NCBI GenBank assembly: GCA_018266175.1 | Contig: JAFEAY010000003.1 | Span: 168,642-232,641, forward strand | Length of the DNA stretch: 64,000 bases | Reading direction: 5' to 3' | DNA from: Candidatus Babelota bacterium | GTDB lineage: Bacteria; Babelota; Babeliae; Babelales; RVW-14 | Shown here: piece after piece, positions 1-64,000 of the stretch | Position numbering within the stretch: the first letter of the stretch is position 1 | Layout: each line of letters opens with the position of its first letter | Translations under genes and position numbers: made by a program | Notes under the pieces: model-generated | The model's database searches: none | What the model was told of the DNA's origin: nothing | Seen by the model: the letters and a program-made list of their open reading frames with translations, nothing else

Positions 1-117
1 TTCGTCCCACCAACGTTTGTGCAGCTACGTTGGACTTTTGGCATAGCGGTTGCCTATGTCATGGGCATGGAAGTCGCTAAGTTGATGTTTTATCGATTCT
101 TTAAGAAAACGACGTAA
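1..117 (+). CDS. 3' end of a CDS cut by the window edge; hydrophobic helix plus basic tail of an unidentified membrane protein
   Basis: Frame 1 is open from base 1 to TAA at 115-117, giving ...FGIAVAYVMGMEVAKLMFYRFFKKTT*. It is too short to assign a family. Confidence 0.35.
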   Translation, partial: FVPPTFVQLRWTFGIAVAYVMGMEVAKLMFYRFFKKTT

Positions 118-221
118 TGTTTAACGCAAGCTCAATAATTAAAAAAATATGCTCCCCTATGGCTTTAAATTATCAAGTTCGCGTTATTTAAAAGAATTTA
201 ATAAAACTTTGATGGGAAGCT

Positions 222-3167
222 ATGCAATTTATATCACAACTATTTTTAAGTTTTGTTGGTGTTGTGCTGGTAACCAGCAGCGTGGTGCATAGCACTATAA
301 ACCCACTCGTATTTAAAAGAGTACTTGGTTGCTTTAGACCAGGTATGGAAGTATATGCGCCAAATTTGGGGCAAGTTGCTCTTAAAATTGGATTAGTAGA
401 AACAATACGGATGTACGGTGTCCAGCCCGGGTTTGAGACCGATGGTAAGCGCAAGTGGATTAATGATAAAGCACCTGATGGTGATCCAGTGGTTGCACTT
501 GCACGCGTGCTATTTCCATCACCAACAGGACAGTTAACTCCTGAAACAAGTTCACTAAAGAATATTGGTCGATATTTGAAAGTGGCTGATATTGCCAATC
601 TCTTGAATTTTTGTAAGAGAATACGAGATATAGAGCAACATGCACAAAATCATAGATTGTTTTACAAAAAAGAAACACCTCAGTCTCAGTATTGGAATAA
701 GAAAAGCTCTGAGAAAAAAGGAAATAAACTTTCGAATATATTTTATCATAGCAAAAAAAAATCAATTCAAGATTTTTTAGCTTTATTTGATAGATTTTCA
801 GATGATCTTTATTTTCAAGATTTTTTAGAAACTTTCACTTTTGATATTAAAGAAAATGAACAATTCAAAAAACTGATTTATTTTCTCTTTAAAATCATTG
901 AGCGTGAAGAGCGTCTCGACTGGTATCCACAAAATTTATATCCAAAATACCAATCTGAGCAACTCTTAAATGCATTTTTTTGTTTAAAGTTTGGAGCAGA
1001 TGATATCCCAGAGTTATTAGAAAATTTGGACGATTCAATTGTTAATAAAGATGCGTTATTTAAACCATATGAATCATGCTTGTCAAGTAGCTCTGATAGT
1101 GAGATGGTTGATAATGCACAGAGCACACTTATAACACAGGATGATGTAAATGAAGTTCTGCTTAAAGCACAAAACGGACCAAGCGATCTTTCGCTGGATG
1201 ACGTGTGGGTATTATTATCCAAAGATGCATTACTAAACATTACCCCTTACTCAGACACAAAGCTGCCTATTAATAACGGCTTGGTTGATATGTACAATCG
1301 TACAGATGATGAATTAATTGATAATCACCAATTTCCCGATTGTGTTGAAACAACCGTACGCCATTTGTGCAACTTAGCTTTATATTCAGATAAAATCCAA
1401 AGCTTTGATCTTGAGAAGCTCAGAGTTCATATGCAAGGCTCACCGTACCTGAAAAACATAGAAAATTTTTATGCACTTCAGACTCCACACAAAGCAAATT
1501 CAGGAGAGAGGTCAATTCGTAATGCATGGAATAAAGTGGTTGCGGGTGTTGACAATGTGCGCTATTGCAGAAAATATAATGATGCCTATCTGAAAAATTA
1601 TAACGAACTTGATTCCGGAATTATTAATATTCTATCTCTTGTAAATACTATCTTTGTCTTAGATCTTGCACCAAAGCCAGTGTATCAAGATGATGTGCAA
1701 TTTGTTCAAGCAACTTCTCAATGGGTAAAAGATTCTCTACAAAAACTATTTCATGTATTGAGTCCCCAAAAAAAATGTGTAATAAACGTTGCGAATGTAG
1801 AACACTTCAAGCGGCTTGAGGGTGGTCAGATCGATTGTTCTTGTATAATTACAATAACGGTCGATAAGTCCGTTGAGTTTGTCGTAGATGTTATGAGTTC
1901 TCATGCAAAATTTAATTCAATAAAGATAGTAAAAAAAGAAGAACAATTTCCTAATGATCTTTATCAAGCAATCAAAGAAGAAATATATGATTTTAATGCA
2001 ACTGTTTGTGAATCGGTTTGTTTATTAAATAAAAGGTTGCATGATGCAATATCAATACCAATTTATAAGCTTTTTAATCTACCAATTAATGATAGCGCTG
2101 AAATTATCAAAGCACTTGAAAACTTATGCATACTTTTAGAGCAAAAACTTGTTTTAGAAAATTCTGTTGGAATGTATTTGAAGAACTTACTCCAAAGCTT
2201 TTTGTGGTCTGATGTATACATGGCCAAGAGGATTCAGCCAGTCATCAAACAATTCAAACAATTGTTGCGTAATCAGGGTAGATGCCAAGAAATTTTTAAG
2301 CATGAAGTTAAATATATTAACGGTGAGATACTTGATGAAGATGCTGCGGTACTTTTAACATTTTTTTCAGGAGTTGAATCTTTTTCTGGATTAAAAAAAG
2401 ATTCATTTATTTTTAGAATTTCTGAACTAAATGAAGTAATAAAAAAAATTAATCTTTCTGGGTCGGAAATTCAAAAAATAGAAGGCCTAGAAAATTGTCC
2501 GAATCTTGAAGAGCTTATTGTGATGACTGCAAAAAATCTAAGACATATTGAACTGCTATCTCAGATGAGTCTATTAAAAACCATTGATCTTTCAGGAACA
2601 CAGGTTGAAGAGATACAAGGTCTAGAGAATTGCCCAAATCTTCAAAATCTTAACCTGAACGGTATAAATGTAAAAATACTAAAACTGCCTTGTGGTATGA
2701 ATAATTTGAAGCAGATTGATCTTTCTTGCTCGTCTGTTGAAGAAATAATAGGCCTAGAGAATTGCCCAAGCCTTGAAAATATTAGCTTAATATGTTCAAA
2801 AAATTTAAAGATATTAAAGCTCTCACCACAGATGAATCAATTAAAATCAATTAATCTTTCTTGGTCAGTAATTGAACAAATAGATGGTTTAGATAATTGT
2901 AAAAATATTGAAAATCTTGATCTGCATAAGACAAATAACTTAAAAAAGATAAAGCTTTCAGGCAAAATGAATCAATTAAAAACAATTGATGTTAGTCTGT
3001 CAGGGGTGGAGGAAATAGAAATTATGAGTCATATGCCTGAATTAGTTGAAATTAAGGGACTGAACAGCTTGCAAAAAAAACCTCTTTTTAAGGGAATTGA
3101 ATTTTGTTCTTTTGAATTGCAAGAAAAAATTATAGCATATGCAACTATTGCATCCCTCTGTATTTGA
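222..3167 (+). CDS. Large leucine-rich-repeat (LRR) protein with an uncharacterised ~740-aa N-terminal region; effector-like
   Basis: 981-codon ORF. The C-terminal ~200 aa (roughly nt 2450-3050) are tandem ~22-aa LRRs read directly: IEGLENCPNLEELIV, IQGLENCPNLQNLNL, IIGLENCPSLENISL and IDGLDNCKNIENLDL alternate with LKTIDLSGTQVEE-type units (SDS22-like pattern). The N-terminus is hydrophobic (LFLSFVGVVLVTSSVV). Start codon uncertain. Confidence 0.8.
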   Translation: MQFISQLFLSFVGVVLVTSSVVHSTINPLVFKRVLGCFRPGMEVYAPNLGQVALKIGLVETIRMYGVQPGFETDGKRKWINDKAPDGDPVVALARVLFPSPTGQLTPETSSLKNIGRYLKVADIANLLNFCKRIRDIEQHAQNHRLFYKKETPQSQYWNKKSSEKKGNKLSNIFYHSKKKSIQDFLALFDRFSDDLYFQDFLETFTFDIKENEQFKKLIYFLFKIIEREERLDWYPQNLYPKYQSEQLLNAFFCLKFGADDIPELLENLDDSIVNKDALFKPYESCLSSSSDSEMVDNAQSTLITQDDVNEVLLKAQNGPSDLSLDDVWVLLSKDALLNITPYSDTKLPINNGLVDMYNRTDDELIDNHQFPDCVETTVRHLCNLALYSDKIQSFDLEKLRVHMQGSPYLKNIENFYALQTPHKANSGERSIRNAWNKVVAGVDNVRYCRKYNDAYLKNYNELDSGIINILSLVNTIFVLDLAPKPVYQDDVQFVQATSQWVKDSLQKLFHVLSPQKKCVINVANVEHFKRLEGGQIDCSCIITITVDKSVEFVVDVMSSHAKFNSIKIVKKEEQFPNDLYQAIKEEIYDFNATVCESVCLLNKRLHDAISIPIYKLFNLPINDSAEIIKALENLCILLEQKLVLENSVGMYLKNLLQSFLWSDVYMAKRIQPVIKQFKQLLRNQGRCQEIFKHEVKYINGEILDEDAAVLLTFFSGVESFSGLKKDSFIFRISELNEVIKKINLSGSEIQKIEGLENCPNLEELIVMTAKNLRHIELLSQMSLLKTIDLSGTQVEEIQGLENCPNLQNLNLNGINVKILKLPCGMNNLKQIDLSCSSVEEIIGLENCPSLENISLICSKNLKILKLSPQMNQLKSINLSWSVIEQIDGLDNCKNIENLDLHKTNNLKKIKLSGKMNQLKTIDVSLSGVEEIEIMSHMPELVEIKGLNSLQKKPLFKGIEFCSFELQEKIIAYATIASLCI

Positions 3168-3226
3168 GACTTTAACTCGCTCATAGAAAATCGTATTCTT
3201 TTTAAACATTATCGAGTTCGCGCTAC

Positions 3227-4654
3227 TTACCCTAAAAATGGATATGCTCGCATACAAAAGTTATCAGCTTGAGGCTTTTTAAAATAATGACGGGCATTCC
3301 ATTTACTCAAATCACTTTTAACGTGAAGCATAACAAACGAATGATAACCGGTAATATGATCTGAAGCACCAAGCGTATAAACAGCTCCGTCCCATTGCCG
3401 AACAACACCTGCCTGCTTTCTGATGAGTGAAAGCATTGGACTGTCCACCTGCAACGCATCAATTTTTTCATCCAAGTGCTGATGCCCACGCATAATCGCA
3501 TGTACTGCAACCAGATCATTTGAACGCTGTTTTAAAAGATTTTGGGTAGCACGTTTGCCAAGATAGAGCCTACGACGTCCGGCTGAAAATGCAAACTCAG
3601 GCTGCCCCTGATCGTCCGTTAAAAAATTGTTCCACTGCATGCCAATGCGCATTTGATAAGCGCTGATATCAGAAGCAAGATTAACTGGCTCCGCGACCTG
3701 AAAATGCTTTTCAAAGCCCGTAGCTTCCTGTGAAGCACAATAATCAAAAGCCTTTTGTACATCACCAATAAATGATGAATCAACAAGTTGTTGCTTAAGA
3801 GACTCAAGCCCAGCGTAGCGATCAAACGTAGTAAGTAAGCAAAAAGAAGAACTACTTGATAAAAAACTTTGTGGATTGTAACCAACTTCAAGACCAGCAT
3901 GACACAGCTTAACAAAATTTATGCGACCGCTCTGATCAGGTGTCCCCAGATAGAGTGCCAAAGGCAGATAATCAAACCAATAGAGCAAATCGGGGTATTT
4001 ATAATCAGAAAACCGCTGCTCAAGCTCACATAAAAATGTTTTTTGTGCAGGATAATCTTGGCCATCAGCTTGCGCTTGAAAGAAACGCTTTTGGAAATTT
4101 TTTGAAGTCAATGCATACTCGTGGTTTCCACGAAGCATCACAACGCGACCTGGGTTGGTAACAAACAACTTGCACAGTAAATAAACCACGCCAATGCTGT
4201 TAACACCACGATTAATGTAATCGCCAAGAAAAACAAAATAAACATCGTCACGAATGAAGCGGAATTGGTCGTCTAGATATCCGGTCTGCTCAAGCTCTTG
4301 TAATATTGCAAGCAAGGCATCTAAATCTCCATGCAGATCGCCAATAACAATAACTTTTGAATCTGGCTTCACGACCAATTTTTGTATAAAGGGGGTAAAG
4401 TGAGAACTTGAATCGTGCTGCCCAGCTATGGCATAGCTTGCAAGATCTGGCATTAAAAATTGCGCTGCTGGCATTTGCGCATCAAACCATGATGCTTGAC
4501 TCAGTTGCTGCGTAAGCGCAGAAATGTAGCGATTAATCATCGCTTTGAAGTCGTTATGACAAAGCTCCTGCATCTGTTGTTTTATTTCTTCACTTTTTGA
4601 TCGGTATACCTGCGAAGTCTTTTGACATTCGCTTAATGCAGGTTGGTTCATCAA
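3227..4654 (-). CDS. PPP-family (calcineurin-like metallophosphoesterase) Ser/Thr protein phosphatase, eukaryote-like
   Basis: The canonical PPP motifs occur in order: VIVIGDLHGDL (GDxHG), FLGDYINRG (GDxxxRG), LRGNHE (GNHE), then CHAGL and MRGHQH. No N-terminal signal peptide. Confidence 0.85.
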   Translation of the reverse strand: MMNQPALSECQKTSQVYRSKSEEIKQQMQELCHNDFKAMINRYISALTQQLSQASWFDAQMPAAQFLMPDLASYAIAGQHDSSSHFTPFIQKLVVKPDSKVIVIGDLHGDLDALLAILQELEQTGYLDDQFRFIRDDVYFVFLGDYINRGVNSIGVVYLLCKLFVTNPGRVVMLRGNHEYALTSKNFQKRFFQAQADGQDYPAQKTFLCELEQRFSDYKYPDLLYWFDYLPLALYLGTPDQSGRINFVKLCHAGLEVGYNPQSFLSSSSSFCLLTTFDRYAGLESLKQQLVDSSFIGDVQKAFDYCASQEATGFEKHFQVAEPVNLASDISAYQMRIGMQWNNFLTDDQGQPEFAFSAGRRRLYLGKRATQNLLKQRSNDLVAVHAIMRGHQHLDEKIDALQVDSPMLSLIRKQAGVVRQWDGAVYTLGASDHITGYHSFVMLHVKSDLSKWNARHYFKKPQADNFCMRAYPFLG

Positions 4655-4700
4655 ACACCTCTTAATCTATCGCGCCAGCTTTGTTCACATCCCTATTTTC

Positions 4701-4729
4701 ATTCTAGGGCGTGCAGCAGATACTGTCAA
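4701..4729 (-). promoter_or_regulatory. Sigma70-type promoter for the PPP phosphatase gene
   Basis: The minus strand reads TTGACA (4729-4724), a 17-nt spacer, then TAGAAT (4706-4701), about 45 nt upstream of the ATG at 4654. A 9-bp-stem hairpin (ttgcgacat/atgtcgcaa, 4730-4754) abuts the -35. Confidence 0.55.
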
Positions 4730-4807
4730 TTGCGACATAACTTTAATGTCGCAAACATCTCGACAGAGAGGCCTGTTTTTTGAAATTAAATTCAAACTGA
4801 AGCAGTA

Positions 4808-6064
4808 TTACCACTTTCCACGCAATAAATCTTGCAGGTAAAGACAATGTTCTTCGTGTGCTTGTAAGATAGCAGCGTCATGATTTTGAAACTCATGACA
4901 ATACTGACAGTATAAAATAACATTATTGTTACTGTTATTATTTGAGGCAACTGTTTGATTATCAACTCTGGTATCAATATTACAACTTACTAATGGAGCA
5001 ACATCACACAACAAAGTCCTTTGGCCGGGTACTAACGGTTTTTGATGCGATTGGTAGGGTAGCGGTTGTGATTGAAAACTTTGAGTCGGATAATGTCGTG
5101 GTTGATAATATTGATTTTGGTTATTTTGTTGATCAAATTCCTGAAACTGCATAACGGGATAACGAGTCGGCACTTGATGGTAAACAAAAGGTACTCCTTG
5201 CTCGGGTAAAACATACACAGCAGGAGCATTAATCGACAGATGAATATTAATATTATTATTTATATTGTTAAAAGTTGGCACACCGAAAGGTTGCTCATTA
5301 TCAGAACTATTACAGACCTCAGGCACAGAATCGCTATTGGATCCTTGCCGAGACAAACATAATTTTTTATGATTTTTTAAATATTTTTTTTCGGGATAGA
5401 TAAAATTTTTACAATACTGACAATAAATTTCATGCTCAGAATTCGAAGCGATTATGCAATGCTCAATAAAGTCCTTGATTGATTCAAACTGAGGCAAGCT
5501 TGGACACTTTAAACAAATGTAATGCTTAGTCACTAGATGACTTTTCAGTGAATTCATACTGATAAATTTGTTACTTTTTCGATTACAATCTTTACCGCAG
5601 AATGGACATTTCAAATCCTTTGGAAATAATTGATCTCTTCTCAATGAATATTTCTTTCGCTCAAGCCTGATGAGGCAATTACGTTCATGAGTTGCTAAAT
5701 TATGAGGACATTTTGTCACATGATTTTCACAATACTGGCAAAAAGTACGCTCGTGCTGCATATCTTTGCAATGCTGTACAAGCTGGGCACGTGAAGCAAA
5801 TGGCCCTAAATCGGGACAATACCAGCAAACGTTATGCTGCGTCATCAAATGAGATCTTAAATTCAATTCATGAGTAAAAGGCTCATGATTCCTATCGCAA
5901 TTTGTAAACGAGCAGCATAAGTCGTCTAAATCACTGTGAAGAACCCTCTTCGCTTCTGGTTGTTCAAATTGATCATTATTTGTTCTTTTCATTGAAAAAA
6001 GTGATGAAAAACCAAGTAACATGAGAGAAAAAGAGAGTAATTTGATGACATCATGAGTTTTCAT
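4808..6064 (-). CDS. Exported multi-zinc-finger protein, family member 1 (C-x2-C-x13-H-x3-C units, Q/N-rich linker)
   Basis: Start set at the ATG at 6064 (GGAGG 4 nt upstream, identical to paralogue 6178-6837) rather than the track start at 6106. Signal-peptide-like MKTHDVIKLLSFSLMLLGFSSLFS. Fingers include CQYCENHVTKCPHNLATHERNC, CQYCKNFIYPEKKYLKNHKKLC, CQYCHEFQNHDAAILQAHEEHC and several CxxC...H...H units. Confidence 0.75.
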   Translation of the reverse strand: MKTHDVIKLLSFSLMLLGFSSLFSMKRTNNDQFEQPEAKRVLHSDLDDLCCSFTNCDRNHEPFTHELNLRSHLMTQHNVCWYCPDLGPFASRAQLVQHCKDMQHERTFCQYCENHVTKCPHNLATHERNCLIRLERKKYSLRRDQLFPKDLKCPFCGKDCNRKSNKFISMNSLKSHLVTKHYICLKCPSLPQFESIKDFIEHCIIASNSEHEIYCQYCKNFIYPEKKYLKNHKKLCLSRQGSNSDSVPEVCNSSDNEQPFGVPTFNNINNNINIHLSINAPAVYVLPEQGVPFVYHQVPTRYPVMQFQEFDQQNNQNQYYQPRHYPTQSFQSQPLPYQSHQKPLVPGQRTLLCDVAPLVSCNIDTRVDNQTVASNNNSNNNVILYCQYCHEFQNHDAAILQAHEEHCLYLQDLLRGKW

Positions 6065-6177
6065 AAGACCTCCATTGCCTACATCCACTAAAACGAATCC
6101 AATCATTCAAGCTTGAAGCACAATAAACTTATTCCATTTTTTTCTTAACACCGATTATTCAATCAACTGAAGCGGTA

Positions 6178-6837
6178 TTACCAATTTCCGCGTGCTAAAT
6201 CTTGCAGGCAAAGACAATTGTCCTCATGCTCGTGTAAGGCTGCAACATCATACGTTGAAAAATCATCGCAATACTGGCAATACAAAATATTATTATTATT
6301 GTTATTGTTATTATTTGCGGGAACAACTTGGCTTTCAGTTCTAGCATTAGTGCTATAACTTGCCAATGGAGCAACACCACATGACAAAGTCACCTGAACT
6401 GGCTGTGGTTGATAATGAGGAACATTCATATAAATGTTATTATTCAAGTTATTATAAACATTCACCGTATGCGGTTGCATCTGGTGCATAATATTACTTA
6501 CTGAGTTCTGAATAGGATTAATAGACTTTACATATTTTTCCCAACAATGGGCTCTTAGTTGATCACGCGAAGCAAAAACCTCTAAATCGGGACAATATGG
6601 ACAAACATTGTGCTTAGATGCTAAGTGTAATTTCAACATATGATCACTAGGAAGCGGATTACTGCTATTTGGGCAGAAATCAAAAGGACAGCACAAATCC
6701 AGGTCGATTTGAATAACCTTCTTTGGTTGTGGCGCTTTAAATTGATCATTATTTGATCGCTTCATGGGCAACAGGAACGTAAAGCCAAGGAATATCGCAA
6801 AAAGAGATAATAATTTAATAACATCATGAGTTTTCAT
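6178..6837 (-). CDS. Exported zinc-finger protein, family member 2 (short paralogue)
   Basis: N-terminus MKTHDVIKLLSLFAIFLGFTFLLPMKRSNNDQF and C-terminus NNNNILYCQYCDDFSTYDVAALHEHEDNCLCLQDLARGNW align with member 1. GGAGG lies before the ATG. Confidence 0.75.
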   Translation of the reverse strand: MKTHDVIKLLSLFAIFLGFTFLLPMKRSNNDQFKAPQPKKVIQIDLDLCCPFDFCPNSSNPLPSDHMLKLHLASKHNVCPYCPDLEVFASRDQLRAHCWEKYVKSINPIQNSVSNIMHQMQPHTVNVYNNLNNNIYMNVPHYQPQPVQVTLSCGVAPLASYSTNARTESQVVPANNNNNNNNNILYCQYCDDFSTYDVAALHEHEDNCLCLQDLARGNW

Positions 6838-6881
6838 AAGACCTCCATTTTTTAAGTCTAAAACTGAACTTATAAAAATAG

Positions 6882-6910
6882 AGCTTATTATTAAATTTTC
6901 AATCTGTCAA
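6882..6910 (-). promoter_or_regulatory. Sigma70-type promoter of zinc-finger member 2; core shared with member 4
   Basis: The minus strand reads TTGACAgattgaaaatttaataaTAAGCT (17-nt spacer). The string TTGACAGATTGAA(A/T)ATTTA recurs at 11195 upstream of member 4. Confidence 0.5.
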
Positions 6911-7032
6911 GTTTGGTAAGATTTGCCCAATATAACAACAAGCCTTGATTCAGGAATAGTTCTTGCGATTGCCTCAATTAAACCTGAATACAAAATATCT
7001 TGGATATAGTGAACAATGATCGACACGGATCG

Positions 7033-7671
7033 TTATTCTTCATGAACAAAGTCTTGCAAAAAAGAGCAGATTTCTTCGTGTTCCCTGAATATATCAACAT
7101 CCTGAGCTTCAAAAAGACGACAATACTTACAACACAAAAGAATATCATCACAACTGTCATGACTGCCATCATCATAATTTAATGAATTACATACATGCAA
7201 TTCAGCTCGAGTAGTCGTTATGAATGGGCACTTACTACAAATAAAAATACCATGTTCAGCGTGGCTCCTTTGAACATGGATTATAAAACGAGTTCTATCA
7301 TCTCTGATTGAAACCTTACCAAATGAAGGAATCGTGCACCAAGGACATTTTAAATGCATATGTATTGAATGGTCCCATGCCTTTTCTTTTATGCTGAAAC
7401 CGATACGGCAAGCCTCACACACAGCATCACTCAGTCGAAATTCTAGAAATGGCTGCTGATTATTATTGTATGCACTCGAAGCATAATGAATTTGAGCGTG
7501 ATGCAAAGGCATCTGACAGTAAGTAACAGATTTCTTAAATGCCAATTTCTTTACCGATTGTTCTAATAATGATTGATACGATCCGTTCATGGTAAAAACC
7601 GGCGCAAAGCCGATTAAACAACCAGATATTGATAACAATGTAACAACACAATTCATTAGATCCCTATGCAC
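7033..7671 (-). CDS. Exported zinc-finger protein, family member 3
   Basis: Signal-peptide-like MNCVVTLLSISGCLIGFAPVFT. CxxC/H motifs include CEACRIG...HSIHMH, CPWC...HVQRSH and CSKC. The C-terminal finger LLCCKYCRLFEAQDVDIFREHEEICSFLQDF is homologous to members 1 and 2. An alternative ATG at 7656 overlaps the upstream stop as TAATG. Confidence 0.7.
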   Translation of the reverse strand: MHRDLMNCVVTLLSISGCLIGFAPVFTMNGSYQSLLEQSVKKLAFKKSVTYCQMPLHHAQIHYASSAYNNNQQPFLEFRLSDAVCEACRIGFSIKEKAWDHSIHMHLKCPWCTIPSFGKVSIRDDRTRFIIHVQRSHAEHGIFICSKCPFITTTRAELHVCNSLNYDDGSHDSCDDILLCCKYCRLFEAQDVDIFREHEEICSFLQDFVHEE

Positions 7672-8990
7672 CTATTGCTCAGCAAGTCAATTGTCTCAAG
7701 AGCATCCCGAACAGGTTTGTCCCCACGAATCGCAGCACTCATTTCGTCAAGCATAATTTTACGAATTTCAGGAAATTTTGGTAATAAAATTCCACGCGAA
7801 AATTCTTGTGATTGGCTCAAAAGTGATTCAATGGCAACTAAAGCAGCCTGTTGTGCAAGAGCACTTTTATAGAGAAAAGAATTAGACCTTATTGCTTGAT
7901 GTGCCGCTTGAATAACCGGAATATAGCCAGACTGTTGATGCCATTTCATCTGGGTATCAACTGAAATAAGATACTGGAAAAAATGGGCTATTGCCTGATA
8001 GGTTTCTTGGTCGTATCCATCCAAAGCCCAAAATGATGCCCCACCAGCAATAGTGTTATAGGGCTTTTCAACTTCACAGCTCCAGTAAGGCAAAGCAGCA
8101 ACTCCCACTTCGAAAGAATCGTGCAACATAGCCTGGATAATCGGAAGCCGATTTGAACCCTGAAGCAACATAACTATCTCTTGATTTACAAACGCTTTCT
8201 CTACATCTGAAGCACTCTTAAGGGTTAACCAACCATTTTGGTACCACGTATGCAAGGCAGAAAAATGTCGATTAAAAAATGGAGAATTTAAGCACAGCTG
8301 TGCATCATCACCATCAACTCCATTACCCTGCGTAGCAATTGCTTGATTATGCCATGCTGCAGATTGGTCTATAAAATGGCCGTGTAACCACCCTGCTCCC
8401 AAAACATTTTGAGCGCCATGTTCTTTTAAGCTCTTTGCAATATCTTGAAAGAGTTCCCATGTAGTTGGTGGCACGAGTCCAAGTTCATCAAATTTTGTTT
8501 TGTTATAAAAAAGAATAACTGTTGAAGCGTTAAACGGCAGAGAACAAAGCTCTGTTGCCCGTGCCCTGTAAAACTGAGCAATAGTCGGCAAGAATAAAGA
8601 ATCATCGAGCTTAGCACCTATAGTCTTCATGACATCAGGAAGACTTTTAAACAGTGCCCTCTTTTGCTGCTCTTGATGCATAACACGCGTACCCATTTCA
8701 TAAATCTGAGCAATATGAGGCCGAGCCTCTTTTTCTTCTGAATCAGAGTCTTGGTTGATAACAGCATCTAAGGTCTGGTCATAGGTTCCCTTAAACACTG
8801 GTTTGATTTCTATATTCAAAGATGTTTTATTGTAATCATCAACAATTTCATTAAAAATTTTTCCCAATACCGAATCCATTGCATGCCAAACGATAATTGT
8901 TTTCTTGGCTGAGCATCTGTTCATGCAAATGATACCGATTAATAAACCTGTTATACTGATAACGCTTATAAATTTTTTTATGTTTTTCAT
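7656..8990 (-). CDS. ABC-transporter periplasmic substrate-binding protein, family 1, UgpB-like (sn-glycerol-3-phosphate type)
   Basis: Blocks recalled from UgpB-type binding proteins: IIVWHAMDSVLGK, SLPFNASTVILFYNKTKFDELGL, IAGGASFWALDGYDQETY, WHQQSGYIPV. Start set at the ATG at 8990 (GGAG upstream; MKNIKKFISVISITGLLIGIIC). No permease or ATPase gene adjacent. Confidence 0.7.
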   Translation of the reverse strand: MKNIKKFISVISITGLLIGIICMNRCSAKKTIIVWHAMDSVLGKIFNEIVDDYNKTSLNIEIKPVFKGTYDQTLDAVINQDSDSEEKEARPHIAQIYEMGTRVMHQEQQKRALFKSLPDVMKTIGAKLDDSLFLPTIAQFYRARATELCSLPFNASTVILFYNKTKFDELGLVPPTTWELFQDIAKSLKEHGAQNVLGAGWLHGHFIDQSAAWHNQAIATQGNGVDGDDAQLCLNSPFFNRHFSALHTWYQNGWLTLKSASDVEKAFVNQEIVMLLQGSNRLPIIQAMLHDSFEVGVAALPYWSCEVEKPYNTIAGGASFWALDGYDQETYQAIAHFFQYLISVDTQMKWHQQSGYIPVIQAAHQAIRSNSFLYKSALAQQAALVAIESLLSQSQEFSRGILLPKFPEIRKIMLDEMSAAIRGDKPVRDALETIDLLSNRCIGI

Positions 8991-9007
8991 CCAGAGCTCC
9001 AAATCTC

Positions 9008-9031
9008 AAGGGCCTGCATATGCAAGCCCTT
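9008..9031 (-). terminator. Palindromic hairpin between thrS and the SBP gene (possible thrS terminator or attenuator)
   Basis: aagggcctgcat/atgcaagccctt is a near-perfect palindrome flanked by A/T runs on both sides, located 41 nt after the thrS stop. Confidence 0.4.
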
Positions 9032-9071
9032 TTTAAATCTCATTTTTTTTCAAGTAAGCGATTCACAAGCA

Positions 9072-10784
9072 CTATTCACACTTGTTCAAATCAGCGGCTC
9101 GTGCAAGCACCGCTTCAAGCGTCAACCCAAACTCTTGAGTGCCATCAGCAAGACGCAAAGTCACAGTATTTTGTTCTTGCTCTTTTTTTCCAAGAACAAT
9201 CATCCACGGAACTTTGTCCACTTGTGCACGGCGAATTTGTGCGGAAATCTGATCGCCTGTTTCGTCAAGCTCCATACGCAGCCCCGCAGCGGTAATTTGG
9301 TCTGCTACACGGCGTGAATAATCGGCCTGGTGATCGGTAATTTTGAGCACACGTACTTGGACCGGAGCCAACCAGAAGGGCAGATGCCCTTTAAAATGCT
9401 CAAGCAAAATTCCCAAAAAGCGCTCAATTGATCCATAAATTGCAACGTGCATAATGACTGGACGTTTACGCGATTGATCAGCATCAATATACTCAAGCTT
9501 GAAATTTTCCGGTTGAATAAAGTCAATTTGACAGGTTCCACATTGCCACTCACGTCCCATTGCATCAAGAATTTTGATATCAATTTTGGGACCATAAAAA
9601 GCTCCACCGCCCTCATCAACTTCGTATGCAATTCCCATTTCTTCAAAAGTGTTACGCAACACTGCTGTTGCTTTTTCCCAAACCTCTGAACCGCTCCCCA
9701 TCGACTTTTCTGGGCGAGTCGATAAAAAGTACTTAATAGAGCTGAATCCAAATTTCTTGTATATTTTATCAACACGTTCAAGAACCAATTTTACCGCATC
9801 GCCAATTTGATCAACAGTACAAAAAGTATGTGAATCATCTTGTGTAAAGCCACGCACTCTAAATAAACCATGGAGTACACCAGAAAGCTCACGACGATGC
9901 ACAAAGCCAAACTCTGCAAGGCGAAGTGGAAGTTCTTTGTATGAACGAGGCCGCTCTTGATAATGCAAAATTGCCCCGGGACAGTTCATCGGCTTAACAC
10001 AAAACGGGACGTCTTCGGTACTGGTGAAAAACATATTTTCACGATAGTTATCATAATGACCCGAAGTATGCCAGAGCGATTCATTCAAGATAAAAGGAGT
10101 TTTAATCTCTTGATACAGTGAACCACGAAGCTTACGCATCAAATCAATAAGTTTATGATAGACAATCAAACCCTTGTGATGAAAAAATGGAACACCGGGA
10201 GAAACATCGTGAAATGAGAAGAGTTCAAGTTGTTTACCAAGCTTGCGATGGTCATACAACTCAGCCTCTTCAATACGCTTAAAATAAGCGTCCATTGCTT
10301 CTTGAGTTTCAAATGCGACTCCACTGATACGCTGCAGCGCGATACCGTCGCGATTTGCTCGCCAGTATGAACCGGAAATTGCAGTCAGTTTAAAAAACTT
10401 AATTTCACCGATTGCATCAACATGACCACCTTTACAGAGGTCATAAAAATCGCCTTGATGATAAACACCAACGGTTTCATCAGCAATACCATCAATCAAT
10501 TCAAGTTTGAATTGATTATCTTTAAACATCGGCCGAGCCTGGTCTTTAGGAATTTGACCGCCAGTAATTTTGTAATTTTTCTTGGCAAGCTCGCGCATTC
10601 GTTTTTCGATAACAGTCAAGTCATCTTCTTTAAAATTTTTTAACGGTAAAAAGTCATAAAAAAAACCGTACTCGGTCACCGGACCGATAGTAAGCTTTGT
10701 TCCTGGAAACAACCCCAGAACCGCTTGTGCAAGCAAATGCGCTGCAGAATGGCGCAGATTGTGCAAATAATTATTATCGTTCAC
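9072..10784 (-). CDS. thrS: Threonine--tRNA ligase (no N-terminal TGS domain; editing HxxxH retained)
   Basis: RHSAAHLLAQAV and DLCKGGHV (editing-domain Zn motifs) plus class II core blocks (FRVRGFTQDDSHTF, GGGAFYGPKIDI) and a C-terminal anticodon-binding domain. GTG start at 10784. Confidence 0.95.
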   Translation of the reverse strand: MNDNNYLHNLRHSAAHLLAQAVLGLFPGTKLTIGPVTEYGFFYDFLPLKNFKEDDLTVIEKRMRELAKKNYKITGGQIPKDQARPMFKDNQFKLELIDGIADETVGVYHQGDFYDLCKGGHVDAIGEIKFFKLTAISGSYWRANRDGIALQRISGVAFETQEAMDAYFKRIEEAELYDHRKLGKQLELFSFHDVSPGVPFFHHKGLIVYHKLIDLMRKLRGSLYQEIKTPFILNESLWHTSGHYDNYRENMFFTSTEDVPFCVKPMNCPGAILHYQERPRSYKELPLRLAEFGFVHRRELSGVLHGLFRVRGFTQDDSHTFCTVDQIGDAVKLVLERVDKIYKKFGFSSIKYFLSTRPEKSMGSGSEVWEKATAVLRNTFEEMGIAYEVDEGGGAFYGPKIDIKILDAMGREWQCGTCQIDFIQPENFKLEYIDADQSRKRPVIMHVAIYGSIERFLGILLEHFKGHLPFWLAPVQVRVLKITDHQADYSRRVADQITAAGLRMELDETGDQISAQIRRAQVDKVPWMIVLGKKEQEQNTVTLRLADGTQEFGLTLEAVLARAADLNKCE

Positions 10785-10890
10785 GATTAATCCTTTCAGT
10801 AAACTCAGCCAAACTATAGCAGAGTCGTGAAAATTTTATACCCCACTGCTCTTTTGCAGGAGAGAAACATACATAAAAATAATTGGTTGA

Positions 10891-10918
10891 GAATAAAAAG
10901 ATACTGCCCTTAGGCAGT
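10891..10918 (-). terminator. Intrinsic-terminator-like hairpin overlapping the end of the Thr-rich leader ORF (putative attenuator)
   Basis: The minus-strand RNA is ACUGCC-UAAG-GGCAGU followed by AUCUUUUUAUU. The 5' arm is the last Thr and Ala codons of the leader ORF, and the stop codon lies in the loop. Confidence 0.45.
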
Positions 10919-11020
10919 CGTAGTCGTGATTATCGAAGAAATGGTCGTTGCAATCATGCAACGCATAAGGAATTGAGCATCACACTCACGTGCAGATAAT
11001 TTGAAGCAGAGCGCGTTCAT
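10910..11020 (-). CDS. Putative thrS leader peptide (36 aa, Thr/Ile/Ser-rich C-terminus)
   Basis: ATG at 11020 is preceded by AGGA 4 nt upstream. It translates to MNALCFKLSARECDAQFLMRCMIATTISSIITTTTA*, with Thr codons ACG ACC ... ACG ACT ACG ACT. It lies 125 nt upstream of the thrS start and is below the ORF-track size cut-off. Confidence 0.45.
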   Translation of the reverse strand: MNALCFKLSARECDAQFLMRCMIATTISSIITTTTA

Positions 11021-11194
11021 AACATCCTTAGTTAAACGCCATTGTATAGGTCAACTAACAATCTTATTATATAAAATTCGAGCACAAAGAGCAAAAACTA
11101 TTCAAATGTGTCCTCTAAATAGAGACCTGCCTAATTTAAAAAAAGAATCTCTCCTTATTTAAATCATTCAATTTTCAACATAATTAATACAATA

Positions 11195-11222
11195 TTGACA
11201 GATTGAATATTTATGATAGATT
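11195..11222 (+). promoter_or_regulatory. Sigma70-type promoter of zinc-finger member 4
   Basis: TTGACAgattgaatatttatgaTAGATT. The -35 and first 14 spacer nt are nearly identical to the member-2 promoter. Confidence 0.5.
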
Positions 11223-11262
11223 GATATGAAACTGTATTTTAAATGAAAAAAGCGGGGTTCTC

Positions 11263-12801
<1,539 letters not shown>

Positions 12802-12995
12802 GCTTGAAAATTACGACTCTTCCATTCCCTTAAAAAAATTTCACTGATCAAAAACAAGAGCTCTCATGTTTGCATATTTTGCATTTATTTCTTGGAACTC
12901 AAAATTCCAAAAACCTCAATTCATTGCAGTAAGCCTCTCAAGGCTGATACCATGAAAACTGTCATATTCCTGTAGTGCTAACAAAGGAGAGTTTC

Positions 12996-14465
12996 ATGAC
13001 AAACAAATGCAAAGATGTTCTTGCATCAGGAACCCACCCAGGTAGCGAGCTGAAAAAAATCTTTGTTCTTGATACAAACGTCTTACTTCACGACCCTGAT
13101 TCTCTTTTTGCCTTTCAAAGTGCTGTGGTTGGGATTCCTTATGTCGTCCTTGAAGAGCTTGACACCTTCAAACGCGAAGCAGGGGAACTTGGCCGCAACG
13201 CTCGAGAAGCAATCAGAAAATTGGATGAACTCCGAACCCAAGGATGTCTTGGAGTCGGCGTTGAACTCAACCACAATAGCAACGCAGTTCTCAAGGTATA
13301 CCCCACTCCCAAACTCACTTTCTCTCAAGAAAATAACTACAGTCTCAAAGATAATCTCATCATCCAAACCGTTATGGACATCGCAAAAGAAGGCTATGAA
13401 GTCAAACTGATTACCAAGGATATTAACGTACGCGTCAAAGCCGATGTTTTAGGGCTTGACTCAGAAGATTACACAAAGGGGACAATTAGTTATTCCGATT
13501 TTTATACAGGTTGGATACGAGTTCCTGTTGCTCCGAATGATTTACGGTCAATGACCCCCCGACGACTTGCAACCGTTGTAGCAACCGACACGCTCATGCC
13601 AAACCAGTTCGTTATTCTTGAAAGCGAAAGTAACCAATACAATTATCGCTTGTTCCGTTACTTAGGTGATACGACCTTTAAAGAGGTGCAGAACATCACG
13701 CTCATGCAAAGCTTTCAAGCAAAAAACATTCAACAGCTTATGGCTCTAGATCTGCTTATGGATGACTCGGTACAGCTCATCACGCTCCTCGGACCAGCTG
13801 GAACTGGTAAAACATTTTTAACCTTGCTTGCAGGACTTTATAAAGTTGCTTATGAAAAAGTTTACCGTCGCTTTTTGGTAACAAGGCCGGTTGTTGCATT
13901 GGGTGCAGACGTTGGTTACCTGCCCGGCGATTTGCAAGAAAAACTCCACTACTGGATGCAACCGGTGCACGATAACTTAGAGTTTATCTTCAGCCAAATG
14001 ATGCGAGGAGCCGAAGAGCAATACAACTTGGGTGCCAAAAACAAATCAAAAGCAAAAGATGGCAAAAAGGATCGCCGCCATTCGCATGACAGCAATCATT
14101 CCCACGGCGGACTTCCACACATGGAATCTCATACCGTAGAACGACTTCAACAAAAAGGTATTTTGAGCCTGGAGGCAATTACGTACATGCGCGGCCGTTC
14201 AATTCCCTATCAATTTGTATTCATTGATGAAGTGCAAAACTTAACGCCGCACGAGGTAAAAACTATTGTCAGCCGAGCGGGAGAAGGAACCAAGGTTATT
14301 CTTGCAGGCGACCCTTACCAAATCGATTCGCCCTATCTTGATTTCACGAGCAACGGGCTGACCGTTACTGCTGAAAAATTTAAAGATCAAAAAATTTCAG
14401 GAACTGTATTCTTAGAGATTAGCGAACGCTCTGAGCTTGCTAAGCTTGCTGCAGAGATTCTATAA
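12996..14465 (+). CDS. PIN-domain plus PhoH-like ATPase (PhoH2/YlaK type)
   Basis: N-terminal PIN motif FVLDTNVLLHDP...LEELD, Walker A LLGPAGTGKTF, Walker B FVFIDEVQNL and AGDPYQID. Start moved to the ATG at 12996 (AAGGAG upstream) from the track GTG at 12975. Confidence 0.85.
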   Translation: MTNKCKDVLASGTHPGSELKKIFVLDTNVLLHDPDSLFAFQSAVVGIPYVVLEELDTFKREAGELGRNAREAIRKLDELRTQGCLGVGVELNHNSNAVLKVYPTPKLTFSQENNYSLKDNLIIQTVMDIAKEGYEVKLITKDINVRVKADVLGLDSEDYTKGTISYSDFYTGWIRVPVAPNDLRSMTPRRLATVVATDTLMPNQFVILESESNQYNYRLFRYLGDTTFKEVQNITLMQSFQAKNIQQLMALDLLMDDSVQLITLLGPAGTGKTFLTLLAGLYKVAYEKVYRRFLVTRPVVALGADVGYLPGDLQEKLHYWMQPVHDNLEFIFSQMMRGAEEQYNLGAKNKSKAKDGKKDRRHSHDSNHSHGGLPHMESHTVERLQQKGILSLEAITYMRGRSIPYQFVFIDEVQNLTPHEVKTIVSRAGEGTKVILAGDPYQIDSPYLDFTSNGLTVTAEKFKDQKISGTVFLEISERSELAKLAAEIL

Positions 14466-14508
14466 CCAATGTACCGAGCCGGATTATGACACAGGCTGAT
14501 TTTGAACA

Positions 14509-15186
14509 TCAGCCTGCTTTTTTTGTGATAATTTCTAGAAATTTATCAACCGTTTGATGAAACGTTAAATCAGAACTATCAATGATCACCGCATCTTGCG
14601 GAACAACCAACGGGGCAATTGCACGCGTGCTATCACGTTGATCGCGTGCAATCAACTGACCACTTACATACTGCTCATCATGCCCAGCATGAGCACGATT
14701 AGGGTCTTTTAAAATCCGTTGCACACGAGACTCAACGCTTGCGGTCAGAAAAAATTTAAAATCAGCATCCGGAAAAACCACCGAGCCACAATCACGACCA
14801 TCAACTATAACATCATAATCTTTGGCAACAGCACGCTGTACATCAAGCAGTCGATGCCTCACTTCAGGCAATGCGCTCAATGCTGACGCAGACTGACTCA
14901 AAGCTTCATCAAAAAGAAACTCCGTAATATCAATACCTTTAAAAAAAACTAAACCATGCCCATCTTTAAAGCGAAATTGTATTTCTGAGACAAAGCTCAA
15001 ATCGATATTTTGAATATCAACTGCATGATTGTTTGAGCTATCTGAATGCACAAAATACATCACCACATAAGCAACAGCTCGGTACAAAAGCCCTGTTGAA
15101 AAGTGATGAATGCCGAGCTTTCGAGCAATTTCTTGTGCCACAGAGCTTTTACCACTTGCACCCGGGCCATCGATAGTAATTATCAT
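14509..15186 (-). CDS. cmk: Cytidylate kinase
   Basis: IITIDGPGASGKSSVAQEIARKLG P-loop, plus GRDCGSVVFPDA and a typical length. Confidence 0.9.
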   Translation of the reverse strand: MIITIDGPGASGKSSVAQEIARKLGIHHFSTGLLYRAVAYVVMYFVHSDSSNNHAVDIQNIDLSFVSEIQFRFKDGHGLVFFKGIDITEFLFDEALSQSASALSALPEVRHRLLDVQRAVAKDYDVIVDGRDCGSVVFPDADFKFFLTASVESRVQRILKDPNRAHAGHDEQYVSGQLIARDQRDSTRAIAPLVVPQDAVIIDSSDLTFHQTVDKFLEIITKKAG

Positions 15187-15215
15187 AACGTGTACTTTTT
15201 CCTTTTAACTACTGA

Positions 15216-16049
15216 CTACTCATCACTGGATAAAGGGCTCTTTATAGAACAACTACTCCAGCTCGAGCTTAATTTTTGAAAACTCGCAAAAGAACTTTGA
15301 TGTTGATTGATCAGAATTCGTATTTCATCATGAGCTAACTGAAGCTCTGTAAAAATTTTCATCATGATCACATTGAGCTGTCGAGCCATAAGGCCTTTTT
15401 GACTTTCCCATCGCTCATCAGAAATAGGTGCTACTGGACGAGACGATCTTTCTTTAATTGCCCGCACTTTTCCTTGCTCTCTTTTTAATTTTTCTTTTTC
15501 TCGTTCTAATTCTGCAAGAACCTCTCGCCATTCATTTTGAGTTACGCTGTCAAGTCTGCCTACGGCAACAATAAAAATTTGTACCGCAAAATCTAGTAAT
15601 TGCTGGCGATTTTCATCGGTAATAGTTTTTAAGTCATTAAAAAACTGATCGATTCTTTGATACTCAGCGCTCAATCTCAGCAGATTGCTCAAAAACTCTC
15701 GATCTGTTTTATACAAACCCAAAGATACTTCAGTAAACCGAGGGCTTGAAATCGCACGCTCAAATTGGTTATCATGGCGCATATCATCAATATCCGAATT
15801 ATTCTGCTCATCCTGATTACTATCATCACAGTAACTATCCGCATCCTTATCGAAGTCAAACTGCAATTCAAACTGAGATGGAGATGCTGGCTTAAAGCCT
15901 TTAAATGTATCAAACGATGTTGGATAAGAACCAAATGATCTTGATTTAGATACTCCAAATTGATCTTGATCCATAGCATAAATATCAACATTTAAAACTA
16001 TAATCATGCAGCTTATCGTCAAAACCGAAAATATATTCTTCATATTCAT
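15216..16049 (-). CDS. Hypothetical exported coiled-coil protein
   Basis: Start at the ATG at 16049 (GGGGAG upstream). Signal-peptide-like MNMKNIFSVLTISCMIIVLNVDIYA followed by MDQDQF. Charged heptad-like stretch ELEREKEKLKREQGK. No recognisable family. Confidence 0.6.
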   Translation of the reverse strand: MNMKNIFSVLTISCMIIVLNVDIYAMDQDQFGVSKSRSFGSYPTSFDTFKGFKPASPSQFELQFDFDKDADSYCDDSNQDEQNNSDIDDMRHDNQFERAISSPRFTEVSLGLYKTDREFLSNLLRLSAEYQRIDQFFNDLKTITDENRQQLLDFAVQIFIVAVGRLDSVTQNEWREVLAELEREKEKLKREQGKVRAIKERSSRPVAPISDERWESQKGLMARQLNVIMMKIFTELQLAHDEIRILINQHQSSFASFQKLSSSWSSCSIKSPLSSDE

Positions 16050-16279
16050 GATGCTCCCCTTGCTCAAAATATTGCCTACTCACCTCAAAAAAGATAGCTC
16101 ACAACTCGCCGGTTAGTATATCGCACCAATAAAAACAAAGTCAAAATAATGACCAAAGCTCGGTTTCATGGTATGTTTGAGCATTAAAATTTATGTAACC
16201 CAATTAAGCTAAGTTGTGATCTAAGAATTGAGCTTAAATTTTTTTGTTTTGCAGATAAACTCAATGCTTTCAGGGACTC

Positions 16280-16378
16280 GTCATCCTCGCGAAGGCGGGG
16301 ATCAGGATTAAAAGTTTCCTTATAAAACAAGGAGATATAACGGATCCCCGACTCGTCCTGCGGACTCTCGAGGATGAC
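16280..16378. repeat. GC-rich palindromic element (GGATCCC...GGATGAC family) upstream of mutS
   Basis: Terminal inverted repeats GTCATCCTCG (16280-16289) and CGAGGATGAC (16369-16378), with inner ggcggggatc / gatccccg. The right half is shared with the element at 45173-45271. Confidence 0.65.
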
Positions 16379-16454
16379 AAACCCTATTTAAGTCAATTTA
16401 TTTCTAGCAATAAACAAAGGTCACAACTTCGATTAATCTAAAAATTCAGGTCCC

Positions 16455-19127
16455 ATGGAAAAAACAGTACCGGAAAAATTAACCCCGCTCATGCAGCAAT
16501 ACTTCGACATAAAACAGCAGTTCACCGATACTCTCTTGTTCTTTCAAGTAGGTGATTTTTACGAGCTTTTTTTTGATGATGCAAAAATTGCTTCCGCATT
16601 TCTTGCGATCACTTTGACCAAGCGGGGCAAAAATAACGGCGCTGATATTCCGCTGTGTGGTGTTCCTATTCATGCACTTGATCATTATCTGGTGAAATTG
16701 ATCAGAGGTGGTTTTAAGGTTGCACTGTGCGATCAACTCACCAAACCGCAACCGGGCACCGTTGTGCAACGGGGGATAACACGTGTTTTTACTCCTGGAA
16801 CACTCATCGATGCCGGCATGCTTGACGATAAATCAGCATCGTACCTGCTCACTTTTTATCCACTACCCGACCGCTGGGGCATTTTATTTACCGAACTGTT
16901 AACCGCACAACTTTTTGCAACGACAGTCCCTGCCGATTCATACCGACACATCGAAGCGGAACTTATCCGCTTTTTTCCCGATGAAATCATTTTGCCCAAG
17001 CTCAAAAAAATTGAACATTTCGATACCTACTTCAAAAAAATGGGCTACTGTACCAGCTTTATTGATGCACACATTCAAGCAAACGATGTGCAGAGTGAGG
17101 AAGAACCAAAAAGCTCAGAATCTCAAGCATGGATTGAGCAGCAATTCCCTGCGCAAGCGGTCCGCACAATTCACCAGCAACCGGCGTTTGAACAATCACT
17201 CACCACGCTCTATCACTATTTAAAAAGAAATCAAAGCGCTTCGCTTGAACAGTTCAAATCGATTCAATTTTATGAACCGGATGATTACCTAATTCTTGAT
17301 TTGGCAACACAAAAAAATCTTGAAATCATTAATAACACACAAGATGGCGGAAGAAAGAACACACTCTTTTCAGTACTTGATCACGCAAAAACTCCGATGG
17401 GTTCTCGAACGATTAAAAAATGGCTCTCACGCCCACTGGTGCAAAAAACAAGTATTATTCAACGACAAGAGGTGGTTAAAGAGCTTGTCTCAAATTTTGA
17501 ACTCACAAGAAAGCTTGATGATAATCTATCAAACATTGCTGATATCGAGCGCATTATTGGCAGAATTGCACTCACGCGTGCCACCCTTCACGACTACAGC
17601 GCGCTCAAAAACTCACTATCACTCATGCCTAAAATTAAGCAGCTCCTGAGCAAATTGGCGCATGTTCCGCTTGCGCAAGCAATCGCCGAAAAAATTGCTG
17701 ACTTTACACCGCTGGTACAGTTGCTTGAATTAAGCGCTAATGATGACACAGCGTTGAGTTACACCATTAAGCCTGGGTTTGACTTAGAGCTTGATCGACT
17801 TCGGGGCTTGTCGACCAATGGTCATGAAGCAATTTTAGCGCTGGAACAGCAAGAACGAATACGTACTGGAATTTCAAGTTTAAAAATTGGTTACACACAT
17901 CAAACCGGTTATTACATAGAAATTACCAATCCGAACCTGGACAAAGTTCCTGCAGACTTCATGGCCCAACAAACTATGGTTGGACGCAAGCGTTTTATCT
18001 CTCAACAGCTCAAAGCACTTGAAGTTGAAATTTTGCAAGCCACTGCACAAATCGAACAACTTGAAGCCACCATATTTGCACGCGTTAAATTAGAAGTTGC
18101 GCACTATCTTGCTCCGCTTCGCCATGCAGCACAAAGCATTGCCTACCTTGATGGGCTTTTTGGTTTTGCAGCTGCAGCACACCACAATCGTTATATCACA
18201 CCGGAGTTTAATGACCGACAAGAGATTATAATTTCAGCTGGTCGACATCCCGTTGTTGAAGAAAGCTTAGGTCATCTTTTTGTCCCCAATAACACCAACT
18301 TGACTATCGATGAATCACTTTGGGTCATCACTGGTCCAAATATGGGCGGTAAATCAACGTATCTGCGCCAAGTGGGCTTAATTTGTATCATGGCACAATG
18401 TGGAAGCCTTGTTCCTGCCCAAGCTGCAAGCTTACCAATCCTTGACCGAATTTTTACACGCATTGGGTCAGGTGATAATGTTGCTCAGGGGAAAAGTACC
18501 TTCCTCGTTGAGATGGAAGAAACAGCGGTTATTTGCACGCAAGCAACATCAAAAAGCTTGGTGATTCTAGACGAAGTTGGACGCGGCACCAGTACCTTTG
18601 ATGGCATTGCACTGGCTCAAGCAATTATCGAACACATCTTTACTCAGATTACAGCAAAGTGTCTTTTTGCAACGCATTATCACGAGCTCACTGAACTTGC
18701 GGCAATGCATCCGGGCATTAAAAATTACCACTTGGCCAGTACCAAAAAAGGAGACCAGTTATTATTTTTGCATAAAATTGAACCGGGAGTTGCACCCGGA
18801 AGTTTTGGACTTGATGTTGCCAAGCTTGCGGGACTGCCGCATTCAATCACTCAGCGAGCAAAAACCATTTTGCATCAACTCCAAGCTACAAGCGAAGCTC
18901 ACCAAAAACCTACGCAACAATCATTTTTGTATCACGCTGCACATACAACCTCGATAGATTCTGATGAAGAACAGCTCCATCAAACAATCAGAAATCTTGA
19001 ACTCCAAGTCACACAACAGCAAGAGCTCCTTGCTCAACTCACCAATCTTGATATCAATAATTTGACTCCTCGACAGGCGCTCGAATTTATCTGGGATCTT
19101 AAAGAGAAATTGAACGAAAAAGATTAA
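16455..19127 (+). CDS. mutS: DNA mismatch repair protein MutS
   Basis: N-terminal TPLMQQYFDIKQQF...FFQVGDFYELFFDDA, Walker A ITGPNMGGKSTYLRQ, STFLVEMEE, DEVGRGTSTFDG and FATHYHELT. Confidence 0.95.
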   Translation: MEKTVPEKLTPLMQQYFDIKQQFTDTLLFFQVGDFYELFFDDAKIASAFLAITLTKRGKNNGADIPLCGVPIHALDHYLVKLIRGGFKVALCDQLTKPQPGTVVQRGITRVFTPGTLIDAGMLDDKSASYLLTFYPLPDRWGILFTELLTAQLFATTVPADSYRHIEAELIRFFPDEIILPKLKKIEHFDTYFKKMGYCTSFIDAHIQANDVQSEEEPKSSESQAWIEQQFPAQAVRTIHQQPAFEQSLTTLYHYLKRNQSASLEQFKSIQFYEPDDYLILDLATQKNLEIINNTQDGGRKNTLFSVLDHAKTPMGSRTIKKWLSRPLVQKTSIIQRQEVVKELVSNFELTRKLDDNLSNIADIERIIGRIALTRATLHDYSALKNSLSLMPKIKQLLSKLAHVPLAQAIAEKIADFTPLVQLLELSANDDTALSYTIKPGFDLELDRLRGLSTNGHEAILALEQQERIRTGISSLKIGYTHQTGYYIEITNPNLDKVPADFMAQQTMVGRKRFISQQLKALEVEILQATAQIEQLEATIFARVKLEVAHYLAPLRHAAQSIAYLDGLFGFAAAAHHNRYITPEFNDRQEIIISAGRHPVVEESLGHLFVPNNTNLTIDESLWVITGPNMGGKSTYLRQVGLICIMAQCGSLVPAQAASLPILDRIFTRIGSGDNVAQGKSTFLVEMEETAVICTQATSKSLVILDEVGRGTSTFDGIALAQAIIEHIFTQITAKCLFATHYHELTELAAMHPGIKNYHLASTKKGDQLLFLHKIEPGVAPGSFGLDVAKLAGLPHSITQRAKTILHQLQATSEAHQKPTQQSFLYHAAHTTSIDSDEEQLHQTIRNLELQVTQQQELLAQLTNLDINNLTPRQALEFIWDLKEKLNEKD

Positions 19128-19131
19128 GCTC

Positions 19132-19159
19132 TTGATCGGGTATATCCGTCTGGTATGAT
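19132..19159 (+). promoter_or_regulatory. Sigma70-type promoter upstream of the PP2C gene
   Basis: TTGATC (19132-19137), 16-nt spacer, TATGAT (19154-19159). Confidence 0.45.
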
Positions 19160-19249
19160 AAAATATGCCTTATGATTGATAATTGACTGAGAAGACGCAA
19201 AAAATTCACGTTACCGTGACCGTTAATACTCAAATTAGAAGAGAGCAGT

Positions 19250-20257
19250 ATGATCAACCAATCATTATTTTTTATTGCATTTTTTGCTATCACATTTTCT
19301 ACATCAACGATAACACCTCTTTCACTTGTTCACGGCTCATGGAGTGCACAAGGTGAACGAACGAGCCAGCAAGACAGATATGTAAGTAATACGTTTGGTA
19401 TTGAGGATAAACAAGTCTATTGCTTTGGTATTTTCGATGGCCATGGCCAGGTTCGCATGGGACACCTTGTTGCTCAGTATGCACAAAATCACCTACACAA
19501 TGAACTTGCACCAAAAGTAGTGTCACTCTTCCAATCAAACAACTTACACCGCGTACCAGATCTCATTCAAGAATCATTTCAAGAATTTGATAAAGATTTA
19601 AAAAACAAGAATCCTAATTTTACTTTTAATAGCGGAACAACCGCAACAACGATAATGATCATCGAAGATCACTGTATTGTTGCAAACGTTGGTGACTCGC
19701 AAGCGTATCTTCAGGTATCCAATTTAATGGCGCCACAAGTCCTCACAGAAAATCATGTTCTTAATGAAAATTTTTGCAAACAATTTGAGAAATCTGATAC
19801 TACTTATTTAGAAAAAAGAGTTACTACAGAAATCTTTTACCAAGACTTTCCATTTAATCAAGAAAATTGCATCCGAAGAATCCATCACAATACTTACATT
19901 GTTGCTCAATACGATAATGAGAGAGGAGCCTATGAAAGCTTATTAAATTTGTCACGAACTCTTGGCGACTCACTCTTTTTCCCGCACGTAACGGCTCTTC
20001 CATTCGTACAAAACTTCTCTTTAACGCCAGAGCACCAGTTTATTATCATTGCAAGTGATGGCTTGTGGGATAATATGACCGGCAAAGCAGCAACAAATTT
20101 TGTACTAGCCTACCTTCAAGAAAATGATATGAATATACAGACAATAACACCTGACCAGGCACAAACCATAGCACAAGCACTTGTAGACGCATCACTTACA
20201 ATCAGCAAGCACGATAATACAACTGCAACCATTATCTTTTTTCAACACACTCCATAA
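19250..20257 (+). CDS. PP2C-family Ser/Thr protein phosphatase with N-terminal signal peptide
   Basis: PP2C motifs in order: RTSQQDRY, FGIFDGHG, SGTTAT, VANVGDSQAY, IIASDGLWD, DNTTATIIF. Hydrophobic N-terminus MINQSLFFIAFFAITFSTS. Confidence 0.8.
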   Translation: MINQSLFFIAFFAITFSTSTITPLSLVHGSWSAQGERTSQQDRYVSNTFGIEDKQVYCFGIFDGHGQVRMGHLVAQYAQNHLHNELAPKVVSLFQSNNLHRVPDLIQESFQEFDKDLKNKNPNFTFNSGTTATTIMIIEDHCIVANVGDSQAYLQVSNLMAPQVLTENHVLNENFCKQFEKSDTTYLEKRVTTEIFYQDFPFNQENCIRRIHHNTYIVAQYDNERGAYESLLNLSRTLGDSLFFPHVTALPFVQNFSLTPEHQFIIIASDGLWDNMTGKAATNFVLAYLQENDMNIQTITPDQAQTIAQALVDASLTISKHDNTTATIIFFQHTP

Positions 20258-20440
20258 ACTATACTTCTTTAATTACATCTGTCGTATTTCTTAACTTAAG
20301 TTTTCCGATCTTCTGTTCAAGTTGCTGCTCAAGATCATAGATAATCTGCTCACTTGTAAGTTGACTAACCAACGCGCAGGCGGCAACATCAAAGCTTATT
20401 AATATGTCATAGATTGAATCACATCAAATATCAATATATT

Positions 20441-20481
20441 TTTAAATATTATTTACATTTGTAATTATCGTTCGGCATAAT
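20441..20481 (+). promoter_or_regulatory. Conserved AT-rich promoter motif (copy 1) for the polybasic-tail protein gene
   Basis: tttaaatattaTTTACAtttgtaattatcgttcggCATAAT: -35 TTTACA, 18-nt spacer, -10 CATAAT. It matches the motifs at 21565, 23141, 52447 and 58935. Confidence 0.5.
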
Positions 20482-20565
20482 GAATTTACGGAATATCATG
20501 AACGGCTTCATGGTACTCCACTATAAATTATTTAAAACGTTGCCCAATAAGGGGAGAATCCTATT

Positions 20566-31080: not shown

Positions 31081-31610
31081 CAAAAGCTTAAAAGCGCAAT
31101 TATTTGGCTTAAAAGACTTTTTTGTTTTTCAACCATATTTTCACGGCCCTCAAAGAGCAAAATGCCGTGGTTACCGTGCCGCGTATTCCACATGCAACAT
31201 GATGGGTTATTCAAGCCAAGCGTTTTGCCCAAATTTACTAATCCTTCTTGGCTGCATTGGTCATGGTTACGAGTAATACTTGCATGGTTAAACTGCTTTA
31301 TTTGTTGATGAAACTGCCCACTGGACATATCGTGTGCAAACGAATAAGGATCTTGCCAAACATCAGCTTTGTGCAGGCTGCATTCATCCTTGCAAAAACC
31401 GGCAACTCCTCTGAGTGAGTCAAAGTCTGGATTGTCGACAAGGTACACTGCTTTGTTGAGTCCAAAATGCGAATCATGGCCTAATTCATGTAATATCAAC
31501 GGTGAAAGCTCATCAACTTCATGAAGCTGCAAAATACGTTGCGGCAGCCCGACTAGACTGTTGAGTAACGTTTGATCATGATTAATTTCATCATGATTAA
31601 TTTTCTTCAT
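31077..31610 (-). CDS. Hypothetical protein (177 aa), no recognised domain
   Basis: ORF with a 4-nt convergent overlap with the upstream gene. His/Cys-rich, no signal peptide. Confidence 0.45.
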   Translation of the reverse strand: MKKINHDEINHDQTLLNSLVGLPQRILQLHEVDELSPLILHELGHDSHFGLNKAVYLVDNPDFDSLRGVAGFCKDECSLHKADVWQDPYSFAHDMSSGQFHQQIKQFNHASITRNHDQCSQEGLVNLGKTLGLNNPSCCMWNTRHGNHGILLFEGRENMVEKQKSLLSQIIALLSFC

Positions 31611-31781
31611 GGAATGCCCTCTCCTTTGTTATCCCTTTTTTTTTCGCTTTCTATTTTTTACCATACCCCTTTTTATTCGGTACGACAAGAAAGCGAAAAA
31701 TCTGGCGCAAGGAGATATTTTCCTTACGCCAGATTTAAAAGTATCACAAGTAAGAGTATGAATTATAGTTACAACTATTTA

Positions 31782-33089
31782 TTACTCGGTGTCCATTGCA
31801 ACAACATCTTGATGAACAACCAGAGGATATTCTACCTGGGCAATACCGACATCGATAATTTCCTGAGAAATTCCTGCCTCACGTGCCACGGAAATGAAAG
31901 CATCTTTTGTAACCTGACCCGTAACAACAAATTGTTGGTAGGCTTCTACAAGCTTATTGATTGCCAGTTCTTTGACAATCTCTGGTTTAACAGCATAACC
32001 AGGCTGACTCAATGTGCCATCAAATGCCGCCTCTGAGCGAAAACTCATAAAAATTCCTTGCAAATCTTCAAGTGCTTCTCCCCTTAAATACTCAGGATAA
32101 TCTGGATGAATCCAGCCGTTTTTACCACGAAAATCCATTCCAAACCGTATTCGCGTTTCTCCAAGTTGAATGAGAGTATCTCGAACTTCATTGCCAAGAA
32201 TTTTATTAAGCGCGATAACCGCTTCTTCCAAACGGCCAACATATTCCCAATCAGTTGCACATTGCTCAAGAACTTTGCACTGTATAGCAACAGCTCCAAG
32301 CGGTTGAGTGAGTAAAGTTCGTGCTTTAAGCAACCCAAGGTCTTCCTTAAGAAAAAGATTAATAATATCTTCTGCAATGGGTTTTTTTGTCTCACAATAA
32401 TGCTTATAATGCTTATAATTTTTTTTACTATCAGGGACATAACCCGAGTCGTGAAATGTCAAACAATACTCTTTGCCTAATTGAGCCTCATCTGAATCAG
32501 ACTCATAAGCAGTAAGTACCGCTGTTACCCAGTGAAACGTACCAACCTGTTTTTCATCACGAGCATCTCCCGTGTTAATAATAAAAGCTTGAGGTTGTTT
32601 ATCGGCTTGAAATTTTTCTATACGTGCCAATAACGCAAGACTTAATCCATGGCCTTGCGCTAATTGAGAAATTTGATTCTTTGAAGCAAAAACGGTAACG
32701 TTATTGGCTGCTTGCACACCATCTGCTACTTGTTCAGCATGAGATGCTGGCAATAAATCTGTTCGAACCAAATTATGAACTAACAAATCAAGCTCTTCAA
32801 CCTGTAAGTTATCAATAGATTGCGCAAGACGGCTTTGACGAACTATGACTTCCCAGCCCTTAAGATATTCCTTAAACAGATCTGCATTACGACGATTATC
32901 TTTCCCAAGAGTTAGGCTGCACAATGCGTTCCACAATGCGTAGTATGCGCAATGAAGACCGTGACCTCTTTGATCCGCTTGTTTCAAGCTAGCTCTAACC
33001 TCTGTATCAATAACTGGTGATGCAAAAAGTGCATTGCTCGCAAGAGCAAAAACTAGCGCAAGAGCAAGAAATTTACTTATTTTATTCAT
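31782..33089 (-). CDS. Exported papain-like Cys-His-Asp protein, paralogue 1 (putative deubiquitinase-like peptidase)
   Basis: Signal peptide FLALALVFALASNALFA. Conserved blocks shared with the paralogue: GHGLHCAYYALWNALC (candidate nucleophile), VGTFHWVTAVL (His) and LTFHDSGYVP (Asp). C-terminal module LAINKLVEAYQQFVVTGQVTKDAFISVAREAGISQEIIDVGIAQVE. Confidence 0.6.
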   Translation of the reverse strand: MNKISKFLALALVFALASNALFASPVIDTEVRASLKQADQRGHGLHCAYYALWNALCSLTLGKDNRRNADLFKEYLKGWEVIVRQSRLAQSIDNLQVEELDLLVHNLVRTDLLPASHAEQVADGVQAANNVTVFASKNQISQLAQGHGLSLALLARIEKFQADKQPQAFIINTGDARDEKQVGTFHWVTAVLTAYESDSDEAQLGKEYCLTFHDSGYVPDSKKNYKHYKHYCETKKPIAEDIINLFLKEDLGLLKARTLLTQPLGAVAIQCKVLEQCATDWEYVGRLEEAVIALNKILGNEVRDTLIQLGETRIRFGMDFRGKNGWIHPDYPEYLRGEALEDLQGIFMSFRSEAAFDGTLSQPGYAVKPEIVKELAINKLVEAYQQFVVTGQVTKDAFISVAREAGISQEIIDVGIAQVEYPLVVHQDVVAMDTE

Positions 33090-33118
33090 AATATATTCTC
33101 CGATTTATACAATTACTC

Positions 33119-34582
33119 TTAATCAGTAATAACGTTAATGTTATTGATCACTAAAGGATCTTCAACTTGAGCAATGCCAGCATCGATAATTTCATGAGAA
33201 ATTCCGGCCTCATGAGCAACTTGAATGAAAGCATCTTGTGTAACCTGACCAGTAACAACAAAATCTCCATACGTTTTTGCAAGTTTATTGATTGCAAGTT
33301 GTCGCGCACATGCTTGAAGCGTGCCAATATGCACATTAAGCTCTTCAAATTGTGTCCAATTGGGATCAAGAAAAAGGCTCTTTAGTTGAGCTTGCATCAC
33401 AGGAATAGTTTTACGACGAAGAAACTTTGCATAATCATTATTGTCTATTCGTTTCGCACGGCGTAAAGCCATTTTTGCATTCAATTCATTAAATCTGTCA
33501 GGAGCTGCTGCTCTAATGCAACAACGCACATAATCTTCAAGAAAATAAATGTACTCATCAGAATAAACATCACAACTCCAAAGTAAAATATCGTTAGAAG
33601 CATTGCTTATCTCTGCATATTGATCTGAATATACTTTTACTGCATGAAGCTGTGGGGTAAGCAAGCTTCGAGCGGTCAGCAGATCAAGATTTTCTTCAAC
33701 AAAAAGCGCGTGAATACTGTTTCCCATAGGAATTAATGATTTACAGTATTGATCAAAATCCTTTTTATTCTCACGACTTCGAGGAACATAACCTGAATCA
33801 TAAAATTTTAGTTCATAAGCAAATTCTTCAGTTGGTGCAGAATGAGGAGTAAGAACAGCCGCTATCCAGTGAAATGTACCAACCTGTCTTTCATCACGAG
33901 CGCTTCCTGTGTTGATAATAAAAGCTTGAGGCTGACTATCGGCTCGAAATTTTCTGATACGATCTAACAATGCAGGAGTCAATCCATGGCCAGTAGCTAA
34001 TTGAGCTATCTGATTCTTTGAAGCAAAAACGGTAACGTTACTCGCTGCTTGCACACCATCTGTTACTTGTTCAGCATGAGATACTGGCAATAAAGTATCC
34101 TGTACAAGACGATTAACTAATAGATCAAGCTCTTCAACCTGTAAATTATTAACTTCACTCGGTAAAATTGGCCCCCTGAATATGTTCACAAAACAAGCTT
34201 CTTGCGGAGCACGTCTTTGAAAAACAATATTCTCCCAAGTCTCAAGATGTTTGTTAAAATCTTCTCGATGAGTATTTTCACCTTGAAAATCAGGATTCAC
34301 ACCACATAACGCATTCCACAATGCGTAATATCCGCAGTGAAGGCCATGACCTTCGTAAGAGGCTTGCTTTAAGCTTGAATTACACCCCATCTGAGTGCCA
34401 TTCACCTCAATTTTTGGCTGCTTTACGTCGTCACGAACATCAACATCGCTCCGCGATCGCTTGCGCGAAGCTTTTTTGCCTGCTTGGCCATCTTGACCAT
34501 GCTCAGACTCCATAGAAAAGAGAGCATTACTCTGCGCAAAGAGCATCACCATAACAACAAAAAAATTACATACTTTATTCAT
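33119..34582 (-). CDS. Exported papain-like Cys-His-Asp protein, paralogue 2
   Basis: Start at the ATG at 34582 (GGAGG upstream). MNKVCNFFVVMVMLFAQSNALFS, HGLHCGYYALWNALCG, VGTFHWIAAVL, KFYDSGYVP. The C-terminal module is nearly identical to paralogue 1. Only 29 nt separate the two genes. Confidence 0.6.
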   Translation of the reverse strand: MNKVCNFFVVMVMLFAQSNALFSMESEHGQDGQAGKKASRKRSRSDVDVRDDVKQPKIEVNGTQMGCNSSLKQASYEGHGLHCGYYALWNALCGVNPDFQGENTHREDFNKHLETWENIVFQRRAPQEACFVNIFRGPILPSEVNNLQVEELDLLVNRLVQDTLLPVSHAEQVTDGVQAASNVTVFASKNQIAQLATGHGLTPALLDRIRKFRADSQPQAFIINTGSARDERQVGTFHWIAAVLTPHSAPTEEFAYELKFYDSGYVPRSRENKKDFDQYCKSLIPMGNSIHALFVEENLDLLTARSLLTPQLHAVKVYSDQYAEISNASNDILLWSCDVYSDEYIYFLEDYVRCCIRAAAPDRFNELNAKMALRRAKRIDNNDYAKFLRRKTIPVMQAQLKSLFLDPNWTQFEELNVHIGTLQACARQLAINKLAKTYGDFVVTGQVTQDAFIQVAHEAGISHEIIDAGIAQVEDPLVINNINVITD

Positions 34583-34654
34583 GATAAACCTCCACAAGTT
34601 CAGAATTATAACCTGACCTAGTTTACCACGCCCAAAACATGTTTTCAAATGGCA

Positions 34655-36091
34655 TTATTCCTCAAAAAGTGCAACCATTCGCTCAAGCGTCATTCCACGC
34701 GATCCTTTGACCAGCACGAGCGCTTTGCTCTGCTCTAGGCTCGCCTGTAAAATCTGGGCGGCACCTTCCCAGGAGGGAACAAAATTAATAGAAAGATAGG
34801 CAGGGGCTGTTTTGGCAATCAGCTTTGCCCGCTCACCCACCAAAATGAGGCTATCTAATGAAGAGGATTTATTGAGAAATCGACCAATTTGACGATGCCA
34901 ATAAGCCTCCTTATCACCTAGTTCAAGCATATCACCAAGAACAGCAACCTTGCTCCCAGGACTTTGCATCTGATCAAAGGCGGTCAAAGCAGCCTTCATG
35001 CTTTCAGGATTGGCATTATAGCAATCACTAATAATGAGACCACGGTCATTTTTGATTTTTTTTGTCTGGAATCGATTTTCAAACGATTTATATTCACCAA
35101 GAGCCGTCACGAGCGTTTCAAGCGGGATGTCGAGAAAATAAGCAATGGTACTTGCCGCGAGTGCGTTATTTACCAAACCTTGATGGTTCCCCTGCAAAAG
35201 CACCTCAGCCTTTTTACCAAACCACTTGAGCGTAAATTTTGAACACAAATTCCCCTGCGCATCCTGGACAACGGTAACCCGTCGTGCTTGCACCTGGTTA
35301 CGCATTTTGAAACCAAACTTTGCAATCGGGTGACGATAAGTAACCGACGTTAAAAACTCTTGGTCACCAAAAACAATCCCAATATTTTGTGGCGTAAAAT
35401 AATTAAAAAGCTGTCGCTTTTGCGCAGACACCTCAGCAAGCGACCCAATATGCTGCACGTGTGAATGTGCTATGCAAGTAATAATTCCCATCGTTGGACG
35501 TAAAATATCTGCAAGCTGATCTAAGACACCCTTATGATGAAGGCTCACCTCAAAAACACCGACTTGCACATTGGCCGGCATACGTAAAATATTTGCGCAT
35601 AGACCAAGAACCGTATTTTGATTTTTGTGTGAAACATAGGCAATTCGCTGCGCAGCAGCAAAAATAACCCGCAACATTTCTTTGGTCGTGGTCTTACCAA
35701 GAGAACCGGTAACACCAATAATAGGACAGGTAAATTGCTGTCGCCATGCTTTTGCAAGATCAATCAAAGCCTGAAGCGTATCGGCAACCGTGATCACCAG
35801 CTTATTGCGCAACGCGTCGGCATATTGCGTTTTAATTGTGTTATAAGAATCGGAAGTAATAAGCAACGCACAAGCACCACGCTCAAGCACCTGAGTAATG
35901 AAATTATGCCCATCAACTTTATTACCCGCAAGAGCAACAAAAAGATCGTTTTTTTCAACCTCACGACTATCAAAACTCACGCGAACTTCTTGGTTATTCA
36001 ACTCAAATGACTCAGCTTGTACATGAACACCATCAATCCATAATGTTGCATACGGAAGTGCTGCTTGTAAAAAAATTTTGCTTAATACCAT
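34655..36091 (-). CDS. murF: UDP-N-acetylmuramoyl-tripeptide--D-alanyl-D-alanine ligase
   Basis: Mur ligase P-loop GVTGSLGKTTTKEML, SDCYNANPESM, and LGDMLELG near the C-terminus. Confidence 0.9.
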   Translation of the reverse strand: MVLSKIFLQAALPYATLWIDGVHVQAESFELNNQEVRVSFDSREVEKNDLFVALAGNKVDGHNFITQVLERGACALLITSDSYNTIKTQYADALRNKLVITVADTLQALIDLAKAWRQQFTCPIIGVTGSLGKTTTKEMLRVIFAAAQRIAYVSHKNQNTVLGLCANILRMPANVQVGVFEVSLHHKGVLDQLADILRPTMGIITCIAHSHVQHIGSLAEVSAQKRQLFNYFTPQNIGIVFGDQEFLTSVTYRHPIAKFGFKMRNQVQARRVTVVQDAQGNLCSKFTLKWFGKKAEVLLQGNHQGLVNNALAASTIAYFLDIPLETLVTALGEYKSFENRFQTKKIKNDRGLIISDCYNANPESMKAALTAFDQMQSPGSKVAVLGDMLELGDKEAYWHRQIGRFLNKSSSLDSLILVGERAKLIAKTAPAYLSINFVPSWEGAAQILQASLEQSKALVLVKGSRGMTLERMVALFEE

Positions 36092-36192
36092 GAAATCCCC
36101 ACAATGACGATCAATTCAGCTATCCTACTTAACGACAATATGAAGGACAACTTACGTGTTCCATGGTATTTGTCAAGATCGTTTGGCAAGCT

Positions 36193-38706
36193 TTAATGCA
36201 ACACCTTGCGGGGCTTGCTTCCTTGCGCCGGCGCAATAAGCCCATCAAGTTCTAATTTTTCAATAATGCGTGCTGAGCGATTAAACCCAATACGATATTG
36301 CCGCTGCAACATTGAAATCGATATTTCATTAACCGACTTAAGAAATGTAATCACCGAATCGTACAACTCATCTTCCTGCTCATCAGAAGAACCTGTAGTA
36401 CATCTACTTAGCTCTTCGTTCAAATCCAAATACTGCGGTGCCGCCTGAGCACGCAAATAATGTGCAAGCCGTTCTATCTCCTGATCAGAAACAAAAGCTC
36501 CATGTACGCGTCGCAAATCGGGCGATGCAGCATTCATAAATAACAGGTCGCCTCGTCCCAAAAGCTTTTCTGCACCCGATGCATCAAGAATCGTACGCGA
36601 GTCTACCTTGGACGAAACACGAAACGAAATACGACTCGGAAAGTTCACTTTAATCAAACCGGTTACCACATCAACCGATGGACGCTGCGTTGCGACAATC
36701 AAATGAATCCCGGCAGCGCGTGCCATTTGCGCCAAGCGAATAATCTGAGTTTCAACATCGCGCGCTGCAACCATCATCAAATCAGCAAGCTCATCAATCA
36801 TCACCACAATAAACGGCATTGGCTCAAATTTATTCCCATCTTTGTCGCGCTTGCCCTCTTTTGCAAGTTTTTGATACTCAACCACACTGCGCACACCGGC
36901 TGCAGCCATCCGCTGATAGCGCTCTTCCATTTCAGACACCAACCATTTAAGGACGCCAGCAGCTTTGTGAGGCTGCGTCACAATAGGAAAAAGCAAATGA
37001 GGAATATCGGTATAGGGGGTAAACTCAAGCCGCTTCGGGTCAATGAGCACAAGCTTAAGTTCATCAGGCGTTCGCTTGCACAACAGGCTCACGAGCATTG
37101 CATTCATCCCAACCGACTTACCCGACCCTGTTGCACCCGCAACAAGCACGTGCGGCATACTTACCAAATCAAGCATCACCGGATTACCGGTGACATCAAC
37201 ACCAAGTACCAGCGGCAAGTAGCCAGCAAACTCCTCAAATGAAGGGGTACACAATGCCTGCGAAATAAAAATATCTTGCCGCGCCTGATTTGAAATTTCA
37301 AAGCCGACAACATTTTTTCCAGGAATGGGGGCGATAATACGAATACTCAACGCGGTTAGGACCATCGCAAGATCATCTTCAAGCGCAATAATTTTACTAA
37401 TTTTACTATCAATATCAGGCTTGTACTCAAACAAGGTAATCACCGGGCCTGGGGTGATTGCGGTCACCTGACCATTCAGGCCAAAGCGTGCTAATTTTTC
37501 TTCAAGCATTTTTCCACGCGCTGCGTACATATCCTGCTCATGCCCCACATCAACACTTTTTGGTTTTGCGGTAAAGGCATGCGCATCGGGCAAAATAAAT
37601 CGCTCATGTTGGTCAAGCGCTTGCACGGAACCAAGGGCAGCACACAGGTGATCGCACCACAACTCCCCATCGGATAAGCGCAAAGAAAAAGGGTTCACAC
37701 CGAGCACAGAATTTGGCAAACGGCGCAAAGGATATTTTCCAAACATGGTCGTAACGCTTGTGGTGCGCACCAATATTTCACCAAGCTCTTCACCGGTGCA
37801 TTCCAGTTCAAGATCAAGCGTGCTCTCAGCATCGTTCCCAGCATTCACCTCATCCTGCACAACCGGCTCAGAAAAATCAGTATGGGATGCTTGAGGCTCA
37901 GGCTTGTGGGCGTCAAAACCATAAACTTCTTCTTGAGCTTTTTGAGTGAAAATATGCTGACCGGCTGCATGTGCTGGCTCAAAAACAACTTGTATCACAC
38001 TGCGGACCGGCTTAATTTTTTGATACATTTTCTTGAGAATCTTCAAGCCAAAGCTGGCCGTTGTTTTGACCAGCGCATAGGCTTGCACACACAACCACCA
38101 ACAAAAATTCATAACCAGCAGGACACCTCGAGCAACAATATCAAAAAGCGAAATACGCGCAGCACACAAAAGCCCAACCCACAGTGTTGCGGTCAGCACA
38201 ATCAATGACCCTTGATACCCAAACAATGGACTGACCAGCAGATCAACTCCGTAGCCAAGCAGTCCCCCTGGCGCGCTGTACAAGGGGTCAACGCGCAACA
38301 CAGCACACAGACCTGCAGCTGCAACGCTTGAAGCAACAAGGCCTGCCAATCGTCCCCATCCTTCGCCAAGACTTCGGAGGGCAGGCCGTGATTCACTTGA
38401 TGATTGCCGACGAAACATTAATAGCGCACTCAGCACAAAAATTAATACAACAACATACGCCGAGCAACCAAATAAATAGAAGGCCAGCGCAGCACACTGT
38501 GCTCCAACGGCACCGCCCCAGTTACGGGGCACGGCAGGCTGTGTGGAAAAGTAAAAAAATGAAGCGTCCGTTGCGTGATACGAAATGAGCGACATAAATA
38601 GATAAAGTGTACTTGCGGCCAAAACAACGCCACAAACTTCTTTGGTGTAACGCGGTGATGGCGTTTTTAATGAGAGTTCTTTGAATAATTTTTTACGTGT
38701 GATCAT
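36193..38706 (-). CDS. ftsK: DNA translocase FtsK
   Basis: N-terminal multi-TM region, motor domain HVLVAGATGSGKSVGMNAML, VVMIDELADLMM, ATQRPSVDV, and a C-terminal gamma winged helix (LQRQYRIGFNRSARIIEKLE). Confidence 0.95.
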   Translation of the reverse strand: MITRKKLFKELSLKTPSPRYTKEVCGVVLAASTLYLFMSLISYHATDASFFYFSTQPAVPRNWGGAVGAQCAALAFYLFGCSAYVVVLIFVLSALLMFRRQSSSESRPALRSLGEGWGRLAGLVASSVAAAGLCAVLRVDPLYSAPGGLLGYGVDLLVSPLFGYQGSLIVLTATLWVGLLCAARISLFDIVARGVLLVMNFCWWLCVQAYALVKTTASFGLKILKKMYQKIKPVRSVIQVVFEPAHAAGQHIFTQKAQEEVYGFDAHKPEPQASHTDFSEPVVQDEVNAGNDAESTLDLELECTGEELGEILVRTTSVTTMFGKYPLRRLPNSVLGVNPFSLRLSDGELWCDHLCAALGSVQALDQHERFILPDAHAFTAKPKSVDVGHEQDMYAARGKMLEEKLARFGLNGQVTAITPGPVITLFEYKPDIDSKISKIIALEDDLAMVLTALSIRIIAPIPGKNVVGFEISNQARQDIFISQALCTPSFEEFAGYLPLVLGVDVTGNPVMLDLVSMPHVLVAGATGSGKSVGMNAMLVSLLCKRTPDELKLVLIDPKRLEFTPYTDIPHLLFPIVTQPHKAAGVLKWLVSEMEERYQRMAAAGVRSVVEYQKLAKEGKRDKDGNKFEPMPFIVVMIDELADLMMVAARDVETQIIRLAQMARAAGIHLIVATQRPSVDVVTGLIKVNFPSRISFRVSSKVDSRTILDASGAEKLLGRGDLLFMNAASPDLRRVHGAFVSDQEIERLAHYLRAQAAPQYLDLNEELSRCTTGSSDEQEDELYDSVITFLKSVNEISISMLQRQYRIGFNRSARIIEKLELDGLIAPAQGSKPRKVLH

Positions 38707-38810
38707 ACCAAGCCCCTTTCCCCAAACAAAATCAAATCCCTTTTACAGAGTACATCATTTGATGAGGAGAAAATAAGACTTTGAATTTTCAAGCTTTTTT
38801 GTGTCGATAA

Positions 38811-39704
38811 TTACCCTACCATCAACCACACCAACAGACCAATTGGCACAATCATATACAAACCAAACATCGACATTTTGCGTGCAAGCACAATACGGTG
38901 TGCAAGCACAAAGAGCGCATAGGCAACAATGGTTGAAAGCAGCATCGTGACGATCAACGCTGGGGTAAAAATTTCAAACCACTCAGGGTGTTTAATCAAC
39001 TCACCCACGCCATTAACCAAAAAACCTGCAATCACCAAGGGAATAAAAATCACAAACGATGCCTGAAAGGCTCGGCGTGGTGGGTAGCCAAGAAGACGCG
39101 CCGTTACAAAGTTTATTGCAAAACGAGAAATTCCCGGCACCAGCGCAAGCCCTTGAACAAAGCCTAAAATAAGTGCTGAGTTGATAAAGCCAAGAAAATT
39201 TTTATTGTTATCGTTGTATTTTTCATGAACCCACAACGCCGCAAACAACAACATCGTTACACAAAAACCAATCAGTAAAATTTCTGAATTAGGCATAATC
39301 CCCTCCTTCGCCAAGGCTACGGCGGGCAAGCCAAACTTAAATAACAACTTTCCAATACTGTACACACCAACCGAAACAACATCAGCAACAAACGCCCATG
39401 AAATAACATGCATCGCCAAACGCACACCGCGCTGCTGAGAATCAGAAAGTTTGCAACCACGCACTGCAGCTGCAAGTGCTCCAGCACAACGCTTTACAAC
39501 CGGCCACCATGATGAAAAAAAGAATGTAAGCAGCACAACAAGTGTTGGACCATGCAGAAAGTGGTCGAAGTGCTCAGGAAGTGCATATGAAAAATTGTTG
39601 AGCTTTTCGCAGAGCATACTTGCAAGCATCATATGCCCCGAACTGCTTATTGGCAGCGACTCCAAGCAAACCTGTACAATCACAACCAAGAGTAACTCAT
39701 TCAT
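38811..39704 (-). CDS. uppP: Undecaprenyl-diphosphatase
   Basis: ESLPISSSGH motif, multi-TM profile, and PGISRF (PGxSRSG-like). Confidence 0.85.
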   Translation of the reverse strand: MNELLLVVIVQVCLESLPISSSGHMMLASMLCEKLNNFSYALPEHFDHFLHGPTLVVLLTFFFSSWWPVVKRCAGALAAAVRGCKLSDSQQRGVRLAMHVISWAFVADVVSVGVYSIGKLLFKFGLPAVALAKEGIMPNSEILLIGFCVTMLLFAALWVHEKYNDNNKNFLGFINSALILGFVQGLALVPGISRFAINFVTARLLGYPPRRAFQASFVIFIPLVIAGFLVNGVGELIKHPEWFEIFTPALIVTMLLSTIVAYALFVLAHRIVLARKMSMFGLYMIVPIGLLVWLMVG

Positions 39705-40189
39705 TTAAAAATTCCTTTCGTGAAAAATCCTTGCATTTGCACAACAGATCCTGCTACCTTCAATGTATCTAACAATGTAACATAGCTCCTTGAGCAACAA
39801 AACAGTCTTATACCACCCTAAGAAAAAAAACTTGATATCTGCCCGCATGTTCGCTAACCTATCAGCGTTGTTATAGTCGATGCGCCTGATAAGCGCGATA
39901 GATTGAAATGAAATACACGGTCAACACACTGCAAATTGGTTGGTATTAGTAAGTAACAACAACAAAAGAAGAGAGGAAAGGAGGCTGGAACACACAAGTA
40001 TCTTGAAGCTGATGATCAATCATTTAAAAATATTCACGGCATTTTGCCTATCTCCTGTACACACTGACGCTGCTACAGTCACACTTCATCACAGACGCAC
40101 ATAATTTTCTGTACCTTGTCCTTGTTTTTATGGCAGGAGGGTAACGCAAAATGCACACGTTTAAAGCTGAAATTTGTGGAGAAAAGAGT

Positions 40190-41665
40190 ATGAATAAAGT
40201 AATCAAGGGCTTATTAGTTGCGATGCTCGCAGTAAGCGCAACAGTTCAAGCAAGCACAAACAAAACATTTTTATTGCCTCGTTCACATGGCGTCAACCTT
40301 CCAATGGAATTGAGCACATTTAACCAGCTCGTTCATCGTAAAGCGGCCGATAAATTTGGCGCTAATTTTCAAGCAGTAGGCTTTTTTAGCCGTACAGCAG
40401 ATGAAGAGGATACTGGAAAATATTTTGGTATTAAAAACAAAAACACATTTGCTTTACAAAAGGCAGCAATAGTTGGTGCCGCATCAACAACCGATGCAGA
40501 TCTTGGCTTCTTTGTTCACGAATTTGATAATGCAACCATCGGTAATGGCACCAATGCAAGCGTGAACTTACACCCAAAACAAGAAGCATGGGGCGTTCGC
40601 TTTGACTATTTTCAAGATTTAGAAAAAATCGTTAAAGGTCTTTACCTCAAAGCAACCGTGCCTGTTGTTCATGTTGAAAACAATGTTGAACTTAAGGTCA
40701 CAAGCCCTGTTGCAGCTGCACAAACAGGACTCCAAAACTTCTTGCAAGGTAAAGCAACCGGCATTGCTGGAGCTGAAAATGTCCAAGTAGCTCTTGATCA
40801 CATGAAGATGGATGGCAAGAACGACTCAACCGGTGTTGCAGACATCGACGTTGTGCTTGGCTACAACTTCTTGAACAAAGATTGTCACCATGTTGGCATT
40901 AACATCGGTTTCACCATCCCAACCGGTGATGAAGCTGACAGCGTGCACGCTTTTGAAGCAATTGTTGGTAACGGCAATCACTGGGCATTTGGTGCTGGCT
41001 TAGATGCAATGTTCCGTGCATGGGGTAATGAAGATCACAACGTTAAAGTAACCGCTGCGCTTAACTACCGTTATATGTTCAAAGAATCAGAAAAACGCAC
41101 CATGGGACTCAAAGATGTTCCAGGATTTGCTGCAGGATCAGTTGACTGGGGACACTATGTGTTGCTTGCACAATTTGATAAACCAATTGCAAATGGAGTA
41201 ACACCAGCTGCAAACGTCACAACATTTAATGTTGATGTTACCCCTGGTAGCCAACTTGATGGCGTTATTGCACTTGCTTACAACAACGGCGGCTTGTGTG
41301 TAGACTTTGGTTATAACCTCTTCTGGAAAGATGACGAAGAAGTTAAGCTCAAAGCTGCTGACATTACAGCTATCGATGCAGCCAAATACGGAGTTGCTAT
41401 TAGAAACTTTAATGCAACAACACCCGGAAACGTTACAGCTGGTAGTCTTTTAAATGGAGCTACACTCACCTCCAAAAACATCGATACCCATGCAGCCCAA
41501 ACAGGTTCACAAGTTACGCATAAAATCTTTGCGGCACTTGGCTACATGTTCACAGAATGGGAATGCCCACTCATGCTCGGTGCTGGTGGCGGCTACGAAT
41601 TCCGTGGCTCAAACGATGCACTTGAAAAATGGGAACTCTGGCTTAAGCTTGGCATTGGATTCTAA
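40190..41665 (+). CDS. Outer-membrane beta-barrel protein, paralogue 1 (family not named)
   Basis: Start at the ATG at 40190 (GGAGAA upstream). Signal peptide LLVAMLAVSATVQA. Shares NKTFL.PRS.GVNLP, YGNGNHWAFGAGLDA and FGYNLFWKD with the ORFs at 43753 and 50821. Ends in an aromatic residue (LKLGIGF), as is typical of beta-barrel OMPs. Confidence 0.65.
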   Translation: MNKVIKGLLVAMLAVSATVQASTNKTFLLPRSHGVNLPMELSTFNQLVHRKAADKFGANFQAVGFFSRTADEEDTGKYFGIKNKNTFALQKAAIVGAASTTDADLGFFVHEFDNATIGNGTNASVNLHPKQEAWGVRFDYFQDLEKIVKGLYLKATVPVVHVENNVELKVTSPVAAAQTGLQNFLQGKATGIAGAENVQVALDHMKMDGKNDSTGVADIDVVLGYNFLNKDCHHVGINIGFTIPTGDEADSVHAFEAIVGNGNHWAFGAGLDAMFRAWGNEDHNVKVTAALNYRYMFKESEKRTMGLKDVPGFAAGSVDWGHYVLLAQFDKPIANGVTPAANVTTFNVDVTPGSQLDGVIALAYNNGGLCVDFGYNLFWKDDEEVKLKAADITAIDAAKYGVAIRNFNATTPGNVTAGSLLNGATLTSKNIDTHAAQTGSQVTHKIFAALGYMFTEWECPLMLGAGGGYEFRGSNDALEKWELWLKLGIGF

Positions 41666-41685
41666 TCCAGTCCACTTACTCACGA

Positions 41686-41720
41686 ATTCAAAAAGGGTCG
41701 GCAGCAATGTCGGCCCTTTT
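41686..41720 (+). terminator. Rho-independent terminator of OMP1; copy 1 of a duplicated 34-nt sequence
   Basis: attcaaaaagggtcggcagcaatgtcggcccttttt forms a hairpin with G-U pairs followed by a T-run. It is repeated at 42576-42615. Confidence 0.65.
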
Positions 41721-41794
41721 TCTTTTGGTTAGGAAAACCTACAAATCACTCTCCCGCGCTCCTATTTGGCAAAGCGCTCCTATTTGGCAAAGCA

Positions 41795-41823
41795 TTGATT
41801 TTGTATCATAAATTTGGTACAAT
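41795..41823 (+). promoter_or_regulatory. Sigma70-type promoter of the Gp49/HigB-like TA cassette
   Basis: TTGATT (41795-41800), 17-nt spacer, TACAAT (41818-41823). Preceded by an 18-bp tandem duplication gcgctcctatttggcaaa x2 (41756-41791). Confidence 0.6.
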
Positions 41824-41852
41824 TAGAGAAAATAGAATGCATAAGGAGCTGT

Positions 41853-42236
41853 ATGAAAGCGCAATTCATTGCTTATAAAGGTAAAGAATTTACCGTTGAG
41901 TGGTATTTTAATAGTCAAGGTAAAAGTAGTTCACTTAAATATTTTATTGAATTGCCTGAAGAGCAGAAAGATAAAACTTTTTACTTAATTCAAACATTAG
42001 CTGACGTTGGAAAAATCATCAATAAAGAAAAATTCAATTATGAAGGCAATCAAATTTTTGCGATCAAGCCTTCCTCCAATAGATTTTTATGCTTCTTTTT
42101 TGAGGGCTCTAAAATCATCATCACGAATGCATATAAAAAACAAACACAAAAAATGCCTCCCAGGGAAAAAGAACGCGCTTTAAAATCAAAAGATGACTAT
42201 ATCAAACGACAGAGAGAAGGAGTTTACTATGACTAA
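41853..42236 (+). CDS. Type II toxin, Gp49/HigB-like (RelE/ParE superfamily)
   Basis: Start at the ATG at 41853 (AAGGAG upstream). Collinear with the ORF at 49629-49991 (FIAYKGKEFTVEWYF..., NKEKFNYEGNQIFAIKP..RFLCFFFEGSKIIITNAYKKQTQKMPPREKERA). An XRE gene follows with an 8-nt overlap. Confidence 0.7.
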   Translation: MKAQFIAYKGKEFTVEWYFNSQGKSSSLKYFIELPEEQKDKTFYLIQTLADVGKIINKEKFNYEGNQIFAIKPSSNRFLCFFFEGSKIIITNAYKKQTQKMPPREKERALKSKDDYIKRQREGVYYD

Positions 42237-42561
42237 AAAGAACAACGAAAAAACAACCTTTGAAGAATTCATGGATGCAAAAACACCAAATCAAAAAAAA
42301 GATTATGCGGACGGATATCGCAACTTCTTACTTTCAGAACTCATTTTGGCAGCCATGGAAGAAGATCACGTTTCAGTAAGAAAGCTTGCAAAAATTGCTG
42401 ATGTATCACCAACTATTGTTCAAGATATGAAATCAGGAAACAAAGTAAGTTTCAATACAAAAAGCTTATTCAAGATTCTTACGGTCCTGGGATATGATAT
42501 TTTGCTTGAACGCAATGGGACAACTACCTCATTAGGGCTCACGCAAAGTATAAGAAAATAA
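42229..42561 (+). CDS. XRE-family HTH antitoxin (HigA-like)
   Basis: Start at the ATG at 42229 (AAGGAG upstream). HTH VSVRKLAKIADVSPTIVQDMKSG. Paralogue of 49289-49615. Confidence 0.7.
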   Translation: MTKKNNEKTTFEEFMDAKTPNQKKDYADGYRNFLLSELILAAMEEDHVSVRKLAKIADVSPTIVQDMKSGNKVSFNTKSLFKILTVLGYDILLERNGTTTSLGLTQSIRK

Positions 42562-42575
42562 AGTTTTAACTCAAG

Positions 42576-42615
42576 TATTCAAAAGGGTCGGCAGCAATGT
42601 CGGCCCTTTTGAATA
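42576..42615 (+). terminator. Copy 2 of the duplicated terminator, downstream of the TA cassette
   Basis: tattcaaaagggtcggcagcaatgtcggcccttttgaata differs from copy 1 by one A in the A-run over the shared 34 nt. Confidence 0.6.
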
Positions 42616-42691
42616 CTTGCCTGGAAAAAGGGCTTATAAAAAACAATCAAATATCATTTGAGTGAGACACGTAAATCACACGAATTCATTT

Positions 42692-42763
42692 CCCCATCTC
42701 GCAGGGGAGCTTCCAGCCTTCGCGTGAAGCTTCCCTGCGAGATGGCTGACCTGTCGCTTTAAA
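42692..42763. repeat. GC-rich palindromic element (20-bp stem) with cctgtcgctttaa module
   Basis: ccatctcgcaggggagcttc (42694-42713) pairs with gaagcttccctgcgagatgg (42726-42745) with one mismatch. The following cctgtcgctttaa recurs in the mosaic repeats at 50.2 and 59.3 kb. Confidence 0.6.
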
Positions 42764-42949
42764 TTGATAACAACACTGGTACTTTTATTTGCAACACCTT
42801 CATTGAAAACGGCTTTCCACCTTGCTTTTTATTGTGGAAGCAAAGCAGAGAAAAAAATGCTTCATGATTTACAAAAAATTTTGCTAGGATGGAAAAGCGT
42901 AAAAGTTATCGTTCATTTTCAACAAGACATCATAAAAGGGAGAAATCTT

Positions 42950-43588
42950 ATGTTGAAAAAAAATCAAATCATATCGTTACTTTTGGTAACAGCACTTGTC
43001 AGTGGTTCTTGCTTCACCATCTCAGCAGCAGATGATACAGCAGCTCCAGCAGCAGCTCACGATCACGATCACAAAAAAGGCGAAAGTTGCCCGCTGAAAA
43101 AAGGTAAACCAGCATGTCCGCTTGCCAAAAAAGCTGCTGAAAAGAAAGTTGTATCAAAAAACCCATCATGGAAAGATCGCTTTTTTGGCAACAAAGAGAC
43201 CAAGCGCGATCCTGCAACAAAACCAACTCCTCGCGCACGCAAAGCAAAAGCACCATCAAAGAGCTGGTGGTCTTTTTGGGGTGAAGGAAAAGAAGGCAAA
43301 GCTGCTGCAACCAAAGAAAATCGTACACTCAAAGGACAAAAAGCTCGCCGCGCTATGAAGCAAGCTGGTAAAAAAAGTAAACCAGGTAAAGCACGCAAAT
43401 CCGGTAAAAAAGGCAAAGCTGGTAAAAAAGCTGGTAAGTCACGCAAAGCTGGTAAAAAAGGCAAATCACGCAAGTCACGTAAATCACGTAAATCACGCAA
43501 AGCTGGTAAAAAAGGCAAAGCGGGCAAAAAAGACAAGAAAAACAAAAAGAATAAAAAAGAACAATCAGACGTTATTGTTGTAAAATAA
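42950..43588 (+). CDS. Exported protein with polybasic (KSR/KAGKKG-repeat) tail
   Basis: Start at the ATG at 42950 (AGGGAG upstream; the track ORF begins 186 nt earlier). Signal peptide IISLLLVTALVSGSCFTISA, a HDHDHKKGESCPLKKGKPACP patch, then KSGKKGKAGKKAGKSRKAGKKGKSRKSRKSRKSRKAGKKGKAGKKDKKNKKNKK. Confidence 0.65.
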   Translation: MLKKNQIISLLLVTALVSGSCFTISAADDTAAPAAAHDHDHKKGESCPLKKGKPACPLAKKAAEKKVVSKNPSWKDRFFGNKETKRDPATKPTPRARKAKAPSKSWWSFWGEGKEGKAAATKENRTLKGQKARRAMKQAGKKSKPGKARKSGKKGKAGKKAGKSRKAGKKGKSRKSRKSRKSRKAGKKGKAGKKDKKNKKNKKEQSDVIVVK

Positions 43589-43619
43589 CTCACCTGATAC
43601 ATTTACGCTGCATTATAAA

Positions 43620-43656
43620 AAACCCCGCAAGCATCATAAGCTGCGGGGTTTTTTCT
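43620..43656 (+). terminator. Rho-independent terminator
   Basis: aaaccccgca-agcatcataagc-tgcggggtt followed by ttttctc. Confidence 0.75.
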
Positions 43657-43752
43657 CAAAAGCTTGATCTGACAACAATCGCCGAACAAGCTAAAAGGCA
43701 TGAAGCTTTACACAATGTAGTGTTACGTGATTTTTAGGATAGGAGAAGAAAG

Positions 43753-45159
43753 ATGAAAAAGAGCCCTTGGATAGTCCAAGCACTGCTAATCGTTGCACTC
43801 ACCACACCGATGCTAAACGCATCAAACGATTCTCATAGCAAAAAAACATTTTTATCAACTCGCCCATCAGGCGTTAACTTGCCACTTGAATACACCATCT
43901 GGCATGACCATGTCTACCGCAAAAAAGCAAAAACCAACCACACCAGCCTGCAATTTGCCGGCTTTTATCAAGAGTCAAACAAAGGCGAAGGCCAAGGAAA
44001 ATATTTTGGTATTGGCAACGGAACGAATAAATTTACGATTGGACCAGCCGGTGCCGGTATAGATCTTGATAAAAGGTTTCTTGTACATGGCGCAAAAAAT
44101 CTTGCAGGAACCGTATCGCTCACACCAAAAGTAGAAAGTTTTGGCTGCTTGGTACAACTGTTCCAAGACTTTGACTTACCATTTGGTTCTATTTTTATCA
44201 CGGCAAGCCTACCGTTTGCACATGTCAGTCGCAACATGGATCTTCAAGTTGCTAACGGAAGCACCGACTTTTCAGTTGAAGACTTCTTTGCTGGGCGCGT
44301 TGAGCAAACCGCAGCTGCAGACTTGCAAGCGGCACTTACGCACGCCAAAATCGACGGACGCCGCAGCGCCACCGGCCTTGCTGACGCCGACCTTCAAGTT
44401 GGTTTTCGGGTGGTCGACAAAGCAGCGCACCACGTTTACCTCAACATCGGCCTCACCATCCCTGCGGGCAACCGTGTACGCGGCGAATATCTCTTTGAGC
44501 CCGTTTACGGCAACGGCAGCCACACCGCGCTGGGCTTTGGCCTTGATGCAGGCGTTGATGCATGGAAAAATGATCACGCAAAACTGCGTGCACTTTTTGC
44601 AGCTGACTACCGCTATCTCTTTGAAGGAACCGAGCACCGCACTGTGGGCATCAAAGGCAAACCGCTCAACCACTACTTTTTGGCAGCACACTTGGGCCAA
44701 AAAGACAAAGCTCTCTTCCCAGCTGCAAATGAGCTGACACAAGCACTGCGCATCAAGCCAGGTTCACAGATGGAAATGATGGCGATGCTCAGCTTTTTGA
44801 GCAGCCGCTTTGTCATTGATGCGGGGTACAATTTGTTCTGGAAAGATCAAGAGTCGGCGTGGGTTAAGCGCTGGAAAGATAACGACTTCTATATCGCAAA
44901 GACTACTTACAATACAAACGCTATAAATGCATTTGCAGCAACAGATGGCACTGTTGTCAACCTGGTCGACCTTGACATCGACGCGGTCAAAACGCCGTCA
45001 CTCTTCACCCACAAGCTGTTCGCCGGCTTGGGGTACACCTGCATGGTCACCCGCACCTTTCCATTAAGCCTTGGCTTTGGTGCTGACTACGAATTTGCAG
45101 TGACCAATGCTGACATAGAACAATGGGGTGTCTGGTTTAAACTTGCTGGATCATTCTAA
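43753..45159 (+). CDS. Outer-membrane beta-barrel protein, paralogue 2
   Basis: Signal peptide ALLIVALTTPMLNA, KKTFLSTRPSGVNLPLEY, YGNGSHTALGFGLDAG, AGYNLFWKD, C-terminal FKLAGSF. Confidence 0.65.
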   Translation: MKKSPWIVQALLIVALTTPMLNASNDSHSKKTFLSTRPSGVNLPLEYTIWHDHVYRKKAKTNHTSLQFAGFYQESNKGEGQGKYFGIGNGTNKFTIGPAGAGIDLDKRFLVHGAKNLAGTVSLTPKVESFGCLVQLFQDFDLPFGSIFITASLPFAHVSRNMDLQVANGSTDFSVEDFFAGRVEQTAAADLQAALTHAKIDGRRSATGLADADLQVGFRVVDKAAHHVYLNIGLTIPAGNRVRGEYLFEPVYGNGSHTALGFGLDAGVDAWKNDHAKLRALFAADYRYLFEGTEHRTVGIKGKPLNHYFLAAHLGQKDKALFPAANELTQALRIKPGSQMEMMAMLSFLSSRFVIDAGYNLFWKDQESAWVKRWKDNDFYIAKTTYNTNAINAFAATDGTVVNLVDLDIDAVKTPSLFTHKLFAGLGYTCMVTRTFPLSLGFGADYEFAVTNADIEQWGVWFKLAGSF

Positions 45160-45172
45160 AGCTCATAAGATA

Positions 45173-45271
45173 GATCCCCGACTTCAGCCGTCGCTCAAGC
45201 TATGACCGACAGGCGGCCCGCTGTGGCTCCCTGCCTCGTCGCAGCCTTGGCGTAGACGGGTCGAGGATGAC
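45173..45271. repeat. GC-rich mosaic element (GATCCCCGAC...CGAGGATGAC)
   Basis: The ends are identical to the right half of the 16.3-kb element. The interior carries the agctatg(a/g)c and ggcggcccgc modules shared with 50.3 and 59.4 kb. A separate terminator hairpin follows at about 45284-45312. Confidence 0.6.
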
Positions 45272-45378
45272 AACATAAATCATCAAAATCCTCGCCCGTG
45301 CGGGGATTTTTTTATTTATGCTATACTTGTCAGTATAAAAAAATATCGTTTCACCTCTTTCCCGAAAGAGTGCAAAAC

Positions 45379-47070
45379 ATGAAAATGCTTCCAATCGGTT
45401 TTAGTGATTATAAAGAACTCATTGATGGAAACTTTTATTACGTTGATAAAACATTATTGATCGATGAGCTCTACCACAGAGGTGGCAAGGTCACCCTGGT
45501 CCCTCGACCTCGACGATTTGGCAAAACATTAAATCTTTCAATGCTCAAATATTTTTTTGAAAAAACGGCAAGATCAAACGCCTATCTTTTTGAAGATAAA
45601 AAAATCTGGGGCATTCCCAAGATGGTCCAATTGCAGGGGAAATTTCCTATTATTTTTGTCACGTTTAAAGACATCAAAGAGAGTACCTGGGACGTAAGCA
45701 GAAGCAAGCTTGTTGGAATAATTTCACAAGAATATGCTCGACACAGCTACTTGCTTGATTCAGATCTGCTGAGCGATCACGAAAAAGATATTTTCAAAAA
45801 CATTTGTACAAAAACCGCAACGACCGCAGAGTACCACAATAGCCTTTTAAATCTTTCTCAATTTTTAGAACGCTACCATCAGGCAAAAACGATTGTTTTG
45901 ATTGATGAATACGATTCTCCCATTCACGCAGGATATCTCAACAATTATTATTCGGAGATTATTGAATTTACCAGAGGATTGCTGTGCGCCGTACTCAAAG
46001 ATAACTCCAGTCTTGAACGAGGCGTTGTGACCGGCATTTTGCGCACCGCCAAAGAGGGGATCTTTTCGGGGCTCAATAACCTCAAAATTTTCACGCTTTT
46101 AGATGAACAATTAGCCGATAAATTTGGATTTACAGAAAAAGAGATTGAACAACTACTTCACAATTACAACCTTGAGTCGATTGCGCCAGAATTTAAATCT
46201 TGGTATAACGGATACTTGATTGGAAAAACGAAAATCTATAACCCCTGGTCGGCCCTTAATTGTGCGGATAGATCAGGTGACCTCATTCCCTACTGGGCAA
46301 ACACCAGTGACAATGGGCTCATTAAAAAAATCATTGCAACTTCCACAACCGATATTCAAGATTCCTGCGCTGAGCTTCTACACGGCAACGCCGTTCCAAA
46401 TATCGAAATTAACGACAAAATGGTGCTTCCTGGAATGATTAATGACTCAGATTCAATCTGGTCACTCCTTCTTTTTAGCGGGTATATCACCATCAATCAA
46501 TGCGTTCTGAATGCAAAAGGGAAGTTCATCTGCTCGTTGGTATTGCCAAACAGAGAACTCAATTCACTCTTTGATGATCTGGTTACTGCACTCTTCAAAG
46601 AAGGCTTGGAGCATAAAAATATTATCGCCCTTGGGCATGCACTGCGTGACGCTGATGGTGAGCTTTTTAGCATACTGCTTTCAAAATTTATGATACAGAG
46701 CATCAGCTGCCATGATCTGCATGACACTGAGCCGGAAAAGAGCTATCATCTTTTTGTTCTTGGTATGCTTGTTGTCTACTCAGAAAGCTATACCGTCCGA
46801 TCGAATCGGGAAAGCGGCTATGGTCGATTTGATATCATGCTCATCCCGCATGACAAAAATCGACCAGGAATTGTCATAGAGTTCAAGAAAAAAGACGATA
46901 AGGAAACCATGGACCAGTGTGCTAATCGTGCACTCAAGCAAATTAAAGAAAAACACTATGCAACAGAATTGCGCAGCCAAGGAATCGACAAGATCGCCTT
47001 TTTTGGTATCGCCTGTCACAACAAAGAGGTCCTCCTCAAGCAGGAAAACGAGGACAAAGAGCACGCTTAA
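45379..47070 (+). CDS. AAA-ATPase-like domain protein with C-terminal PD-(D/E)XK nuclease domain
   Basis: Start at the ATG at 45379. N-terminal signature LPIGFSDYKELIDGNFYYVDKTLLIDEL...LVPRPRRFGKTLNLSMLKYFF. C-terminal ESGYGRFDIMLIP...GIVIEFKKK (E, D, ExK). Confidence 0.75.
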   Translation: MKMLPIGFSDYKELIDGNFYYVDKTLLIDELYHRGGKVTLVPRPRRFGKTLNLSMLKYFFEKTARSNAYLFEDKKIWGIPKMVQLQGKFPIIFVTFKDIKESTWDVSRSKLVGIISQEYARHSYLLDSDLLSDHEKDIFKNICTKTATTAEYHNSLLNLSQFLERYHQAKTIVLIDEYDSPIHAGYLNNYYSEIIEFTRGLLCAVLKDNSSLERGVVTGILRTAKEGIFSGLNNLKIFTLLDEQLADKFGFTEKEIEQLLHNYNLESIAPEFKSWYNGYLIGKTKIYNPWSALNCADRSGDLIPYWANTSDNGLIKKIIATSTTDIQDSCAELLHGNAVPNIEINDKMVLPGMINDSDSIWSLLLFSGYITINQCVLNAKGKFICSLVLPNRELNSLFDDLVTALFKEGLEHKNIIALGHALRDADGELFSILLSKFMIQSISCHDLHDTEPEKSYHLFVLGMLVVYSESYTVRSNRESGYGRFDIMLIPHDKNRPGIVIEFKKKDDKETMDQCANRALKQIKEKHYATELRSQGIDKIAFFGIACHNKEVLLKQENEDKEHA

Positions 47071-47185
47071 AAGTAACGTTGCTGGTTAACTTCAACTCAA
47101 AATACAATTTTTGCGATCACCAAAATATGCTATACTTAGCCCAACGTATATAACACACCCCCTAACAACCTGCTAGGAGTGCTCA

Positions 47186-48097
47186 ATGGTATTTCTTGAC
47201 CCCCGCAACGATGTTGCATTCAAAAAAATATTCGGATCAGAAGATCACAAAAATATCACCATCTCATTTCTCAACTCCATCTTAGAATACACGGGCGATC
47301 GAGCAATTAAAAGCATCACCTTCATGAACACCGAACAGCTTGAAATTGTTCGCCTCAAAAAAGAGAACGTCCTTGATATCATGTGTGTTGACCATGCCGG
47401 CAGCCAATTCATTGTCGAGATGCAGGTTGAAAACGTTAAAGAGTTTGGCAAACGCATGGTCTATTACGGCGCAAAAACCTACACCATTCAGCTCAGCAAG
47501 GGTAAACCTTACTACAAACTCACCCCCGTTATTGTGATAGCAATCACCAACTTCATCATGTTCCCAGACAAAAAAGATTACAAATCAATCCATCACCTTG
47601 CAGATACCAAAACAGGTGAAAACGACCTCAAAGAGCTGTACTTTGCTTTTGTCGAACTCCCTAAATTTAAGAAAAAAGAATCTGAGCTTAAATCTGCCGA
47701 AGATAAATGGATCTATTTTATCAAGACGATGAAAAAGCAAACCGAAATTCCAGCCCCTCTTGCCCGAGGTGAATTTGAAGATGCGTGCCATATGGCACAG
47801 CGTGCCGCTTGGTCTGAAGATGAACTCAACGCTTATGATGATGCATTTGTCAAAGCAACCGATGCTCAAACATCTGCAGAACTGGCTGAAGAAAAAGGAC
47901 TAGAACGCGGTCTTAAAAAAGGCTTAGAACAGGGCTTAGAACAGGGCTTAGAACAGGGCTTAGAACAGGGCTTAGAACAGGGCAAAGCTAAAACCCAACG
48001 CGAAATGGCTCGAAAGTTACTTTCCAAAATGAGCATTGCTGATATTTCAGAACTTACCGGCTTATCAATTGAAGAAATTGAGGCGCTCAAAGATTAA
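47186..48097 (+). CDS. Rpn/YhgA-like PD-(D/E)XK recombination-promoting nuclease / putative transposase
   Basis: N-terminal LDPRNDVAFKKIFGSEDHKNITISFLNSIL. Nuclease core LDIMCVDHAGSQFIVEMQV. C-terminal (GLEQ)5 repeat. Confidence 0.75.
   Translation: MVFLDPRNDVAFKKIFGSEDHKNITISFLNSILEYTGDRAIKSITFMNTEQLEIVRLKKENVLDIMCVDHAGSQFIVEMQVENVKEFGKRMVYYGAKTYTIQLSKGKPYYKLTPVIVIAITNFIMFPDKKDYKSIHHLADTKTGENDLKELYFAFVELPKFKKKESELKSAEDKWIYFIKTMKKQTEIPAPLARGEFEDACHMAQRAAWSEDELNAYDDAFVKATDAQTSAELAEEKGLERGLKKGLEQGLEQGLEQGLEQGLEQGKAKTQREMARKLLSKMSIADISELTGLSIEEIEALKD
47921..47980 (+). repeat. 12-bp tandem repeat x5 (ggcttagaacag) encoding (GLEQ)5
   Basis: Read directly. Preceded by two degenerate units (GLER, GLKK). 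Confidence 0.95.
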
Positions 48098-48125
48098 TTT
48101 TTATACTAAAAACCGGGTGTTCTTC

Positions 48126-48156
48126 AAAAAGTAGCACAGCTTGTGCTACTTTTTCA
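48126..48156 (+). terminator. Rho-independent terminator
   Basis: aaaaagtagcac-agcttg-tgctactttttc. Confidence 0.7.
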
Positions 48157-48207
48157 TAAGCAAGAAAATTAGATTACGAAGTAGGATAACAGATCCTCAA
48201 TTTCCCC

Positions 48208-48269
48208 TTCACACTACTCCTCTCAAACCATTTTTGCAAAATACTTGATCTGCCTGCTCTGCTTGCATA
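48208..48269. repeat. Cassette-bracketing repeat R1 (44-nt core at 48226-48269)
   Basis: ttcacactactcctctcaAACCATTTTTGCAAAATACTTGATCTGCCTGCTCTGCTTGCATA. The core differs at no more than 2 positions from R2 and R3. Confidence 0.85.
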
Positions 48270-48280
48270 AATGAGCAAAT

Positions 48281-48708
48281 CTATCGAGTAAGCTGCAATG
48301 TGTGCTGAAGCTGCTCAAGAAACATAACGCTTTTTGTACGACCAATTTTTTTAAGATCTTCTTGTGCACCAAATAGAGCCAACTTAAAATCAGCTGAATC
48401 TTTAATTACGGTTACAACATTCAAGATTTCTTGAACAAATTGCGACAGATGGTTTTTTATAATATCAAAAATATCTTCATAATTGAGTCCAAAATATTCA
48501 TGCGAAATAACATTTCTGAAGTCTACAACTTTCCTCCATTTTGGATTAACAAGATGTTGAAGCGTTGTTGATTTTAATAGACGGCCGTAAAAAGCAATTC
48601 ATCTGAAACAAAATTGATTGGGTCTGTGACATGAGCCATGTGTCGAGCAACAGCATCGCTTGCAACAAGTATATCAATAATAAAAAACTCAGCTTTGCGA
48701 TTAAGCAT
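48281..48708 (-). pseudogene. hepT: HEPN/DUF86 toxin (HepT-like), frameshifted
   Basis: ATG at 48708 overlaps the mntA stop by 8 nt. It translates MLNRKAEFFIIDILVASDAVARHMAHVTDPINFVSDELLFTAVY then TAA at 48576-48574. A second frame continues ...KWRKVVDFRNVISHEYFGLNYEDIFDII... (the RxxxxH HEPN motif) to the stop at 48283-48281. Confidence 0.7.
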
Positions 48709-49006
48709 AAATAAGATCCTTTTCAACATGATGCATGATGAAACTTCTTACTGAATCGAAATAACCAACATCAACCTTTTTGCCAAATCTTTGCTCTAAG
48801 AAATCACGCAGCTCAAGTCGCTTCTCAAAACTTTTATGTGGCATTTCAATAAGAAGATCAATATCACTATCTGGCCCTGCTTCGCCTCGTGCGTAAGAAC
48901 CAAAGAGAGCAATTTTTATAACGCCAAATTCTTTTTCAAGTAAGCTCTTATTGCCTTTGAGAAATTGGATAATAATCTCTTTGTCACAACCTTGTTCTTG
49001 TATCAT
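48701..49006 (-). CDS. mntA: Minimal nucleotidyltransferase (MntA-like antitoxin)
   Basis: ALFGSYARGEAGPDSDIDLLIE (GS...DxD of the NTP_transf_2 fold), 101 aa. Confidence 0.8.
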   Translation of the reverse strand: MIQEQGCDKEIIIQFLKGNKSLLEKEFGVIKIALFGSYARGEAGPDSDIDLLIEMPHKSFEKRLELRDFLEQRFGKKVDVGYFDSVRSFIMHHVEKDLIYA

Positions 49007-49103
49007 TTTTCATCCTCCAAAAAGTTTTTTACAACACCAGTTTCAGCTTACCATAACTTGGGGCAAGACAAAGTAGCCTCTCTTTTTTCCTGTTTTTTGC
49101 TGA

Positions 49104-49185
49104 TTCACACTACCCCTCACAAACCATTTTTGCAAAATACTTGATCTGCCAGCTCTGTTTGCATAGGCTCAAAAGTAAACTTACA
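49104..49185. repeat. Cassette-bracketing repeat R2 (core 49122-49165)
   Basis: ttcacactacccctcacaAACCATTTTTGCAAAATACTTGATCTGCCAGCTCTGTTTGCATAggctcaaaagtaaacttaca. Confidence 0.85.
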
Positions 49186-49288
49186 AACTAGCTTCTATAC
49201 CGTTCATTATTTTTGTTGATGAGGTTGTTGTTTTCAACACAACTTGGTGCAATAGAGCAAAAAAATAAATTTTGAATAATTTGCTCAC

Positions 49289-49615
49289 TTATTTATAAAG
49301 GTGAGTCAAATCTAAAGAAATTTGATGTCCATTTCGCTCGATAAGAACCTTACACCCAAGGCCATTTAAAACTTTAAAGAAACTTCCCATATTGAAATCT
49401 TTGTTAATTCCTGAGCGCATGCCTTGGATAACCGTTGGTGATACCCCTGCAAGCTTTGCAAGCCTCCTTACGGAGATTTTATCTTCTTCCATCGCAGCAA
49501 GAATCATTTCTGACAACAAAAGATCTTTATATTCTTCGTCAAAAGCTTTTTTTTCTTTTGGACTTAATGATTCAATAAATGTATCGATCGTTGATTTTAT
49601 CTTTTTATTAGCCAT
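49289..49615 (-). CDS. XRE-family HTH antitoxin (HigA-like), paralogue 2
   Basis: Start at the ATG at 49615 (GGAGAC upstream). ISVRRLAKLAGVSPTVIQGMRSG. Collinear with 42229-42561. Confidence 0.7.
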   Translation of the reverse strand: MANKKIKSTIDTFIESLSPKEKKAFDEEYKDLLLSEMILAAMEEDKISVRRLAKLAGVSPTVIQGMRSGINKDFNMGSFFKVLNGLGCKVLIERNGHQISLDLTHLYK

Positions 49616-49628
49616 AAGAGTCTCCAAT

Positions 49629-49991
49629 TTAAAACCTTTTTTCATAATTTTCTTTTGCCTTTAAAGCTCGTTCTTTTTCTCTTGGTGGGATCTTTTTTGT
49701 TTTCTTTTCATATGCATTCGTAACAATTACCTTTGAACCATCAAAGAAAAAACATAAAAATCTATCTGGTTGTGGCTTCAAGGCATAAATCTGATCACCC
49801 TCGTAACAAAACTTTTCTTTGTTAAATATTTTTCCGCTATCACCAAGCAGTAAAAAGAGCTGCGCAACCTTCTTCTTCCTAGCTGGAGTAAGGCTTTCAA
49901 AATATTCAAGCGCTTCACTTTTTCCTCGGTCATCAGAGTACCATATCAACGTAAACTTTTTACCCAGATACGCCATGAATTTTTCTTTCAT
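49629..49991 (-). CDS. Type II toxin, Gp49/HigB-like, paralogue 2
   Basis: Start at the ATG at 49991 (GAGGAG upstream). FMAYLGKKFTLIWYSDDRGKS..., NKEKFCYEGDQIYALKPQPDRFLCFFFDGSKVIVTNAYEKKTKKIPPREKERA. Confidence 0.7.
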   Translation of the reverse strand: MKEKFMAYLGKKFTLIWYSDDRGKSEALEYFESLTPARKKKVAQLFLLLGDSGKIFNKEKFCYEGDQIYALKPQPDRFLCFFFDGSKVIVTNAYEKKTKKIPPREKERALKAKENYEKRF

Positions 49992-50162
49992 CGGCTCCTC
50001 AAGCAAACAGATGTGGGATGTTTAGAATCATAAATAAACGTACCACGATCATAATACATTGTCCATTAATTTAAGATAATCGCACAGCAAGACGACTCGG
50101 CTGCTTGACTCATAATACCGTCCTCTTCACCACCAATTCACCCTAACTCCTTTACGATCATC

Positions 50163-50226
50163 AACCATTTTTGCAAAATACTTGATCTGCCTGCTCTGTT
50201 TGCATACGCTCAAAAGTAAACTTACA
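50163..50226. repeat. Cassette-bracketing repeat R3 (core 50163-50206)
   Basis: AACCATTTTTGCAAAATACTTGATCTGCCTGCTCTGTTTGCATAcgctcaaaagtaaacttaca, with weaker similarity extending upstream to about 50126. Confidence 0.85.
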
Positions 50227-50235
50227 GGTTAGGCA

Positions 50236-50559
50236 ATTCTATCTTGTTGCGATGCAAAGCAATCTTGATGAACCTAAAGCGACAGGATGGCCTCTTGACT
50301 CGCTGTAGCCTCCTGGCTCGCCATAGCTTGAAAAGCGACGGCGGCTGGCAGAGGCGGTTGGGCGCCCGGCGAACTCAGCCAATCCGTCGCTAGAGCTTTG
50401 CGATAGAGAGTAATACCGCAATCGGTAAACTTTGGTGGGGTTTCCAAGGGGCTGGCCGCCCGACTTCGCGTAAAGCTACGACGGGCTGGCAGCCCAGATG
50501 GCGGGCATGTCCGCCGTAGTTCGTAGAACGTAGGAGGATGGTAGGTACCGCGTACCTAC
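50236..50559. repeat. GC-rich mosaic repeat, arm A (inverted relative to arm B at 59076-59510)
   Basis: Block 50499-50559 is the reverse complement of 59076-59136 with 2 mismatches in 61 nt. Further collinear blocks pair 50427-50449 with 59188-59210, 50369-50400 with 59236-59267, and 50267-50290 with 59281-59304. The track ORFs here (50239-50632) look like artefacts of GC richness. Confidence 0.8.
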
Positions 50560-50644
50560 AAAAAGATAAGCTATAAAAAATAATATTCTCTCCAAGCAAA
50601 ATGAATACCATCGATAAGTTATAAACGAACAATGTTATTTTGGT

Positions 50645-50674
50645 GGATCCCGGATCGGAGTCCGGGATGACATC
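50645..50674. repeat. Small palindromic element GGATCCC-hairpin-GGGATGACATC
   Basis: ggatcccggatcggagtccgggatgacatc has the same ends as the copy at 59754-59783 (opposite strand). Confidence 0.6.
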
Positions 50675-50820
50675 GTGGGATATTAAAAACCAGTTTTAAT
50701 TCGTAGCTCTGGTATTCATAAATGAAGTAGAAATGGTACTGATCGATAAAATGAGAAAAATAATAATTTAAAAAACATTGCACAGATACCTAAGCCGAAT
50801 AATCTTAAAAAGGAGACCGT

Positions 50821-52296
50821 ATGATGAAAACAAACCTCATTGCGCTACGCCGCATAACCTTCCTAGCCCTGGCACTGACCGCCAGCACGGCACTGCTGGC
50901 CGACGGCGACGCCAGCAACAAAACCTTCTTGTCACCACGCTCGCCAAGCGTGAACATGGCGCACAAGTACACCACATGGGCTGACCATGTGTATGGCAAG
51001 CGCTGCGGCAAGGCACAGACCAGCTTTCAGCTGACTGGATTCTTTTCGGAATCGGAAAAGGGGAAAGATTTAGGGAACTATTTTGGTATTGGGAATAAGA
51101 GCAACAGCTTTACGGTTGGCCCAACAACTGCGCCTGGTGAAATCAATACAGATTTCTTAATGCATGATTTTGCAGGAATTGGAAATGCTTCTGGCACTAT
51201 CACCCTTGCTCCACGCCAAGAAGCCTGGGGCGCACGCTTAGACTTCTTTCAAGACCTTCATTTCCGATTTGGAAAATTCTTTATTGCAGCCACTCTCCCT
51301 ATCGTTCATGTACAACAAAACATGCGCATCCAAACAACCGATGGTTTGCCAACTCGAGCTATTGGCGGCACACAATTTACCCTTGAAGATTTTTTCAGTG
51401 GAAAATTTGAAAACGCTGATCCTGCTGATGCTGAAAATAAACAATCAGCACTGACTAAAGCAAAAATTGGTGGCAGCCATTCAGAAACAGGCGTTGCTGA
51501 CATCGAACTTGAACTTGGCTGGAAAGCACTTGAAAGCAAAAAGTGCCATATTTTCTTAAACCTTGGCTTCACCATTCCAACCAGCAACAAGGCTGATGGC
51601 GAATTTTTGTTTGAGCCGATCTATGGCAACGGCGACCACTTCGCCTTTGGTGGCGGCATTGATGCTGGCGTAACCTTGTGGTGCAAAGATAAGAACAAAG
51701 TCCGCTTGCTTCTTGCTGGAGACTACCGTTTCTTATTTGACAATACACAAAAGCGTACGCTGGGAGTTATGGACGATGTCGGCGTACCACAGAGATTTGG
51801 TCATTATGCTGCAGGCTATAAACTTCTCCAGGATCCAGGAACCCCACTTTTTCCACTAGCAAATGTATTAACACAAAATGTTGGCGTTGAACCGGGTAGT
51901 CAAATTGATGCACTTGCAGCACTTTCGTTCAACTTCTGCCGCTTAACTTTTGATGCTGGTTATAACCTCTTCTGGAGAGATAAAGAATCAGTCAAAGTAA
52001 AAGCTTGGGAAGATGGAGTTTACTACCAAGCTAGCATTCTTCGCGATGCAACTGATGCTTTTACTCTTGTTAATGCAGGTCTTGACACTCCTATCAATCG
52101 TAAAAATTTAAACATCGCGGCAGCAGCAACACCATCACTCCTTTCTCATAAAATATTTGGTAGCTTGGCTTACTCAGGCAAAATTAAAAATCAGTATCCA
52201 TGCAGCTTTGGTGTAGGCGGATCGTATGAGTTTGCTGATACCAACGCGGACCTTGAAAATTGGAGCGCTTGGATTAAAGCAATTCTCTCATTCTAA
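50821..52296 (+). CDS. Outer-membrane beta-barrel protein, paralogue 3
   Basis: Signal peptide ITFLALALTASTALLA, NKTFLSPRSPSVNMAHKY, YGNGDHFAFGGGIDAG, AGYNLFWRD, C-terminal IKAILSF. AGGAGA precedes the ATG. Confidence 0.65.
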   Translation: MMKTNLIALRRITFLALALTASTALLADGDASNKTFLSPRSPSVNMAHKYTTWADHVYGKRCGKAQTSFQLTGFFSESEKGKDLGNYFGIGNKSNSFTVGPTTAPGEINTDFLMHDFAGIGNASGTITLAPRQEAWGARLDFFQDLHFRFGKFFIAATLPIVHVQQNMRIQTTDGLPTRAIGGTQFTLEDFFSGKFENADPADAENKQSALTKAKIGGSHSETGVADIELELGWKALESKKCHIFLNLGFTIPTSNKADGEFLFEPIYGNGDHFAFGGGIDAGVTLWCKDKNKVRLLLAGDYRFLFDNTQKRTLGVMDDVGVPQRFGHYAAGYKLLQDPGTPLFPLANVLTQNVGVEPGSQIDALAALSFNFCRLTFDAGYNLFWRDKESVKVKAWEDGVYYQASILRDATDAFTLVNAGLDTPINRKNLNIAAAATPSLLSHKIFGSLAYSGKIKNQYPCSFGVGGSYEFADTNADLENWSAWIKAILSF

Positions 52297-52387
52297 AAAA
52301 TCAGCAACCCCACTCTTCCTGAGTGTTTTTGCGCAATGAAATGAAGCAAAAAAGTATCGAATGATTTTGAGTAATAAAAATCTATAG

Positions 52388-52416
52388 AGGCGCTCAATTG
52401 ATGAGCGCCTTTTTTC
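52388..52416 (+). terminator. Rho-independent terminator
   Basis: aggcgctca-attg-atgagcgcct followed by tttttc. Confidence 0.75.
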
Positions 52417-52446
52417 ATGCGATCTGATCAGTCATACAAATCAAGA

Positions 52447-52498
52447 TTATTTTCAAAATTAAAAATTATTGACTTATATTTCAAATAGAGAATATCAT
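52447..52498 (+). promoter_or_regulatory. Conserved AT-rich promoter motif (copy 4) for the 1414-aa protein gene
   Basis: attattttcaaaattaaaaattaTTGACTtatatttcaaatagagaaTATCAT: -35 at 52469-52474, 18-nt spacer, -10 at 52493-52498. Confidence 0.5.
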
Positions 52499-52553
52499 TA
52501 GGTTAGGATATAAAATTTTTCTAAAGATACTATTTATATTGAAAGGGATTTCC

Positions 52554-55500
52554 ATGATCAAGAAACAGGCCCTCGTGTGGGGGATAGCTATTATCCTAAC
52601 AGCGATTGGATCGTTCCATTTATATGGAATGATGAAAACCCCTGAAGGGACCCAAGAGGCACAAGAAATAAATAGAATCGTTAAAAGTATTAATGACGCT
52701 CCAACATCAGTAGCTAAGATTAAGGCTCTGCCACTTTATAAAAGATATGAAGAGCTTATCACTCATCCTCACCTTGCAGGTAAGCCATTGGGAAATACGG
52801 TTATACCTAAGCTTAAAACAAAAGTTAAAGATACTTTCACAGCAGCAAGTCCAGCCGATTTTACTAGTTCTGATGCAAGCGTTCAGGCAAATGTAACTGA
52901 ATATACAGTCAAAGCTGCCGATGCAGATATTAAAGCCGCCGCTGGAGCTATCGCTGCTTCAACCGACGCAGAAAAAATTGATCGCATGCTTGCTCAAGTC
53001 ACTCCACTTGTTAAACCAATTGAAGATGCAATCGTCGCCGCTGCAGCCTTCAAAGCAAGTGATTATGATCCTCGCTTACTTGCTTTAAAAGCAGGAAAAG
53101 ATGTTGCTTTCAAATTACCATTTGCTGATTCTTTAGAAAAATTGGCAGGCGCGAACAACTATCCAGATAAACTCGCTCAAATCAAAGCTGATATAGCAGC
53201 AATTAAAGGAAATCAGCCAGTTAATCTTAAAGACCCACTCACAACTCCTGGCGGAGTTAAACCAACCGTCAACGGAGGAGCTCTTGCAGAGGTCAAAGAT
53301 GGCCCAAGTGCCACTGCATTTTACACAGCAGTAAAAGCACTTTCAGACGATATTCTTCCAAAGCTTAACCTTGATACCATTAAACAAGCTTTTGCTGATG
53401 TATCCAGGGCTCCTGGAAAAACGTTTACTTTTGCTGACGGTTCTAAAAAGGTAGCAGGTGTTGGGGCTACTAGAGTTGAAACTCGAATGCATAAGTACAG
53501 CCTGCGTAACAAAATCCTCGCTGCCCTTGGCATTACAACCTACAACGACGCTGATGCTAACTTTGCGAACCGCTTTACAGCTACCAAGCCAGACGGCGTT
53601 GCAGCAACACTGTTAGCTATTAAAGCTATTGTTGATCCAGCGCGTACAGCATGGATAGATGTAGATGGAGTAAATGGAACTCATGGAAAAGATGGTTGCT
53701 TCACATCCCTTTCTGCGGCTCAAAAAAATGACGTCAACTATAAGTCTTTCGTAAATGATCCAGCAGGAAGCAACGTAGATTACCCTCGCTTCACATCAAT
53801 AGGCTCAACAGAATATACAAGTTTCAAAAATTTATGGGATGAATTTAATGCTATCTTTACTCTAGCACACGGTGCTGTAAGAGGTGCAGCAAAGAGTCTT
53901 CCAACAGCAACGAAAGCTGCAAATCCAAACGATCGCATGAAAAAAGACCTCTCTGCTCGCCTTGCAGCAGCTGAAGCACTTGCTGCAAAACTTGGAGTTG
54001 ATCACACAACTGCCAATTCAATGAAAAAACTATTGCATGATGTAACGAATCTCAAGGCACCAACGCTCGCAAAAATTGCTATTGCTGGAACAGATTATTT
54101 CTTTACCGACAATAAAACTAATGGTGGAAACAAATCTTGGAAAGCATTTGCAACCGCTGCTGACGATCTGGCAAAAACTCTTAAAACACCTGATCAATTA
54201 GTTGCTGAAGCCAAAGCGTTTCTTTCAGCATTCCTTGGCAAAAATGCTGCCTTGACCGCTGATGAACCATCAGTACAACTTACCATTTCAGGCGCAAACA
54301 AATCATTGTTTCAAGCGCTGTCTGAATTTAAAACTGATATTGCAAAACGAGCAAAGCATACAGACCTCGATACCGATGCAACACACAGCGCTAACTACAA
54401 ACTTATTAAGAAAGTACTGGATCCAAAAGAGTTCAAATCAGTTGATGGTACTGAGCTTGGTAGCTTCTTTGATACAGCAAATGATTTCGCCTCATTACCA
54501 AAAGCAACATTATCAATGGCAACTGGAACCGGTGGCGCAGAATCGGATGATAATAAAAAGAAATTCTTTGAAGCTGCTCAACAGTTTGTAGCTGAGTTAA
54601 AGAAACTTCAACAGGACCTAGGCATAGCTGCAGCAGCTAATGCCGCAGATCGTGGTACAGCATTCGAAGCACAGGCTACTGCAATGAAAGCAGTTGCAGG
54701 ATTCTTACCAAATGAAATGCTTGCAATGGGTAAAGACATTCTTGGCTTCTTTGTCGGACAAAAGAAGGCCCTGACAAAAGCTATCAATGCTGGCAAGGAT
54801 GGAAGAAACCTCAATTTCAAGGACAAAACTGGTGGTGGTAAGAAGTATGAAAATCAAACCTGGTTTGAAGCTCTTACTTGGCTGAAGAAGCGCTTAGACG
54901 CACGCGGTATCGTCGCCAATGATGCTGGAACTGATGCAGAAAAGATGCTTTATTCTATCAACGAGCTTTTTGATCCAGCGCAATCTACAGGTACTGTTTC
55001 TGGTACAACGGAGAGTCTTGCAGACTTCAATATAACAGCTAATTTCCCTGCAACAGTTACGAATGCTGCTATTAATCCTAAAGCTGCAAGTGATGATGAT
55101 AAGCATCTCTTCTACGAAGCAGCAAAAGCATTCAGAACTAAACTAAATGCAATTTGTAATAAGTTCTCAGATCCTATAACTGATACAACCGGCAACAAAT
55201 TTGAGGATAATTCACGTGCATTGCTCGATGCGCCAACATTAATGACGCAAACCAAAGTGGCACCAGGCATTACGGCACCAGGATTCGATCCTGCTACTGT
55301 CGCTACCTTCCTTGATGCAATGACCATCCAAGACGTATGGAGAATTGCAACCGGTGCGTACCGCATGATCCGTGACGTGGCGTTCCGCGTACATCCATCA
55401 CAACTTCGGGATGCAACTGGAGCTAACTTAGGCGTAATTCCAGCAGCTTACACCGATGCGGTTGGACTCCTCAATGCCTACCACACCTTTGATGCGCTCA

Positions 55501-56798
55501 CAGCAGTGAATTTAGATAATGCGCTGTACGGAAAAGTTAAAACTGCATGGAATACCGGCGCTAACCTTGCGGACAAACAAACTGCACTCGGCACAATTCT
55601 GACGGATGCCAAAACACTTGCTGGTCGATTGGTAACCTTTATGCGCGATGGCCGTATACAGGCACTTGCAGCGCTGTCTACTGCAAATGGTGCTTTCGCA
55701 TTTCATTCAACTAATGCTGCTATCAACACTGCAATTGAAGCTGTGGTTGGAACGGTCAACGATAACAACGCAGCAAATACCATCTACGGCAAATTGAAGG
55801 CAGCAACAGAGACGTATGATCAGCTGCATGACCTTGCAAGCAAGATTCATCCAACACATGGAGTTCCTCATGATCAAGCAGATCTCTGCGCGGCACTTAA
55901 TAGCTACCGCACAGAAATGATGGAGTTCATTGCTGATCCGTTGCACTGGAATGCGCGTAATAAACTTGCAACTGTAGCTGATGCTAATCACTCAAGGGAT
56001 AATATTATTGAACCAACGAAAGTCAGACTTGCAACCTGGGCAACAACCGGATCAAAGCTTGCTGATCTTACTAAGCAAGGCACCCCATCAGCTAAACTCA
56101 CCGCAGATCAACTCAAGCTTCAAGAACTCCTTGGTGCACCCGGTGGTACTATTTATGGTCTCTGGTTCTGGGCAAATGATATCGCTGAGCAATTGCCACC
56201 AAAAGCAATTGTTGGCACGCCAAAACCAACCGATGCTGTCTACAACACATACGCTGCTGCAATTGATAATGCAAGGGCCTTGTTAAATAACGCTCTGGCC
56301 GGCCAAGCAAGTATTCAGAACAAAGTGGCGGTGATAAAAACAAAAGCTGAAGCTGATGCATTGCTTACAAGCTTGAATGATGCGGTTGTTGCGCTTGAAG
56401 GTGCATTGTTTCAAGTGCTGACCCATCAGGTAGCACCAATTGAAAAAACGATTGCATTCTTAACACCTGTGGTTTCAGGTATTAAGTTTACTGCTACACT
56501 TGATAATGCAAGCACCAAAGAGTTCACGCTATTTAGTGCTGCTCAATTAGGTGCGAAAAAAACAGAAACAATTGCAACACTGAAAGCAACTCTTCCATCA
56601 TCAACTTTACAAATCTTATTTACGGGGCTTGGCGGAGCAACGATTCTACCTAAGAATGTGAGTACAAAGAGAGCTCAATTTATTATCGACGCACAGGCGG
56701 CATTAGAGTTAAATAGAGCTAATATTAAGGCTGCAGGATTTACCGATAGCAATGTTAATGACTTAAAAGCAGCGATAGGTGAAAAGTATAGAAAATAG
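52554..56798 (+). CDS. Very large (1414 aa) Ala-rich exported protein, unknown function
   Basis: Start at the ATG at 52554 (GAAAGGGA upstream; the track uses TTG at 52539). Signal or anchor segment ALVWGIAIILTAIGSFHLYG. Low Cys and high Ala/Lys/Thr content. An internal recurring motif SDD(N/D)K..F(F/Y)EAA..F...L occurs at least twice, about 170 aa apart. Confidence 0.7.
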   Translation: MIKKQALVWGIAIILTAIGSFHLYGMMKTPEGTQEAQEINRIVKSINDAPTSVAKIKALPLYKRYEELITHPHLAGKPLGNTVIPKLKTKVKDTFTAASPADFTSSDASVQANVTEYTVKAADADIKAAAGAIAASTDAEKIDRMLAQVTPLVKPIEDAIVAAAAFKASDYDPRLLALKAGKDVAFKLPFADSLEKLAGANNYPDKLAQIKADIAAIKGNQPVNLKDPLTTPGGVKPTVNGGALAEVKDGPSATAFYTAVKALSDDILPKLNLDTIKQAFADVSRAPGKTFTFADGSKKVAGVGATRVETRMHKYSLRNKILAALGITTYNDADANFANRFTATKPDGVAATLLAIKAIVDPARTAWIDVDGVNGTHGKDGCFTSLSAAQKNDVNYKSFVNDPAGSNVDYPRFTSIGSTEYTSFKNLWDEFNAIFTLAHGAVRGAAKSLPTATKAANPNDRMKKDLSARLAAAEALAAKLGVDHTTANSMKKLLHDVTNLKAPTLAKIAIAGTDYFFTDNKTNGGNKSWKAFATAADDLAKTLKTPDQLVAEAKAFLSAFLGKNAALTADEPSVQLTISGANKSLFQALSEFKTDIAKRAKHTDLDTDATHSANYKLIKKVLDPKEFKSVDGTELGSFFDTANDFASLPKATLSMATGTGGAESDDNKKKFFEAAQQFVAELKKLQQDLGIAAAANAADRGTAFEAQATAMKAVAGFLPNEMLAMGKDILGFFVGQKKALTKAINAGKDGRNLNFKDKTGGGKKYENQTWFEALTWLKKRLDARGIVANDAGTDAEKMLYSINELFDPAQSTGTVSGTTESLADFNITANFPATVTNAAINPKAASDDDKHLFYEAAKAFRTKLNAICNKFSDPITDTTGNKFEDNSRALLDAPTLMTQTKVAPGITAPGFDPATVATFLDAMTIQDVWRIATGAYRMIRDVAFRVHPSQLRDATGANLGVIPAAYTDAVGLLNAYHTFDALTAVNLDNALYGKVKTAWNTGANLADKQTALGTILTDAKTLAGRLVTFMRDGRIQALAALSTANGAFAFHSTNAAINTAIEAVVGTVNDNNAANTIYGKLKAATETYDQLHDLASKIHPTHGVPHDQADLCAALNSYRTEMMEFIADPLHWNARNKLATVADANHSRDNIIEPTKVRLATWATTGSKLADLTKQGTPSAKLTADQLKLQELLGAPGGTIYGLWFWANDIAEQLPPKAIVGTPKPTDAVYNTYAAAIDNARALLNNALAGQASIQNKVAVIKTKAEADALLTSLNDAVVALEGALFQVLTHQVAPIEKTIAFLTPVVSGIKFTATLDNASTKEFTLFSAAQLGAKKTETIATLKATLPSSTLQILFTGLGGATILPKNVSTKRAQFIIDAQAALELNRANIKAAGFTDSNVNDLKAAIGEKYRK

Positions 56799-56836
56799 TA
56801 AATAACACAATTGTGTAAGTTAATTTTTAACATATT

Positions 56837-57190
56837 ATGCTTAAGGAGAATACCGTGTTGAATATGTGCAGAAAAATATTAATACTACTATTGCTTTCCC
56901 AGGGGTTATACACTACTAAGTCTTTTGCGGCTACAAAAGCTGAACTACAAGGAGCTGTTGAATCACTTATAAAGGAAATTGACACATTTGTAACAGATAA
57001 AATAGACCCAATAGTTGTGGCTGGAAATGCTCTTGTAGCTGAACAGACTACCGGCACTCTAATTGATGGATCAGGCGATGTATCCGCGACAGGAATTGGT
57101 TATGTACATGAAATAGCCGACGGGCTAACGGGAATTGAATTTAGAGAATTAGATCAAACTGATATTGATAAAATTTATATCCCGCAATAG
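56837..57190 (+). CDS. Small exported hypothetical protein (about 110 aa)
   Basis: Signal peptide ILILLLLSQGLYTTKSFA. AAGGAG at 56843-56848 favours a GTG at 56855 or ATG at 56864 start, so the start is uncertain. Confidence 0.5.
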   Translation: MLKENTVLNMCRKILILLLLSQGLYTTKSFAATKAELQGAVESLIKEIDTFVTDKIDPIVVAGNALVAEQTTGTLIDGSGDVSATGIGYVHEIADGLTGIEFRELDQTDIDKIYIPQ

Positions 57191-57216
57191 GTTGATGCTG
57201 CAAATAATTAAGACTG

Positions 57217-57252
57217 AAAAAGGGCTTCGCTTTTTACGGCGAAGCCTTTTTC
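57217..57252. terminator. Bidirectional hairpin terminator between convergent genes
   Basis: aaaaagggcttcgc-tttttac-ggcgaagccttttt. Confidence 0.7.
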
Positions 57253-57260
57253 CATTACTT

Positions 57261-57312
57261 GGATCCCAACCTTGCCACGCCATAGCTTTATGCCACGGCG
57301 GGCCCCCCAAAC
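57261..57312. repeat. Truncated GC-rich mosaic element (GGATCCCAA... with gccatagc module)
   Basis: ggatcccaaccttgccacgccatagctttatgccacggcgggcc shares its GGATCCCAA start with 59783-59754 and the agctatggcg module (reverse complement) with 50.3 and 59.4 kb. Confidence 0.5.
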
Positions 57313-57355
57313 TTCATATCTGAGCGAGTCGGTCAGTCTTTAATATCTTATTATA

Positions 57356-58831
57356 TTAAACTAAGTTTCTGAACTTATTAATAAACGTGTATGTCTGAAA
57401 CACATTCTGAATATCTTGGCAATCGTCTTGACGAGCTTGATAAACAGCGTATGATCGCAAACCAACTAGAGAAAGATGTGCAAGCAAATCTTGACGCGTA
57501 TTGTTCTGAGGCAAGCTGTTCAAGTAAGCTTGAGCTGCATCTTTGGTAGCAAAACATGCTTTAACTTTCTCACCAAGTGCAACATACACCGCATGAAGGT
57601 TTGCTCTTTGGGCTTCAGCTGCAAAATCATCAGCGGTAGCTACTCTATGTAACTCTTCAGCTTGTACACGCAATGCTTGAAAATACGCAATAACTGCATC
57701 CACATTGCCACCATCAGCAGCAACATCAGGAGCAACTAAGCCATGAAGTGCACGGTTGATGTCATTAAACGCGCTGTTTGCATCTTCTACAAACAGACCT
57801 GCGCCCTTTTTACCTGAAAAAGCCCAGTTCCATCCAGCTTTAACACCGTTCCAGGTAGCCTTAACAGGAGCAACTGTTGCGTAGTAAGCAGGGGTAACGG
57901 TTGCATGGTACGCAACATTACCAACAGACTTTGCAGCCTTGCTGATCAAGCCAGGTTTTGCGAGGCGCTCTACTTCTTCTTGGTTTGCAGCATGAAAGCG
58001 AGCCGTGAGGTCTGCTTTTGCTTGAAGGATTTGAGCATCAAAAGCATCAACATCAACATCAGCAAGACGAGCTTTGCGTGCTGCACGGGCAACGATACGA
58101 GCTTCTGCCAAGGTATACATGTGAGCTTTATTTGCTTGAGCGGCTGTCATTGTTGGGATAGCATTAACTATAGTTATTGTAAAATTAGCAATATAGTCTT
58201 TGTAGTCTTGTTCGGCTATATCAGAACGACATAAATCGACAATCAAGATATCTTTAAGGGATTGGCCAATTTTGAGTTCATCACGTTGCTTAAGCAATTC
58301 AGCTTTTGCAGCATTATCAAGACCATTACATCTTTTTGCAATGTTCAAAAGAGTGATCATGTTTTTCTTGTTTACATACGCTTTAACAGCGTTGATGTAG
58401 TTAACAACTGAGTCATGAGCAACATCTTTTCGAAGTGTTTTAAGAAGAACAAGCTTTGCTTCAAATGCAGCTGCTGCATCTTCAACTTCAATAATGTCAG
58501 CTGTTTTATAGCCAGCGGCTACAGCTTTTTTGTTATGTTCGGTTGCAGTAGTTGAAGCTGCAATCAACTCAGTTTCTTTAGCAGCAATCGCTTGTCTTAC
58601 TGAAGAACGTTTGAAACCGGCTTCTTGATCAATCAACGAAGTTCTAAGCGTATTTGCAAGGACTTGCTTGAGAGCAGCCTTGAAATCGGTAACTTTTTGA
58701 CCGATGTTCTCAGCGGTAATGTTTTGGATAGCTGTAACTGGTTGAACAACAGCGACGGTGTCTGCATGCAATGAAAGCATGCCACAAAACGTAAGTGCAG
58801 CGGCACCTAAAGATCGTCTTACAAAATTCAT
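57356..58831 (-). CDS. Ala-rich exported protein (491 aa), unknown function
   Basis: Start at the ATG at 58831 (GGAGG upstream). Signal peptide SLGAAALTFCGMLSLHA. The composition is helical and Ala-rich, like the 1414-aa neighbour. Confidence 0.65.
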   Translation of the reverse strand: MNFVRRSLGAAALTFCGMLSLHADTVAVVQPVTAIQNITAENIGQKVTDFKAALKQVLANTLRTSLIDQEAGFKRSSVRQAIAAKETELIAASTTATEHNKKAVAAGYKTADIIEVEDAAAAFEAKLVLLKTLRKDVAHDSVVNYINAVKAYVNKKNMITLLNIAKRCNGLDNAAKAELLKQRDELKIGQSLKDILIVDLCRSDIAEQDYKDYIANFTITIVNAIPTMTAAQANKAHMYTLAEARIVARAARKARLADVDVDAFDAQILQAKADLTARFHAANQEEVERLAKPGLISKAAKSVGNVAYHATVTPAYYATVAPVKATWNGVKAGWNWAFSGKKGAGLFVEDANSAFNDINRALHGLVAPDVAADGGNVDAVIAYFQALRVQAEELHRVATADDFAAEAQRANLHAVYVALGEKVKACFATKDAAQAYLNSLPQNNTRQDLLAHLSLVGLRSYAVYQARQDDCQDIQNVFQTYTFINKFRNLV

Positions 58832-58904
58832 AATAACCTCCATACGAATAAGAAATAGACGAAAAACATTTTCTACGAGTATTTTATATTATTCACATTG
58901 GTGA

Positions 58905-58935
58905 GTAATACTTCTGTTACTATAACAAAAGTAAA
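58905..58935 (-). promoter_or_regulatory. Possible copy of the conserved promoter motif upstream of the 491-aa protein gene
   Basis: The minus strand reads gaaTTTACTtttgttatagtaacagaagTATTAC. The TTTAC(A/T)TTTG(A/T) core resembles copies 1-3, but the spacer is 19 nt. Confidence 0.35.
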
Positions 58936-59075
58936 TTCGGGCTGCAAACGGGGGGTGGTTTACAGGGGTGGCACCCCTGTAGGCTAGAAGGATGGTATTT
59001 GATGGATGGTTGTTATCCTAAACTCAAAGCTCAACCTGCTTTAGATTATGGTTTTTATCTAAACTCCCGTGTTTC

Positions 59076-59510
59076 GTAGGTACGCGGTACCTACCATCCT
59101 CCTACGTTCTACGAACTATGGCGGACAGGCCCGCCAAGGTACATCCCGCTCATGCTGAGTGCCCAGCTTGCTGGGTGTATCGAAGCACCTTGGAAACCCC
59201 ACCAAAATTTGTCCAACTCTTAATTACTCTTTTTTCGAAGCCTTAGCAACGGGTTGGCTAAGTTCGCAAGGCGCTCAAGGCCACCCTGTTGCTTTAAGTT
59301 CACCAAAATTACTCTGTACCTGTTATAAATTCCGCCTGAGCTCTAACAAGCCGGAGCCTGTCCGCTTAAGTTCACTACGACTAAGCTCCCGACGTCGCCC
59401 TCTGGGCTATGGCGAGGCAGGCAGGATAAACTCTGTTCAAAGAACGAAGGCGGGAGCAAGGTTGAAGAGATTCAGCTGTGCGGCGCTCTTCGACTAAGCC
59501 TATACCTGCA
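59076..59510. repeat. GC-rich mosaic repeat, arm B
   Basis: See arm A. It starts with the hairpin gtaggtac-gcg-gtacctac and contains extra copies of modules (cctgtccgcttaagttcac, gggctatggcgagg). The track ORF 59159-59497 is considered non-coding. Confidence 0.8.
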
Positions 59511-59602
59511 AGTCGCACAGATTATTGACCCGTGTTACCAAATTTGATAACATTCTATTAGGTGTAAGCCATATTTTTTTAAAATCTCAAACAGGTGTTT
59601 TA

Positions 59603-60047
59603 ATGAAAAAACATACCTCTAAAAAAGTTTTAACCGTGTTTTTCTATCAAGATAAACCGGGAAAAGCACCTGCTTTAGAATTTATATAACGCGAACTCGA
59701 TAATTCAAATTCTTTGTATTGACCCACTGGCTCAGTTGATTATCGATTTTCTAGGATGTCATCCCAAACTTGATTTGGGATCCAGCTGAATACGTTACAA
59801 CAAAGTTTTTTATACGATGGGATTTGATAAATATTATTGAAGCTTTTTTGATGGATTCCATCGATAATTTACGAATGAACAGGGCTTGTGGGAATTAAAA
59901 ACCAATTTGAGTAATAGAATTGCTCGATTTATTTTTGTTGTCAGAGATAATCAGATAGCAGTATTGCATGGCTTTATTAAAAAAACTCAGAAAACTCCGC
60001 GACAAGAAATTGAACTTGCACTCAGTAGATTAAAGAAGCTGGAATAA
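59603..60047 (+). pseudogene. Gp49/RelE-like toxin gene disrupted by repeat insertion and frameshifts
   Basis: ATG at 59603 gives MKKHTSKKVLTVFFYQDKPGKAPALEFI then TAA. The 3' part in another frame reads ...GLWELKTNLSNRIARFIFVVRDNQIAVLHGFIKKTQKTPRQEIELALSRLKKLE* (stop at 60045-60047). Repeat-derived DNA lies between them (59686-59790). Confidence 0.65.
59754..59783. repeat. Small palindromic element (GGATCCC-hairpin-GGGATGACATCC, minus orientation) inside the dead toxin gene
   Basis: Forward ggatgtcatcccaaacttgatttgggatcc; the reverse complement matches the 50645 copy at both ends. Confidence 0.6.
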
Positions 60048-60064
60048 AGAGAAGGATTTTAATC

Positions 60065-60355
60065 ATGAAAAAATTCAATAAAAAGCATAGAGGGCAAACA
60101 CTTGACAGCTTTCTTAAAGAAGAAGGAATTCTTGAGAAAACAGAAGCCGTTGCTCTTAAACGGATCATAGCATATCAATTGCTTGCTATTCTTGAAAATG
60201 AAAGCATCACTCAGACCGAGCTTGCTCAGAGAATGAAAACAAGTAAAGCTGCAATTAATAGACTACTCAACCCAGAAAACCCCTCAATCACTCTGTCTAC
60301 TCTTTTAAAAGTTGCACATGCTCTTGGTAAGAATCTTCAGATCTCTATTGCATAA
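60065..60355 (+). CDS. XRE-family HTH antitoxin partnered with the decayed toxin
   Basis: LDSFLKEEGILEKTEAVALKRIIAYQL...ITQTELAQRMKTSKAAINRLLNPENPSITLSTLLKVAHALGKNLQISI. This is the typical architecture of antitoxins downstream of Gp49-type toxins. Confidence 0.7.
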   Translation: MKKFNKKHRGQTLDSFLKEEGILEKTEAVALKRIIAYQLLAILENESITQTELAQRMKTSKAAINRLLNPENPSITLSTLLKVAHALGKNLQISIA

Positions 60356-60432
60356 CATTCAGCAGAGGTAAAGCAAAATGGATAAAAGACCTGATTATGA
60401 AACATTTAAGCTCAGTTAACAGAGAATACCCT

Positions 60433-60741
60433 ATGAAAACAAAAAAGCTTAATGATTACATTCAAACTCGTCTTACAAAAAAAGAGATTGCAGCCATCGA
60501 TAAACAAGCGCGGCTTGAAGTGCAAGCTCTTAAATCATTACAAAATGATATTACGTGCGCAATGAATGATTATATGAAGGAAAAAAACATTGGATTTAAT
60601 GAGCTTGTGCAGCGATTGAATGTAAGCCCTGCACATATAGCCAAAATCAAAAAAGGTGAAGCAAACTTAACGCTATCAAGCATCGCACGTATTTTTGCAC
60701 TACTTGAGCAAGAACCTCATTTAGTATTTAACAAAAAATAG
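60433..60741 (+). CDS. Second HTH (XRE-like) protein
   Basis: HTH GFNELVQRLNVSPAHIAKIKKGEANLTLSSIARIF. A 13-codon ORF (MDKRPDYETFKLS*, 60379-60420) just upstream may be the severed original N-terminus, so the start is uncertain. Confidence 0.55.
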   Translation: MKTKKLNDYIQTRLTKKEIAAIDKQARLEVQALKSLQNDITCAMNDYMKEKNIGFNELVQRLNVSPAHIAKIKKGEANLTLSSIARIFALLEQEPHLVFNKK

Positions 60742-61172
60742 TTAAAACTATGAATCAAAGACCAGAACAATACTCAGCAAGCGGACAGGTTGCTCCCCTA
60801 TAACCCCACATGAAGGGGGGCTTGCGGCAGAACCTGCCTGCCGCGCACCAGAAAAGCAATTTCTCTATCACAATATCGTAGATTGCCGATCTGATAACGC
60901 TATTGACAGAGCCTACTATGAAATCAAGACTGAAGCACTCGGAAGTCAAAAACTTCAGTGTTATTCCGAATCTGAGAAGACAGAGTCGATTACCACATTT
61001 TATGTCTAAAGGATAACACTCCTTATTCAAGCCACCTCAGCAATTCCTGATTTTTGTTTAAAAATCGGGAATTGCACTCCGTAAATTAGTATTAAAATAT
61101 GGACTTACACTCCGTAAATTACTACAATTATAAGGATCTACTATGAATAATTTGATTTTTAGGAGAATTTCT

Positions 61173-62300
61173 ATGATTGAACGATATTATAAAAATCTTA
61201 GTAATTACATAAAGCAAAACCATGTTCTTATCATTTTTGGCCCTCGTCAAGTTGGAAAAACGACCCTTTTAAAAAGCTTTCTCAGTCAAACAACGCTCAA
61301 ATACAAACTCGACTCGGGTGATAATATTCGTACACAGAATCTCTTAGGGTCGCAAGACTTTGATAAGATTTTGGAATATGCCCAAGGCTACAATCTTATA
61401 GCGATTGATGAGGCCCAACAAATACCAAATATTGGCATGGCGCTTAAAATTCTTGTTGATAATGTTCCAGGGCTTTCTATTATCGCTACAGGATCATCAT
61501 CATTTGATCTGTCACAATCGATAGGAGAACCGTTAACGGGAAGAAAATCAACACTGACGCTTTATCCTATTGCACAACTTGAACTTTCAAACATGTACAA
61601 TAAATATGAATTACGAGAGAAACTAGAAGATTTTTTAATTTTTGGTGGTTACCCGGCAGTTGTTTCTGCTCAAGCAAGACAAGAAAAAATAAGTATTCTT
61701 ACAGAACTTGTTGATTCATATTTATTGAGAGACGTTCTATCGATGGAAAGAATAAAAAAATCTGAAACACTTTTAAACCTTGTTAAATTATTAGCATTTC
61801 AAGTTGGACAACTTGTATCTCATAATGAACTTGCAACACAACTTTGTGTCGATGCAAAAACTGTAGCTCGATACTTAGATTTACTTGAAAAATCATTTGT
61901 CATTCACAAACTTGGAGCTTTGAGTAATAATCCAAGAAATGAAGTTACCGGCAAGCAGAAATATTATTTCCTTGATCTAGGGGTACGTAATGCGGTTATT
62001 GCACAATTCAATCCTTTGAACCTGCGTAACGATGTTGGCCAATTATGGGAGAATTTTGCATTTATCGAGAGACTCAAAAATACAACCTATAAAGGATTTT
62101 ATGGGAAGCGCTATTTTTGGAGAACATATCAGGGTCAAGAGGTTGATTTTATTGAAGAAATTGAACTTGAGCGAACAGCTTTTGAAGTAAAATGGTCTGC
62201 CAAGAAAAAAGTAAGTGCTCCTTCAGATTGGCTAGAAAATTATCCACAAGCCTCTTTTATTGTCATCACACCTGATAATTATCTCGAGTACCTAACCTGA
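61173..62300 (+). CDS. AAA-family ATPase with DUF4143-type C-terminal domain
   Basis: Start at the ATG at 61173 (AGGAGA upstream). Walker A FGPRQVGKTTLL, Walker B LIAIDEAQ, then LLAFQVGQLVSHNELATQLCVDAKTVARYLDLLEKSFVI (DUF4143-like winged helix). Confidence 0.75.
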   Translation: MIERYYKNLSNYIKQNHVLIIFGPRQVGKTTLLKSFLSQTTLKYKLDSGDNIRTQNLLGSQDFDKILEYAQGYNLIAIDEAQQIPNIGMALKILVDNVPGLSIIATGSSSFDLSQSIGEPLTGRKSTLTLYPIAQLELSNMYNKYELREKLEDFLIFGGYPAVVSAQARQEKISILTELVDSYLLRDVLSMERIKKSETLLNLVKLLAFQVGQLVSHNELATQLCVDAKTVARYLDLLEKSFVIHKLGALSNNPRNEVTGKQKYYFLDLGVRNAVIAQFNPLNLRNDVGQLWENFAFIERLKNTTYKGFYGKRYFWRTYQGQEVDFIEEIELERTAFEVKWSAKKKVSAPSDWLENYPQASFIVITPDNYLEYLT

Positions 62301-62493
62301 ACTTTTTTCAGCCAAAAACATGATTGCTTTTTTTATCTCTTCATCTGCATCAGCAGCAATTTTGGCAATTGCATAAAATGGACTCACTCTCCAGTTCTGC
62401 AAAAAATAGTCAATTAAGCGCTTCATAAGCCTCCATGGTTAAAAATCAGGGATAATTCTACTGCCCCATGTCTGAAAATCAGGCTTAATTTAA

Positions 62494-62646
62494 CGGAATG
62501 GTGGTCAAATAGAGCATTGGGCAAAAATAGGTAAAATTGCAGAAAAAAATCCAGATTTAACCTATGAATTTATCAAAAGCATTCTTATTGCACAGCAAGA
62601 GGCAAAATCAAGTCATCTTGAATCATATAAGTTTGACGAGAAATAA
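62494..62646 (+). pseudogene. N-terminally truncated ParD-like antitoxin remnant
   Basis: An open frame after TAA at 62491 with no start codon: ...QIEHWAKIGKIAEKNPDLTYEFIKSILIAQQEAKSSHLESYKFDEK*. It ends 2 nt before the RelE-like ATG. Confidence 0.5.
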
Positions 62647-62648
62647 TT

Positions 62649-62920
62649 ATGAATATTTTGCAAACTCCAACGTTGAGCAAGCAAGTAAAGAAACTCCACC
62701 TCAACCAAAAAAAAGAGTTGGACCAAGCAATAAGAATCATTATTGCTAACCCATCAGTCGGGGATATGAAAAAGCGTGATTTAGTTGGCATTCAGGTTTA
62801 TAAATTTAAGATGATCAATCAATTAACCTTTATGAATTAAATGAGAAAAGTGGAGAACTTGAGCTCATTTTGCTTGCACTAGGATCTCATGAAAATTTTT
62901 ACCGCGATTTAAAACGGTAA
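62649..62920 (+). pseudogene. RelE/StbE-family toxin, frameshifted
   Basis: MNILQTPTLSKQVKKLHLNQKKELDQAIRIIIANPSVGDMKKRDLVGIQVYKFKMINQLTFMN* followed in another frame by EKSGELELILLALGSHENFYRDLKR* (stop at 62918-62920), which is the canonical family C-terminus. Confidence 0.65.
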
Positions 62921-62964
62921 CCTTCATAATAGATCCATAGATTAAAAAAATTAAAAACAGCCAC

Positions 62965-64000
62965 TCATGCTTTTTTCAACACCACGACTGAATTGCCACC
63001 ACCAAAGCCAAAGGCATTGGATAGCGCATACTCAACCGGCGCGCTGCGTGCAACTCCGGGAATGTAATCAAGATCGCACAACGGATCAGCCGTTTCTAAG
63101 TTAATGGTTGGGGGGAATTTTTGATTATGCAGCGCCAATGCAGTGAATGCTATTTCAGCTGCTCCGGCAGCTCCCAGCATGTGCCCAGTCATGCTTTTAG
63201 TGCTGCTCACCAGCAGATGATCTGGTGTTACGGGTAACGCATGGTCACCAAATATCGTTTTGATAACGTGCGTTTCAATGCGGTCACCCATCACGGTTGC
63301 TGTTCCGTGAGCATTAATGTACCCCACTTGTTCAGGAGTTATCTGCGCATCATCCAGAGCCAGGGTGATAGCACTACACGCGCCGCGCCCTTCTGGATGC
63401 GGAGAGGTAATGTGATATGCATCGGCCGATGCACCGTAGCCTACAACTTCAGCATAAATTTTTGCACCACGTGCACGAGCATAATCTTCTCGTTCCAAGA
63501 TCAAAACTGCTGCACCTTCGGCCATAACAAAGCCGGTGCGCTGCGCATCAAATGGACGGCTTGCGCACGCAGGATCGCCCGACCAACTGGAAAGTGCACG
63601 CATGTTTCCAAAACCTGCAAGTGATGCCGGAACCACGCAACTTTCTGTACCACCAGCCATCATGTAATCAGCATAGCCGTCGCGAACCGCTCGAAATGCA
63701 AGACCAAGCGAATCGCCACTTGAAGCACATGCATTGGTCAATGCAAGCACCGGCCCCTGAAGCTCATGGTGCATGCTCAGCCAAGCGGGTGCAAGATTGT
63801 TAATTACTTTGGGAATTGCGAAAGGGGAAATTCGTTTTGGCCCCTCTTTTTCCAGCGTAAGCACCACGTCGGAGATAGAACCCAGTCCGCCGATGCCAAC
63901 GCCCAGGTAGGTCCCAAAGCGTGTTCGATCTGCTGGATGCGTGGCGCTCAGGCCTGCATCATGCAGCGCTTCGTGCCCTGCAATGAGTGCCAGGTGGGTG
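62965..64000 (-). CDS. fabF: 3-oxoacyl-[acyl-carrier-protein] synthase II, N-terminus beyond the window
   Basis: The frame is open to the window edge. Blocks ALTNACASSGDS (active-site Cys), INAHGTAT, SSTKSMTGHMLGAAGAAE and NAFGFGGGNSVVVLKK are present. Confidence 0.9.
   Translation of the reverse strand, partial: THLALIAGHEALHDAGLSATHPADRTRFGTYLGVGIGGLGSISDVVLTLEKEGPKRISPFAIPKVINNLAPAWLSMHHELQGPVLALTNACASSGDSLGLAFRAVRDGYADYMMAGGTESCVVPASLAGFGNMRALSSWSGDPACASRPFDAQRTGFVMAEGAAVLILEREDYARARGAKIYAEVVGYGASADAYHITSPHPEGRGACSAITLALDDAQITPEQVGYINAHGTATVMGDRIETHVIKTIFGDHALPVTPDHLLVSSTKSMTGHMLGAAGAAEIAFTALALHNQKFPPTINLETADPLCDLDYIPGVARSAPVEYALSNAFGFGGGNSVVVLKKA

Follow-up and report, generated by a model that had tools for sequence, protein, structure and literature searches.

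A conserved threonine-codon leader upstream of thrS in Dependentiae: a candidate leader-peptide regulator of non-classical build

RESULTS

The thrS locus carries an unannotated, Thr-codon-rich leader ORF

We analyzed a stretch of 64,000 nucleotides (the window) that carries thrS, the gene for threonine-tRNA ligase (ThrRS), on its minus strand (9072..10784, GTG start, 570 aa). The product is 100% identical to the NCBI protein "threonine--tRNA ligase [Candidatus Dependentiae bacterium]", and its Pfam matches (PF00587, PF03129 and PF07973) comprise the tRNA_SAD, class II core and anticodon-binding domains; the same Pfam domain search found no N-terminal TGS domain. The thrS Shine-Dalgarno sequence, GAAAGGA (10791..10797, minus strand), is conserved as GAA[A/G]GG[A/G]. 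Directly upstream of it lies a conserved motif, ACTCTGCTATAGTTTGGCTGAGT (10803..10825, minus strand), which is predicted by folding to form a hairpin, H3. Because the TTGCTAT(A/G)NTTTGGC motif is also present in L086, a relative that lacks the leader, it is part of the thrS 5′ UTR and not of the leader module.

Farther upstream, an unannotated ORF of 36 codons plus TAA (10910..11020, minus strand) encodes the 36-aa peptide MNALCFKLSARECDAQFLMRCMIATTISSIITTTTA. A Shine-Dalgarno sequence read from the DNA, AAGGA (11025..11029, minus strand), lies 4 nt ahead of its ATG, and its stop codon is separated by 125 nt from the thrS GTG at 10784. The ORF ends in a Thr-codon run (10916..10948, minus strand): the final 14 codons are GCA ACG ACC ATT TCT TCG ATA ATC ACG ACT ACG ACT GCC TAA, with Thr at six of the last 12 sense codons (positions −12, −11, −5, −4, −3 and −2 from the stop) and Ile and Ser in between. 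The initial annotation had named the 36-codon frame, the 4-nt spacing, the six terminal Thr codons and the 125-nt distance, all of which are present in the sequence. The Shine-Dalgarno sequence, the start codon, a conserved frame and codon-periodic conservation together suggest that the leader ORF is translated. An exact look-up of seven leader peptides, from the window and its relatives, in a collection of 15 billion proteins found none of them present as a called protein.

A candidate promoter for the leader, P1, consists of a −35 box, TTGCTC (11089..11094, minus strand), read from the sequence, followed after a 17-nt spacer by a perfect −10 box, TATAAT (11066..11071, minus strand). Transcription is predicted to start at ~11059, ~39 nt before the leader ATG. 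The −35 box was missed by a simple promoter scan because only its TTG fits TTGACA. TTGCTN, the 17-nt spacer and a −10 box recur at the same place in all leader-bearing relatives, where the −10 position reads TATAAT, TATACT, TAAACT or TAGTTT. A second candidate −10 box, TATAAA (10835..10840, minus strand), lies between the leader and thrS and would mark a proximal thrS promoter, P2. Its aligned counterparts are TGTATAAT in leaderless L086 and TATAAA, TATGCT or TATAGT in leader-bearing relatives; P2 lacks a −35 box, and the promoter scan did not flag it. If active, this putative promoter could make thrS expression partly independent of the leader.

The presence of a Thr-rich leader upstream of thrS is not due to chance. 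A six-frame search of the window yields 1011 ORFs of at least 20 aa, and no other among them has five or more Thr in its last 12 codons; the next-best ORFs (n = 7) have four, and Thr accounts for 5.5% of codons in the window's long ORFs. We found no other cognate-codon leader upstream of any long ORF in the window. One apparent second instance, an Ile/Thr-rich ORF upstream of 4808-6106, was rejected as an alternative frame of a poly-Asn stretch within the ORF at 6178-6837.

A single hairpin contains the last sense codons and the stop codon

The end of the leader ORF is predicted to fold into a 6-bp hairpin, T1 (ACTGCC-TAAG-GGCAGT, 10903..10918, minus strand, −9.0 kcal/mol). Its 5′ arm is formed by the last two sense codons, ACT GCC, and the TAA stop codon (10910..10912) occupies loop positions 1–3. 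A U-rich tail, ATCTTTTTATT (10892..10902, minus strand), follows directly. A second hairpin, CGTTGCA-TGAT-TGCAACG (10946..10963, minus strand, −8.7 kcal/mol), lies inside the ORF upstream of T1. The hairpin with its in-loop stop codon, the U-rich tail and the second, in-ORF hairpin had all been described from this stretch before, and the sequence confirms them. Downstream of T1 is a G-poor, pyrimidine-rich spacer (10841..10902, minus strand), which ends in a small hairpin, H2 (CTCCTGC...GCAGTGGGG, 10841..10862); H2-like hairpins with differing sequences are found in relatives.

T1 forms with a pairing probability of at least 0.98 in the nascent-RNA ensembles of the orthologues that we folded. 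Its stem is the same in all seven leader versions, save for an outer pair lost in L085, and T1 shows no covariation because the stem is invariant. The loop varies (TAAG, TAGC or TAAA), while the stop codon is retained in each version. The tail is U-rich in every relative, and the U run begins 2–5 nt past the stem; T1 is therefore a pause signal or an intrinsic terminator that is weak or imperfect. The gene-end terminators of the window have stems of 9–12 bp and folding energies of −12 to −22 kcal/mol, compared to which T1 is far weaker (6 bp, −8 to −9 kcal/mol across versions). Thus, where the initial annotation had seen an intrinsic terminator, the conserved hairpin and U-rich tail are indeed there, but they make only a weak candidate. 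A terminator-pattern scan found three sites in the 1 kb around the leader, compared to 0.5 ± 0.6 in shuffled sequences.

The upstream, in-ORF hairpin may be a pause element. Hairpins in or near the Thr run of relatives have other positions and other sequences (GTTAAC-N6-GTTRAC in L083, L084 and L096; AACGAC-GAC-GTCGTT in L001), and L085 has no hairpin in or near its Thr run.

The Thr-rich C-terminus is conserved while the rest of the peptide diverges

We compared seven distinct leaders (those of the window, L081/L087, L083/L088, L096, L084, L085 and L001), whose adjoining ThrRS proteins are 84–100% identical to the window's; the six versions from outside the window all lie upstream of thrS genes with 84–94% ThrRS identity. 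In this order, their C-termini are ATTISSIITTTTA, MITTISTTITTTTA, HETTLTTTLTTTTA, HGATLTITLTTTTA, HDTMLTTTLTTTTA, MQTTTTPTTITTA and VTTTSLTITTA. All seven terminate with T-x-T-T-A-stop within the same hairpin, and all seven have an SD-like purine block and an ATG start. The leaders are 24–38 codons long and have six to nine Thr in their last 12 codons, compared to none in the remaining 23–26 codons (two of 12 in L001). Their N-termini cannot be aligned between subgroups, while the Thr-rich C-terminus is kept. The ORF, the Thr run and the hairpin have therefore each survived the comparison with relatives that had been proposed as a check.

Thr is invariant at positions −5, −3 and −2, is found in five of the seven versions at −4 and in four or five of them at −12, −11, −9, −8 and −7. 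Over codons −7 to −3, the pairwise differences at codon positions 1, 2 and 3 are 0.22, 0.21 and 0.65, respectively, so that the third position is about 3-fold more variable; Thr at −3, for instance, is encoded as ACG, ACA or ACC. ACG is the rarest Thr codon in genes (17% of Thr codons) and supplies 21 of the 52 Thr codons in leaders, a count that ignores their shared ancestry. Conservation of the frame, start codon, Shine-Dalgarno sequence and stop codon indicates a signal that is read by the ribosome, rather than by a protein or a tRNA. Together, these comparisons strongly support a translated, Thr-codon-rich leader peptide that would act in cis on thrS through the ribosome.

The leader has a narrow distribution. 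More distant Dependentiae carry no leader at thrS (L086 with 82% ThrRS identity; L090, L091, L092, L002 and L003 with 65–71%), and because the leader-bearing genomes make up one narrow clade, the seven versions amount to few independent observations.

Thr-rich leaders precede thrS in other phyla

Thr-rich short ORFs are also found upstream of thrS outside this clade, occurring in 6 of 77 thrS-upstream regions compared to 16 of 2429 control windows (Fisher P = 3.5e-5). Thr-codon runs in a short ORF directly upstream of thrS are present in Acidobacteria (L067 and L018), Dehalococcoidia (L041 and L072) and Bdellovibrionia (L016), and none of these small ORFs has been called as a gene. The acidobacterial L067 leader is predicted to form a textbook terminator/antiterminator switch that depends on ribosome position (GCCCUGUCG/CGACAGGGC versus the terminator ACAGGGCC/GGCCCUGU). 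Unlike the Dependentiae leader, the acidobacterial leaders are of classical build: their stop codon falls after segment 2, and a strong terminator adjoins thrS. The Bdellovibrionia leader lacks any terminator and ends with a stop codon 4 nt ahead of the thrS AUG. All of them are GC-rich and unrelated in sequence to the Dependentiae leader; they look like independent inventions rather than homologues.

These observations bear on whether P1, the ORF and T1 could instead be an independent small gene, a self-contained unit for a Thr-rich peptide or a small RNA, with thrS served by its own downstream promoter. The predicted promoter, Shine-Dalgarno sequence, ORF and terminator would make a complete unit, the possible −10 box between T1 and thrS is homologous to the likely L086 promoter, and within a single narrow clade the linkage to thrS could be inherited synteny. 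Nevertheless, the association with thrS is exclusive. The module stays beside thrS while its upstream neighbor changes (a zinc-finger-like ORF, a 292-aa ORF, a nucleotidyltransferase pair or a PhoH-like gene), and a metagenome-wide search with a 24-nt motif found it nowhere else: the one further true instance is likewise upstream of thrS, and four chance matches fall in GC-rich coding DNA with no downstream U tract. Moreover, the peptide varies from 24 to 38 aa and is unconserved outside the Thr run, its dominant residue is the amino acid of the adjoining synthetase, and similar Thr-rich ORFs precede thrS in unrelated phyla. We therefore regard an independent gene as rather improbable.

The leader matches no T-box, thrS operator or classical attenuator

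We compared the region to the known regulators of thrS. A cmscan of positions 10500-11500 against Rfam (E ≤ 10) found no T-box and no Thr_leader (RF00506), only four chance-level matches to unrelated families, and at the gathering thresholds there was no Rfam match in the whole window. The region also contains no hairpin with a 7-nt, anticodon-like loop, as in the E. coli thrS operator. T1 does not provide such a loop because it has a tetraloop (UAAG, UAGC or UAAA), and H3, beside the thrS Shine-Dalgarno sequence, has a 9-nt loop in which GU is not conserved (L086: UAUGCUUUG). The present ThrRS also lacks the TGS domain, the most N-terminal one, and in E. coli ThrRS it is the N-terminal region that mediates repression.

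A classical attenuator was sought by folding six orthologues with either arm of T1 blocked, and no conserved alternative pairing appeared. The blocked folds contained only weak, non-conserved pairings at a cost of 7–9 kcal/mol, for example between a GCAGUU in the 5′ UTR and the 5′ arm of T1 (L083 and L084). T1 was also considered as a 1:2 hairpin preceding a downstream terminator, a candidate that was rejected, as none of the orthologues has a hairpin with trailing U's between T1 and thrS. With no conserved antiterminator or competing structure, the logic of classical attenuation is unavailable, and with the sensor and stop codons inside the sole hairpin the textbook four-segment mechanism cannot work. 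Consequently, a region with no T-box, Thr_leader or antiterminator points to a leader-peptide regulator of non-classical build, and we consider it very probable that the module belongs to the leader-peptide class.

A proposed mechanism for ribosome-dependent control of thrS

Taken as a whole, the evidence is best explained if the Thr-codon leader ORF is a ribosome-read sensor that links thrS expression to threonine supply, a reading to which we assign a probability of roughly 0.6. In the proposed mechanism, P1 would drive a short mRNA leader and ribosomes would translate the 36-codon ORF, its last 12 codons serving as the Thr-codon sensor. T1 and its U-rich tail would act as a weak intrinsic terminator or pause signal that operates with no antiterminator. 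The speed at which the Thr run is decoded would set the ribosome's position relative to T1 and, through it, whether T1 forms behind the RNA polymerase, which in turn would determine the share of transcripts that continue for 125 nt into thrS. In the homeostatic sign that we prefer, scarce charged tRNA-Thr would cause the ribosome to wait at Thr codons −5 to −2, where it would cover the 5′ arm of T1; T1 could then not act and thrS expression would rise. We infer co-transcription of the leader with thrS, termination at T1 and, most conditionally, the direction of the response.

The ribosome's footprint extends ~12–13 nt 3′ of the A site. The invariant Thr codons at −5, −3 and −2 are the positions where this footprint would cover T1, which favors a role for a ribosome positioned on T1; the T1 stem places no constraint on positions −4 and −3. 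The geometry of a coupled ribosome and polymerase is less favorable. In expressome structures, the ribosomal P site and the polymerase active site are at least ~34 nt apart. At this spacing, the A site would be at codon −5 at most when the polymerase is at the termination point, which disfavors simple occlusion. According to this model, the ribosome would reach the last four Thr codons only once the polymerase is at or past the U tract, a fast ribosome in a collided state with the polymerase would also block T1, and stalls at Thr codons −12 to −7 would leave T1 free. The initial annotation had proposed that a stalled ribosome occludes the terminator arm. The Thr-codon leader and hairpin architecture on which this proposal was built is supported; geometry, timing, the sign of the response and the lack of an antiterminator count against it, and we judge occlusion to be plausible.

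The same geometry fits a coupling-type attenuator of the pyrBI kind, in which a closely trailing ribosome prevents T1 from folding. When Thr-tRNA is scarce, the ribosome would lag, T1 would fold and transcription would stop, and consequently thrS transcription from the leader promoter would rise with the speed of Thr decoding, opposite in sign to the preferred mechanism. As in pyrBI, T1 lies within the translated region and has no antiterminator. At the ~34-nt spacing, codons −12 to −5 would be decoded during synthesis of T1 and the U tract, which corresponds to the extent of the Thr run. In E. coli, ribosome stalling upstream of an intragenic intrinsic terminator raises termination (PMC5021804), a result that also counts against simple occlusion. 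However, such positive feedback on an essential synthetase would be physiologically perverse, with less charged tRNA-Thr leading to less ThrRS, and a pure coupling sensor would need no amino-acid-specific codons. Coupling also fails to explain why Thr is conserved at −4 and −3 with synonymous variation, as these two codons would be decoded only once termination had been decided, and the stem imposes no constraint on them. In addition, the acidobacterial thrS leader has the homeostatic sign. Overall, we find a coupling-type attenuator unlikely.

Rho-dependent attenuation of the tnaC/speFL type would relax the demands on timing. The C-rich, G-poor Thr run and the pyrimidine-rich spacer would form a putative Rho loading site, T1 and the U tract would pause the polymerase, and a ribosome stalled on Thr codons would mask the site and stop Rho termination before thrS. 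Over the Thr run (36 nt) and a 55-nt spacer, all seven versions have 7–14% G and ~20–23% C, compared to a window mean of 20% G, and most versions are at or below the 5th percentile. Such a mechanism would have the homeostatic sign, would allow stalls anywhere in the run and would place the stalled ribosome beside the stop codon, as in tna. On the other hand, C-richness follows automatically from ACN codons, U-richness is normal for intergenic DNA at 40% GC, and the invariant T1 stem with its in-loop stop codon is left unexplained. These considerations give Rho-dependent attenuation a low probability.

Control could also be exerted on translation, by pairing of the Thr codons and U tract beside T1 with the thrS start or Shine-Dalgarno sequence, in cis or as an attenuator-derived RNA in trans, such that ribosomes stalled on the Thr codons would free the thrS ribosome-binding site. 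In four of six read-through transcripts, the fold of minimum energy joins UCACGA, CUACGA or UCACAA to UCGUGA, UCGUGG or UUGUGA at the thrS start, and the folds of the window and L081 additionally pair AUCUUUUU with GAAAGGAU. Furthermore, a hairpin in the Bdellovibrionia locus encloses the thrS AUG and has the end of the Thr-rich uORF as its 5′ arm, and thrS starts with GTG in all seven leader-bearing loci, compared to ATG in the six leaderless relatives examined. The start-codon split is, however, explained by a single ancestral change. The long-range helix between Thr codons beside T1 and the thrS GTG, which RNAalifold had proposed, was rejected, as neither its pair counts nor its covariation exceeded those of shuffles (85–133 of 500 shuffles reach the observed values). 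Placing modeled ribosome footprints over the Thr codons does not make the thrS site any more likely to be unpaired in five of the six orthologues (L081 shows a modest rise), and the predicted duplexes of the Thr run with this site are energetically no stronger than those of dinucleotide shuffles (z = −1.7 to +0.8). These calculations largely refute base-pairing between the Thr run and the thrS ribosome-binding site, and we consider translational attenuation very improbable.

Within the leader-peptide class, we weigh the mechanisms only roughly. Occlusion with negative feedback leads, at clearly less than even odds; loss of coupling with the opposite sign is unlikely, masking of a Rho site somewhat more so, and other mechanisms account for the remainder. 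In its most specific form, which we put forward tentatively, the leader would be a minimal, two-element amino-acid sensor with no antiterminator, in which sensor and stop codons within a single hairpin control read-through into thrS. Because its sensor codons lie inside the only controlling hairpin, occupancy of the four terminal Thr codons would be the whole switch.

DISCUSSION

To our knowledge, the control of aminoacyl-tRNA synthetase (aaRS) genes has been worked out in detail for just a few model bacteria, through T-boxes, ThrRS autoregulation and pheST attenuation, and we know of essentially no described gene regulation in Dependentiae (TM6), which are uncultured and host-dependent. If the minimal-sensor reading is true, the thrS leader would be the first cis-regulatory RNA mechanism described for this candidate phylum. 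Thr leaders for thrS would then have arisen independently at least four times (in Dependentiae, Acidobacteria, Dehalococcoidia and Bdellovibrionia), and leader peptides would be a general alternative to T-boxes and ThrRS autoregulation outside of Firmicutes and Enterobacteria. The Thr-rich ORFs ahead of thrS in unrelated phyla suggest that synthetase genes are under leader-peptide control more widely than current annotation reveals. With its non-textbook build, the locus is a compact natural system in which to ask how termination, pausing or Rho access could be governed by ribosome position alone. Such leaders are useful markers for annotating metagenome-assembled genomes and could serve as amino-acid-responsive parts.

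The leader shares several features with the E. coli trpL, hisL, thrL and pheM-pheST attenuators: a short ORF (its translation predicted here), a run of cognate codons, a hairpin and U tract before the gene, and a peptide that is otherwise unconserved. The mix of Thr and Ile codons resembles thrL, while the placement of sensor codons in or just before the 5′ arm, with the stop codon in the loop, resembles the 1:2 hairpin of trpL. Unlike these attenuators, it has no second segment pair, no antiterminator and no downstream terminator, and the sole hairpin followed by U's contains the stop codon. The regulated gene is thrS rather than a biosynthetic operon, the phylum is Dependentiae and there is no match to the Rfam Thr_leader.

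In pyrBI and pyrE, the terminator hairpin is located within the leader ORF or extends over part of it and no antiterminator exists, an arrangement that T1 shares; in these E. coli leaders, the ribosome itself is the anti-termination factor. The differences are that pyrBI senses UTP via polymerase pausing and has no specific codon run, whereas the present leader has a Thr-specific run, and that the pyrBI leader ORF spans the whole terminator, whereas the present ORF stops in the loop. The pyrBI logic, in which slow decoding leads to termination, would predict a non-homeostatic sign. The actinobacterial ilvB leaders are also similar in that runs of Ile, Val and Leu codons overlap candidate terminator hairpins with poly-U, and their mode of regulation has been called unclear (PMC1262725). 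For Corynebacterium glutamicum ilvB, mutations back a model with three hairpins (anti-antiterminator, antiterminator and terminator) (PMC11857589), and no such alternative hairpins are detectable in the present leader.

The E. coli thrS operator and the Firmicute T-box act on the same gene and presumably serve the same purpose, feedback on tRNA-Thr charging or ThrRS level; the present locus differs from both, with no T-box and no anticodon-like 7-nt loop. A similar arrangement has been proposed for aaRS leaders of Actinobacteria and Firmicutes, in which cognate codons in an ORF ahead of a synthetase gene would govern its expression. The statement in the initial annotation that leader-peptide control is not known for thrS is outdated, as thrL-thrS has been proposed in Streptomyces lividans, together with alaL-alaS, trpL2-trpS and leuL2-leuS (PMC8079986). 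Other published proposals are attenuation of leuS in Streptomyces (PMC1262725) and, in bacilli, leaders with His codons ahead of hisS paralogues (PMC2965389). The thrL of Streptomyces contains no more than two Thr codons (MKRVRPFLETTPGFVPAR), and its authors state that it has no clear terminator (PMC8079986). In the present leader, by comparison, six to nine of the last 12 codons specify Thr, the hairpin and its U tail are conserved, and relatives provide comparative support; the two sequences are unrelated. Leader control of aaRS genes is thus already published.

A threonine-codon leader upstream of thrS

The ORF listing and a direct reading of positions 10600–11400 identified a leader ORF on the minus strand (10910..11020) that encodes MNALCFKLSARECDAQFLMRCMIATTISSIITTTTA, follows the Shine–Dalgarno (SD) sequence AAGGA (11029..11025, minus strand; 4-nt spacer to the leader start) and closes with the codons ...ACG ACC ATT TCT TCG ATA ATC ACG ACT ACG ACT GCC TAA. 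The ACT GCC codons form the 5′ arm of hairpin T1, ACTGCC-TAAG-GGCAGT (10918..10903, minus strand; −9.0 kcal/mol), whose loop holds the TAA stop; ATCTTTTTATT comes next, and 125 nt separate the stop from the thrS GTG (10784). The initial annotation had described these same elements (ORF, SD, Thr codons, hairpin, in-loop stop and distance to thrS), and the sequence matches its description exactly. A promoter-like TTGCTN-17-TATAAT (11094..11089 and 11071..11066, minus strand), conserved in relatives, lies upstream of the leader.

Translating the window in six frames gives 1011 ORFs of 20 aa or longer, with which we compared the leader. Only the leader ORF, with six, has at least five Thr among its last 12 codons (1/1011); seven ORFs have four, and in long ORFs 5.5% of codons specify Thr. 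The window's sole Thr-rich ORF adjoins its sole Thr-specific synthetase gene. An Ile/Thr-rich small ORF (…QIITITIIIIF…; 6180–6310, minus strand) upstream of ORF 4808–6106 was rejected as a leader because it is an alternative frame of a poly-Asn (AAT/AAC) stretch in ORF 6178–6837.

A terminator-pattern scan found three sites in 1 kb, including T1 and a second hairpin upstream of it (10963..10946, minus strand), compared to 0.5 ± 0.6 in shuffled sequences. T1 is weak beside the 9–12-bp terminators at gene ends of the same window, a weakness that would suit a conditional signal, and we treat it as a candidate terminator. Elsewhere, two copies of one GC-rich hairpin core that resembles a terminator, GGGTCGGCAGCAATGTCGGCCC, lie roughly 900 nt from each other (41690–41721 and 42585–42606); in one of them, which follows a 505-aa ORF, the stem reaches 12 bp. 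Duplication of a terminator or a small repeat element may account for the pair.

The thrS gene and its surroundings

The thrS gene (9072..10784, minus strand) encodes tRNA_SAD, class II core and anticodon-binding domains, and its product matches an NCBI protein of 'Candidatus Dependentiae bacterium' at 100% identity. The TGS domain, N-terminal in E. coli ThrRS, was not detected in the window's ThrRS; at about 570 aa, neither this enzyme nor its Dependentiae relatives have that N-terminal domain.

ORFs without Pfam matches flank thrS (7033–7671, minus strand; 11263–12801, plus strand; probably also 6178–6837, minus strand). A Cys/His motif, H..CPWCT..H....H.....C..C, is common to these ORFs, two of which match each other by BLASTP at E = 1e-6, and they bear poly-Asn tracts, the one near 12330–12375 having 14 consecutive Asn. 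They appear to be zinc-finger-like paralogues from a family that is expanding. One 512-aa copy sits between a PhoH-like gene and thrS, which are directly adjacent in several relatives (L084, L090 and L091).

Conservation of the module among relatives

A genome scan with ThrRS recovered a single close relative, L001, at 84% identity, plus two Dependentiae at 65–67%, and a protein search supplied a graded series of ThrRS orthologues whose contigs were compared. All orthologues at 84% identity or above carry a homologous module upstream of thrS, with leader peptides MNAFCLKLSPCKYSAQFLMSCMITTISTTITTTTA (L081/L087), MNAPFSNSSLMCLKQFQLLNQFYAHETTLTTTLTTTTA (L083/L088, with C in place of Y in L088), MNAPFQKSNLMYSKSSQLLSQFCAHDTMLTTTLTTTTA (L084), MFLFSSAMQGSAISLVSDISYSSLMQTTTTPTTITTA (L085) and MVAQYLTSTFIFSVTTTSLTITTA (L001). 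Searching for ACNAYNACNACTGCCTARNGGCAG metagenome-wide gave five loci. L096 (MNAPLLNVNLICFKQSQLLNQSYAHGATLTITLTTTTA), again upstream of thrS, brings the number of versions to seven; the other four are chance occurrences within GC-rich coding sequence that has no U tract downstream. The module is absent upstream of thrS in relatives at 82% identity or below (L086, L090, L091, L092, L002 and L003). When looked up among the called proteins of a 15-billion-sequence collection, none of the seven peptides was present.

All seven versions keep the SD and ATG, finish in ACT GCC with the stop codon inside ACTGCC-N4-GGCAG followed by a U-rich tail, and lie 109–125 nt from a GTG-initiated thrS. Each has 6–9 Thr in the last 12 codons and none in the other 23–26 (L001: 2 of 12), while N-terminal halves cannot be aligned across subgroups. 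Counting back from the stop, every version has Thr at −5, −3 and −2, and five of seven have it at −4; the Thr codon at −3 varies (ACG, ACA or ACC). Over codons −7 to −3, outside the T1 stem, mean pairwise differences at the first, second and third codon positions are 0.22, 0.21 and 0.65, and the T1 loop varies (TAAG, TAGC or TAAA) with the stop retained in each version. At the level of sequence comparison, this pattern is the signature of a translated frame, with Thr codons apparently under selection. The module stays beside thrS while the upstream neighbor gene changes between loci.

The thrS start is GTG in 7/7 leader-bearing loci (context (A/C)T(C/T)GTG(G/A); window 10782–10784) and ATG in 6/6 leaderless relatives, a split that a single ancestral change could explain. 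The gene may also own a leader-independent promoter, since a possible proximal −10 box, TATAAA (10840..10835, minus strand), is homologous to TGTATAAT of leaderless L086. Just upstream of the thrS SD, a small hairpin with the motif TTGCTAT(A/G)NTTTGGC (window 10803–10825; L086 about 2455–2480) belongs to the thrS 5′ UTR itself because both leader-bearing and leaderless relatives have it; its loop holds no convincing tRNA-Thr anticodon mimic. In L092, a leaderless and more distant Dependentiae genome (1–2499; GCA_020633995.1; ThrRS 69% identical), two amino-acid permease genes stand in tandem and thrS begins 1 nt past the second, an arrangement suggesting that an operon, rather than a leader, ties Thr charging to the import of amino acids.

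Proposed mechanism of action

Rfam searches found no T-box, Thr_leader or any other credible family. The E. coli thrS operator mimics the tRNA-Thr anticodon arm; T1 has a tetraloop and therefore does not, which speaks against an operator of that type. Constrained folding of six orthologues found no conserved structure competing with T1, and no second terminator was found between T1 and thrS; consequently, a classical four-segment attenuator is excluded. RNAalifold and single-sequence folds paired the T1-adjacent Thr codons (UCACGA) with the thrS start (UCGUGA), and the U tract with the SD. We rejected this pairing: pair counts were no higher than in shuffles, modeled ribosome footprints did not open the thrS ribosome-binding site, and duplex energies did not improve on those of dinucleotide shuffles.

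The leader is a well-supported, unannotated regulatory element of unusual build, its anatomy, conservation and association with thrS being established. We assign a probability of roughly 0.8 to cis control of thrS by a Thr-sensing leader peptide, where the ribosome would read the leader as a Thr sensor; the weights given to the three readings below are rough and lie within this claim.

The initial annotation proposed that a stalled ribosome occludes the terminator arm, giving read-through into thrS when Thr-tRNA is scarce. This interpretation is partly supported: its regulator class, a Thr-codon leader peptide acting on thrS, was right, but the mechanism it put forward faces a timing difficulty. 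In expressome structures, the ribosomal P site and polymerase active site are at least about 34 nt apart, and at such spacing the polymerase would already be at the termination point once the A site reaches codon −5. Moreover, a fast ribosome in the collided state would block T1 as well, and with a ribosome stalled at −12 to −7 T1 would stay unobstructed. Experiments in which stalling upstream of an intragenic intrinsic terminator raised termination (PMC5021804) also run counter to occlusion. Yet the Thr positions −5, −3 and −2, together with −4, place the ribosome footprint over the T1 5′ arm, and Thr at −4 and −3 is not imposed by the stem; for these reasons, models with a ribosome parked on T1 are favored, in line with the initial annotation. 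We give occlusion by a parked ribosome with negative feedback somewhat less than an even chance. A pyrBI-like coupling sensor, a natural consequence of ribosome–polymerase geometry, appears unlikely; its sign is non-homeostatic and it leaves the conservation of −4 and −3 unexplained. Less probable still is a tna-like mechanism, with a Rho loading site hidden by the stalled ribosome and T1 plus its U tract serving as the pause signal. It is compatible with the G-poor T1 flanks (7–14% G versus a mean of 20%) but does not explain the invariant T1 stem.

Comparison with other leaders

We surveyed 500 nt upstream of thrS in 80 genome loci for Thr-rich short ORFs. Two Acidobacteria have one directly upstream of thrS (MSRTTATLTRTTDMFPPCR, L067, 2670–2805; MRDLTSTRQTRTTETPPPCR, L018, 2669–2799), and both loci combine a strong terminator with a complementary antiterminator segment. 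When the L067 leader is folded with a ribosome placed at its stop codon, the antiterminator GCCCUGUCG/CGACAGGGC gives way to the terminator ACAGGGCC/GGCCCUGU; by this model, L067 has a textbook attenuator of homeostatic sign. Dehalococcoidia L041 (2763–2924) and L072 carry one (MQRAAATTTTTTRTTRAAAARVRETAAVA; MQRAAATTTTTTRTT...) plus a terminator, and a Bdellovibrionia locus carries MRANRTTTFTTSSAC (L016, 2749–2818), whose stop lies 4 nt before the thrS AUG within a small hairpin. Under a stricter ORF definition and 400 nt, Thr-rich short ORFs occur in 6/77 thrS-upstream windows versus 16/2429 control windows (Fisher p = 3.5e-5), the strongest enrichment of any amino acid. In sequence, none of these elements, which come from unrelated phyla, is related to the Dependentiae leader; they suggest that Thr-leader control of thrS was invented repeatedly.

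The classical case of leader-peptide control of a synthetase operon is pheST. In Streptomyces lividans, leaders have been proposed for thrS, with two Thr codons and without a clear terminator, and for alaS, trpS and leuS (PMC8079986); the novelty initially claimed for leader control of thrS was therefore overstated. Streptomyces leuS attenuators were also proposed alongside ilvB leaders whose codon runs overlap the terminator, noted as mechanistically unclear (PMC1262725); for Corynebacterium ilvB, there is now a three-hairpin model (PMC11857589). In bacilli, His leaders precede hisS paralogues (PMC2965389). Given pheST and the published thrS, alaS, trpS, leuS and hisS leaders, control of this kind is known, and the module will interest specialists in attenuation and candidate-phylum biology rather than establish a new principle. 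Compared to the two Thr codons in S. lividans, the Dependentiae leaders have 6–9 in their last 12; what is new is the architecture (a single hairpin holding the stop, with no antiterminator), the phylum and the strength of comparative support.

Follow-up and report, generated by a model that had tools for sequence, protein, structure and literature searches.

GC-rich mosaic hairpin repeats in a Dependentiae genome and their likeness to Neisseria intergenic elements

Hairpin elements in the window

The window, a 64-kb stretch of DNA from an uncultured Dependentiae/Babeliales bacterium (Dependentiae = TM6), carries nine GC-rich loci, A to I, with GC contents of 0.46–0.63 against about 0.41 for the window. 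All nine loci of the original prediction were recovered in place, and its description of modular, non-coding, REP/MITE-like intergenic repeats beside outer-membrane protein (OMP), toxin–antitoxin and accessory genes is supported. The single family that it proposed is replaced by at least three, namely SRM-type hairpins, a backbone common to D and G, and the B/I element, although cassettes are shared among these families.

The core repeat is an oriented hairpin, (C/T)GTCAT-CC(C/T)-variable stem-loop-stem-G(G/A)GGAT-C(C)AG, present at five loci: two in 16279–16381, and one each at 45173–45273, 50643–50674 and 59755–59785. The unpaired flanks are conserved, and the stems vary yet are always complementary; as the scanner accepted only paired stems, this pairing statistic carries a bias. 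The pattern GATCCC-N(6-36)-GGATGAC occurs as four short copies in the window against 0.00 expected, with element C (45173–45271) as a fifth, long version, and five of the seven GGATGAC words in the window fall within hairpin elements. The ends GGATCCC and GGATGAC had been thought common to the whole set; GATCCC/GGATGAC ends are present at A (two inverted hairpins), C, E and H, with a half-site at F, and are absent at B, D, G and I.

The recurrent hairpin of the window is of the published NTS/SRM type. The NTS is an oriented 'GTCAT-hairpin-TCCAG' motif cut by Ssn single-strand DNA nucleases in Neisseria (PMC11893778, 2025), and the definitions of the NTS and the cross-phylum 'Ssn-related motif' (SRM), as well as the NTS-ssnA-NTS architecture, are given in the same paper. 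Shared features are the conserved unpaired flanks (5' GTCAT, 3' TCCAG), the variable stem and the orientation, whereas the local arm is one base shorter (ATCCC...GGGAT versus ATTCCC...GGGAAT). The published degenerate SRM motif has one exact match in the window, at E, against 0.12 expected; A1 fits once a single mismatch is allowed, and H, A2 and C do not fit.

The hairpin occurs in three settings: solo copies (E and H), an inverted gene-less pair within the insertion at locus A, and a base whose loop holds nested GC-rich modules (C). Hairpin E (50643–50674, minus strand; TGTCATCCCGGACTCCGATCCGGGATCCAC) is 94% identical to an L062 copy. Hairpin H (59755–59785, plus strand; GATGTCATCCCAAACTTGATTTGGGATCCAG), downstream of a truncated Gp49-like toxin ORF, is also found in strain L134 and shows 86% identity to copies in L066, L076 and L108, compensatory stem changes included. 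Element C (45173–45273, minus strand), between OMP paralog 2 and an AAA-ATPase/PDDEXK gene and identical in strains L135 and L136, consists of an SRM-type hairpin base, GATCCCCGAC ... GTCGAGGATGAC, around a 78-nt GC-rich imperfect hairpin; this insert is homologous to L108 17645–17702 and also to L069 and L074. Element F (57261–57318), likewise identical in L135 and L136, lies between two convergent genes and combines an SRM half-site, TGGATCCCAA, with a CGCCATAGCTT...ACGGCGG cassette; it is the weakest member of the set.

Insertion, backbones and exchangeable cassettes

Locus A is a demonstrable insertion. A MITE-like element of 219 nt (16213–16431) upstream of mutS is flanked by a 10-bp target-site duplication, with ATTAAGCTAA at 16203–16212 and ATTAATCTAA at 16432–16441. 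The element is missing from strains L130 (98.6–99.2% nucleotide identity) and L131, where the empty site holds a single ATTAATCTAA; positions 649–658 of L130 align to both window 16203–16212 and 16432–16441. Subterminal inverted repeats lie on the left (AAGTTGTGATC, 16211–16221, sharing the final 2 nt of the left duplication) and on the right (GGTCACAACTT, 16419–16429), and the centre is an inverted pair of SRM-type hairpins: A1 (16279–16306, plus strand; CGTCATCCTCGCGAAGGCGGGGATCAGG), which agrees with the Neisseria NTS consensus at 24 of 28 positions and is 96% identical to an L067 array unit, and A2 (16343–16381, minus strand), a longer-stem variant, TGTCATCCTCGA...TCGGGGATCC. The inverted repeats and 10-bp duplication are marks typical of a DDE transposase and are not those left by a GIY-YIG nuclease. 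Locus A resembles MITEs such as the Neisseria Correia elements in its small size (219 nt), lack of coding capacity, inverted repeats at the ends, target-site duplication and presence or absence between strains, but differs in being seen as one copy only (a second copy of the insertion was searched for and not found), in a duplication of 10 bp rather than TA, in having no known parent IS, and in the SRM hairpins inside it.

Elements D and G constitute a backbone separate from the SRM hairpins, with loops that carry exchangeable cassettes. Element D (50262–50563, plus strand), about 258 nt upstream of OMP paralog 3, has three hairpins: H1, AGCGACAGGATGGCC / GGCCAATCCGTCGCT; a central block including TTTGGTGGGGTTTCCAAGG; and a terminal hairpin, GTAGGTAC-CGC-GTACCTAC. 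A GC-rich 65-nt cassette with the CGCCATAGC module (50298–50362, plus strand) occupies the loop of H1 and is missing at that position in the G copies, while the pairing of H1 is kept through two double substitutions. The G backbone (59042–59300, minus strand), within a strain-variable mosaic segment at 58983–59512, repeats the D sequence in inverted orientation (97% over 61 nt, about 75% elsewhere, with a 65-nt indel), giving a shared three-hairpin backbone of ~200–300 nt. Cassettes related to that of D occur at F, at C and in the G extension at 59385–59435 (minus strand; CGCCATAGC-type). The cassettes are also common to very distant Dependentiae genomes: that of D matches L064 over 53 nt at 89% (E = 4e-12) and L111 over 30 nt at 87%, the 89% cassette identity standing beside an OMP identity of only 37% in that distant genome. 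Since the D/G backbone lacks SRM ends and was not found outside this species, its link to the hairpins is drawn from shared cassettes and proximity. In the relative L008, D is not present upstream of the orthologous OMP.

Over 19.7 kb the flanks of the G locus agree with L135 and L136 at 99.95% identity, whereas the interior is rearranged; the backbone is reversed in the JGI strains relative to the window, and the rearranged locus of the sister strain holds B-like and I-like pieces. Element B (42642–42765), downstream of a Gp49/HTH toxin–antitoxin pair, comprises an AT-rich leader, a palindrome with a 20-bp stem (42694–42745) and a CCTGTCGCTTTAA tail, and its TTCCAGCCTTCGC is common to L108. 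Its first 92 nt (42642–42733) recur with 84% identity within the G locus of the near-identical strain L135, where a 90% identical copy of the 40-nt element I (60781–60820; GCGGACAGGTTGCTCCCCTATAACCCCACATGAAGGGGGG) is fused to the B-like element. Mobility is borne out by at least one insertion with empty sites (A) and one locus rearranged between strains (G), and the predicted nesting by GC-rich inserts that sit exactly in hairpin loops (C, L108 and L060).

Module sharing, as originally claimed, holds for D/G homology and for copies in other genomes and strains; within the window the remaining shared stretches are short and modestly above background. Strand-specific pairwise comparisons in the window gave 20 of 72 at p<=0.02 versus shuffles, and 9 of 35 pairs scored >=22, whereas 60 GC-matched control sets averaged 2.3 such pairs and never exceeded 7. 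The decisive support is the presence of copies in other genomes and strains (B, I and the D cassette). The label palindromic suits the short hairpins, B and individual modules, but not the large elements as wholes, whose folding is not exceptional (z = -2.1, -0.8 and -1.4). Neither a coding nor a terminator explanation found support; the hairpins are followed by no T-tracts, whereas ordinary window terminators have them. Derivation from a known gene or RNA, named beforehand as grounds for refutation, was not seen: the elements match no Rfam family, and no protein homologues were found for the ORF inside G.

Other Dependentiae genomes and known systems

Other Dependentiae DNA, 1.17 Mb in all, yielded 22 SRM matches where block shuffles averaged 2.45, an enrichment of about 9-fold that applies to the surroundings of OMP genes and not genome-wide, because all of these loci were fetched around such genes. 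The same DNA contains 40 GTCN-stem-TC hairpins (2–13 in shuffles), 35 of them with GTCA. In L108, an intact, Ssn-like single-domain GIY-YIG ORF of 114 aa (Pfam PF01541, E = 4.5e-18) is bracketed by inverted hairpins, and the spacing of its Y7, Y18 and E65 equals that of the catalytic Y6, Y17 and E64 of SsnA (PMC11893778). Hairpin pairs of L069 enclose fragments of decayed GIY-YIG genes, L067 shows hairpins both in NIME-like tandem arrays and as inverted pairs, and the relatives L008 and L055 carry TGTCATTCCCGCGAAGGCGGGAATCCAG, which agrees with the Neisseria NTS at 27 of 28 positions. The link to an enzyme is indirect, because no GIY-YIG/Ssn gene, relic or other transposase turned up in the 64 kb of the window, nor did roughly 34 kb of strain contigs contain any.

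The likeness to the NTS/SRM-Ssn system extends to the hairpin-GIY-YIG-hairpin architecture of L108 and L069 and to the clustering of the motif near outer-membrane protein genes in a host-associated bacterium. Differences are the window's lack of an ssn gene, the several copies that fail the SRM regex, the long variants with GC-rich modules nested in the loop, and the pair carried inside an element that has inverted repeats and a 10-bp target duplication; the main text of PMC11893778 does not mention the phylum Dependentiae. Neisserial intergenic mosaic elements (NIMEs), composed of dRS3 and RS elements (PMC1797815), similarly alternate GC-rich hairpins with other repeat segments, are mosaic and strain-variable beside surface-protein genes, and are paralleled by the regular hairpin-spacer arrays of L067. 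The window, in contrast, has pairs and solos rather than long arrays, its 'RS-like' pieces are GC-rich hairpin cassettes rather than lower-GC spacers, and the D/G backbone lacks dRS3-type ends. By analogy only, the scattered GC-rich modules also recall two further cases from an intracellular organism and an organelle, with which they share no sequence similarity. Rickettsia palindromic elements (RPEs) and yeast mitochondrial GC clusters are GC-rich palindromic modules, nested or modular, in an AT-richer genome; RPEs insert in-frame into genes, whereas the window elements are all intergenic.

Alternative explanations and a proposed mechanism

That the loci are chance similarities of GC-rich intergenic scraps or decayed gene fragments is very hard to credit. 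Most shared words within the window are indeed only 11–14 nt (E near 0.1–1), and GC-matched controls give the same mean pairwise score, but this reading is already contradicted by a hairpin pattern with 0 expected, cross-genome matches down to E = 4e-12, the empty sites for locus A and the B and I copies at another locus of a sister strain; protein homologues are also lacking. An RNA-level function, in which structure rather than mobility is conserved (mRNA-stabilizing 3' hairpins, attenuators, OMP leaders or small RNAs), would suit the position of C after a stop codon and before the following gene, that of D and the window's G, each about 230–260 nt upstream of a gene in equal relative orientation, and the survival of H1 pairing. 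We nevertheless consider it improbable, given the lack of an Rfam match, folding hardly better than shuffles, the absence of T-tracts, the reversed G backbone in the JGI strains, and the absence of D upstream of the L008 OMP and of locus A from near-identical strains.

Two further readings involve mobility of another kind. The short imperfect intergenic palindromes, inverted doublets (locus A; L067 pairs) and mosaic clustering also characterize REP/BIME/REPIN-RAYT systems of E. coli and Pseudomonas, for which recognition as single-stranded DNA hairpins has been proposed, and the terminal hairpin of D/G, which follows GTAG repeats, itself starts with GTAG, the characteristic REP tetranucleotide. 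REP/REPIN-like elements made and moved by a RAYT (IS200/IS605 Y1 family) encoded elsewhere are, however, an improbable explanation: the conserved flanks are GTCAT/TCCAG, not GTAG, the gene actually lying between such hairpins in Dependentiae is GIY-YIG rather than a Y1 transposase, and the suggested search for a cognate transposase yielded no Y1_Tnp/RAYT or IS200/IS605 match among the Pfam-scanned window ORFs. Slightly less remote, though still unlikely, is that the hairpins are integration targets, as dRS3 is for Neisseria filamentous prophages (PMC1797815, PMC11893778), and that the mosaics are scars of repeated integration and excision. The inserts exactly within hairpin loops, the G locus as a recombination hot spot and a tyrosine recombinase gene at 25129–26070 would fit, but that recombinase looks like a housekeeping XerC/D-type enzyme and is syntenic in the strains, the window has no IS110-family gene or prophage, and the inserts are only 15–80 nt and non-coding.

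The elements are real, modular and mobile. We regard it as probable that the window modules are mobile, recombining, non-coding GC-rich hairpin repeats, a counterpart in Dependentiae of the NIMEs of Neisseria (NTS/dRS3 plus RS elements) and of enterobacterial BIMEs. The original statement that no equivalent had been described was wrong, because NIME/NTS-Ssn and REP/BIME systems are close analogues, the core hairpin matching the NTS/dRS3/SRM of the Ssn GIY-YIG enzymes and the mosaic paralleling the NIMEs of Neisseria and the BIMEs of E. coli; what is new is the phylum, while the repeats themselves belong to a kind already known and form no new class. We propose that a hairpin-specific enzyme, whose gene would lie outside the window, recognizes the modules as hairpins of single-stranded DNA; it is most likely an Ssn-type GIY-YIG nuclease for the SRM hairpins and, alternatively, a DDE transposase making 10-bp duplications for locus A. 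Cutting of hairpins followed by repair, recombination or re-insertion would allow modules to spread, nest, invert and be deleted. The main consequence would be local structural variation beside surface-protein (OMP), toxin–antitoxin and accessory genes and, by analogy with Neisseria SsnA, the repeats could also restrict the extent to which incoming single-stranded DNA recombines.

Hairpin repeats of the NTS/SRM type

All nine GC-rich loci were found as described, in a window with a G+C content of about 41%: A (16213–16431), B (42642–42765), C (45173–45273), D (50262–50563), E (50643–50674), F (57261–57318), G (58983–59512), H (59755–59785) and I (60781–60820). The common ends of the original prediction are present in two inverted hairpins at A and are also found at C, E and H; F has a half-site, and B, D, G and I lack them. 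The pairing of these ends is non-random, as predicted: GATCCC-N(6–36)-GGATGAC occurs four times, compared with 0.00 in 100 shuffles, a further, fifth copy (45173–45271) has an interior of 78 nt, and five of the seven GGATGAC words of the window fall inside these elements.

Read on the appropriate strand, the short hairpins have the form (C/T)GTCAT-CC(C/T)-stem-loop-stem-G(G/A)GGAT-C(C)AG. A full-text search for strings of this type led to the description of the Neisseria repeat NTS, CGTCATTCCCGCGMAVGCGGGAATCYRG, which encloses the dRS3 repeat (ATTCCC-N8-GGGAAT), and of a degenerate, cross-phylum Ssn-related motif, SRM (PMC11893778); the biology of dRS3 and the NIME repeats is treated in PMC1797815. 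SsnA is a 94-aa GIY-YIG protein that cuts single-stranded DNA beside a hairpin, and ssn genes often have repeats on both sides (PMC11893778). We searched for the SRM as a 20–50-nt hairpin, HGTCWYN(0-2)YYVSBRHN(0-5)WNVSBRGN(0-2)RNCYNB, with oriented, non-palindromic flanks, and counted its over-representation on the window and the fetched Dependentiae loci. Hairpin E (50643–50672, minus strand) matches the pattern exactly (one match, 0.12 expected), and A1 (16279–16306, plus strand) does so with one mismatch and agrees with NTS at 24 of 28 positions. The pattern relaxed by one or two mismatches was not used, because it performed no better than on shuffles. H, A2 (16343–16381, minus strand) and C carry the GTCAT...GGGATCC flanks and fail the pattern. 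In L008, a relative whose outer-membrane-like protein (OMP) is 76% identical, and in the GTDB genome L055, the sequence TGTCATTCCCGCGAAGGCGGGAATCCAG agrees with NTS at 27 of 28 positions.

Across the other Dependentiae loci (1.17 Mb) the pattern has 22 matches, 21 of them clear hairpins, compared with 2.45 in block shuffles, and a structural scan of Dependentiae loci gave 40 hairpins, compared with 2–13 in shuffles. Among 21 distinct hairpin copies, the flanking GTCA and TC vary little or not at all, and six of the seven stem pairs vary on both sides with complementarity kept; as the scanner demanded pairing, the informative part is solely that the flanks stay constant where the stems are free to vary. 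Judged both by motif and by over-representation, the repeats group with the NTS/SRM hairpins, and we conclude that the core hairpin belongs to this kind, in a new phylum. The original prediction knew of no described equivalent; the core hairpin has one in this recently described kind, and the mosaic organization of the window elements parallels that of NIMEs and BIMEs. No description of such repeats in Dependentiae was found in the literature searched.

Of 35 pattern matches among IMG/VR contigs (L010–L044), about 14 are true hairpins of the same design, GGATCCC-stem-loop-stem-GGGATGACATC. These contigs are unrelated and mostly GC-rich, and some have longer shared flanks (atctcgggatGGATCCCGGCC...), so that the distribution of the motif family extends well outside Dependentiae.

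Insertion at locus A, the D/G backbone and rearrangement at G

Upstream of mutS, an empty site (...TTATTAATCTAAAAAC...) is uninterrupted in L130, a JGI contig of the same species with 98.6–99.2% nucleotide identity, and in L131, a relative with 92% MutS identity. The window carries 219 extra bases here (16213–16431), with flanks ATTAAGCTAA and ATTAATCTAA, a 10-bp target duplication whose ATTAATCTAA copies agree at 9 of 10 positions, and inverted repeats AAGTTGTGAYC near the ends that agree at 10 of 11. A1 and A2 occupy the centre of the insertion in inverted orientation, and the locus is like a gene-less miniature of a hairpin–ssn–hairpin unit. Of the predicted MITE-, REP- or RPE-like character, the MITE form holds for locus A, which is short and non-coding, has terminal inverted repeats and a target-site duplication, and is polymorphic between genomes; it differs from a typical MITE in that neither a second copy nor a related autonomous IS was found. 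No other copy of its inverted repeat was detected in the window or in 132 loci. The adjacent mutS is a single 890-aa ORF in the window (16455–19127) and two ORFs of 397 and 500 aa in L130 (672–3343), the roughly 99% identical strain without the insertion; the split suggests either a frameshifted, perhaps mutator, allele or a sequencing error.

The large elements D and G are homologous and inverted relative to each other, with 61 nt at 97% identity, about 75% elsewhere and a 65-nt indel. Aligned with the version of the G locus in strain contig L135, they have a conserved three-hairpin backbone: H1 (AGCGACAGGRTGGCC / GGCCAAYCCGTYGCT), whose pairing is kept through two double substitutions, a central block containing TTTGGTGGGGTTTCCAAGG, and a perfect terminal hairpin, GTAGGTAC-CGC-GTACCTAC. 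Variable GC-rich cassettes lie in or between these hairpins. The 65-nt cassette in the H1 loop is found in D alone. Over 53 nt it shares 89% identity (E = 4e-12) with DNA next to the OMP gene of L064, where OMP identity is only 37%, and L111 and parts of C, F and G contain related sequence. C consists of an SRM-type hairpin base around a 78-nt insert, homologous to the insert within the hairpin directly downstream of the GIY-YIG gene of L108, and this hairpin-with-insert design recurs in L060 and L111. Upstream of the orthologous OMP in L008, D is missing. Module sharing, as originally claimed, is clear between D and G; elsewhere in the window it is real but modest, with 11–14-nt words and short gapped matches (20 of 72 pairwise comparisons better than shuffles at p ≤ 0.02; 9 of 35 locus pairs scoring at least 22, compared with at most 7 in 60 GC-matched control sets).

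Over 39290–58982, which spans B, C, D, E and F, two JGI strains match the window at 99.95% identity. Within 58983–59512 in these strains, the backbone and a cassette are each flipped, and there is also a chimeric piece that joins B-like (84%, 92 nt) to I-like (90%, 40 nt) sequence. The difference at the G locus is not a single inversion. The 94-kb JGI contig Ga0558126_01779, with its metagenome 3300056626, is of the same species as the window, and five SRA runs and two JGI samples contain this species. Variability between strains is shown at A and G. A simple duplication of the regions upstream of paralogous genes was rejected as the origin of D and G, because the 495-aa gene beside G does not belong to the OMP paralogs and the sister strains carry G in the opposite orientation. 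The elements are real, modular and mobile.

Wider searches gave 0 matches to the D/G 3′ module in an exact-pattern scan of GTDB genomes, 10 matches to the 19-mer TTTGGTGGGGTTTCCAAGG in a JGI metagenome scan, all in unrelated contexts and consistent with chance, and no blastn match of G among plasmids and phages. A separate 19-nt motif, TAACGCGAACTCGATAATT, occurs four times in the window, with 0 expected, at 122–140 (plus), 168–186 (minus), 3207–3225 (minus) and 59687–59705 (plus), and is conserved in distant Dependentiae genomes; copies elsewhere lie at L060 7809, L064 11629, L073 16465/16566, L077 139 and L134 946. It stands on both sides of the LRR gene at 222–3167, and strain contig L134 stops matching the window exactly at this motif, which may be a cassette-boundary, recombination or regulatory site.

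Genomic setting and alternative origins

Homologues of three paralogous OMPs of about 490 aa, and likewise the MutS relatives, are named candidate division TM6 / Dependentiae, and the locus search returned 75 Dependentiae/Babeliales loci. The paralogs (40151–41665, 43753–45159 and 50821–52296; about 470–500 aa) have aromatic C-terminal residues and no Pfam match. The family occurs across the Dependentiae, where one locus often holds several members, and is probably a phylum-specific outer-membrane protein family; an alignment of 26 members was too divergent for locus finding. The window also holds housekeeping genes (thrS, cmk, mutS, murC-like, ftsK, trpS/tyrS-type), eukaryote-like proteins (RING, LRR, PP2C), toxin–antitoxin pairs and PD-(D/E)XK genes, and contains no tRNAs. 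The LRR protein at 222–3167, with 135-nt repeats, and the PP2C phosphatase and RING-finger protein at 19250–20257 and 21670–23043 are typical effectors of an intracellular parasite. ORF 42764–43588, lysine-rich with 9-nt periodic repeats (AGKK/SRK units) and no Pfam match, resembles the histone H1-like nucleoid proteins known from other intracellular bacteria. Diverged paralogs that lack Pfam domains form two tandem pairs (4808–6837 and 31782–34648), with patches of 75–84% nucleotide identity. The window has an intact AAA-ATPase_like + PDDEXK_9 gene at 45298–47070, which is broken into two ORFs in L135 (12576–14268) and is 482 aa long in L136; the next gene in the window, at 47186–48097, is a PDDEXK_2 'transposase-like' gene. 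Contig look-ups with this ATPase and with the called mutS ORF gave no match. Short antitoxin-like ORFs within a group of toxin–antitoxin modules (MNT/HepT-like, Gp49/HTH) have a 69-nt repeat at their starts (74–94% identity; 48221–48289, 49117–49185 and 50158–50226), and Logan contigs L002–L005 all start within its third copy. A Gp49-type module or fragment lies beside each of the elements B, D and G/H.

No known structured RNA family accounts for the elements: Rfam gave no match at gathering score in the window, and only chance-level matches at E ≤ 10 around D and G. The thermodynamic stability of the large elements is close to that of shuffles. The empty sites, and the opposite orientation seen in sister strains, make a leader or regulatory role less likely; scanning the surroundings of D and G for promoters and terminators was uninformative. 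Unlike the window's ordinary terminators, the elements have no T-tracts. A coding origin is opposed by the non-triplet indel between D and G and the lack of protein homologues; the ORFs called within the elements had already been noted as implausible in composition, and the 112-aa ORF inside G had no protein match, so G is regarded as non-coding and no further copies were traceable by that route.

RAYT–REP systems comprise a Y1 transposase gene flanked by repeats with a GTAG-type 5′ tetranucleotide. GTAG occurs only at the D/G terminal hairpin, and the suggested cognate transposase (RAYT or IS200/IS605 family) was not found: neither an IS or Y1 transposase nor a GIY-YIG gene turned up among Pfam-scanned window ORFs of at least about 100 aa or in motif and tblastn scans of all frames of the window. 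With searches that cover the window, this model and one in which the elements are IS110 targets are viable but less likely alternatives. Rickettsia palindromic elements insert in frame into protein-coding genes; all window elements are intergenic on the ORF map, and the RPE part of the prediction falls away. Relative to NIMEs, the window copies read ATCCC(C)-N-(G)GGGAT instead of the dRS3 form ATTCCC-N8-GGGAAT, which occurs exactly only in the relatives L008 and L055, and instead of arrays of hairpins and 50–150-bp repeat segments the window has one pair, at locus A; true arrays occur in L067.

A candidate Ssn nuclease and implications

Using generic GIY-YIG bait in tblastn, with approximate sequences as first probes, we found a match in the TM6 genome UASB340 (L108), which was then confirmed with Pfam: an intact 114-aa ORF (17286–17630; GIY-YIG E = 4.5e-18) with the tyrosine–tyrosine–glutamate spacing of SsnA. 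It has a hairpin upstream and an inverted hairpin downstream, both exactly of the GTCAT...TCCAG family. L069 contains two decayed GIY-YIG copies, each within an inverted hairpin pair, and L067 contains tandem hairpin–spacer arrays as well as inverted pairs with no gene between them. In this MAG, masked or gap stretches of N coincide exactly with the inside of tandem arrays (1575–1640 and 8019–8118). Motif and tblastn searches of the window and strain contigs revealed no GIY-YIG/Ssn homologue or relic.

Still new are the uncharacterized backbone family and the apparent loop-directed nesting. One bold reading, which we regard as rather unlikely, is that the GC-rich cassettes are 'nesting hairpins', autonomous in trans, which would have the loops of SRM hairpins and of the D/G backbone as their specific insertion sites, be mobilized by an Ssn-type single-strand nuclease, move horizontally among Dependentiae (compare the 89% identity between genomes with 37% OMP identity) and remodel surface-protein loci of an obligate intracellular parasite, forming a new hairpin-in-hairpin class of bacterial mobile DNA.

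In practical terms, such hairpin repeats break short-read assemblies and yield spurious ORFs in Dependentiae MAGs. Dependentiae are a poorly known phylum of protist parasites, to which our results extend the recently described Ssn/SRM hairpin system, with the L108 GIY-YIG ORF as putative enzyme and hairpins E, H and A1 as predicted substrates. They also add what the Neisseria work lacked, namely a clean pair of filled and empty sites that shows a target duplication, and the rearrangement of one locus among otherwise 99.95%-identical strains, and the possible mobility of NTS-type repeats, and its agent, therefore become directly testable.

Follow-up and report, generated by a model that had tools for sequence, protein, structure and literature searches.

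Two adjacent genes, here termed A and B, in a Candidatus Dependentiae MAG raise the question of what kind of exported enzyme a member of this phylum of protist parasites, which is almost unstudied, may direct at its host. A preliminary description read the pair as papain-fold deubiquitinases (DUBs) of the Josephin or USP class. That reading stands in part: the products are exported-looking paralogues with a Cys...His-aromatic...Asp arrangement and a confident alpha+beta model, but the Josephin/USP class failed sequence, profile and Foldseek tests. With a little more confidence than doubt, we interpret A and B, from their sequences and models, as a circularly permuted variant of clan CE and as candidate host-directed Ub/UBL isopeptidases. 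The family to which they belong would consist of small, fast-evolving, exported papain-fold cysteine peptidases with a predicted catalytic activity. Secreted putative effectors are the rule in Chromulinavorax destructans (Dependentiae), in which 44% of coding sequences have signal peptides (PMC6561590).

A and B are the only two copies of the domain found by hmmsearch among all ORFs of the 64-kb window (the whole stretch of DNA that was analysed). ORF 40151-41665 was considered as a further copy on the basis of a marginal tblastn match (E 0.057) and was rejected, as the family HMM gave no confirmation. The gap between the genes (33090-33118) has the 29 nt reported earlier, and the ATG chosen as the start of B, which is internal to a 509-aa ORF (33119-34648, minus strand), coincides with the end coordinate previously given for this gene. 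The proposed paralogy is far beyond chance (full-length BLASTP alignment with 42% identity and E 1e-113), and the catalytic domain of A is 56% identical to gene B (tblastn, over 34369-33689; HMM score 248 bits). Gene A is the more divergent, having a short linker and a middle region unlike that of B. In B, a basic linker joins the signal peptide to the catalytic domain, which is followed by a helical middle region and the C-terminal module. The product of A is identical to P0001 (NCBI 'hypothetical protein JST56_00875, Candidatus Dependentiae bacterium'), and that of B is near-identical to P0002. The coordinates of all features are listed in Table 1. Sigma-70-like sites are not more numerous in the A/B region than expected by chance, and only the position of the site in the murF-B spacer is suggestive. 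The hairpin downstream of A probably ends a B-A transcription unit.

Table 1. Features of genes A and B and of the neighbouring sequence in the window
Feature	Position	Strand	Details
Gene A	31782-33089	minus	435 aa; ORF listing; Shine-Dalgarno GGAGAA before start
Gene A predicted signal peptide	33021..33089	minus	residues 1-23 (MNKISKFLALALVFALASNA followed by LFA); predicted by reading the sequence
Gene A putative catalytic domain	32340..32984	minus	residues 36-250; AF2, family conservation, Foldseek, permuted hhalign
Gene A candidate active-site Gln37			
Gene A candidate active-site Cys47	32949-32951	minus	codon
Gene A candidate active-site Asn172			
Gene A candidate active-site His186-Trp187	32532-32534	minus	His codon
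Gene A candidate active-site Asp214-Ser215	32448-32450	minus	Asp codon
Gene A C-terminal three-helix module	31824..31994	minus	residues about 366-422 (LAINKL...GISQEIIDVGIAQVE)
Gene B	33119-34582	minus	487 aa; ATG at 34582 with GGAGG before it
Gene B predicted signal peptide	34514-34582	minus	equivalent of that of gene A
Gene B basic cluster KKASRKRSRS	34451..34480	minus	residues 35-44, linker between signal peptide and catalytic domain; regex scan
Gene B putative catalytic domain	33689..34369	minus	residues 72-298
Gene B candidate active-site Gln73			
Gene B candidate active-site Cys83	34334-34336	minus	codon
Gene B candidate active-site His238-Trp239	33869-33871	minus	His codon
Gene B candidate active-site Asp262	33797-33799	minus	codon
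Gene B C-terminal module equivalent	within 33122-33322	minus	
Sigma-70-like promoter candidate	34620..34648	minus	TTGAAA-17-TAAACT with TG, murF-B spacer; consensus scan
Intrinsic-terminator-like hairpin	31698..31736	minus	16-bp stem, T-rich tail, 46 nt past gene A stop
RING-H2 protein ORF	21670-23043	plus	Pfam zf-RING_2, E 1.6e-10

Three blocks follow each other in the order originally proposed in both proteins, namely the Cys block GHGLHC(A/G)YYALWNALC (residues 42-57 in A, with Cys47; Cys83 in B), VGTFHW(V/I)(T/A)AVL (His186 in A and His238 in B) and F(H/Y)DSGYVP (Asp214 and Asp262, respectively). The last of these had been written with (F/Y) in first place, which was slightly too loose because this residue is Phe in both A and B. 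Among 19-33 family members, there is little or no variation at Gln37, Cys47, Asn172, His186, Asp/Asn214 and Ser215, and position 214 swaps between Asp and Asn, like the third triad position of papain-fold enzymes. [quoted passage not shown] Hermanns et al. 2020 (PMC7391069) reported that the His-[FYW] motif is enriched 477-fold among DUBs and Gly-Gly UBL proteases, and it is also retained in CE acetyltransferases, lpg1949 being an acetyltransferase with the motif (PMC7391069).

The AF2 model of the catalytic domain of A (pLDDT 87.1, pTM 0.86) is of the alpha+beta type, with the elements predicted in the order Cys helix, helical arm, sheet, His strand, Asp strand and helix; Cys47 starts a long helix, and His186 and Asp214 lie on successive strands. 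A Foldseek search with the predicted structure, the check named in the preliminary description, returned clan-CE proteins as the highest-probability PDB matches, i.e. SENP8/NEDP1 2bkq (E 1.3e-2, probability 0.80), HopZ1a 5klp (probability 0.69-0.72) and RavZ, all of them weak (E about 1e-2, TM 0.24-0.31, partial alignments). They turn up with the full-length model and with the domain model alike. Spurious all-helical alignments to TolC/OprM dominated the output for the full-length model (pLDDT 64.5), and the search was repeated with the domain-only model. Among viral structures, the sole Foldseek match was a Klosneuvirus protein that is uncharacterised (E 4e-3), and proteins of the adenain or I7 type were absent.

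The notion that A and B are Josephin- or USP-class DUBs (clan CA), perhaps distant members of the bacterial Josephin-like group including ubiquitin C-terminal clippases, appears very improbable. The order Cys-His-Asp and the pattern HW...(D/N)S are those of ataxin-3 (C14/H119/N134), the triads of bacterial Josephins are also Cys-His-Asp (PcJOS C162/H284/D300 and PaJOS C66/H187/D203), and the order of secondary-structure elements in the AF2 model, with the Cys helix first, is compatible with a Josephin. A Cys...His...Asn/Asp arrangement with HW, as seen in A (Cys47, His186-Trp187, Asp214), is not diagnostic because it is common to many papain-fold families, and a resemblance of this kind cannot separate Josephin from clan CE because the Josephin pattern (HWF...NLNS) is locally the same. 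The Josephin domain PF02099 (MEROPS C86) is absent from A and B (E<=1) and from 33 family members (E<=0.01), which also lack UCH/USP Pfam matches. Comparison by hhalign with an ataxin-3 family profile, for which a verified ataxin-3 sequence was used, gave 0.8% (E 0.07) and aligned only the stretch up to HW, i.e. neither Cys nor Asp. No Josephin, USP or UCH chain is among the top 50 Foldseek PDB matches. Solved Josephins are 1YZB, 3O65, 6PGV and the bacterial 9FN4, 9G7G and 9F5T, of which the human ones were confirmed to be present in the sequence copy of the PDB; their absence from the matches counts against a Josephin because a homologue with the same order would be expected to align from end to end. 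The His-to-Asp spacing is 19-28 residues in the family versus 16 in bacterial Josephins. A USP domain has a fingers-palm-thumb architecture of about 300-350 aa with a Cys box and a His box; the domain in A is only about 215 aa, and PF00443 (MEROPS C19) gave no Pfam match. With the Josephins (ataxin-3, JOSD1/2, SnJOS1/2, PcJOS, BpJOS, and PaJOS), the family would share the papain fold, the Cys-His-Asp/Asn order and HW at the catalytic His, and the bacterial ones likewise occur in intracellular bacteria of amoebae, e.g. Simkania and Parachlamydia, whereas sequence, profile or Foldseek similarity was not detectable. Bacterial Josephin-like DUBs and ubiquitin C-terminal clippases were reported by Hermanns et al. 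2024 (bioRxiv 10.1101/2024.07.24.604956).

The HW...DS and Q...C-G-aromatic motifs appear to fit clan CE (Ulp1/SENP) better than Josephin/USP. In native order, the family profile matched SENP8 with an hhalign probability of 22-24% (E 8e-4 to 9e-4), only HW...YDS being aligned, and matched a SENP8+NopD+Ulp1 profile with 11%. When the N-terminal Cys segment was shifted to the C-terminus, a permutation chosen after the motifs were known, the probability was 86.2% for SENP8 (E 4.9e-6, 85 columns), with His-His, Asp-Asp and Cys-Cys aligned, and 89.3% for the broader SENP8+NopD+Ulp1 profile (E 2.1e-6, 126 columns). The result was unchanged for cut points from residue 25 to residue 90, and all 200 column-shuffled controls scored lower than the observed 44.1 (control mean 30.6, maximum 42.9). 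If permutation is allowed, all three catalytic segments thus align as homologues of clan CE; the support for this homology is moderate because the hhalign probability is below 95% (and also below 90%). PF02902 (Peptidase_C48) in native order gave no Pfam match in A, B or 33 family members, and the C48 catalytic order, His-Asp/Glu-(Gln)-Cys, is replaced by (Gln)-Cys-His-Asp, so that the family was filed not as a regular C48 member but only as a permuted relative. The clan-CE Ulp1/SENP enzymes (SUMO/NEDD8/ubiquitin isopeptidases) would therefore be its nearest detectable relatives, with weak structural and moderate profile support.

Members of the Ulp1/SENP clan (MEROPS C48, PF02902) include SENP8/NEDP1/DEN1 and Ulp1, as well as the bacterial effectors NopD, XopD and ChlaDUB. 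In common with them, the family has a predicted succession of strand, N-loop, HW strand and (Y/F)(Y/H)DS strand ('FIINTG...GTFHW...FHDSG' compared with 'FLAINDN...GGTHW...FHYDS' in SENP8), a Cys helix of the form Q...x-C-G-aromatic ('GHGLHCGYYALWNALC' compared with 'QNSYDCGMYVICNTEALC') and the gatekeeper Trp. The family order is Cys-His-Asp, and not His-Asp-Cys as in Ulp1/SENP, because the Cys helix and the next helix are N-terminal; in addition, the His-to-Asp loop is longer, a Pfam match is lacking, and a helical C-terminal extension of about 180 aa and a three-helix module are added. The bacterial members of clan CE are also secreted effectors, but the predicted export of the family relies on a Sec signal peptide and not on a T3SS/T4SS signal. 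Clan CE itself has been viewed as a permuted papain fold (PMC7391069), and the placement of the oxyanion-Gln and catalytic-Cys-helix segment at the N-terminus, instead of the C-terminus, would restore the Cys-His-Asp order. A similar kind of evolutionary event is known from the permuted OTUs (EmcB/CoxDUB, PMC12501173; Schubert et al. 2020, PMC7396840), in which the Cys helix of a DUB fold was relocated and the active site was kept, again in effectors of intracellular bacteria; re-permuted EmcB enzymes remain active (PMC12501173). The parent fold is OTU there and would be Ulp/CE here, the Cys helix was moved to the C-terminus in the OTUs and to the N-terminus in the family, and the OTUs are Dot/Icm substrates with demonstrated activity, whereas the family is known from sequence and models. 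We came across no report of a Cys-first family resembling clan CE in the literature that was searched. If confirmed, A and B would represent a new DUB/UBL-protease topology, with a clan-CE core in Cys-His-Asp order, and would extend to a second fold the theme of DUB-fold permutation in bacterial effectors, so far confined to OTUs. Order-dependent searches (Pfam and Foldseek) entirely overlook permuted enzymes of this kind, and the family is unannotated in every library tested.

The N-termini of A and B look Sec-type by sequence, in line with the signal peptides originally claimed (MNK, a hydrophobic stretch of 10-12 residues, and a putative SNA/LF cleavage site), and most family members share a similar N-terminus with the conserved SNA/LF site. 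Possession of a Sec signal peptide is not by itself enough to bring a protein into the cytosol or nucleus of a host. The basic cluster in the linker of B looks like a nuclear localisation signal, and KR-x9-13-KKxK is present in the same place in nine relatives; such linkers may alternatively be merely compositional, and a regex scan of the linker of A found no basic cluster. The shared C-terminal module is real and is conserved as far as distant family members, but 'nearly identical' was an overstatement: identity is 67% over 61-63 aa, compared with 42% for the whole proteins. Its helices are modelled at pLDDT 86-91, and it matched nothing in Pfam or the PDB. A UBA-like ubiquitin-binding role for the module is pure speculation, and no function was assigned on this basis.

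On the basis of these data, the following course of action can be proposed. The Sec signal peptide would be cleaved, probably past SNA, and the protein would exit the bacterium and enter the protist host cell by a presumed export route. In many members, the bipartite basic motif would steer the protein to the host nucleus; it is degenerate in B and absent in A. Cys47, at the start of helix 1, would attack the isopeptide or peptide bond past the C-terminal Gly-Gly of ubiquitin or a UBL, with His186 as the general base oriented by Asp214, an oxyanion hole provided by Gln37 or Gln40, and Trp187 as the gatekeeper packing on the penultimate Gly. The helical middle region and the C-terminal three-helix module would probably confer substrate or modifier binding, or localisation.

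The family comprises 31 clusters among 1.84 billion representatives. No cluster had a Pfam or NCBIfam match, nor was anything relevant found for A, B and 33 members, and searches of PDB sequences (phmmer and profile hmmsearch) yielded noise only (the designed protein NF6, globins, and Mediator). No relatives were detected in 185,579 GTDB species genomes or in IMG/VR viral contigs, and all 20 distant members looked up are metagenome-only; the family has so far been found only in a Dependentiae genome and metagenome contigs. The locus BacA-FtsK-MurF-[family]-p177-heparinase-TrpRS is syntenic, with 1, 2, 3 or 2 copies in different genomes, and in all genomes examined the family genes come immediately after murF. 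Where the flanking genes share 86-97% identity, the family genes share 66%/42%, and with flanks at 72-88% their identity is 30-40%. As judged from these sequences, copy-number variation and rapid divergence form a pattern typical of host-interaction genes. P0008 (938 aa), a syntenic relative, is made up of three copies of the domain, with the Cys missing from every copy and the His from two, indicating that the fold is used without catalysis in at least one member.

Other functions have to be weighed against that of a Ub/UBL isopeptidase. It is unlikely that A and B are cysteine peptidases with a non-UBL substrate, acting either in the periplasm or envelope or as secreted nutritional proteases on host proteins. 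A signal peptide predicts export to the periplasm only, murF is immediately upstream in every genome, and many hydrolases are secreted by Dependentiae; however, the absence from the GTDB genomes speaks against a general envelope function, the gatekeeper aromatic and the Ulp/SENP similarity point to Gly-Gly modifiers, and NLS-like linkers are meaningful only in a eukaryotic cell. A murF-linked housekeeping role was rejected, as the genes are missing from the GTDB genomes, differ in copy number, include Cys-less copies, diverge several times faster than murF and carry their own promoter-like sites and terminator. Somewhat less probable still is an acetyltransferase of the YopJ/HopZ/LegCE type, which would acetylate host proteins with the same triad. 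Most YopJ-family enzymes have Glu in third place of the triad, and the family has Asp/Asn there, as in Ulp/SENP. Both activities occur in clan CE and cannot be told apart by the aromatic after His (lpg1949, PMC7391069), and HopZ1a 5klp is among the best Foldseek matches. This likeness to YopJ/HopZ/AvrA (MEROPS C55), which extends to the CE core and the aromatic after His, contrasts with their order His-Glu-Cys, the lack of YopJ-family similarity in the Pfam search and of profile similarity, and the top sequence-profile similarity to the proteases SENP8, Ulp1 and NopD. A role as catalytically dead pseudo-proteases, which would bind and sequester host factors such as ubiquitin or UBLs, as the triple domain of P0008 might suggest, is extremely improbable for A and B, in which Gln, Cys, His-aromatic and Asp/Asn are intact, as they are in nearly all other members.

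A more far-reaching interpretation of the permuted isopeptidase is tentative, and we lean against it in its entirety. The family would be a previously unrecognised Cys-first Ulp1/SENP lineage, either re-permuted or a relic of an unpermuted ancestor bridging clan CE to the papain order, and its members would be Sec-exported Dependentiae effectors, many of them nucleus-targeted, that cleave SUMO, NEDD8 or ubiquitin off proteins of the protist host. As part of this same tentative picture, an arms race could be reflected in the tandem arrangement of 1-3 copies at a single locus, in the very rapid divergence and in a decoy with three Cys-less domains. The A/B family gives a first handle on Dependentiae effectors, and compact Ub/UBL proteases of unusual specificity are possible reagents, as bacterial Josephin clippases proved to be. 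The RING-H2 protein mentioned in the preliminary description was recovered in the Pfam search (Table 1), and our best reading of A and B from sequence is that of predicted Ub/UBL-directed cysteine isopeptidases, encoded alongside a RING E3-like protein in one genome. A PP2C phosphatase is encoded in the same window.

Genes A and B encode tandem paralogues that share 42% identity over their full length (BLASTP, E 1e-113), and a profile HMM of the catalytic domain detected no further copy anywhere in the window. Several features reported for the pair in a preliminary description were confirmed: the 29-nt spacing between the genes, the ATG start of B (placed upstream, at TTG 34648, in the ORF listing), the signal peptides, and three blocks that occur in the same order in both products, i.e. 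GHGLHC(A/G)YYALWNALC, VGTFHW(V/I)(T/A)AVL, and F(H/Y)DSGYVP. Judged by sequence inspection, both N-termini have a Sec-type n-h-c layout and a conserved SNA|LF site. The C-terminal module is also shared and is clearly better conserved than the rest of the proteins, but at 67% identity over the last ~65 residues it is not nearly identical, as had been stated. This three-helix module is kept even in distant family members and has no match in Pfam or PDB. The product of A is identical to an NCBI protein annotated as hypothetical (JST56_00875, Candidatus Dependentiae). A sigma-70-like site was found by consensus scan in the murF-B spacer and, together with the terminator-like hairpin following A, weakly suggests that B and A may form a separate transcript.

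Features of the protease locus, of its surroundings in the window, and of related contigs
Feature	Position	Strand	Details
PP2C-type Ser/Thr phosphatase, eukaryote-like	19250-20257	+	PF00481, E 3.8e-33; adjoins mutS
ORF	20566-21435	+	no Pfam match
RING-H2 protein	21670-23043	+	457 aa; Pfam zf-RING_2, E 1.6e-10
RING-H2 finger	22303-22446		CSIC...CNHTFHKAC...CPLC
ORF	23308-24234	+	no Pfam match
ORF	27022-27834	-	no Pfam match
p177 gene	31077-31610	-	177-aa protein
Strong terminator-like hairpin	31698-31736	-	46 nt after gene A; 16-bp stem, 7 G-C pairs, T-rich tail
Gene A	31782-33089	-	ORF, 435 aa; GGAGAA upstream
A-B spacer	33090-33118		29 nt
Gene B	33119-34582	-	487 aa; ATG at 34582, GGAGG Shine-Dalgarno 7 nt upstream
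Basic cluster of gene B	34451-34480	-	KKASRKRSR
ORF	40151-41665	+	no Pfam match
ORF	43753-45159	+	no Pfam match
Predicted AAA-ATPase with PD-(D/E)XK nuclease domain	within 45298-48097	+	PF09820/PF08011
PD-(D/E)XK transposase-family protein	within 45298-48097	+	PF12784, E 7e-55
ORF	50821-52296	+	no Pfam match
PemK-toxin gene and small upstream ORF	L006 1305-1876		between bacA and ftsK
P0008 gene	L001 9711-12527		938 aa; third gene of expanded locus
p177 gene	L001 12764-13297
p177 gene	L003 6010-6543
p177 gene	L006 8042-8590

A full-length structural model, built from only seven sequences, was mediocre (pLDDT 64.5), and the Foldseek search with it was dominated by spurious helical matches. The domain-only model (residues 36-250 of A, 21-sequence alignment) reached a pLDDT of 87.1 and a pTM of 0.86. 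In this prediction, a 19-residue helix opens at Cys47 and is followed by three helices and a strand-helix-helix-strand arrangement; the next strand would begin with His186, the following strand would end with Asp214, and a long helix would come last. The domain model found no strong Foldseek match in PDB. The best-supported matches all belong to clan CE, with TM-scores of only 0.24-0.31 over 100-166 columns, and include the NEDD8 protease SENP8/NEDP1 (2bkq; E 1.3e-2, probability 0.80), HopZ1a (5klp; probability 0.69), and RavZ. The best viral match of the model, in BFVD, was an uncharacterized 626-aa protein of the giant virus Klosneuvirus KNV1 (A0A1V0SIK4; E 4.4e-3, probability 0.85, 272 columns); this protein and the catalytic domain may have a common origin in amoeba-associated gene pools.

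The family is Cys-first, and the pair had originally been proposed, from its motif order, to be Josephin/USP-like DUBs (clan CA); by the tests run, the family is neither a Josephin nor a USP. Pfam returned nothing relevant for any of the 33 family members. No Josephin, USP, UCH, OTU, or other Cys-first DUB was present among the top 50 Foldseek matches in PDB, in a copy whose sequences include the human Josephins and for which the presence of the bacterial Josephins 9F5T, 9FN4, and 9G7G was unconfirmed. Against the Josephin profile, the family profile, in native or permuted order, reached a probability of only 0.8% (E 0.07, 17-43 columns) in a stretch ending at HW, leaving Cys and Asp unaligned. 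For these comparisons, the SENP8 and ataxin-3 family profiles were built from retrieved homologues (the human SENP8 query is 99% identical to database SENP8, and the human ataxin-3 query matches 1YZB with E 5e-123), and a broader profile combined SENP8 with NopD and Ulp1, whose sequences came from PDB alignments. In native order, the family reached 22-24% (E 8e-4 to 9e-4, 36-38 columns) against the SENP8 profile, covering HW...YDS only, and 11% (E 2.8e-3, 58 columns) against the SENP8+NopD+Ulp1 profile, extending from the helix before FIINTG through His and Asp. When the N-terminal Cys segment was moved behind the remainder of the catalytic domain, the values were 86.2% (E 4.9e-6, 85 columns) with SENP8, where His, Asp, and Cys are all aligned ("GHGLHCGYYALWN--ALC" opposite "QNSYDCGMYVICNTEALC"), and 89.3% (E 2.1e-6, 126 columns) with the broader profile, where the alignment runs from the pre-FIINTG helix through His, Asp, and Cys up to the conserved Trp in the next helix. 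Two controls back the permuted match: it stayed the same wherever the cut was placed between residues 25 and 90, and none of 200 column shuffles of the moved segment scored as high as the unshuffled alignment (44.1, against a shuffled mean of 30.6, sd 1.8, and a maximum of 42.9).

Two independent kinds of evidence, the predicted structure and the profile comparisons, thus favour clan CE over Josephin/USP to a moderate, not conclusive, degree, and point to a circular permutation relative to Ulp1/SENP. Clan-CE Ulp1/SENP peptidases and their bacterial effector members are the closest known kind; since the native-order profile matches stayed at 11-24% and the Cys-first order differs from the His-Asp-Cys order of the clan, the family is placed as a permuted relative and not as a member. 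The CE clan itself represents a circularly permuted papain fold (PMC7391069). A precedent for permutation is EmcB/CoxDUB, a bacterial effector with a circularly permuted OTU DUB fold, re-permuted enzymes of which stayed active (PMC12501173), and further permuted OTUs have been described among bacterial effectors (Schubert et al. 2020, PMC7396840). No Cys-first family resembling clan CE turned up in our literature search.

When the catalytic regions of 19 members are aligned (A numbering), Gln37 (candidate oxyanion-hole residue), Cys47 (candidate nucleophile), Tyr49, Ala51, Trp79, Asn94, Glu99, Asn172, His186 (candidate general base), Asp214 (Asn in two members), and Ser215 are invariant or nearly so. 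The residue following His186 is aromatic throughout (15 HW, 2 HY, and 2 HF), i.e. all 19 carry the His-[FYW] motif, which contacts Gly75 of ubiquitin (Hermanns et al. 2020, PMC7391069) and is overrepresented 477-fold among DUBs and Gly-Gly UBL proteases, but is also retained by CE acetyltransferases (PMC7391069). On a mechanism modelled by analogy with Ulp1/SENP, Cys47 would act as the nucleophile and His186, oriented by Asp214, as the general base; Gln37 or Gln40 would provide the oxyanion hole, Trp187 would serve as gatekeeper, and the bond cleaved would be the one following Gly-Gly in ubiquitin or a UBL. The activity, substrate, secretion route, and localization of A and B are inferred. P0008, a fusion of three protease-domain copies, has lost the Cys in all three (LLGYDALW, LDSGYYALW, and LYDGYYALW) and the His in two; this joint loss fits the idea that both residues act together, and P0008 is likely a pseudo-protease or decoy.

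Nine members (P0004-P0009, P0011, P0012, and P0027) carry a bipartite basic motif, KR-x9-13-KKxK, straight after the signal peptide (e.g. KRKRQDHTDNTEAPREKKRK in P0004), which fits the classical bipartite NLS consensus. Several others have a basic cluster at the same place, as does B, which lacks the bipartite motif; neither is present after the signal peptide of A. Such an NLS-like sequence would suit a nuclear SUMO- or NEDD8-directed enzyme.

Six relatives were recovered when 5.8 billion proteins were searched by word index; the exhaustive profile search, run on 1.84 billion cluster representatives, gave 31 (10 at E<=1e-30). Twenty distant members are known from metagenomes only. No relative was found in GTDB (185,579 species, one genome each) or among the IMG/VR viral contigs, and neither A nor B has a match in NCBIfam.

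The locus is flanked by house-keeping genes. Those for BacA, FtsK, and MurF lie upstream; on the downstream side come the genes of the conserved p177, of a heparinase II/III-like protein, and of TrpRS. At the identical locus in related contigs, the number of family genes varies. Measured against the window, which has two copies (B and A), L003 contains one (P0003; 66% identity to B and 42% to A) with flanks at 94% (MurF), 96% (TrpRS), and 97% (p177), L001 contains three (P0007, P0006, and P0008; 30-40%, flanks 72-88%), and L006 contains two (P0016 and P0033; 24-31%, flanks 33-68%). The p177 gene always lies directly downstream of the protease gene(s), and its product retains 88-97% identity where the proteases show 30-66%; it has no Pfam or NCBIfam match, and its gene shares 4 nt at the 3' end with the convergent gene of the heparinase II/III-like protein. 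The changing copy number, the formation of pseudo-enzymes, and the fast divergence at a fixed site are as would be expected under host-driven selection. The window lacks the PemK-toxin insertion of L006, a distant syntenic contig.

Signal peptides occur on 44% of the coding sequences of Chromulinavorax destructans, a cultivated member of Dependentiae in which putative secreted effectors predominate, possibly together with outer-membrane vesicles (PMC6561590), so effectors with signal peptides are normal in Dependentiae. The RING-H2 protein, a candidate eukaryote-like E3 ligase, is encoded some 9 kb away from A and B, and its remainder has no family match; the PP2C-type phosphatase is another eukaryote-like signalling enzyme of the window. 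The six Pfam-less ORFs listed (270-504 aa) agree with reports that many Dependentiae proteins are unannotated. Two adjacent ORFs of the window belong to mobile-element-associated families.

Follow-up and report, generated by a model that had tools for sequence, protein, structure and literature searches.

A proposed recombination hot spot upstream of an outer-membrane-protein gene of Candidatus Babelota carries toxin-antitoxin cassettes between copies of a probable promoter block

The described systems closest to the locus considered here are integron arrays (IntI, attI, attC), as in the toxin-antitoxin (TA) cassettes of the Vibrio superintegron; the pdif modules of Acinetobacter plasmids, with Xer sites on both sides, often with TA genes and with no linked integrase; islets at tRNA or tmRNA genes, bounded by att repeats; and homology-facilitated illegitimate recombination or Campbell-type additive integration, a process established from transformation studies in Acinetobacter and Streptococcus. 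Nothing relevant came up in a search of the literature for TA systems of Dependentiae or for TA cassettes between direct repeats. The locus, in a 64-kb stretch of DNA from a Candidatus Babelota (Dependentiae, TM6) bacterium (the whole stretch analysed, hereafter the window), has the layout of a cassette array, with features in the order Rpn-R1-hepT'-mntA-R2-higA-higB-R3-OMP3 (Table 1), and is not an integron but most likely a recombination hot spot.

The repeat R has a core of 44 nt. The earlier note on this DNA had reported three copies of it bracketing two TA cassettes, and both observations hold: positions, spacings, differences, extended flanks and palindrome are all confirmed, and mntA/hepT (with hepT broken) and higBA lie between the copies. 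A pattern search of the window with the degenerate core gave exactly three matches, all on the plus strand and with 0 mismatches, where 0 are expected by chance and 0 of 100 shuffles contained any. The cores are spaced 896 and 1041 nt apart, vary only at positions 30 (T/A) and 37 (C/T), differ pairwise at no more than 2 positions, and all contain the palindrome TTTTGCAAAA; the copies are direct repeats and do not alternate in orientation. R1 and R2 have the left flank ttcacactac.cctc.caa in common, and R2 and R3 the right flank gctcaaaagtaaacttaca. The duplicated lengths are unequal (about 63 vs at least 85 nt): R1 ends at 48270, just past the core, and R2 runs on through the leader start (Y) for at least 20 more homologous bases. 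Beyond about 20 nt past Y of R2, similarity to the OMP3 leader is not significant (28-53 of 500 shuffles reach the score), and duplication of the whole leader after R2 was rejected on that ground. Two independent JGI metagenome contigs (L001 and L002) have the array in this layout at 99.9% identity, and short Logan contigs terminate exactly at the repeat. When strains were compared for cassette gain or loss, every exact-protein look-up led to the same strain, at 99.9% identity; samples that contain this strain include JGI 3300056626 and 3300056999, SRR29289984, SRR26424594, DRR350542 and SRR26425194. Scans with a 21-mer of the core gave 0 matches in a collection of genome contigs and 5 in metagenome contigs, all chance matches without extension; the source genome is apparently absent from both.

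Table 1. Features of the array and of related parts of the window
Feature	Coordinates	Strand	Remarks
Xer-like tyrosine recombinase	25129-26070		Phage_integrase and SAM-like domains
higBA-1	41814/41854-42561, within 41678..42610	+	Flanked by a duplicated 43-nt terminator hairpin
Paralogous promoter module TTTTTTCTCAAAAGCTTGATCT	43649..43670	+	83-104 nt upstream of the OMP2 start codon
OMP2 terminator hairpin T2	45282..45312	+	Conserved left border of the variable region
AAA-ATPase/PDDEXK_9 and Rpn block	45313..48204	+	Pfam, NCBIfam; missing from L011 and L009
AAA-ATPase/PDDEXK_9 gene	45298/45378-47070	+	Pfam, NCBIfam
Rpn-family nuclease gene (PDDEXK_2/Rpn)	47186-48097	+	Pfam, NCBIfam
Terminator-like hairpin 3' of the Rpn gene	48126-48154
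R1	48205..48270	+	X-type left flank, core 48226-48269; ends directly after the core, where the hepT cassette starts
hepT toxin gene	48281..48729	-	Inactive: frameshifted, about 13 codons lost (ORF list; tblastn)
mntA, nucleotidyltransferase antitoxin of a type VII TA system	48701..49006	-	Pfam NTP_transf_2 and Polbeta; appears intact
R2	49101..49207	+	X-type left flank, core 49122-49165, 20-nt leader start (Y), about 20 weakly similar bases
higA-2, HTH antitoxin	49289..49645	-	Weak Pfam HTH_26, under the curated cut-off (19.8 vs 22 bits); pairs with higB
higB-2, Gp49/RelE-family toxin	49629..49991/50006	-	Pfam Gp49
R3	50134..50250	+	X'-type left flank, core 50163-50206, Y, native right flank
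GC-rich, highly structured insertion, about 530 nt	50232..50761	+	Between R3 and the proximal OMP3 leader
OMP3	50821..52296	+	ORF list; orthologues at 60-83% amino acid identity in Dependentiae metagenome contigs

The genes between the copies are adjacent small toxin and antitoxin genes with the domains of their families, HigBA of type II and MntA/HepT of type VII. HepT, broken in the window, is intact in the related Dependentiae contig L011, where its 155-aa product matches the window gene in two frames with residues 44-56 missing (tblastn). The best NCBIfam match of MntA is MntA_antitoxin (E 1.8e-13), yet under the curated cut-off (50.3 vs 60 bits), and the mntA region has 79-83% nucleotide identity to L011 and L009. 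A protein identical to HigB-2, encoded on a 461-kb contig, carries the name of a RelE/ParE toxin from Candidatus Dependentiae; contig L022 encodes a 96%-identical homologue, and higA-2 is conserved with L022 within an 88.6% match over 49271-50227. Comparison of the junctions identifies segment 45313-48270, the AAA-ATPase/Rpn block together with R1, as what L011 and L009 lack, and T2 to its left is identical to L009 at 31 of 31 bases and to L011 at 30 of 31. The GC-rich insertion to the right of R3 is missing from both of these contigs (its site measures 31 nt in L011 vs 530 nt in the window); it also occurs in L010 and L020, has a partial inverted copy at 59072-59278, and over part of its length (50232-50570) gives a fold z-score of -2.6. 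A second case in the window of the same pattern, cargo bracketed by a duplicated local signal, is higBA-1, with copies of the terminator hairpin at 41678-41720 and 42569-42610 whose inner 30 nt are 100% identical.

Three related contigs (L012, L013 and L021) have no cargo upstream of OMP3, and R occurs in them once, directly upstream; the best match to an R profile in these cassette-free loci is always just upstream of OMP3 (L012 9794-9870, E 2.9e-4; L013 283-338, E 0.03; L021 75-130, E 0.3). L009 and L011 have the layout OMP2-T2-hepT-mntA-R-OMP3, and their single R is 93.75% identical to R3 over 80 nt; L022 has the 3' end of an Rpn gene, higA, higB and then R. Judged by these layouts, R is native to the OMP3 locus and single there in the relatives. 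An integron-like array, one of the possibilities raised at the outset, must be given up, since R is not borne by cassettes and occurs at empty sites; single-stranded folds of both strands of R1, R2 and R3 reach only -3.3 to -7 kcal/mol (z -1.5 to +1.1), with no attC-like hairpin; and there is no integron integrase next to the array.

R is most likely the promoter, of sigma-70 type, of the outer-membrane-protein gene OMP3 together with the start of its leader. Upstream of OMP3, two hexamers 17 +/- 1 nt apart are conserved in the orthologues: R3, L011 and L009 have TTGATC-17-TACGCT, L012 has TTGCTC-18-TATATT, L013 TTGCTC-17-TATGCT and L021 TTGCCT-17-TATCCT, and L022 deviates at the -10 position, with TGCGCT. 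The plus-strand hexamers pointed out in the earlier note, TTGATC-17-TA(C/G)GCT, are the part that orthologous loci conserve: each of the six lineages compared keeps TTG and a spacing of 17 or 18 nt, and five of them keep TA...T in the second hexamer. The hexamers are weak against the E. coli consensus and are not listed by a scan with it. The left half of R (the -35 and the module upstream of it) recurs upstream of the paralogue OMP2, and this paralogous module has 6 matches in the window against 0.54 expected. From the sequence we infer promoter activity of R, which would consist of an upstream T5-NN-A4 tract, the -35 TTGATC, a 17-nt spacer, the -10 TACGCT and about the first 20 transcribed bases (Y). 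R3 is the copy still at the native OMP3 position, with its candidate -35 at 50184-50189 and candidate -10 at 50207-50212; in R1 and R2 the -35 and the upstream tract are intact and the -10 is altered, to TAAATG and TAGGCT. R is more conserved than its surroundings: core and Y differ from L011 at 4 of 64 positions, and the neighbouring genes are 76-79% identical (P 1.7e-4 to 1.4e-3). The 17-nt spacer is likewise conserved between the window and L011; a plain promoter has no need of this, and a site for a regulator or for recombination may be the reason. A small minus-strand open reading frame that starts inside R, MQTEQADQVFCKNG(L), was rejected as coding, its start codon being lost in L012 and L013.

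To the left of the core, R has flanks of two types, X (CACACTACCCCTCACA) in R1, R2 and L022 and X' (CTTTACGA.CAT.) in R3, L011 and L009, and the core has diverged far less than these flanks. The left flank of R1 is homologous to that of L022 (3 of 1000 shuffles reach the score), and the 20 bases CACACTACCCCTCACAAACC at the boundary of X flank and core in R2 are identical in L022. The minus-strand promoter first proposed for the repeat (TTGCAA-17-TAGTGT) fails this comparison, its -10 sitting in the flank that R3, L011 and L009 lack; such a promoter in R2 is not needed for mntA, whose upstream region is conserved with L011 to 49061 by BLAST and, more weakly by eye, to about 49095. Because each of the two flank types is shared with a different relative, the copies do not all come from one in-place duplication. 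No sampled lineage is the actual donor, since higB adjoins X' in the window but X in L022. The three copies have different ancestries and end at different points, which favours serial, homology-anchored additive recombination.

We therefore think it probable that R is the OMP3 promoter block and that the array was built by serial additive recombination, anchored in homology, between lineages with different cargo. The route that we infer is that the OMP2-OMP3 intergenic region would act as a hot spot where varied cargo lands just upstream of the OMP3 promoter; in each event, homology within the conserved promoter, OMP3 or OMP2 would fix one side, and the other side would be joined illegitimately. 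Such an event would be a case of homology-facilitated illegitimate recombination, or else of a circularised fragment integrating through R in the Campbell manner. Each unit added would bring or leave one promoter copy. The original suggestion of serial insertions that duplicate an att-like site thus survives in its first half, in that serial insertions multiplied the sequence upstream of OMP3, and loses its second, a fixed crossover, given that R1 is cut right after the core and R2 continues.

The extra copies may also have been kept for a function, with R1 and R2 firing strongly in antisense to the convergent TA operons and so silencing or tuning them. Such a reading concerns function, not origin, and is compatible with serial additive recombination. 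R1 is directed into the 3' end of hepT and R2 into that of higA, -35 and upstream tract are intact in both, and hepT, downstream of R1, has decayed; the changed -10 hexamers of both copies, together with the possibility that their conservation merely reflects recent arrival or gene conversion, leave us holding such a function as a tentative possibility.

That R is a true site-specific recombination site seems to us unlikely. Its recombinase would come from elsewhere (an Xer-like protein, an unknown enzyme or the adjacent Rpn nuclease), and the TA cassettes would integrate and excise as units, in an integrase-distant array comparable to the pdif modules. An Xer-like recombinase, of the kind that such modules call for, is encoded in the window: the remark that no integrase is nearby stands for the surroundings of the array (no recombinase within about 20 kb, by gene lists and Pfam scans), and 22 kb away lies the only tyrosine recombinase of the window, whose best matches are XerC and XerD, under the curated equivalog cut-offs and far under that for integron integrases (124 vs 265 bits). 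A motif resembling dif (28 nt, with two 11-nt arms and a 6-nt spacer, ..CATAA-N6-TTATG..) is found neither inside R nor at its edges, and loose dif-like matches in the window number 14 against 9.6 expected; on this ground an Xer/dif site was rejected. R also forms no hairpin. The Rpn nuclease gene abuts R1, and a link between nuclease and repeat had been raised; nothing specific to it is visible, and a related lineage has, between fabD and fabG, an Rpn gene of 75% identity with no R close to it, which also led us to reject R as the end of an Rpn-associated element. The core, promoter spacer included, is unusually conserved, and the hepT cassette has its left end at the same point, to within about 3 nt, whether it adjoins T2 (L011 and L009) or the R1 core (the window), a coincidence more easily understood of a discrete mobile cassette than of illegitimate joins at random. 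However, R resembles the OMP3 promoter and occurs at loci that never held a cassette, its copies are truncated at different points and not at one crossover position, and L011 and L009 hold hepT-mntA with a single R. More broadly, small TA cassettes might move as discrete integrase-free units, perhaps promoted by Rpn-type nucleases or the host Xer, inserting beside regulatory signals and duplicating them (the OMP3 promoter, now in three copies, and at higBA-1 the terminator of OMP1), with the conserved 64-nt block doubling as a recombination site. Such movement, if real, would explain both the conserved promoter spacer and the shared hepT cassette end; we regard it as doubtful.

We give rather little credence to long target-site duplications, in which the repeats would have formed in situ when discrete TA cassettes entered staggered breaks or when replication switched templates, and the copies diverged afterwards. 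The window does hold two separate cases, R and the terminator around higBA-1, and the identity of the inner part of the terminator pair is as expected of a recent duplication; the flanks of the R copies, however, fall into two types that are shared with different relatives and are far more diverged than the core, the duplicated lengths differ, and the hepT-mntA cassette of L011 and L009 has no duplicate at its side. For a transposon or insertion sequence, too, the unequal lengths (about 63 and at least 85 nt at R, 43 nt at the terminator) and the different ancestry of the flanks do not agree with a short target-site duplication of fixed length, and the cassettes contain no transposase. An islet at a tRNA or tmRNA, and likewise a known RNA family, was set aside, as ARAGORN found no tRNA or tmRNA in the window and Rfam gave no match. 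A simple tandem segmental duplication with homologous flanks throughout, or generic ubiquitous promoters unrelated to cassette boundaries, is exceedingly improbable: the left half of R does resemble the OMP2 promoter module, but the sequences between the copies (mntA/hepT vs higBA) are unrelated, the window has only 3 full copies, and the core 21-mer had no true match in the genome or metagenome collections, from which the source genome is apparently missing.

If the array arose by serial additive recombination, a repeat-separated 'cassette array' can form without an integron: lineages with different accessory genes upstream of one promoter recombine, and each round leaves another promoter copy, which mimics an integron-like layout. 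Annotators should be cautious, as repeats that bound TA cassettes need not be att sites. The OMP2-OMP3 spacer would be a hot spot of gene flux in Dependentiae, with four configurations among close relatives. Duplicated strong porin promoters may fire antisense into inserted TA operons, in this case into hepT and higA if R1 and R2 still fire. Should the pattern of duplicated signals, seen also at higBA-1, prove general, it could be a common route for the spread of TA modules in genomes poor in classical mobile elements.

Compared with the known systems, the locus resembles integron arrays in having small cassettes, TA pairs included, separated by repeat copies. It differs from them in that no integrase is adjacent and the repeat has no attC-like single-strand fold, in that the repeat is a probable native promoter present at cassette-free loci, and in that its copies are truncated at different points; the cassettes, moreover, have upstream regions of their own and run opposite to the direction of the repeat's promoter. 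With pdif modules it shares small TA modules bounded by repeated sites, a recombinase that could act from elsewhere and an Xer-like gene in the window, whereas R lacks the XerC-6 nt-XerD architecture and its copies are direct, not alternating. Like tRNA and tmRNA islets, it has direct repeats of 40-60 nt flanking tandemly inserted cargo, but it has no tRNA, tmRNA or integrase, and its extended flanks form a pattern opposite to what serial attP x attB integration would leave. For homology-facilitated illegitimate recombination, here a process proposed from the comparison of lineages, three successive additions at one promoter, all of TA or nuclease cargo, would be unusually regular. The likeness to that process is that conserved homology (in the promoter, OMP3 or OMP2) anchors one end, that the other end is newly joined at a position that varies, and that the anchor stands in duplicate on both sides of the added DNA, in copies that carry the alleles of different lineages.

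The array is most likely a triplicated native porin promoter that marks an insertion hot spot for toxin-antitoxin (TA) and nuclease genes, and is not integron-like. The three repeat copies (R1 to R3) are real, and the earlier note described them accurately: the degenerate 44-nt core occurs only at 48226, 49122 and 50163, on the plus strand (0 matches in 100 shuffles), at spacings of 896 and 1041 nt, with copy-to-copy differences confined to core positions 30 and 37; the left flank ttcacactac.cctc.caa is common to R1 and R2 and the right flank gctcaaaagtaaacttaca to R2 and R3. No further copy was found in the 64-kb window, even with relaxed thresholds, and the core 21-mer had 0 matches in the genome collection; its 5 metagenome-collection matches, none of which extends, were set aside as chance. 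An assembly artefact is ruled out: two JGI metagenome contigs (L001 and L002, 99.9% identity) reproduce the layout, and short Logan contigs stop exactly where the repeat lies. The protein names assign the organism to Candidatus Dependentiae (TM6).

Features of the window; every gene between the R copies lies on the minus strand
Feature	Position	Strand	Remark
Leucine-rich-repeat protein	222-3167		eukaryote-like domain
PP2C phosphatase	19250-20257		eukaryote-like domain
RING finger protein	21670-23043		eukaryote-like domain
Tyrosine recombinase	25129-26070		XerC/XerD-type, 313 aa
Terminator hairpin, first copy	41678-41720		43 nt
Exact 18-nt tandem repeat	41756-41791		GCGCTCCTATTTGGCAAA x2; just upstream of higB-1
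higBA-1	41814-42561		downstream of OMP1
Terminator hairpin, second copy	42569-42610
9-nt periodic repeats	43362-43559		KSRKAGKKG-like
T2	45282-45312		OMP2 terminator hairpin
AAA-ATPase/PDDEXK_9 gene	45298-47070		left of array
Additional block	45313-48270		compared with L011/L009
Rpn/PDDEXK_2 gene	47186-48097		left of array
Tandem 12-nt units in Rpn gene	47925-47985		5 units (ggcttagaacag), coding GLEQ
hepT	48281-48729	-	broken
mntA	48701-49006	-	nucleotidyltransferase
higA	49289-49645	-	HTH
higB	49629-49991	-	Gp49 family
Structured insertion	50232-50761		~530 nt, GC ~55-60%
OMP3	50821-52296		right of array, ~600 nt off
Partial inverted copy of the insertion	59072-59278

Comparison with relatives, whose contigs were obtained through OMP3 orthologues (60-83% amino-acid identity), is the decisive step. 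Counting the window, the spacer between the outer-membrane-protein genes OMP2 and OMP3 takes four states among the contigs compared, and the series is clean. The cassette is absent from L012 (68%), L013 (65%) and L021 (60%). L011 (76%) and L009 (73%) have the order OMP2-T2-hepT-mntA-one R-OMP3, with hepT intact in the former and truncated in the latter. L022, whose HigB is 96% identical in amino acids to that of the window (88.6% nucleotide identity over the match), has the Rpn 3' end, 205 nt and higA-higB, then one R, and the window has all three cargo units with three R copies. The single R of the second and third states lies at the position equivalent to R3, to which it is 93.75% identical over 80 nt in L011 and L009. 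A profile built on the R copies had its top match directly upstream of OMP3 in each cassette-free locus (L012 9794-9870, E 2.9e-4; L013 283-338, E 0.03; L021 75-130, E 0.3), so R is native to the OMP3 upstream region and not cassette-borne.

The block that L011 and L009 lack comprises R1, a hairpin and the AAA-ATPase and Rpn genes, and its right end is exactly that of the R1 core. This 2.96-kb stretch starts TTTATGC and ends GCATAAA, a 7-nt inverted pair (45310-45319, 48264-48270) that may be chance, the right member being part of the native R core. The AAA-ATPase gene is a single 590-codon ORF in the window, two gene calls in L001 and one shorter call in L002; single-base indels near 46056 (L001) and 45553 (L002) explain the difference and represent either pseudogenisation at strain level or errors of assembly. 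The GLEQ repeats of the Rpn gene give weak, spurious FliH matches. In L011 (1750-1860) and L009 (1595-1706), a GC-rich palindromic element different from that of the window lies between mntA and R, and beside R there are 42 nt left over from a second mntA-end/hepT-start junction (81% identity to window 48699-48740), which suggest an older, decayed second cassette. The 205 nt of L022 (reverse complement, 77-281) hold a plus-strand fragment coding ...IENDLVYA*, which resembles an MntA-type C-terminus and may be another decayed cassette. The structured insertion that now separates R3 from OMP3 is absent from L011 and L009 and common to the contigs L010 and L020; it matches no Rfam family and behaves like a MITE-type repeat.

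We infer that R is the sigma-70-type promoter of OMP3 with the start of its leader, since hexamers and spacing are conserved across lineages and its left half (TTTTTTCTCAAAAGCTTGATCT) recurs 83-104 nt upstream of the paralogue OMP2 (6 matches to the left-half pattern in the window vs 0.54 expected). An upstream T-tract/A-tract, TTG, a 17/18-nt gap and TA...T are constant: TTGATC-17-TACGCT in R3, L011 and L009, TTGCTC-18-TATATT in L012, TTGCTC-17-TATGCT in L013 and TTGCCT-17-TATCCT in L021, the exception being L022, whose -10 position reads TGCGCT. Measured against the E. coli consensus the hexamers are weak, and the consensus scan leaves them unlisted. Where no later insertion has occurred, the promoter-like element is 50-150 nt away from the start codon. 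The core with its 20-nt right flank, Y, differs from L011 at 4 of 64 positions, against 76-79% identity for neighbouring genes (P 1.7e-4 to 1.4e-3), and T2 is comparably conserved (31/31 bases vs L009); short regulatory elements of this clade are therefore under strong constraint, although the conservation of the promoter spacer stays somewhat unexplained. A 15-codon minus-strand ORF was dismissed, its conservation being lost in the more distant L012 and L013. R1 points into the hepT 3' end and R2 into the higA 3' end, with altered -10 hexamers (TAAATG and TAGGCT); if active, they would produce antisense RNA across both TA operons.

Two left-flank types adjoin the core, X (CACACTACCCCTCACA) in R1, R2 and L022 and X' (CTTTACGA.CAT.) in R3, L011 and L009; judged from these flanks, the R copies are of different ancestries. 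The simplest account of the array would be serial additive recombination between lineages with different cargo upstream of one promoter, each event having a homologous anchor in R, OMP3 or OMP2 on one side and an illegitimate join on the other, and leaving one additional promoter copy. A site-specific or discrete-cassette mechanism is a live minority reading: the hepT cassette has the same left end, to within ~3 nt, beside T2 and beside the R1 core, which suits a discrete mobile cassette better, but R1 ends at 48270, directly after the core and at the start of that cassette, whereas R2 runs on through Y and ~20 further bases, and a site-specific system should have one fixed crossover. Serial attP x attB integration is disfavoured because the flank sharing (R1 with R2 on the left, R2 with R3 on the right) is the reverse of expectation, and a single in-place duplication because it should leave one flank type. 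Nor is R the end of an Rpn element, since a related lineage, sampled together with L010, has a 75%-identical Rpn gene between fabD and fabG without R nearby (L023 10001-12153, L024 3042-5198). In L023, fabG is followed by an MntA-like nucleotidyltransferase gene with a short downstream ORF; insertions of Rpn and TA genes are thus dispersed in these genomes. The integron-like array considered in the earlier note falls, as R is native to cassette-free loci and shows no significant single-strand fold and hence no attC architecture, while the single recombinase found among the window's genes (Pfam and NCBIfam), a tyrosine recombinase 22 kb from R, matches XerC and XerD best and scores well short of the integron-integrase cut-off. 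R also lacks a dif-like 11-6-11 motif, and searches for Rfam families, tRNA and tmRNA gave nothing.

A second case lies downstream of OMP1, where two copies of a terminator hairpin (inner 30 nt identical) flank higBA-1, a paralogue of the higBA in the array; cassette-free L012 has neither the pair nor this hairpin. The window thus has two instances of TA cargo flanked by a duplicated local regulatory signal, a recurrence that may indicate a general way in which TA modules spread through these genomes. The 18-nt tandem repeat beside higB-1 may be an antitoxin operator. Between higBA-1 and OMP2, 9-nt periodic repeats make up the lysine-rich C-terminal half of a 274-aa protein. Elsewhere, the window encodes RING finger, leucine-rich-repeat and PP2C domains, which are typical of effectors in bacteria living inside protists.

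No finding demands a new kind of machinery. Serial additive recombination upstream of OMP3 would correspond to known routes, either homology-facilitated illegitimate recombination or Campbell-type integration of a circularised fragment.
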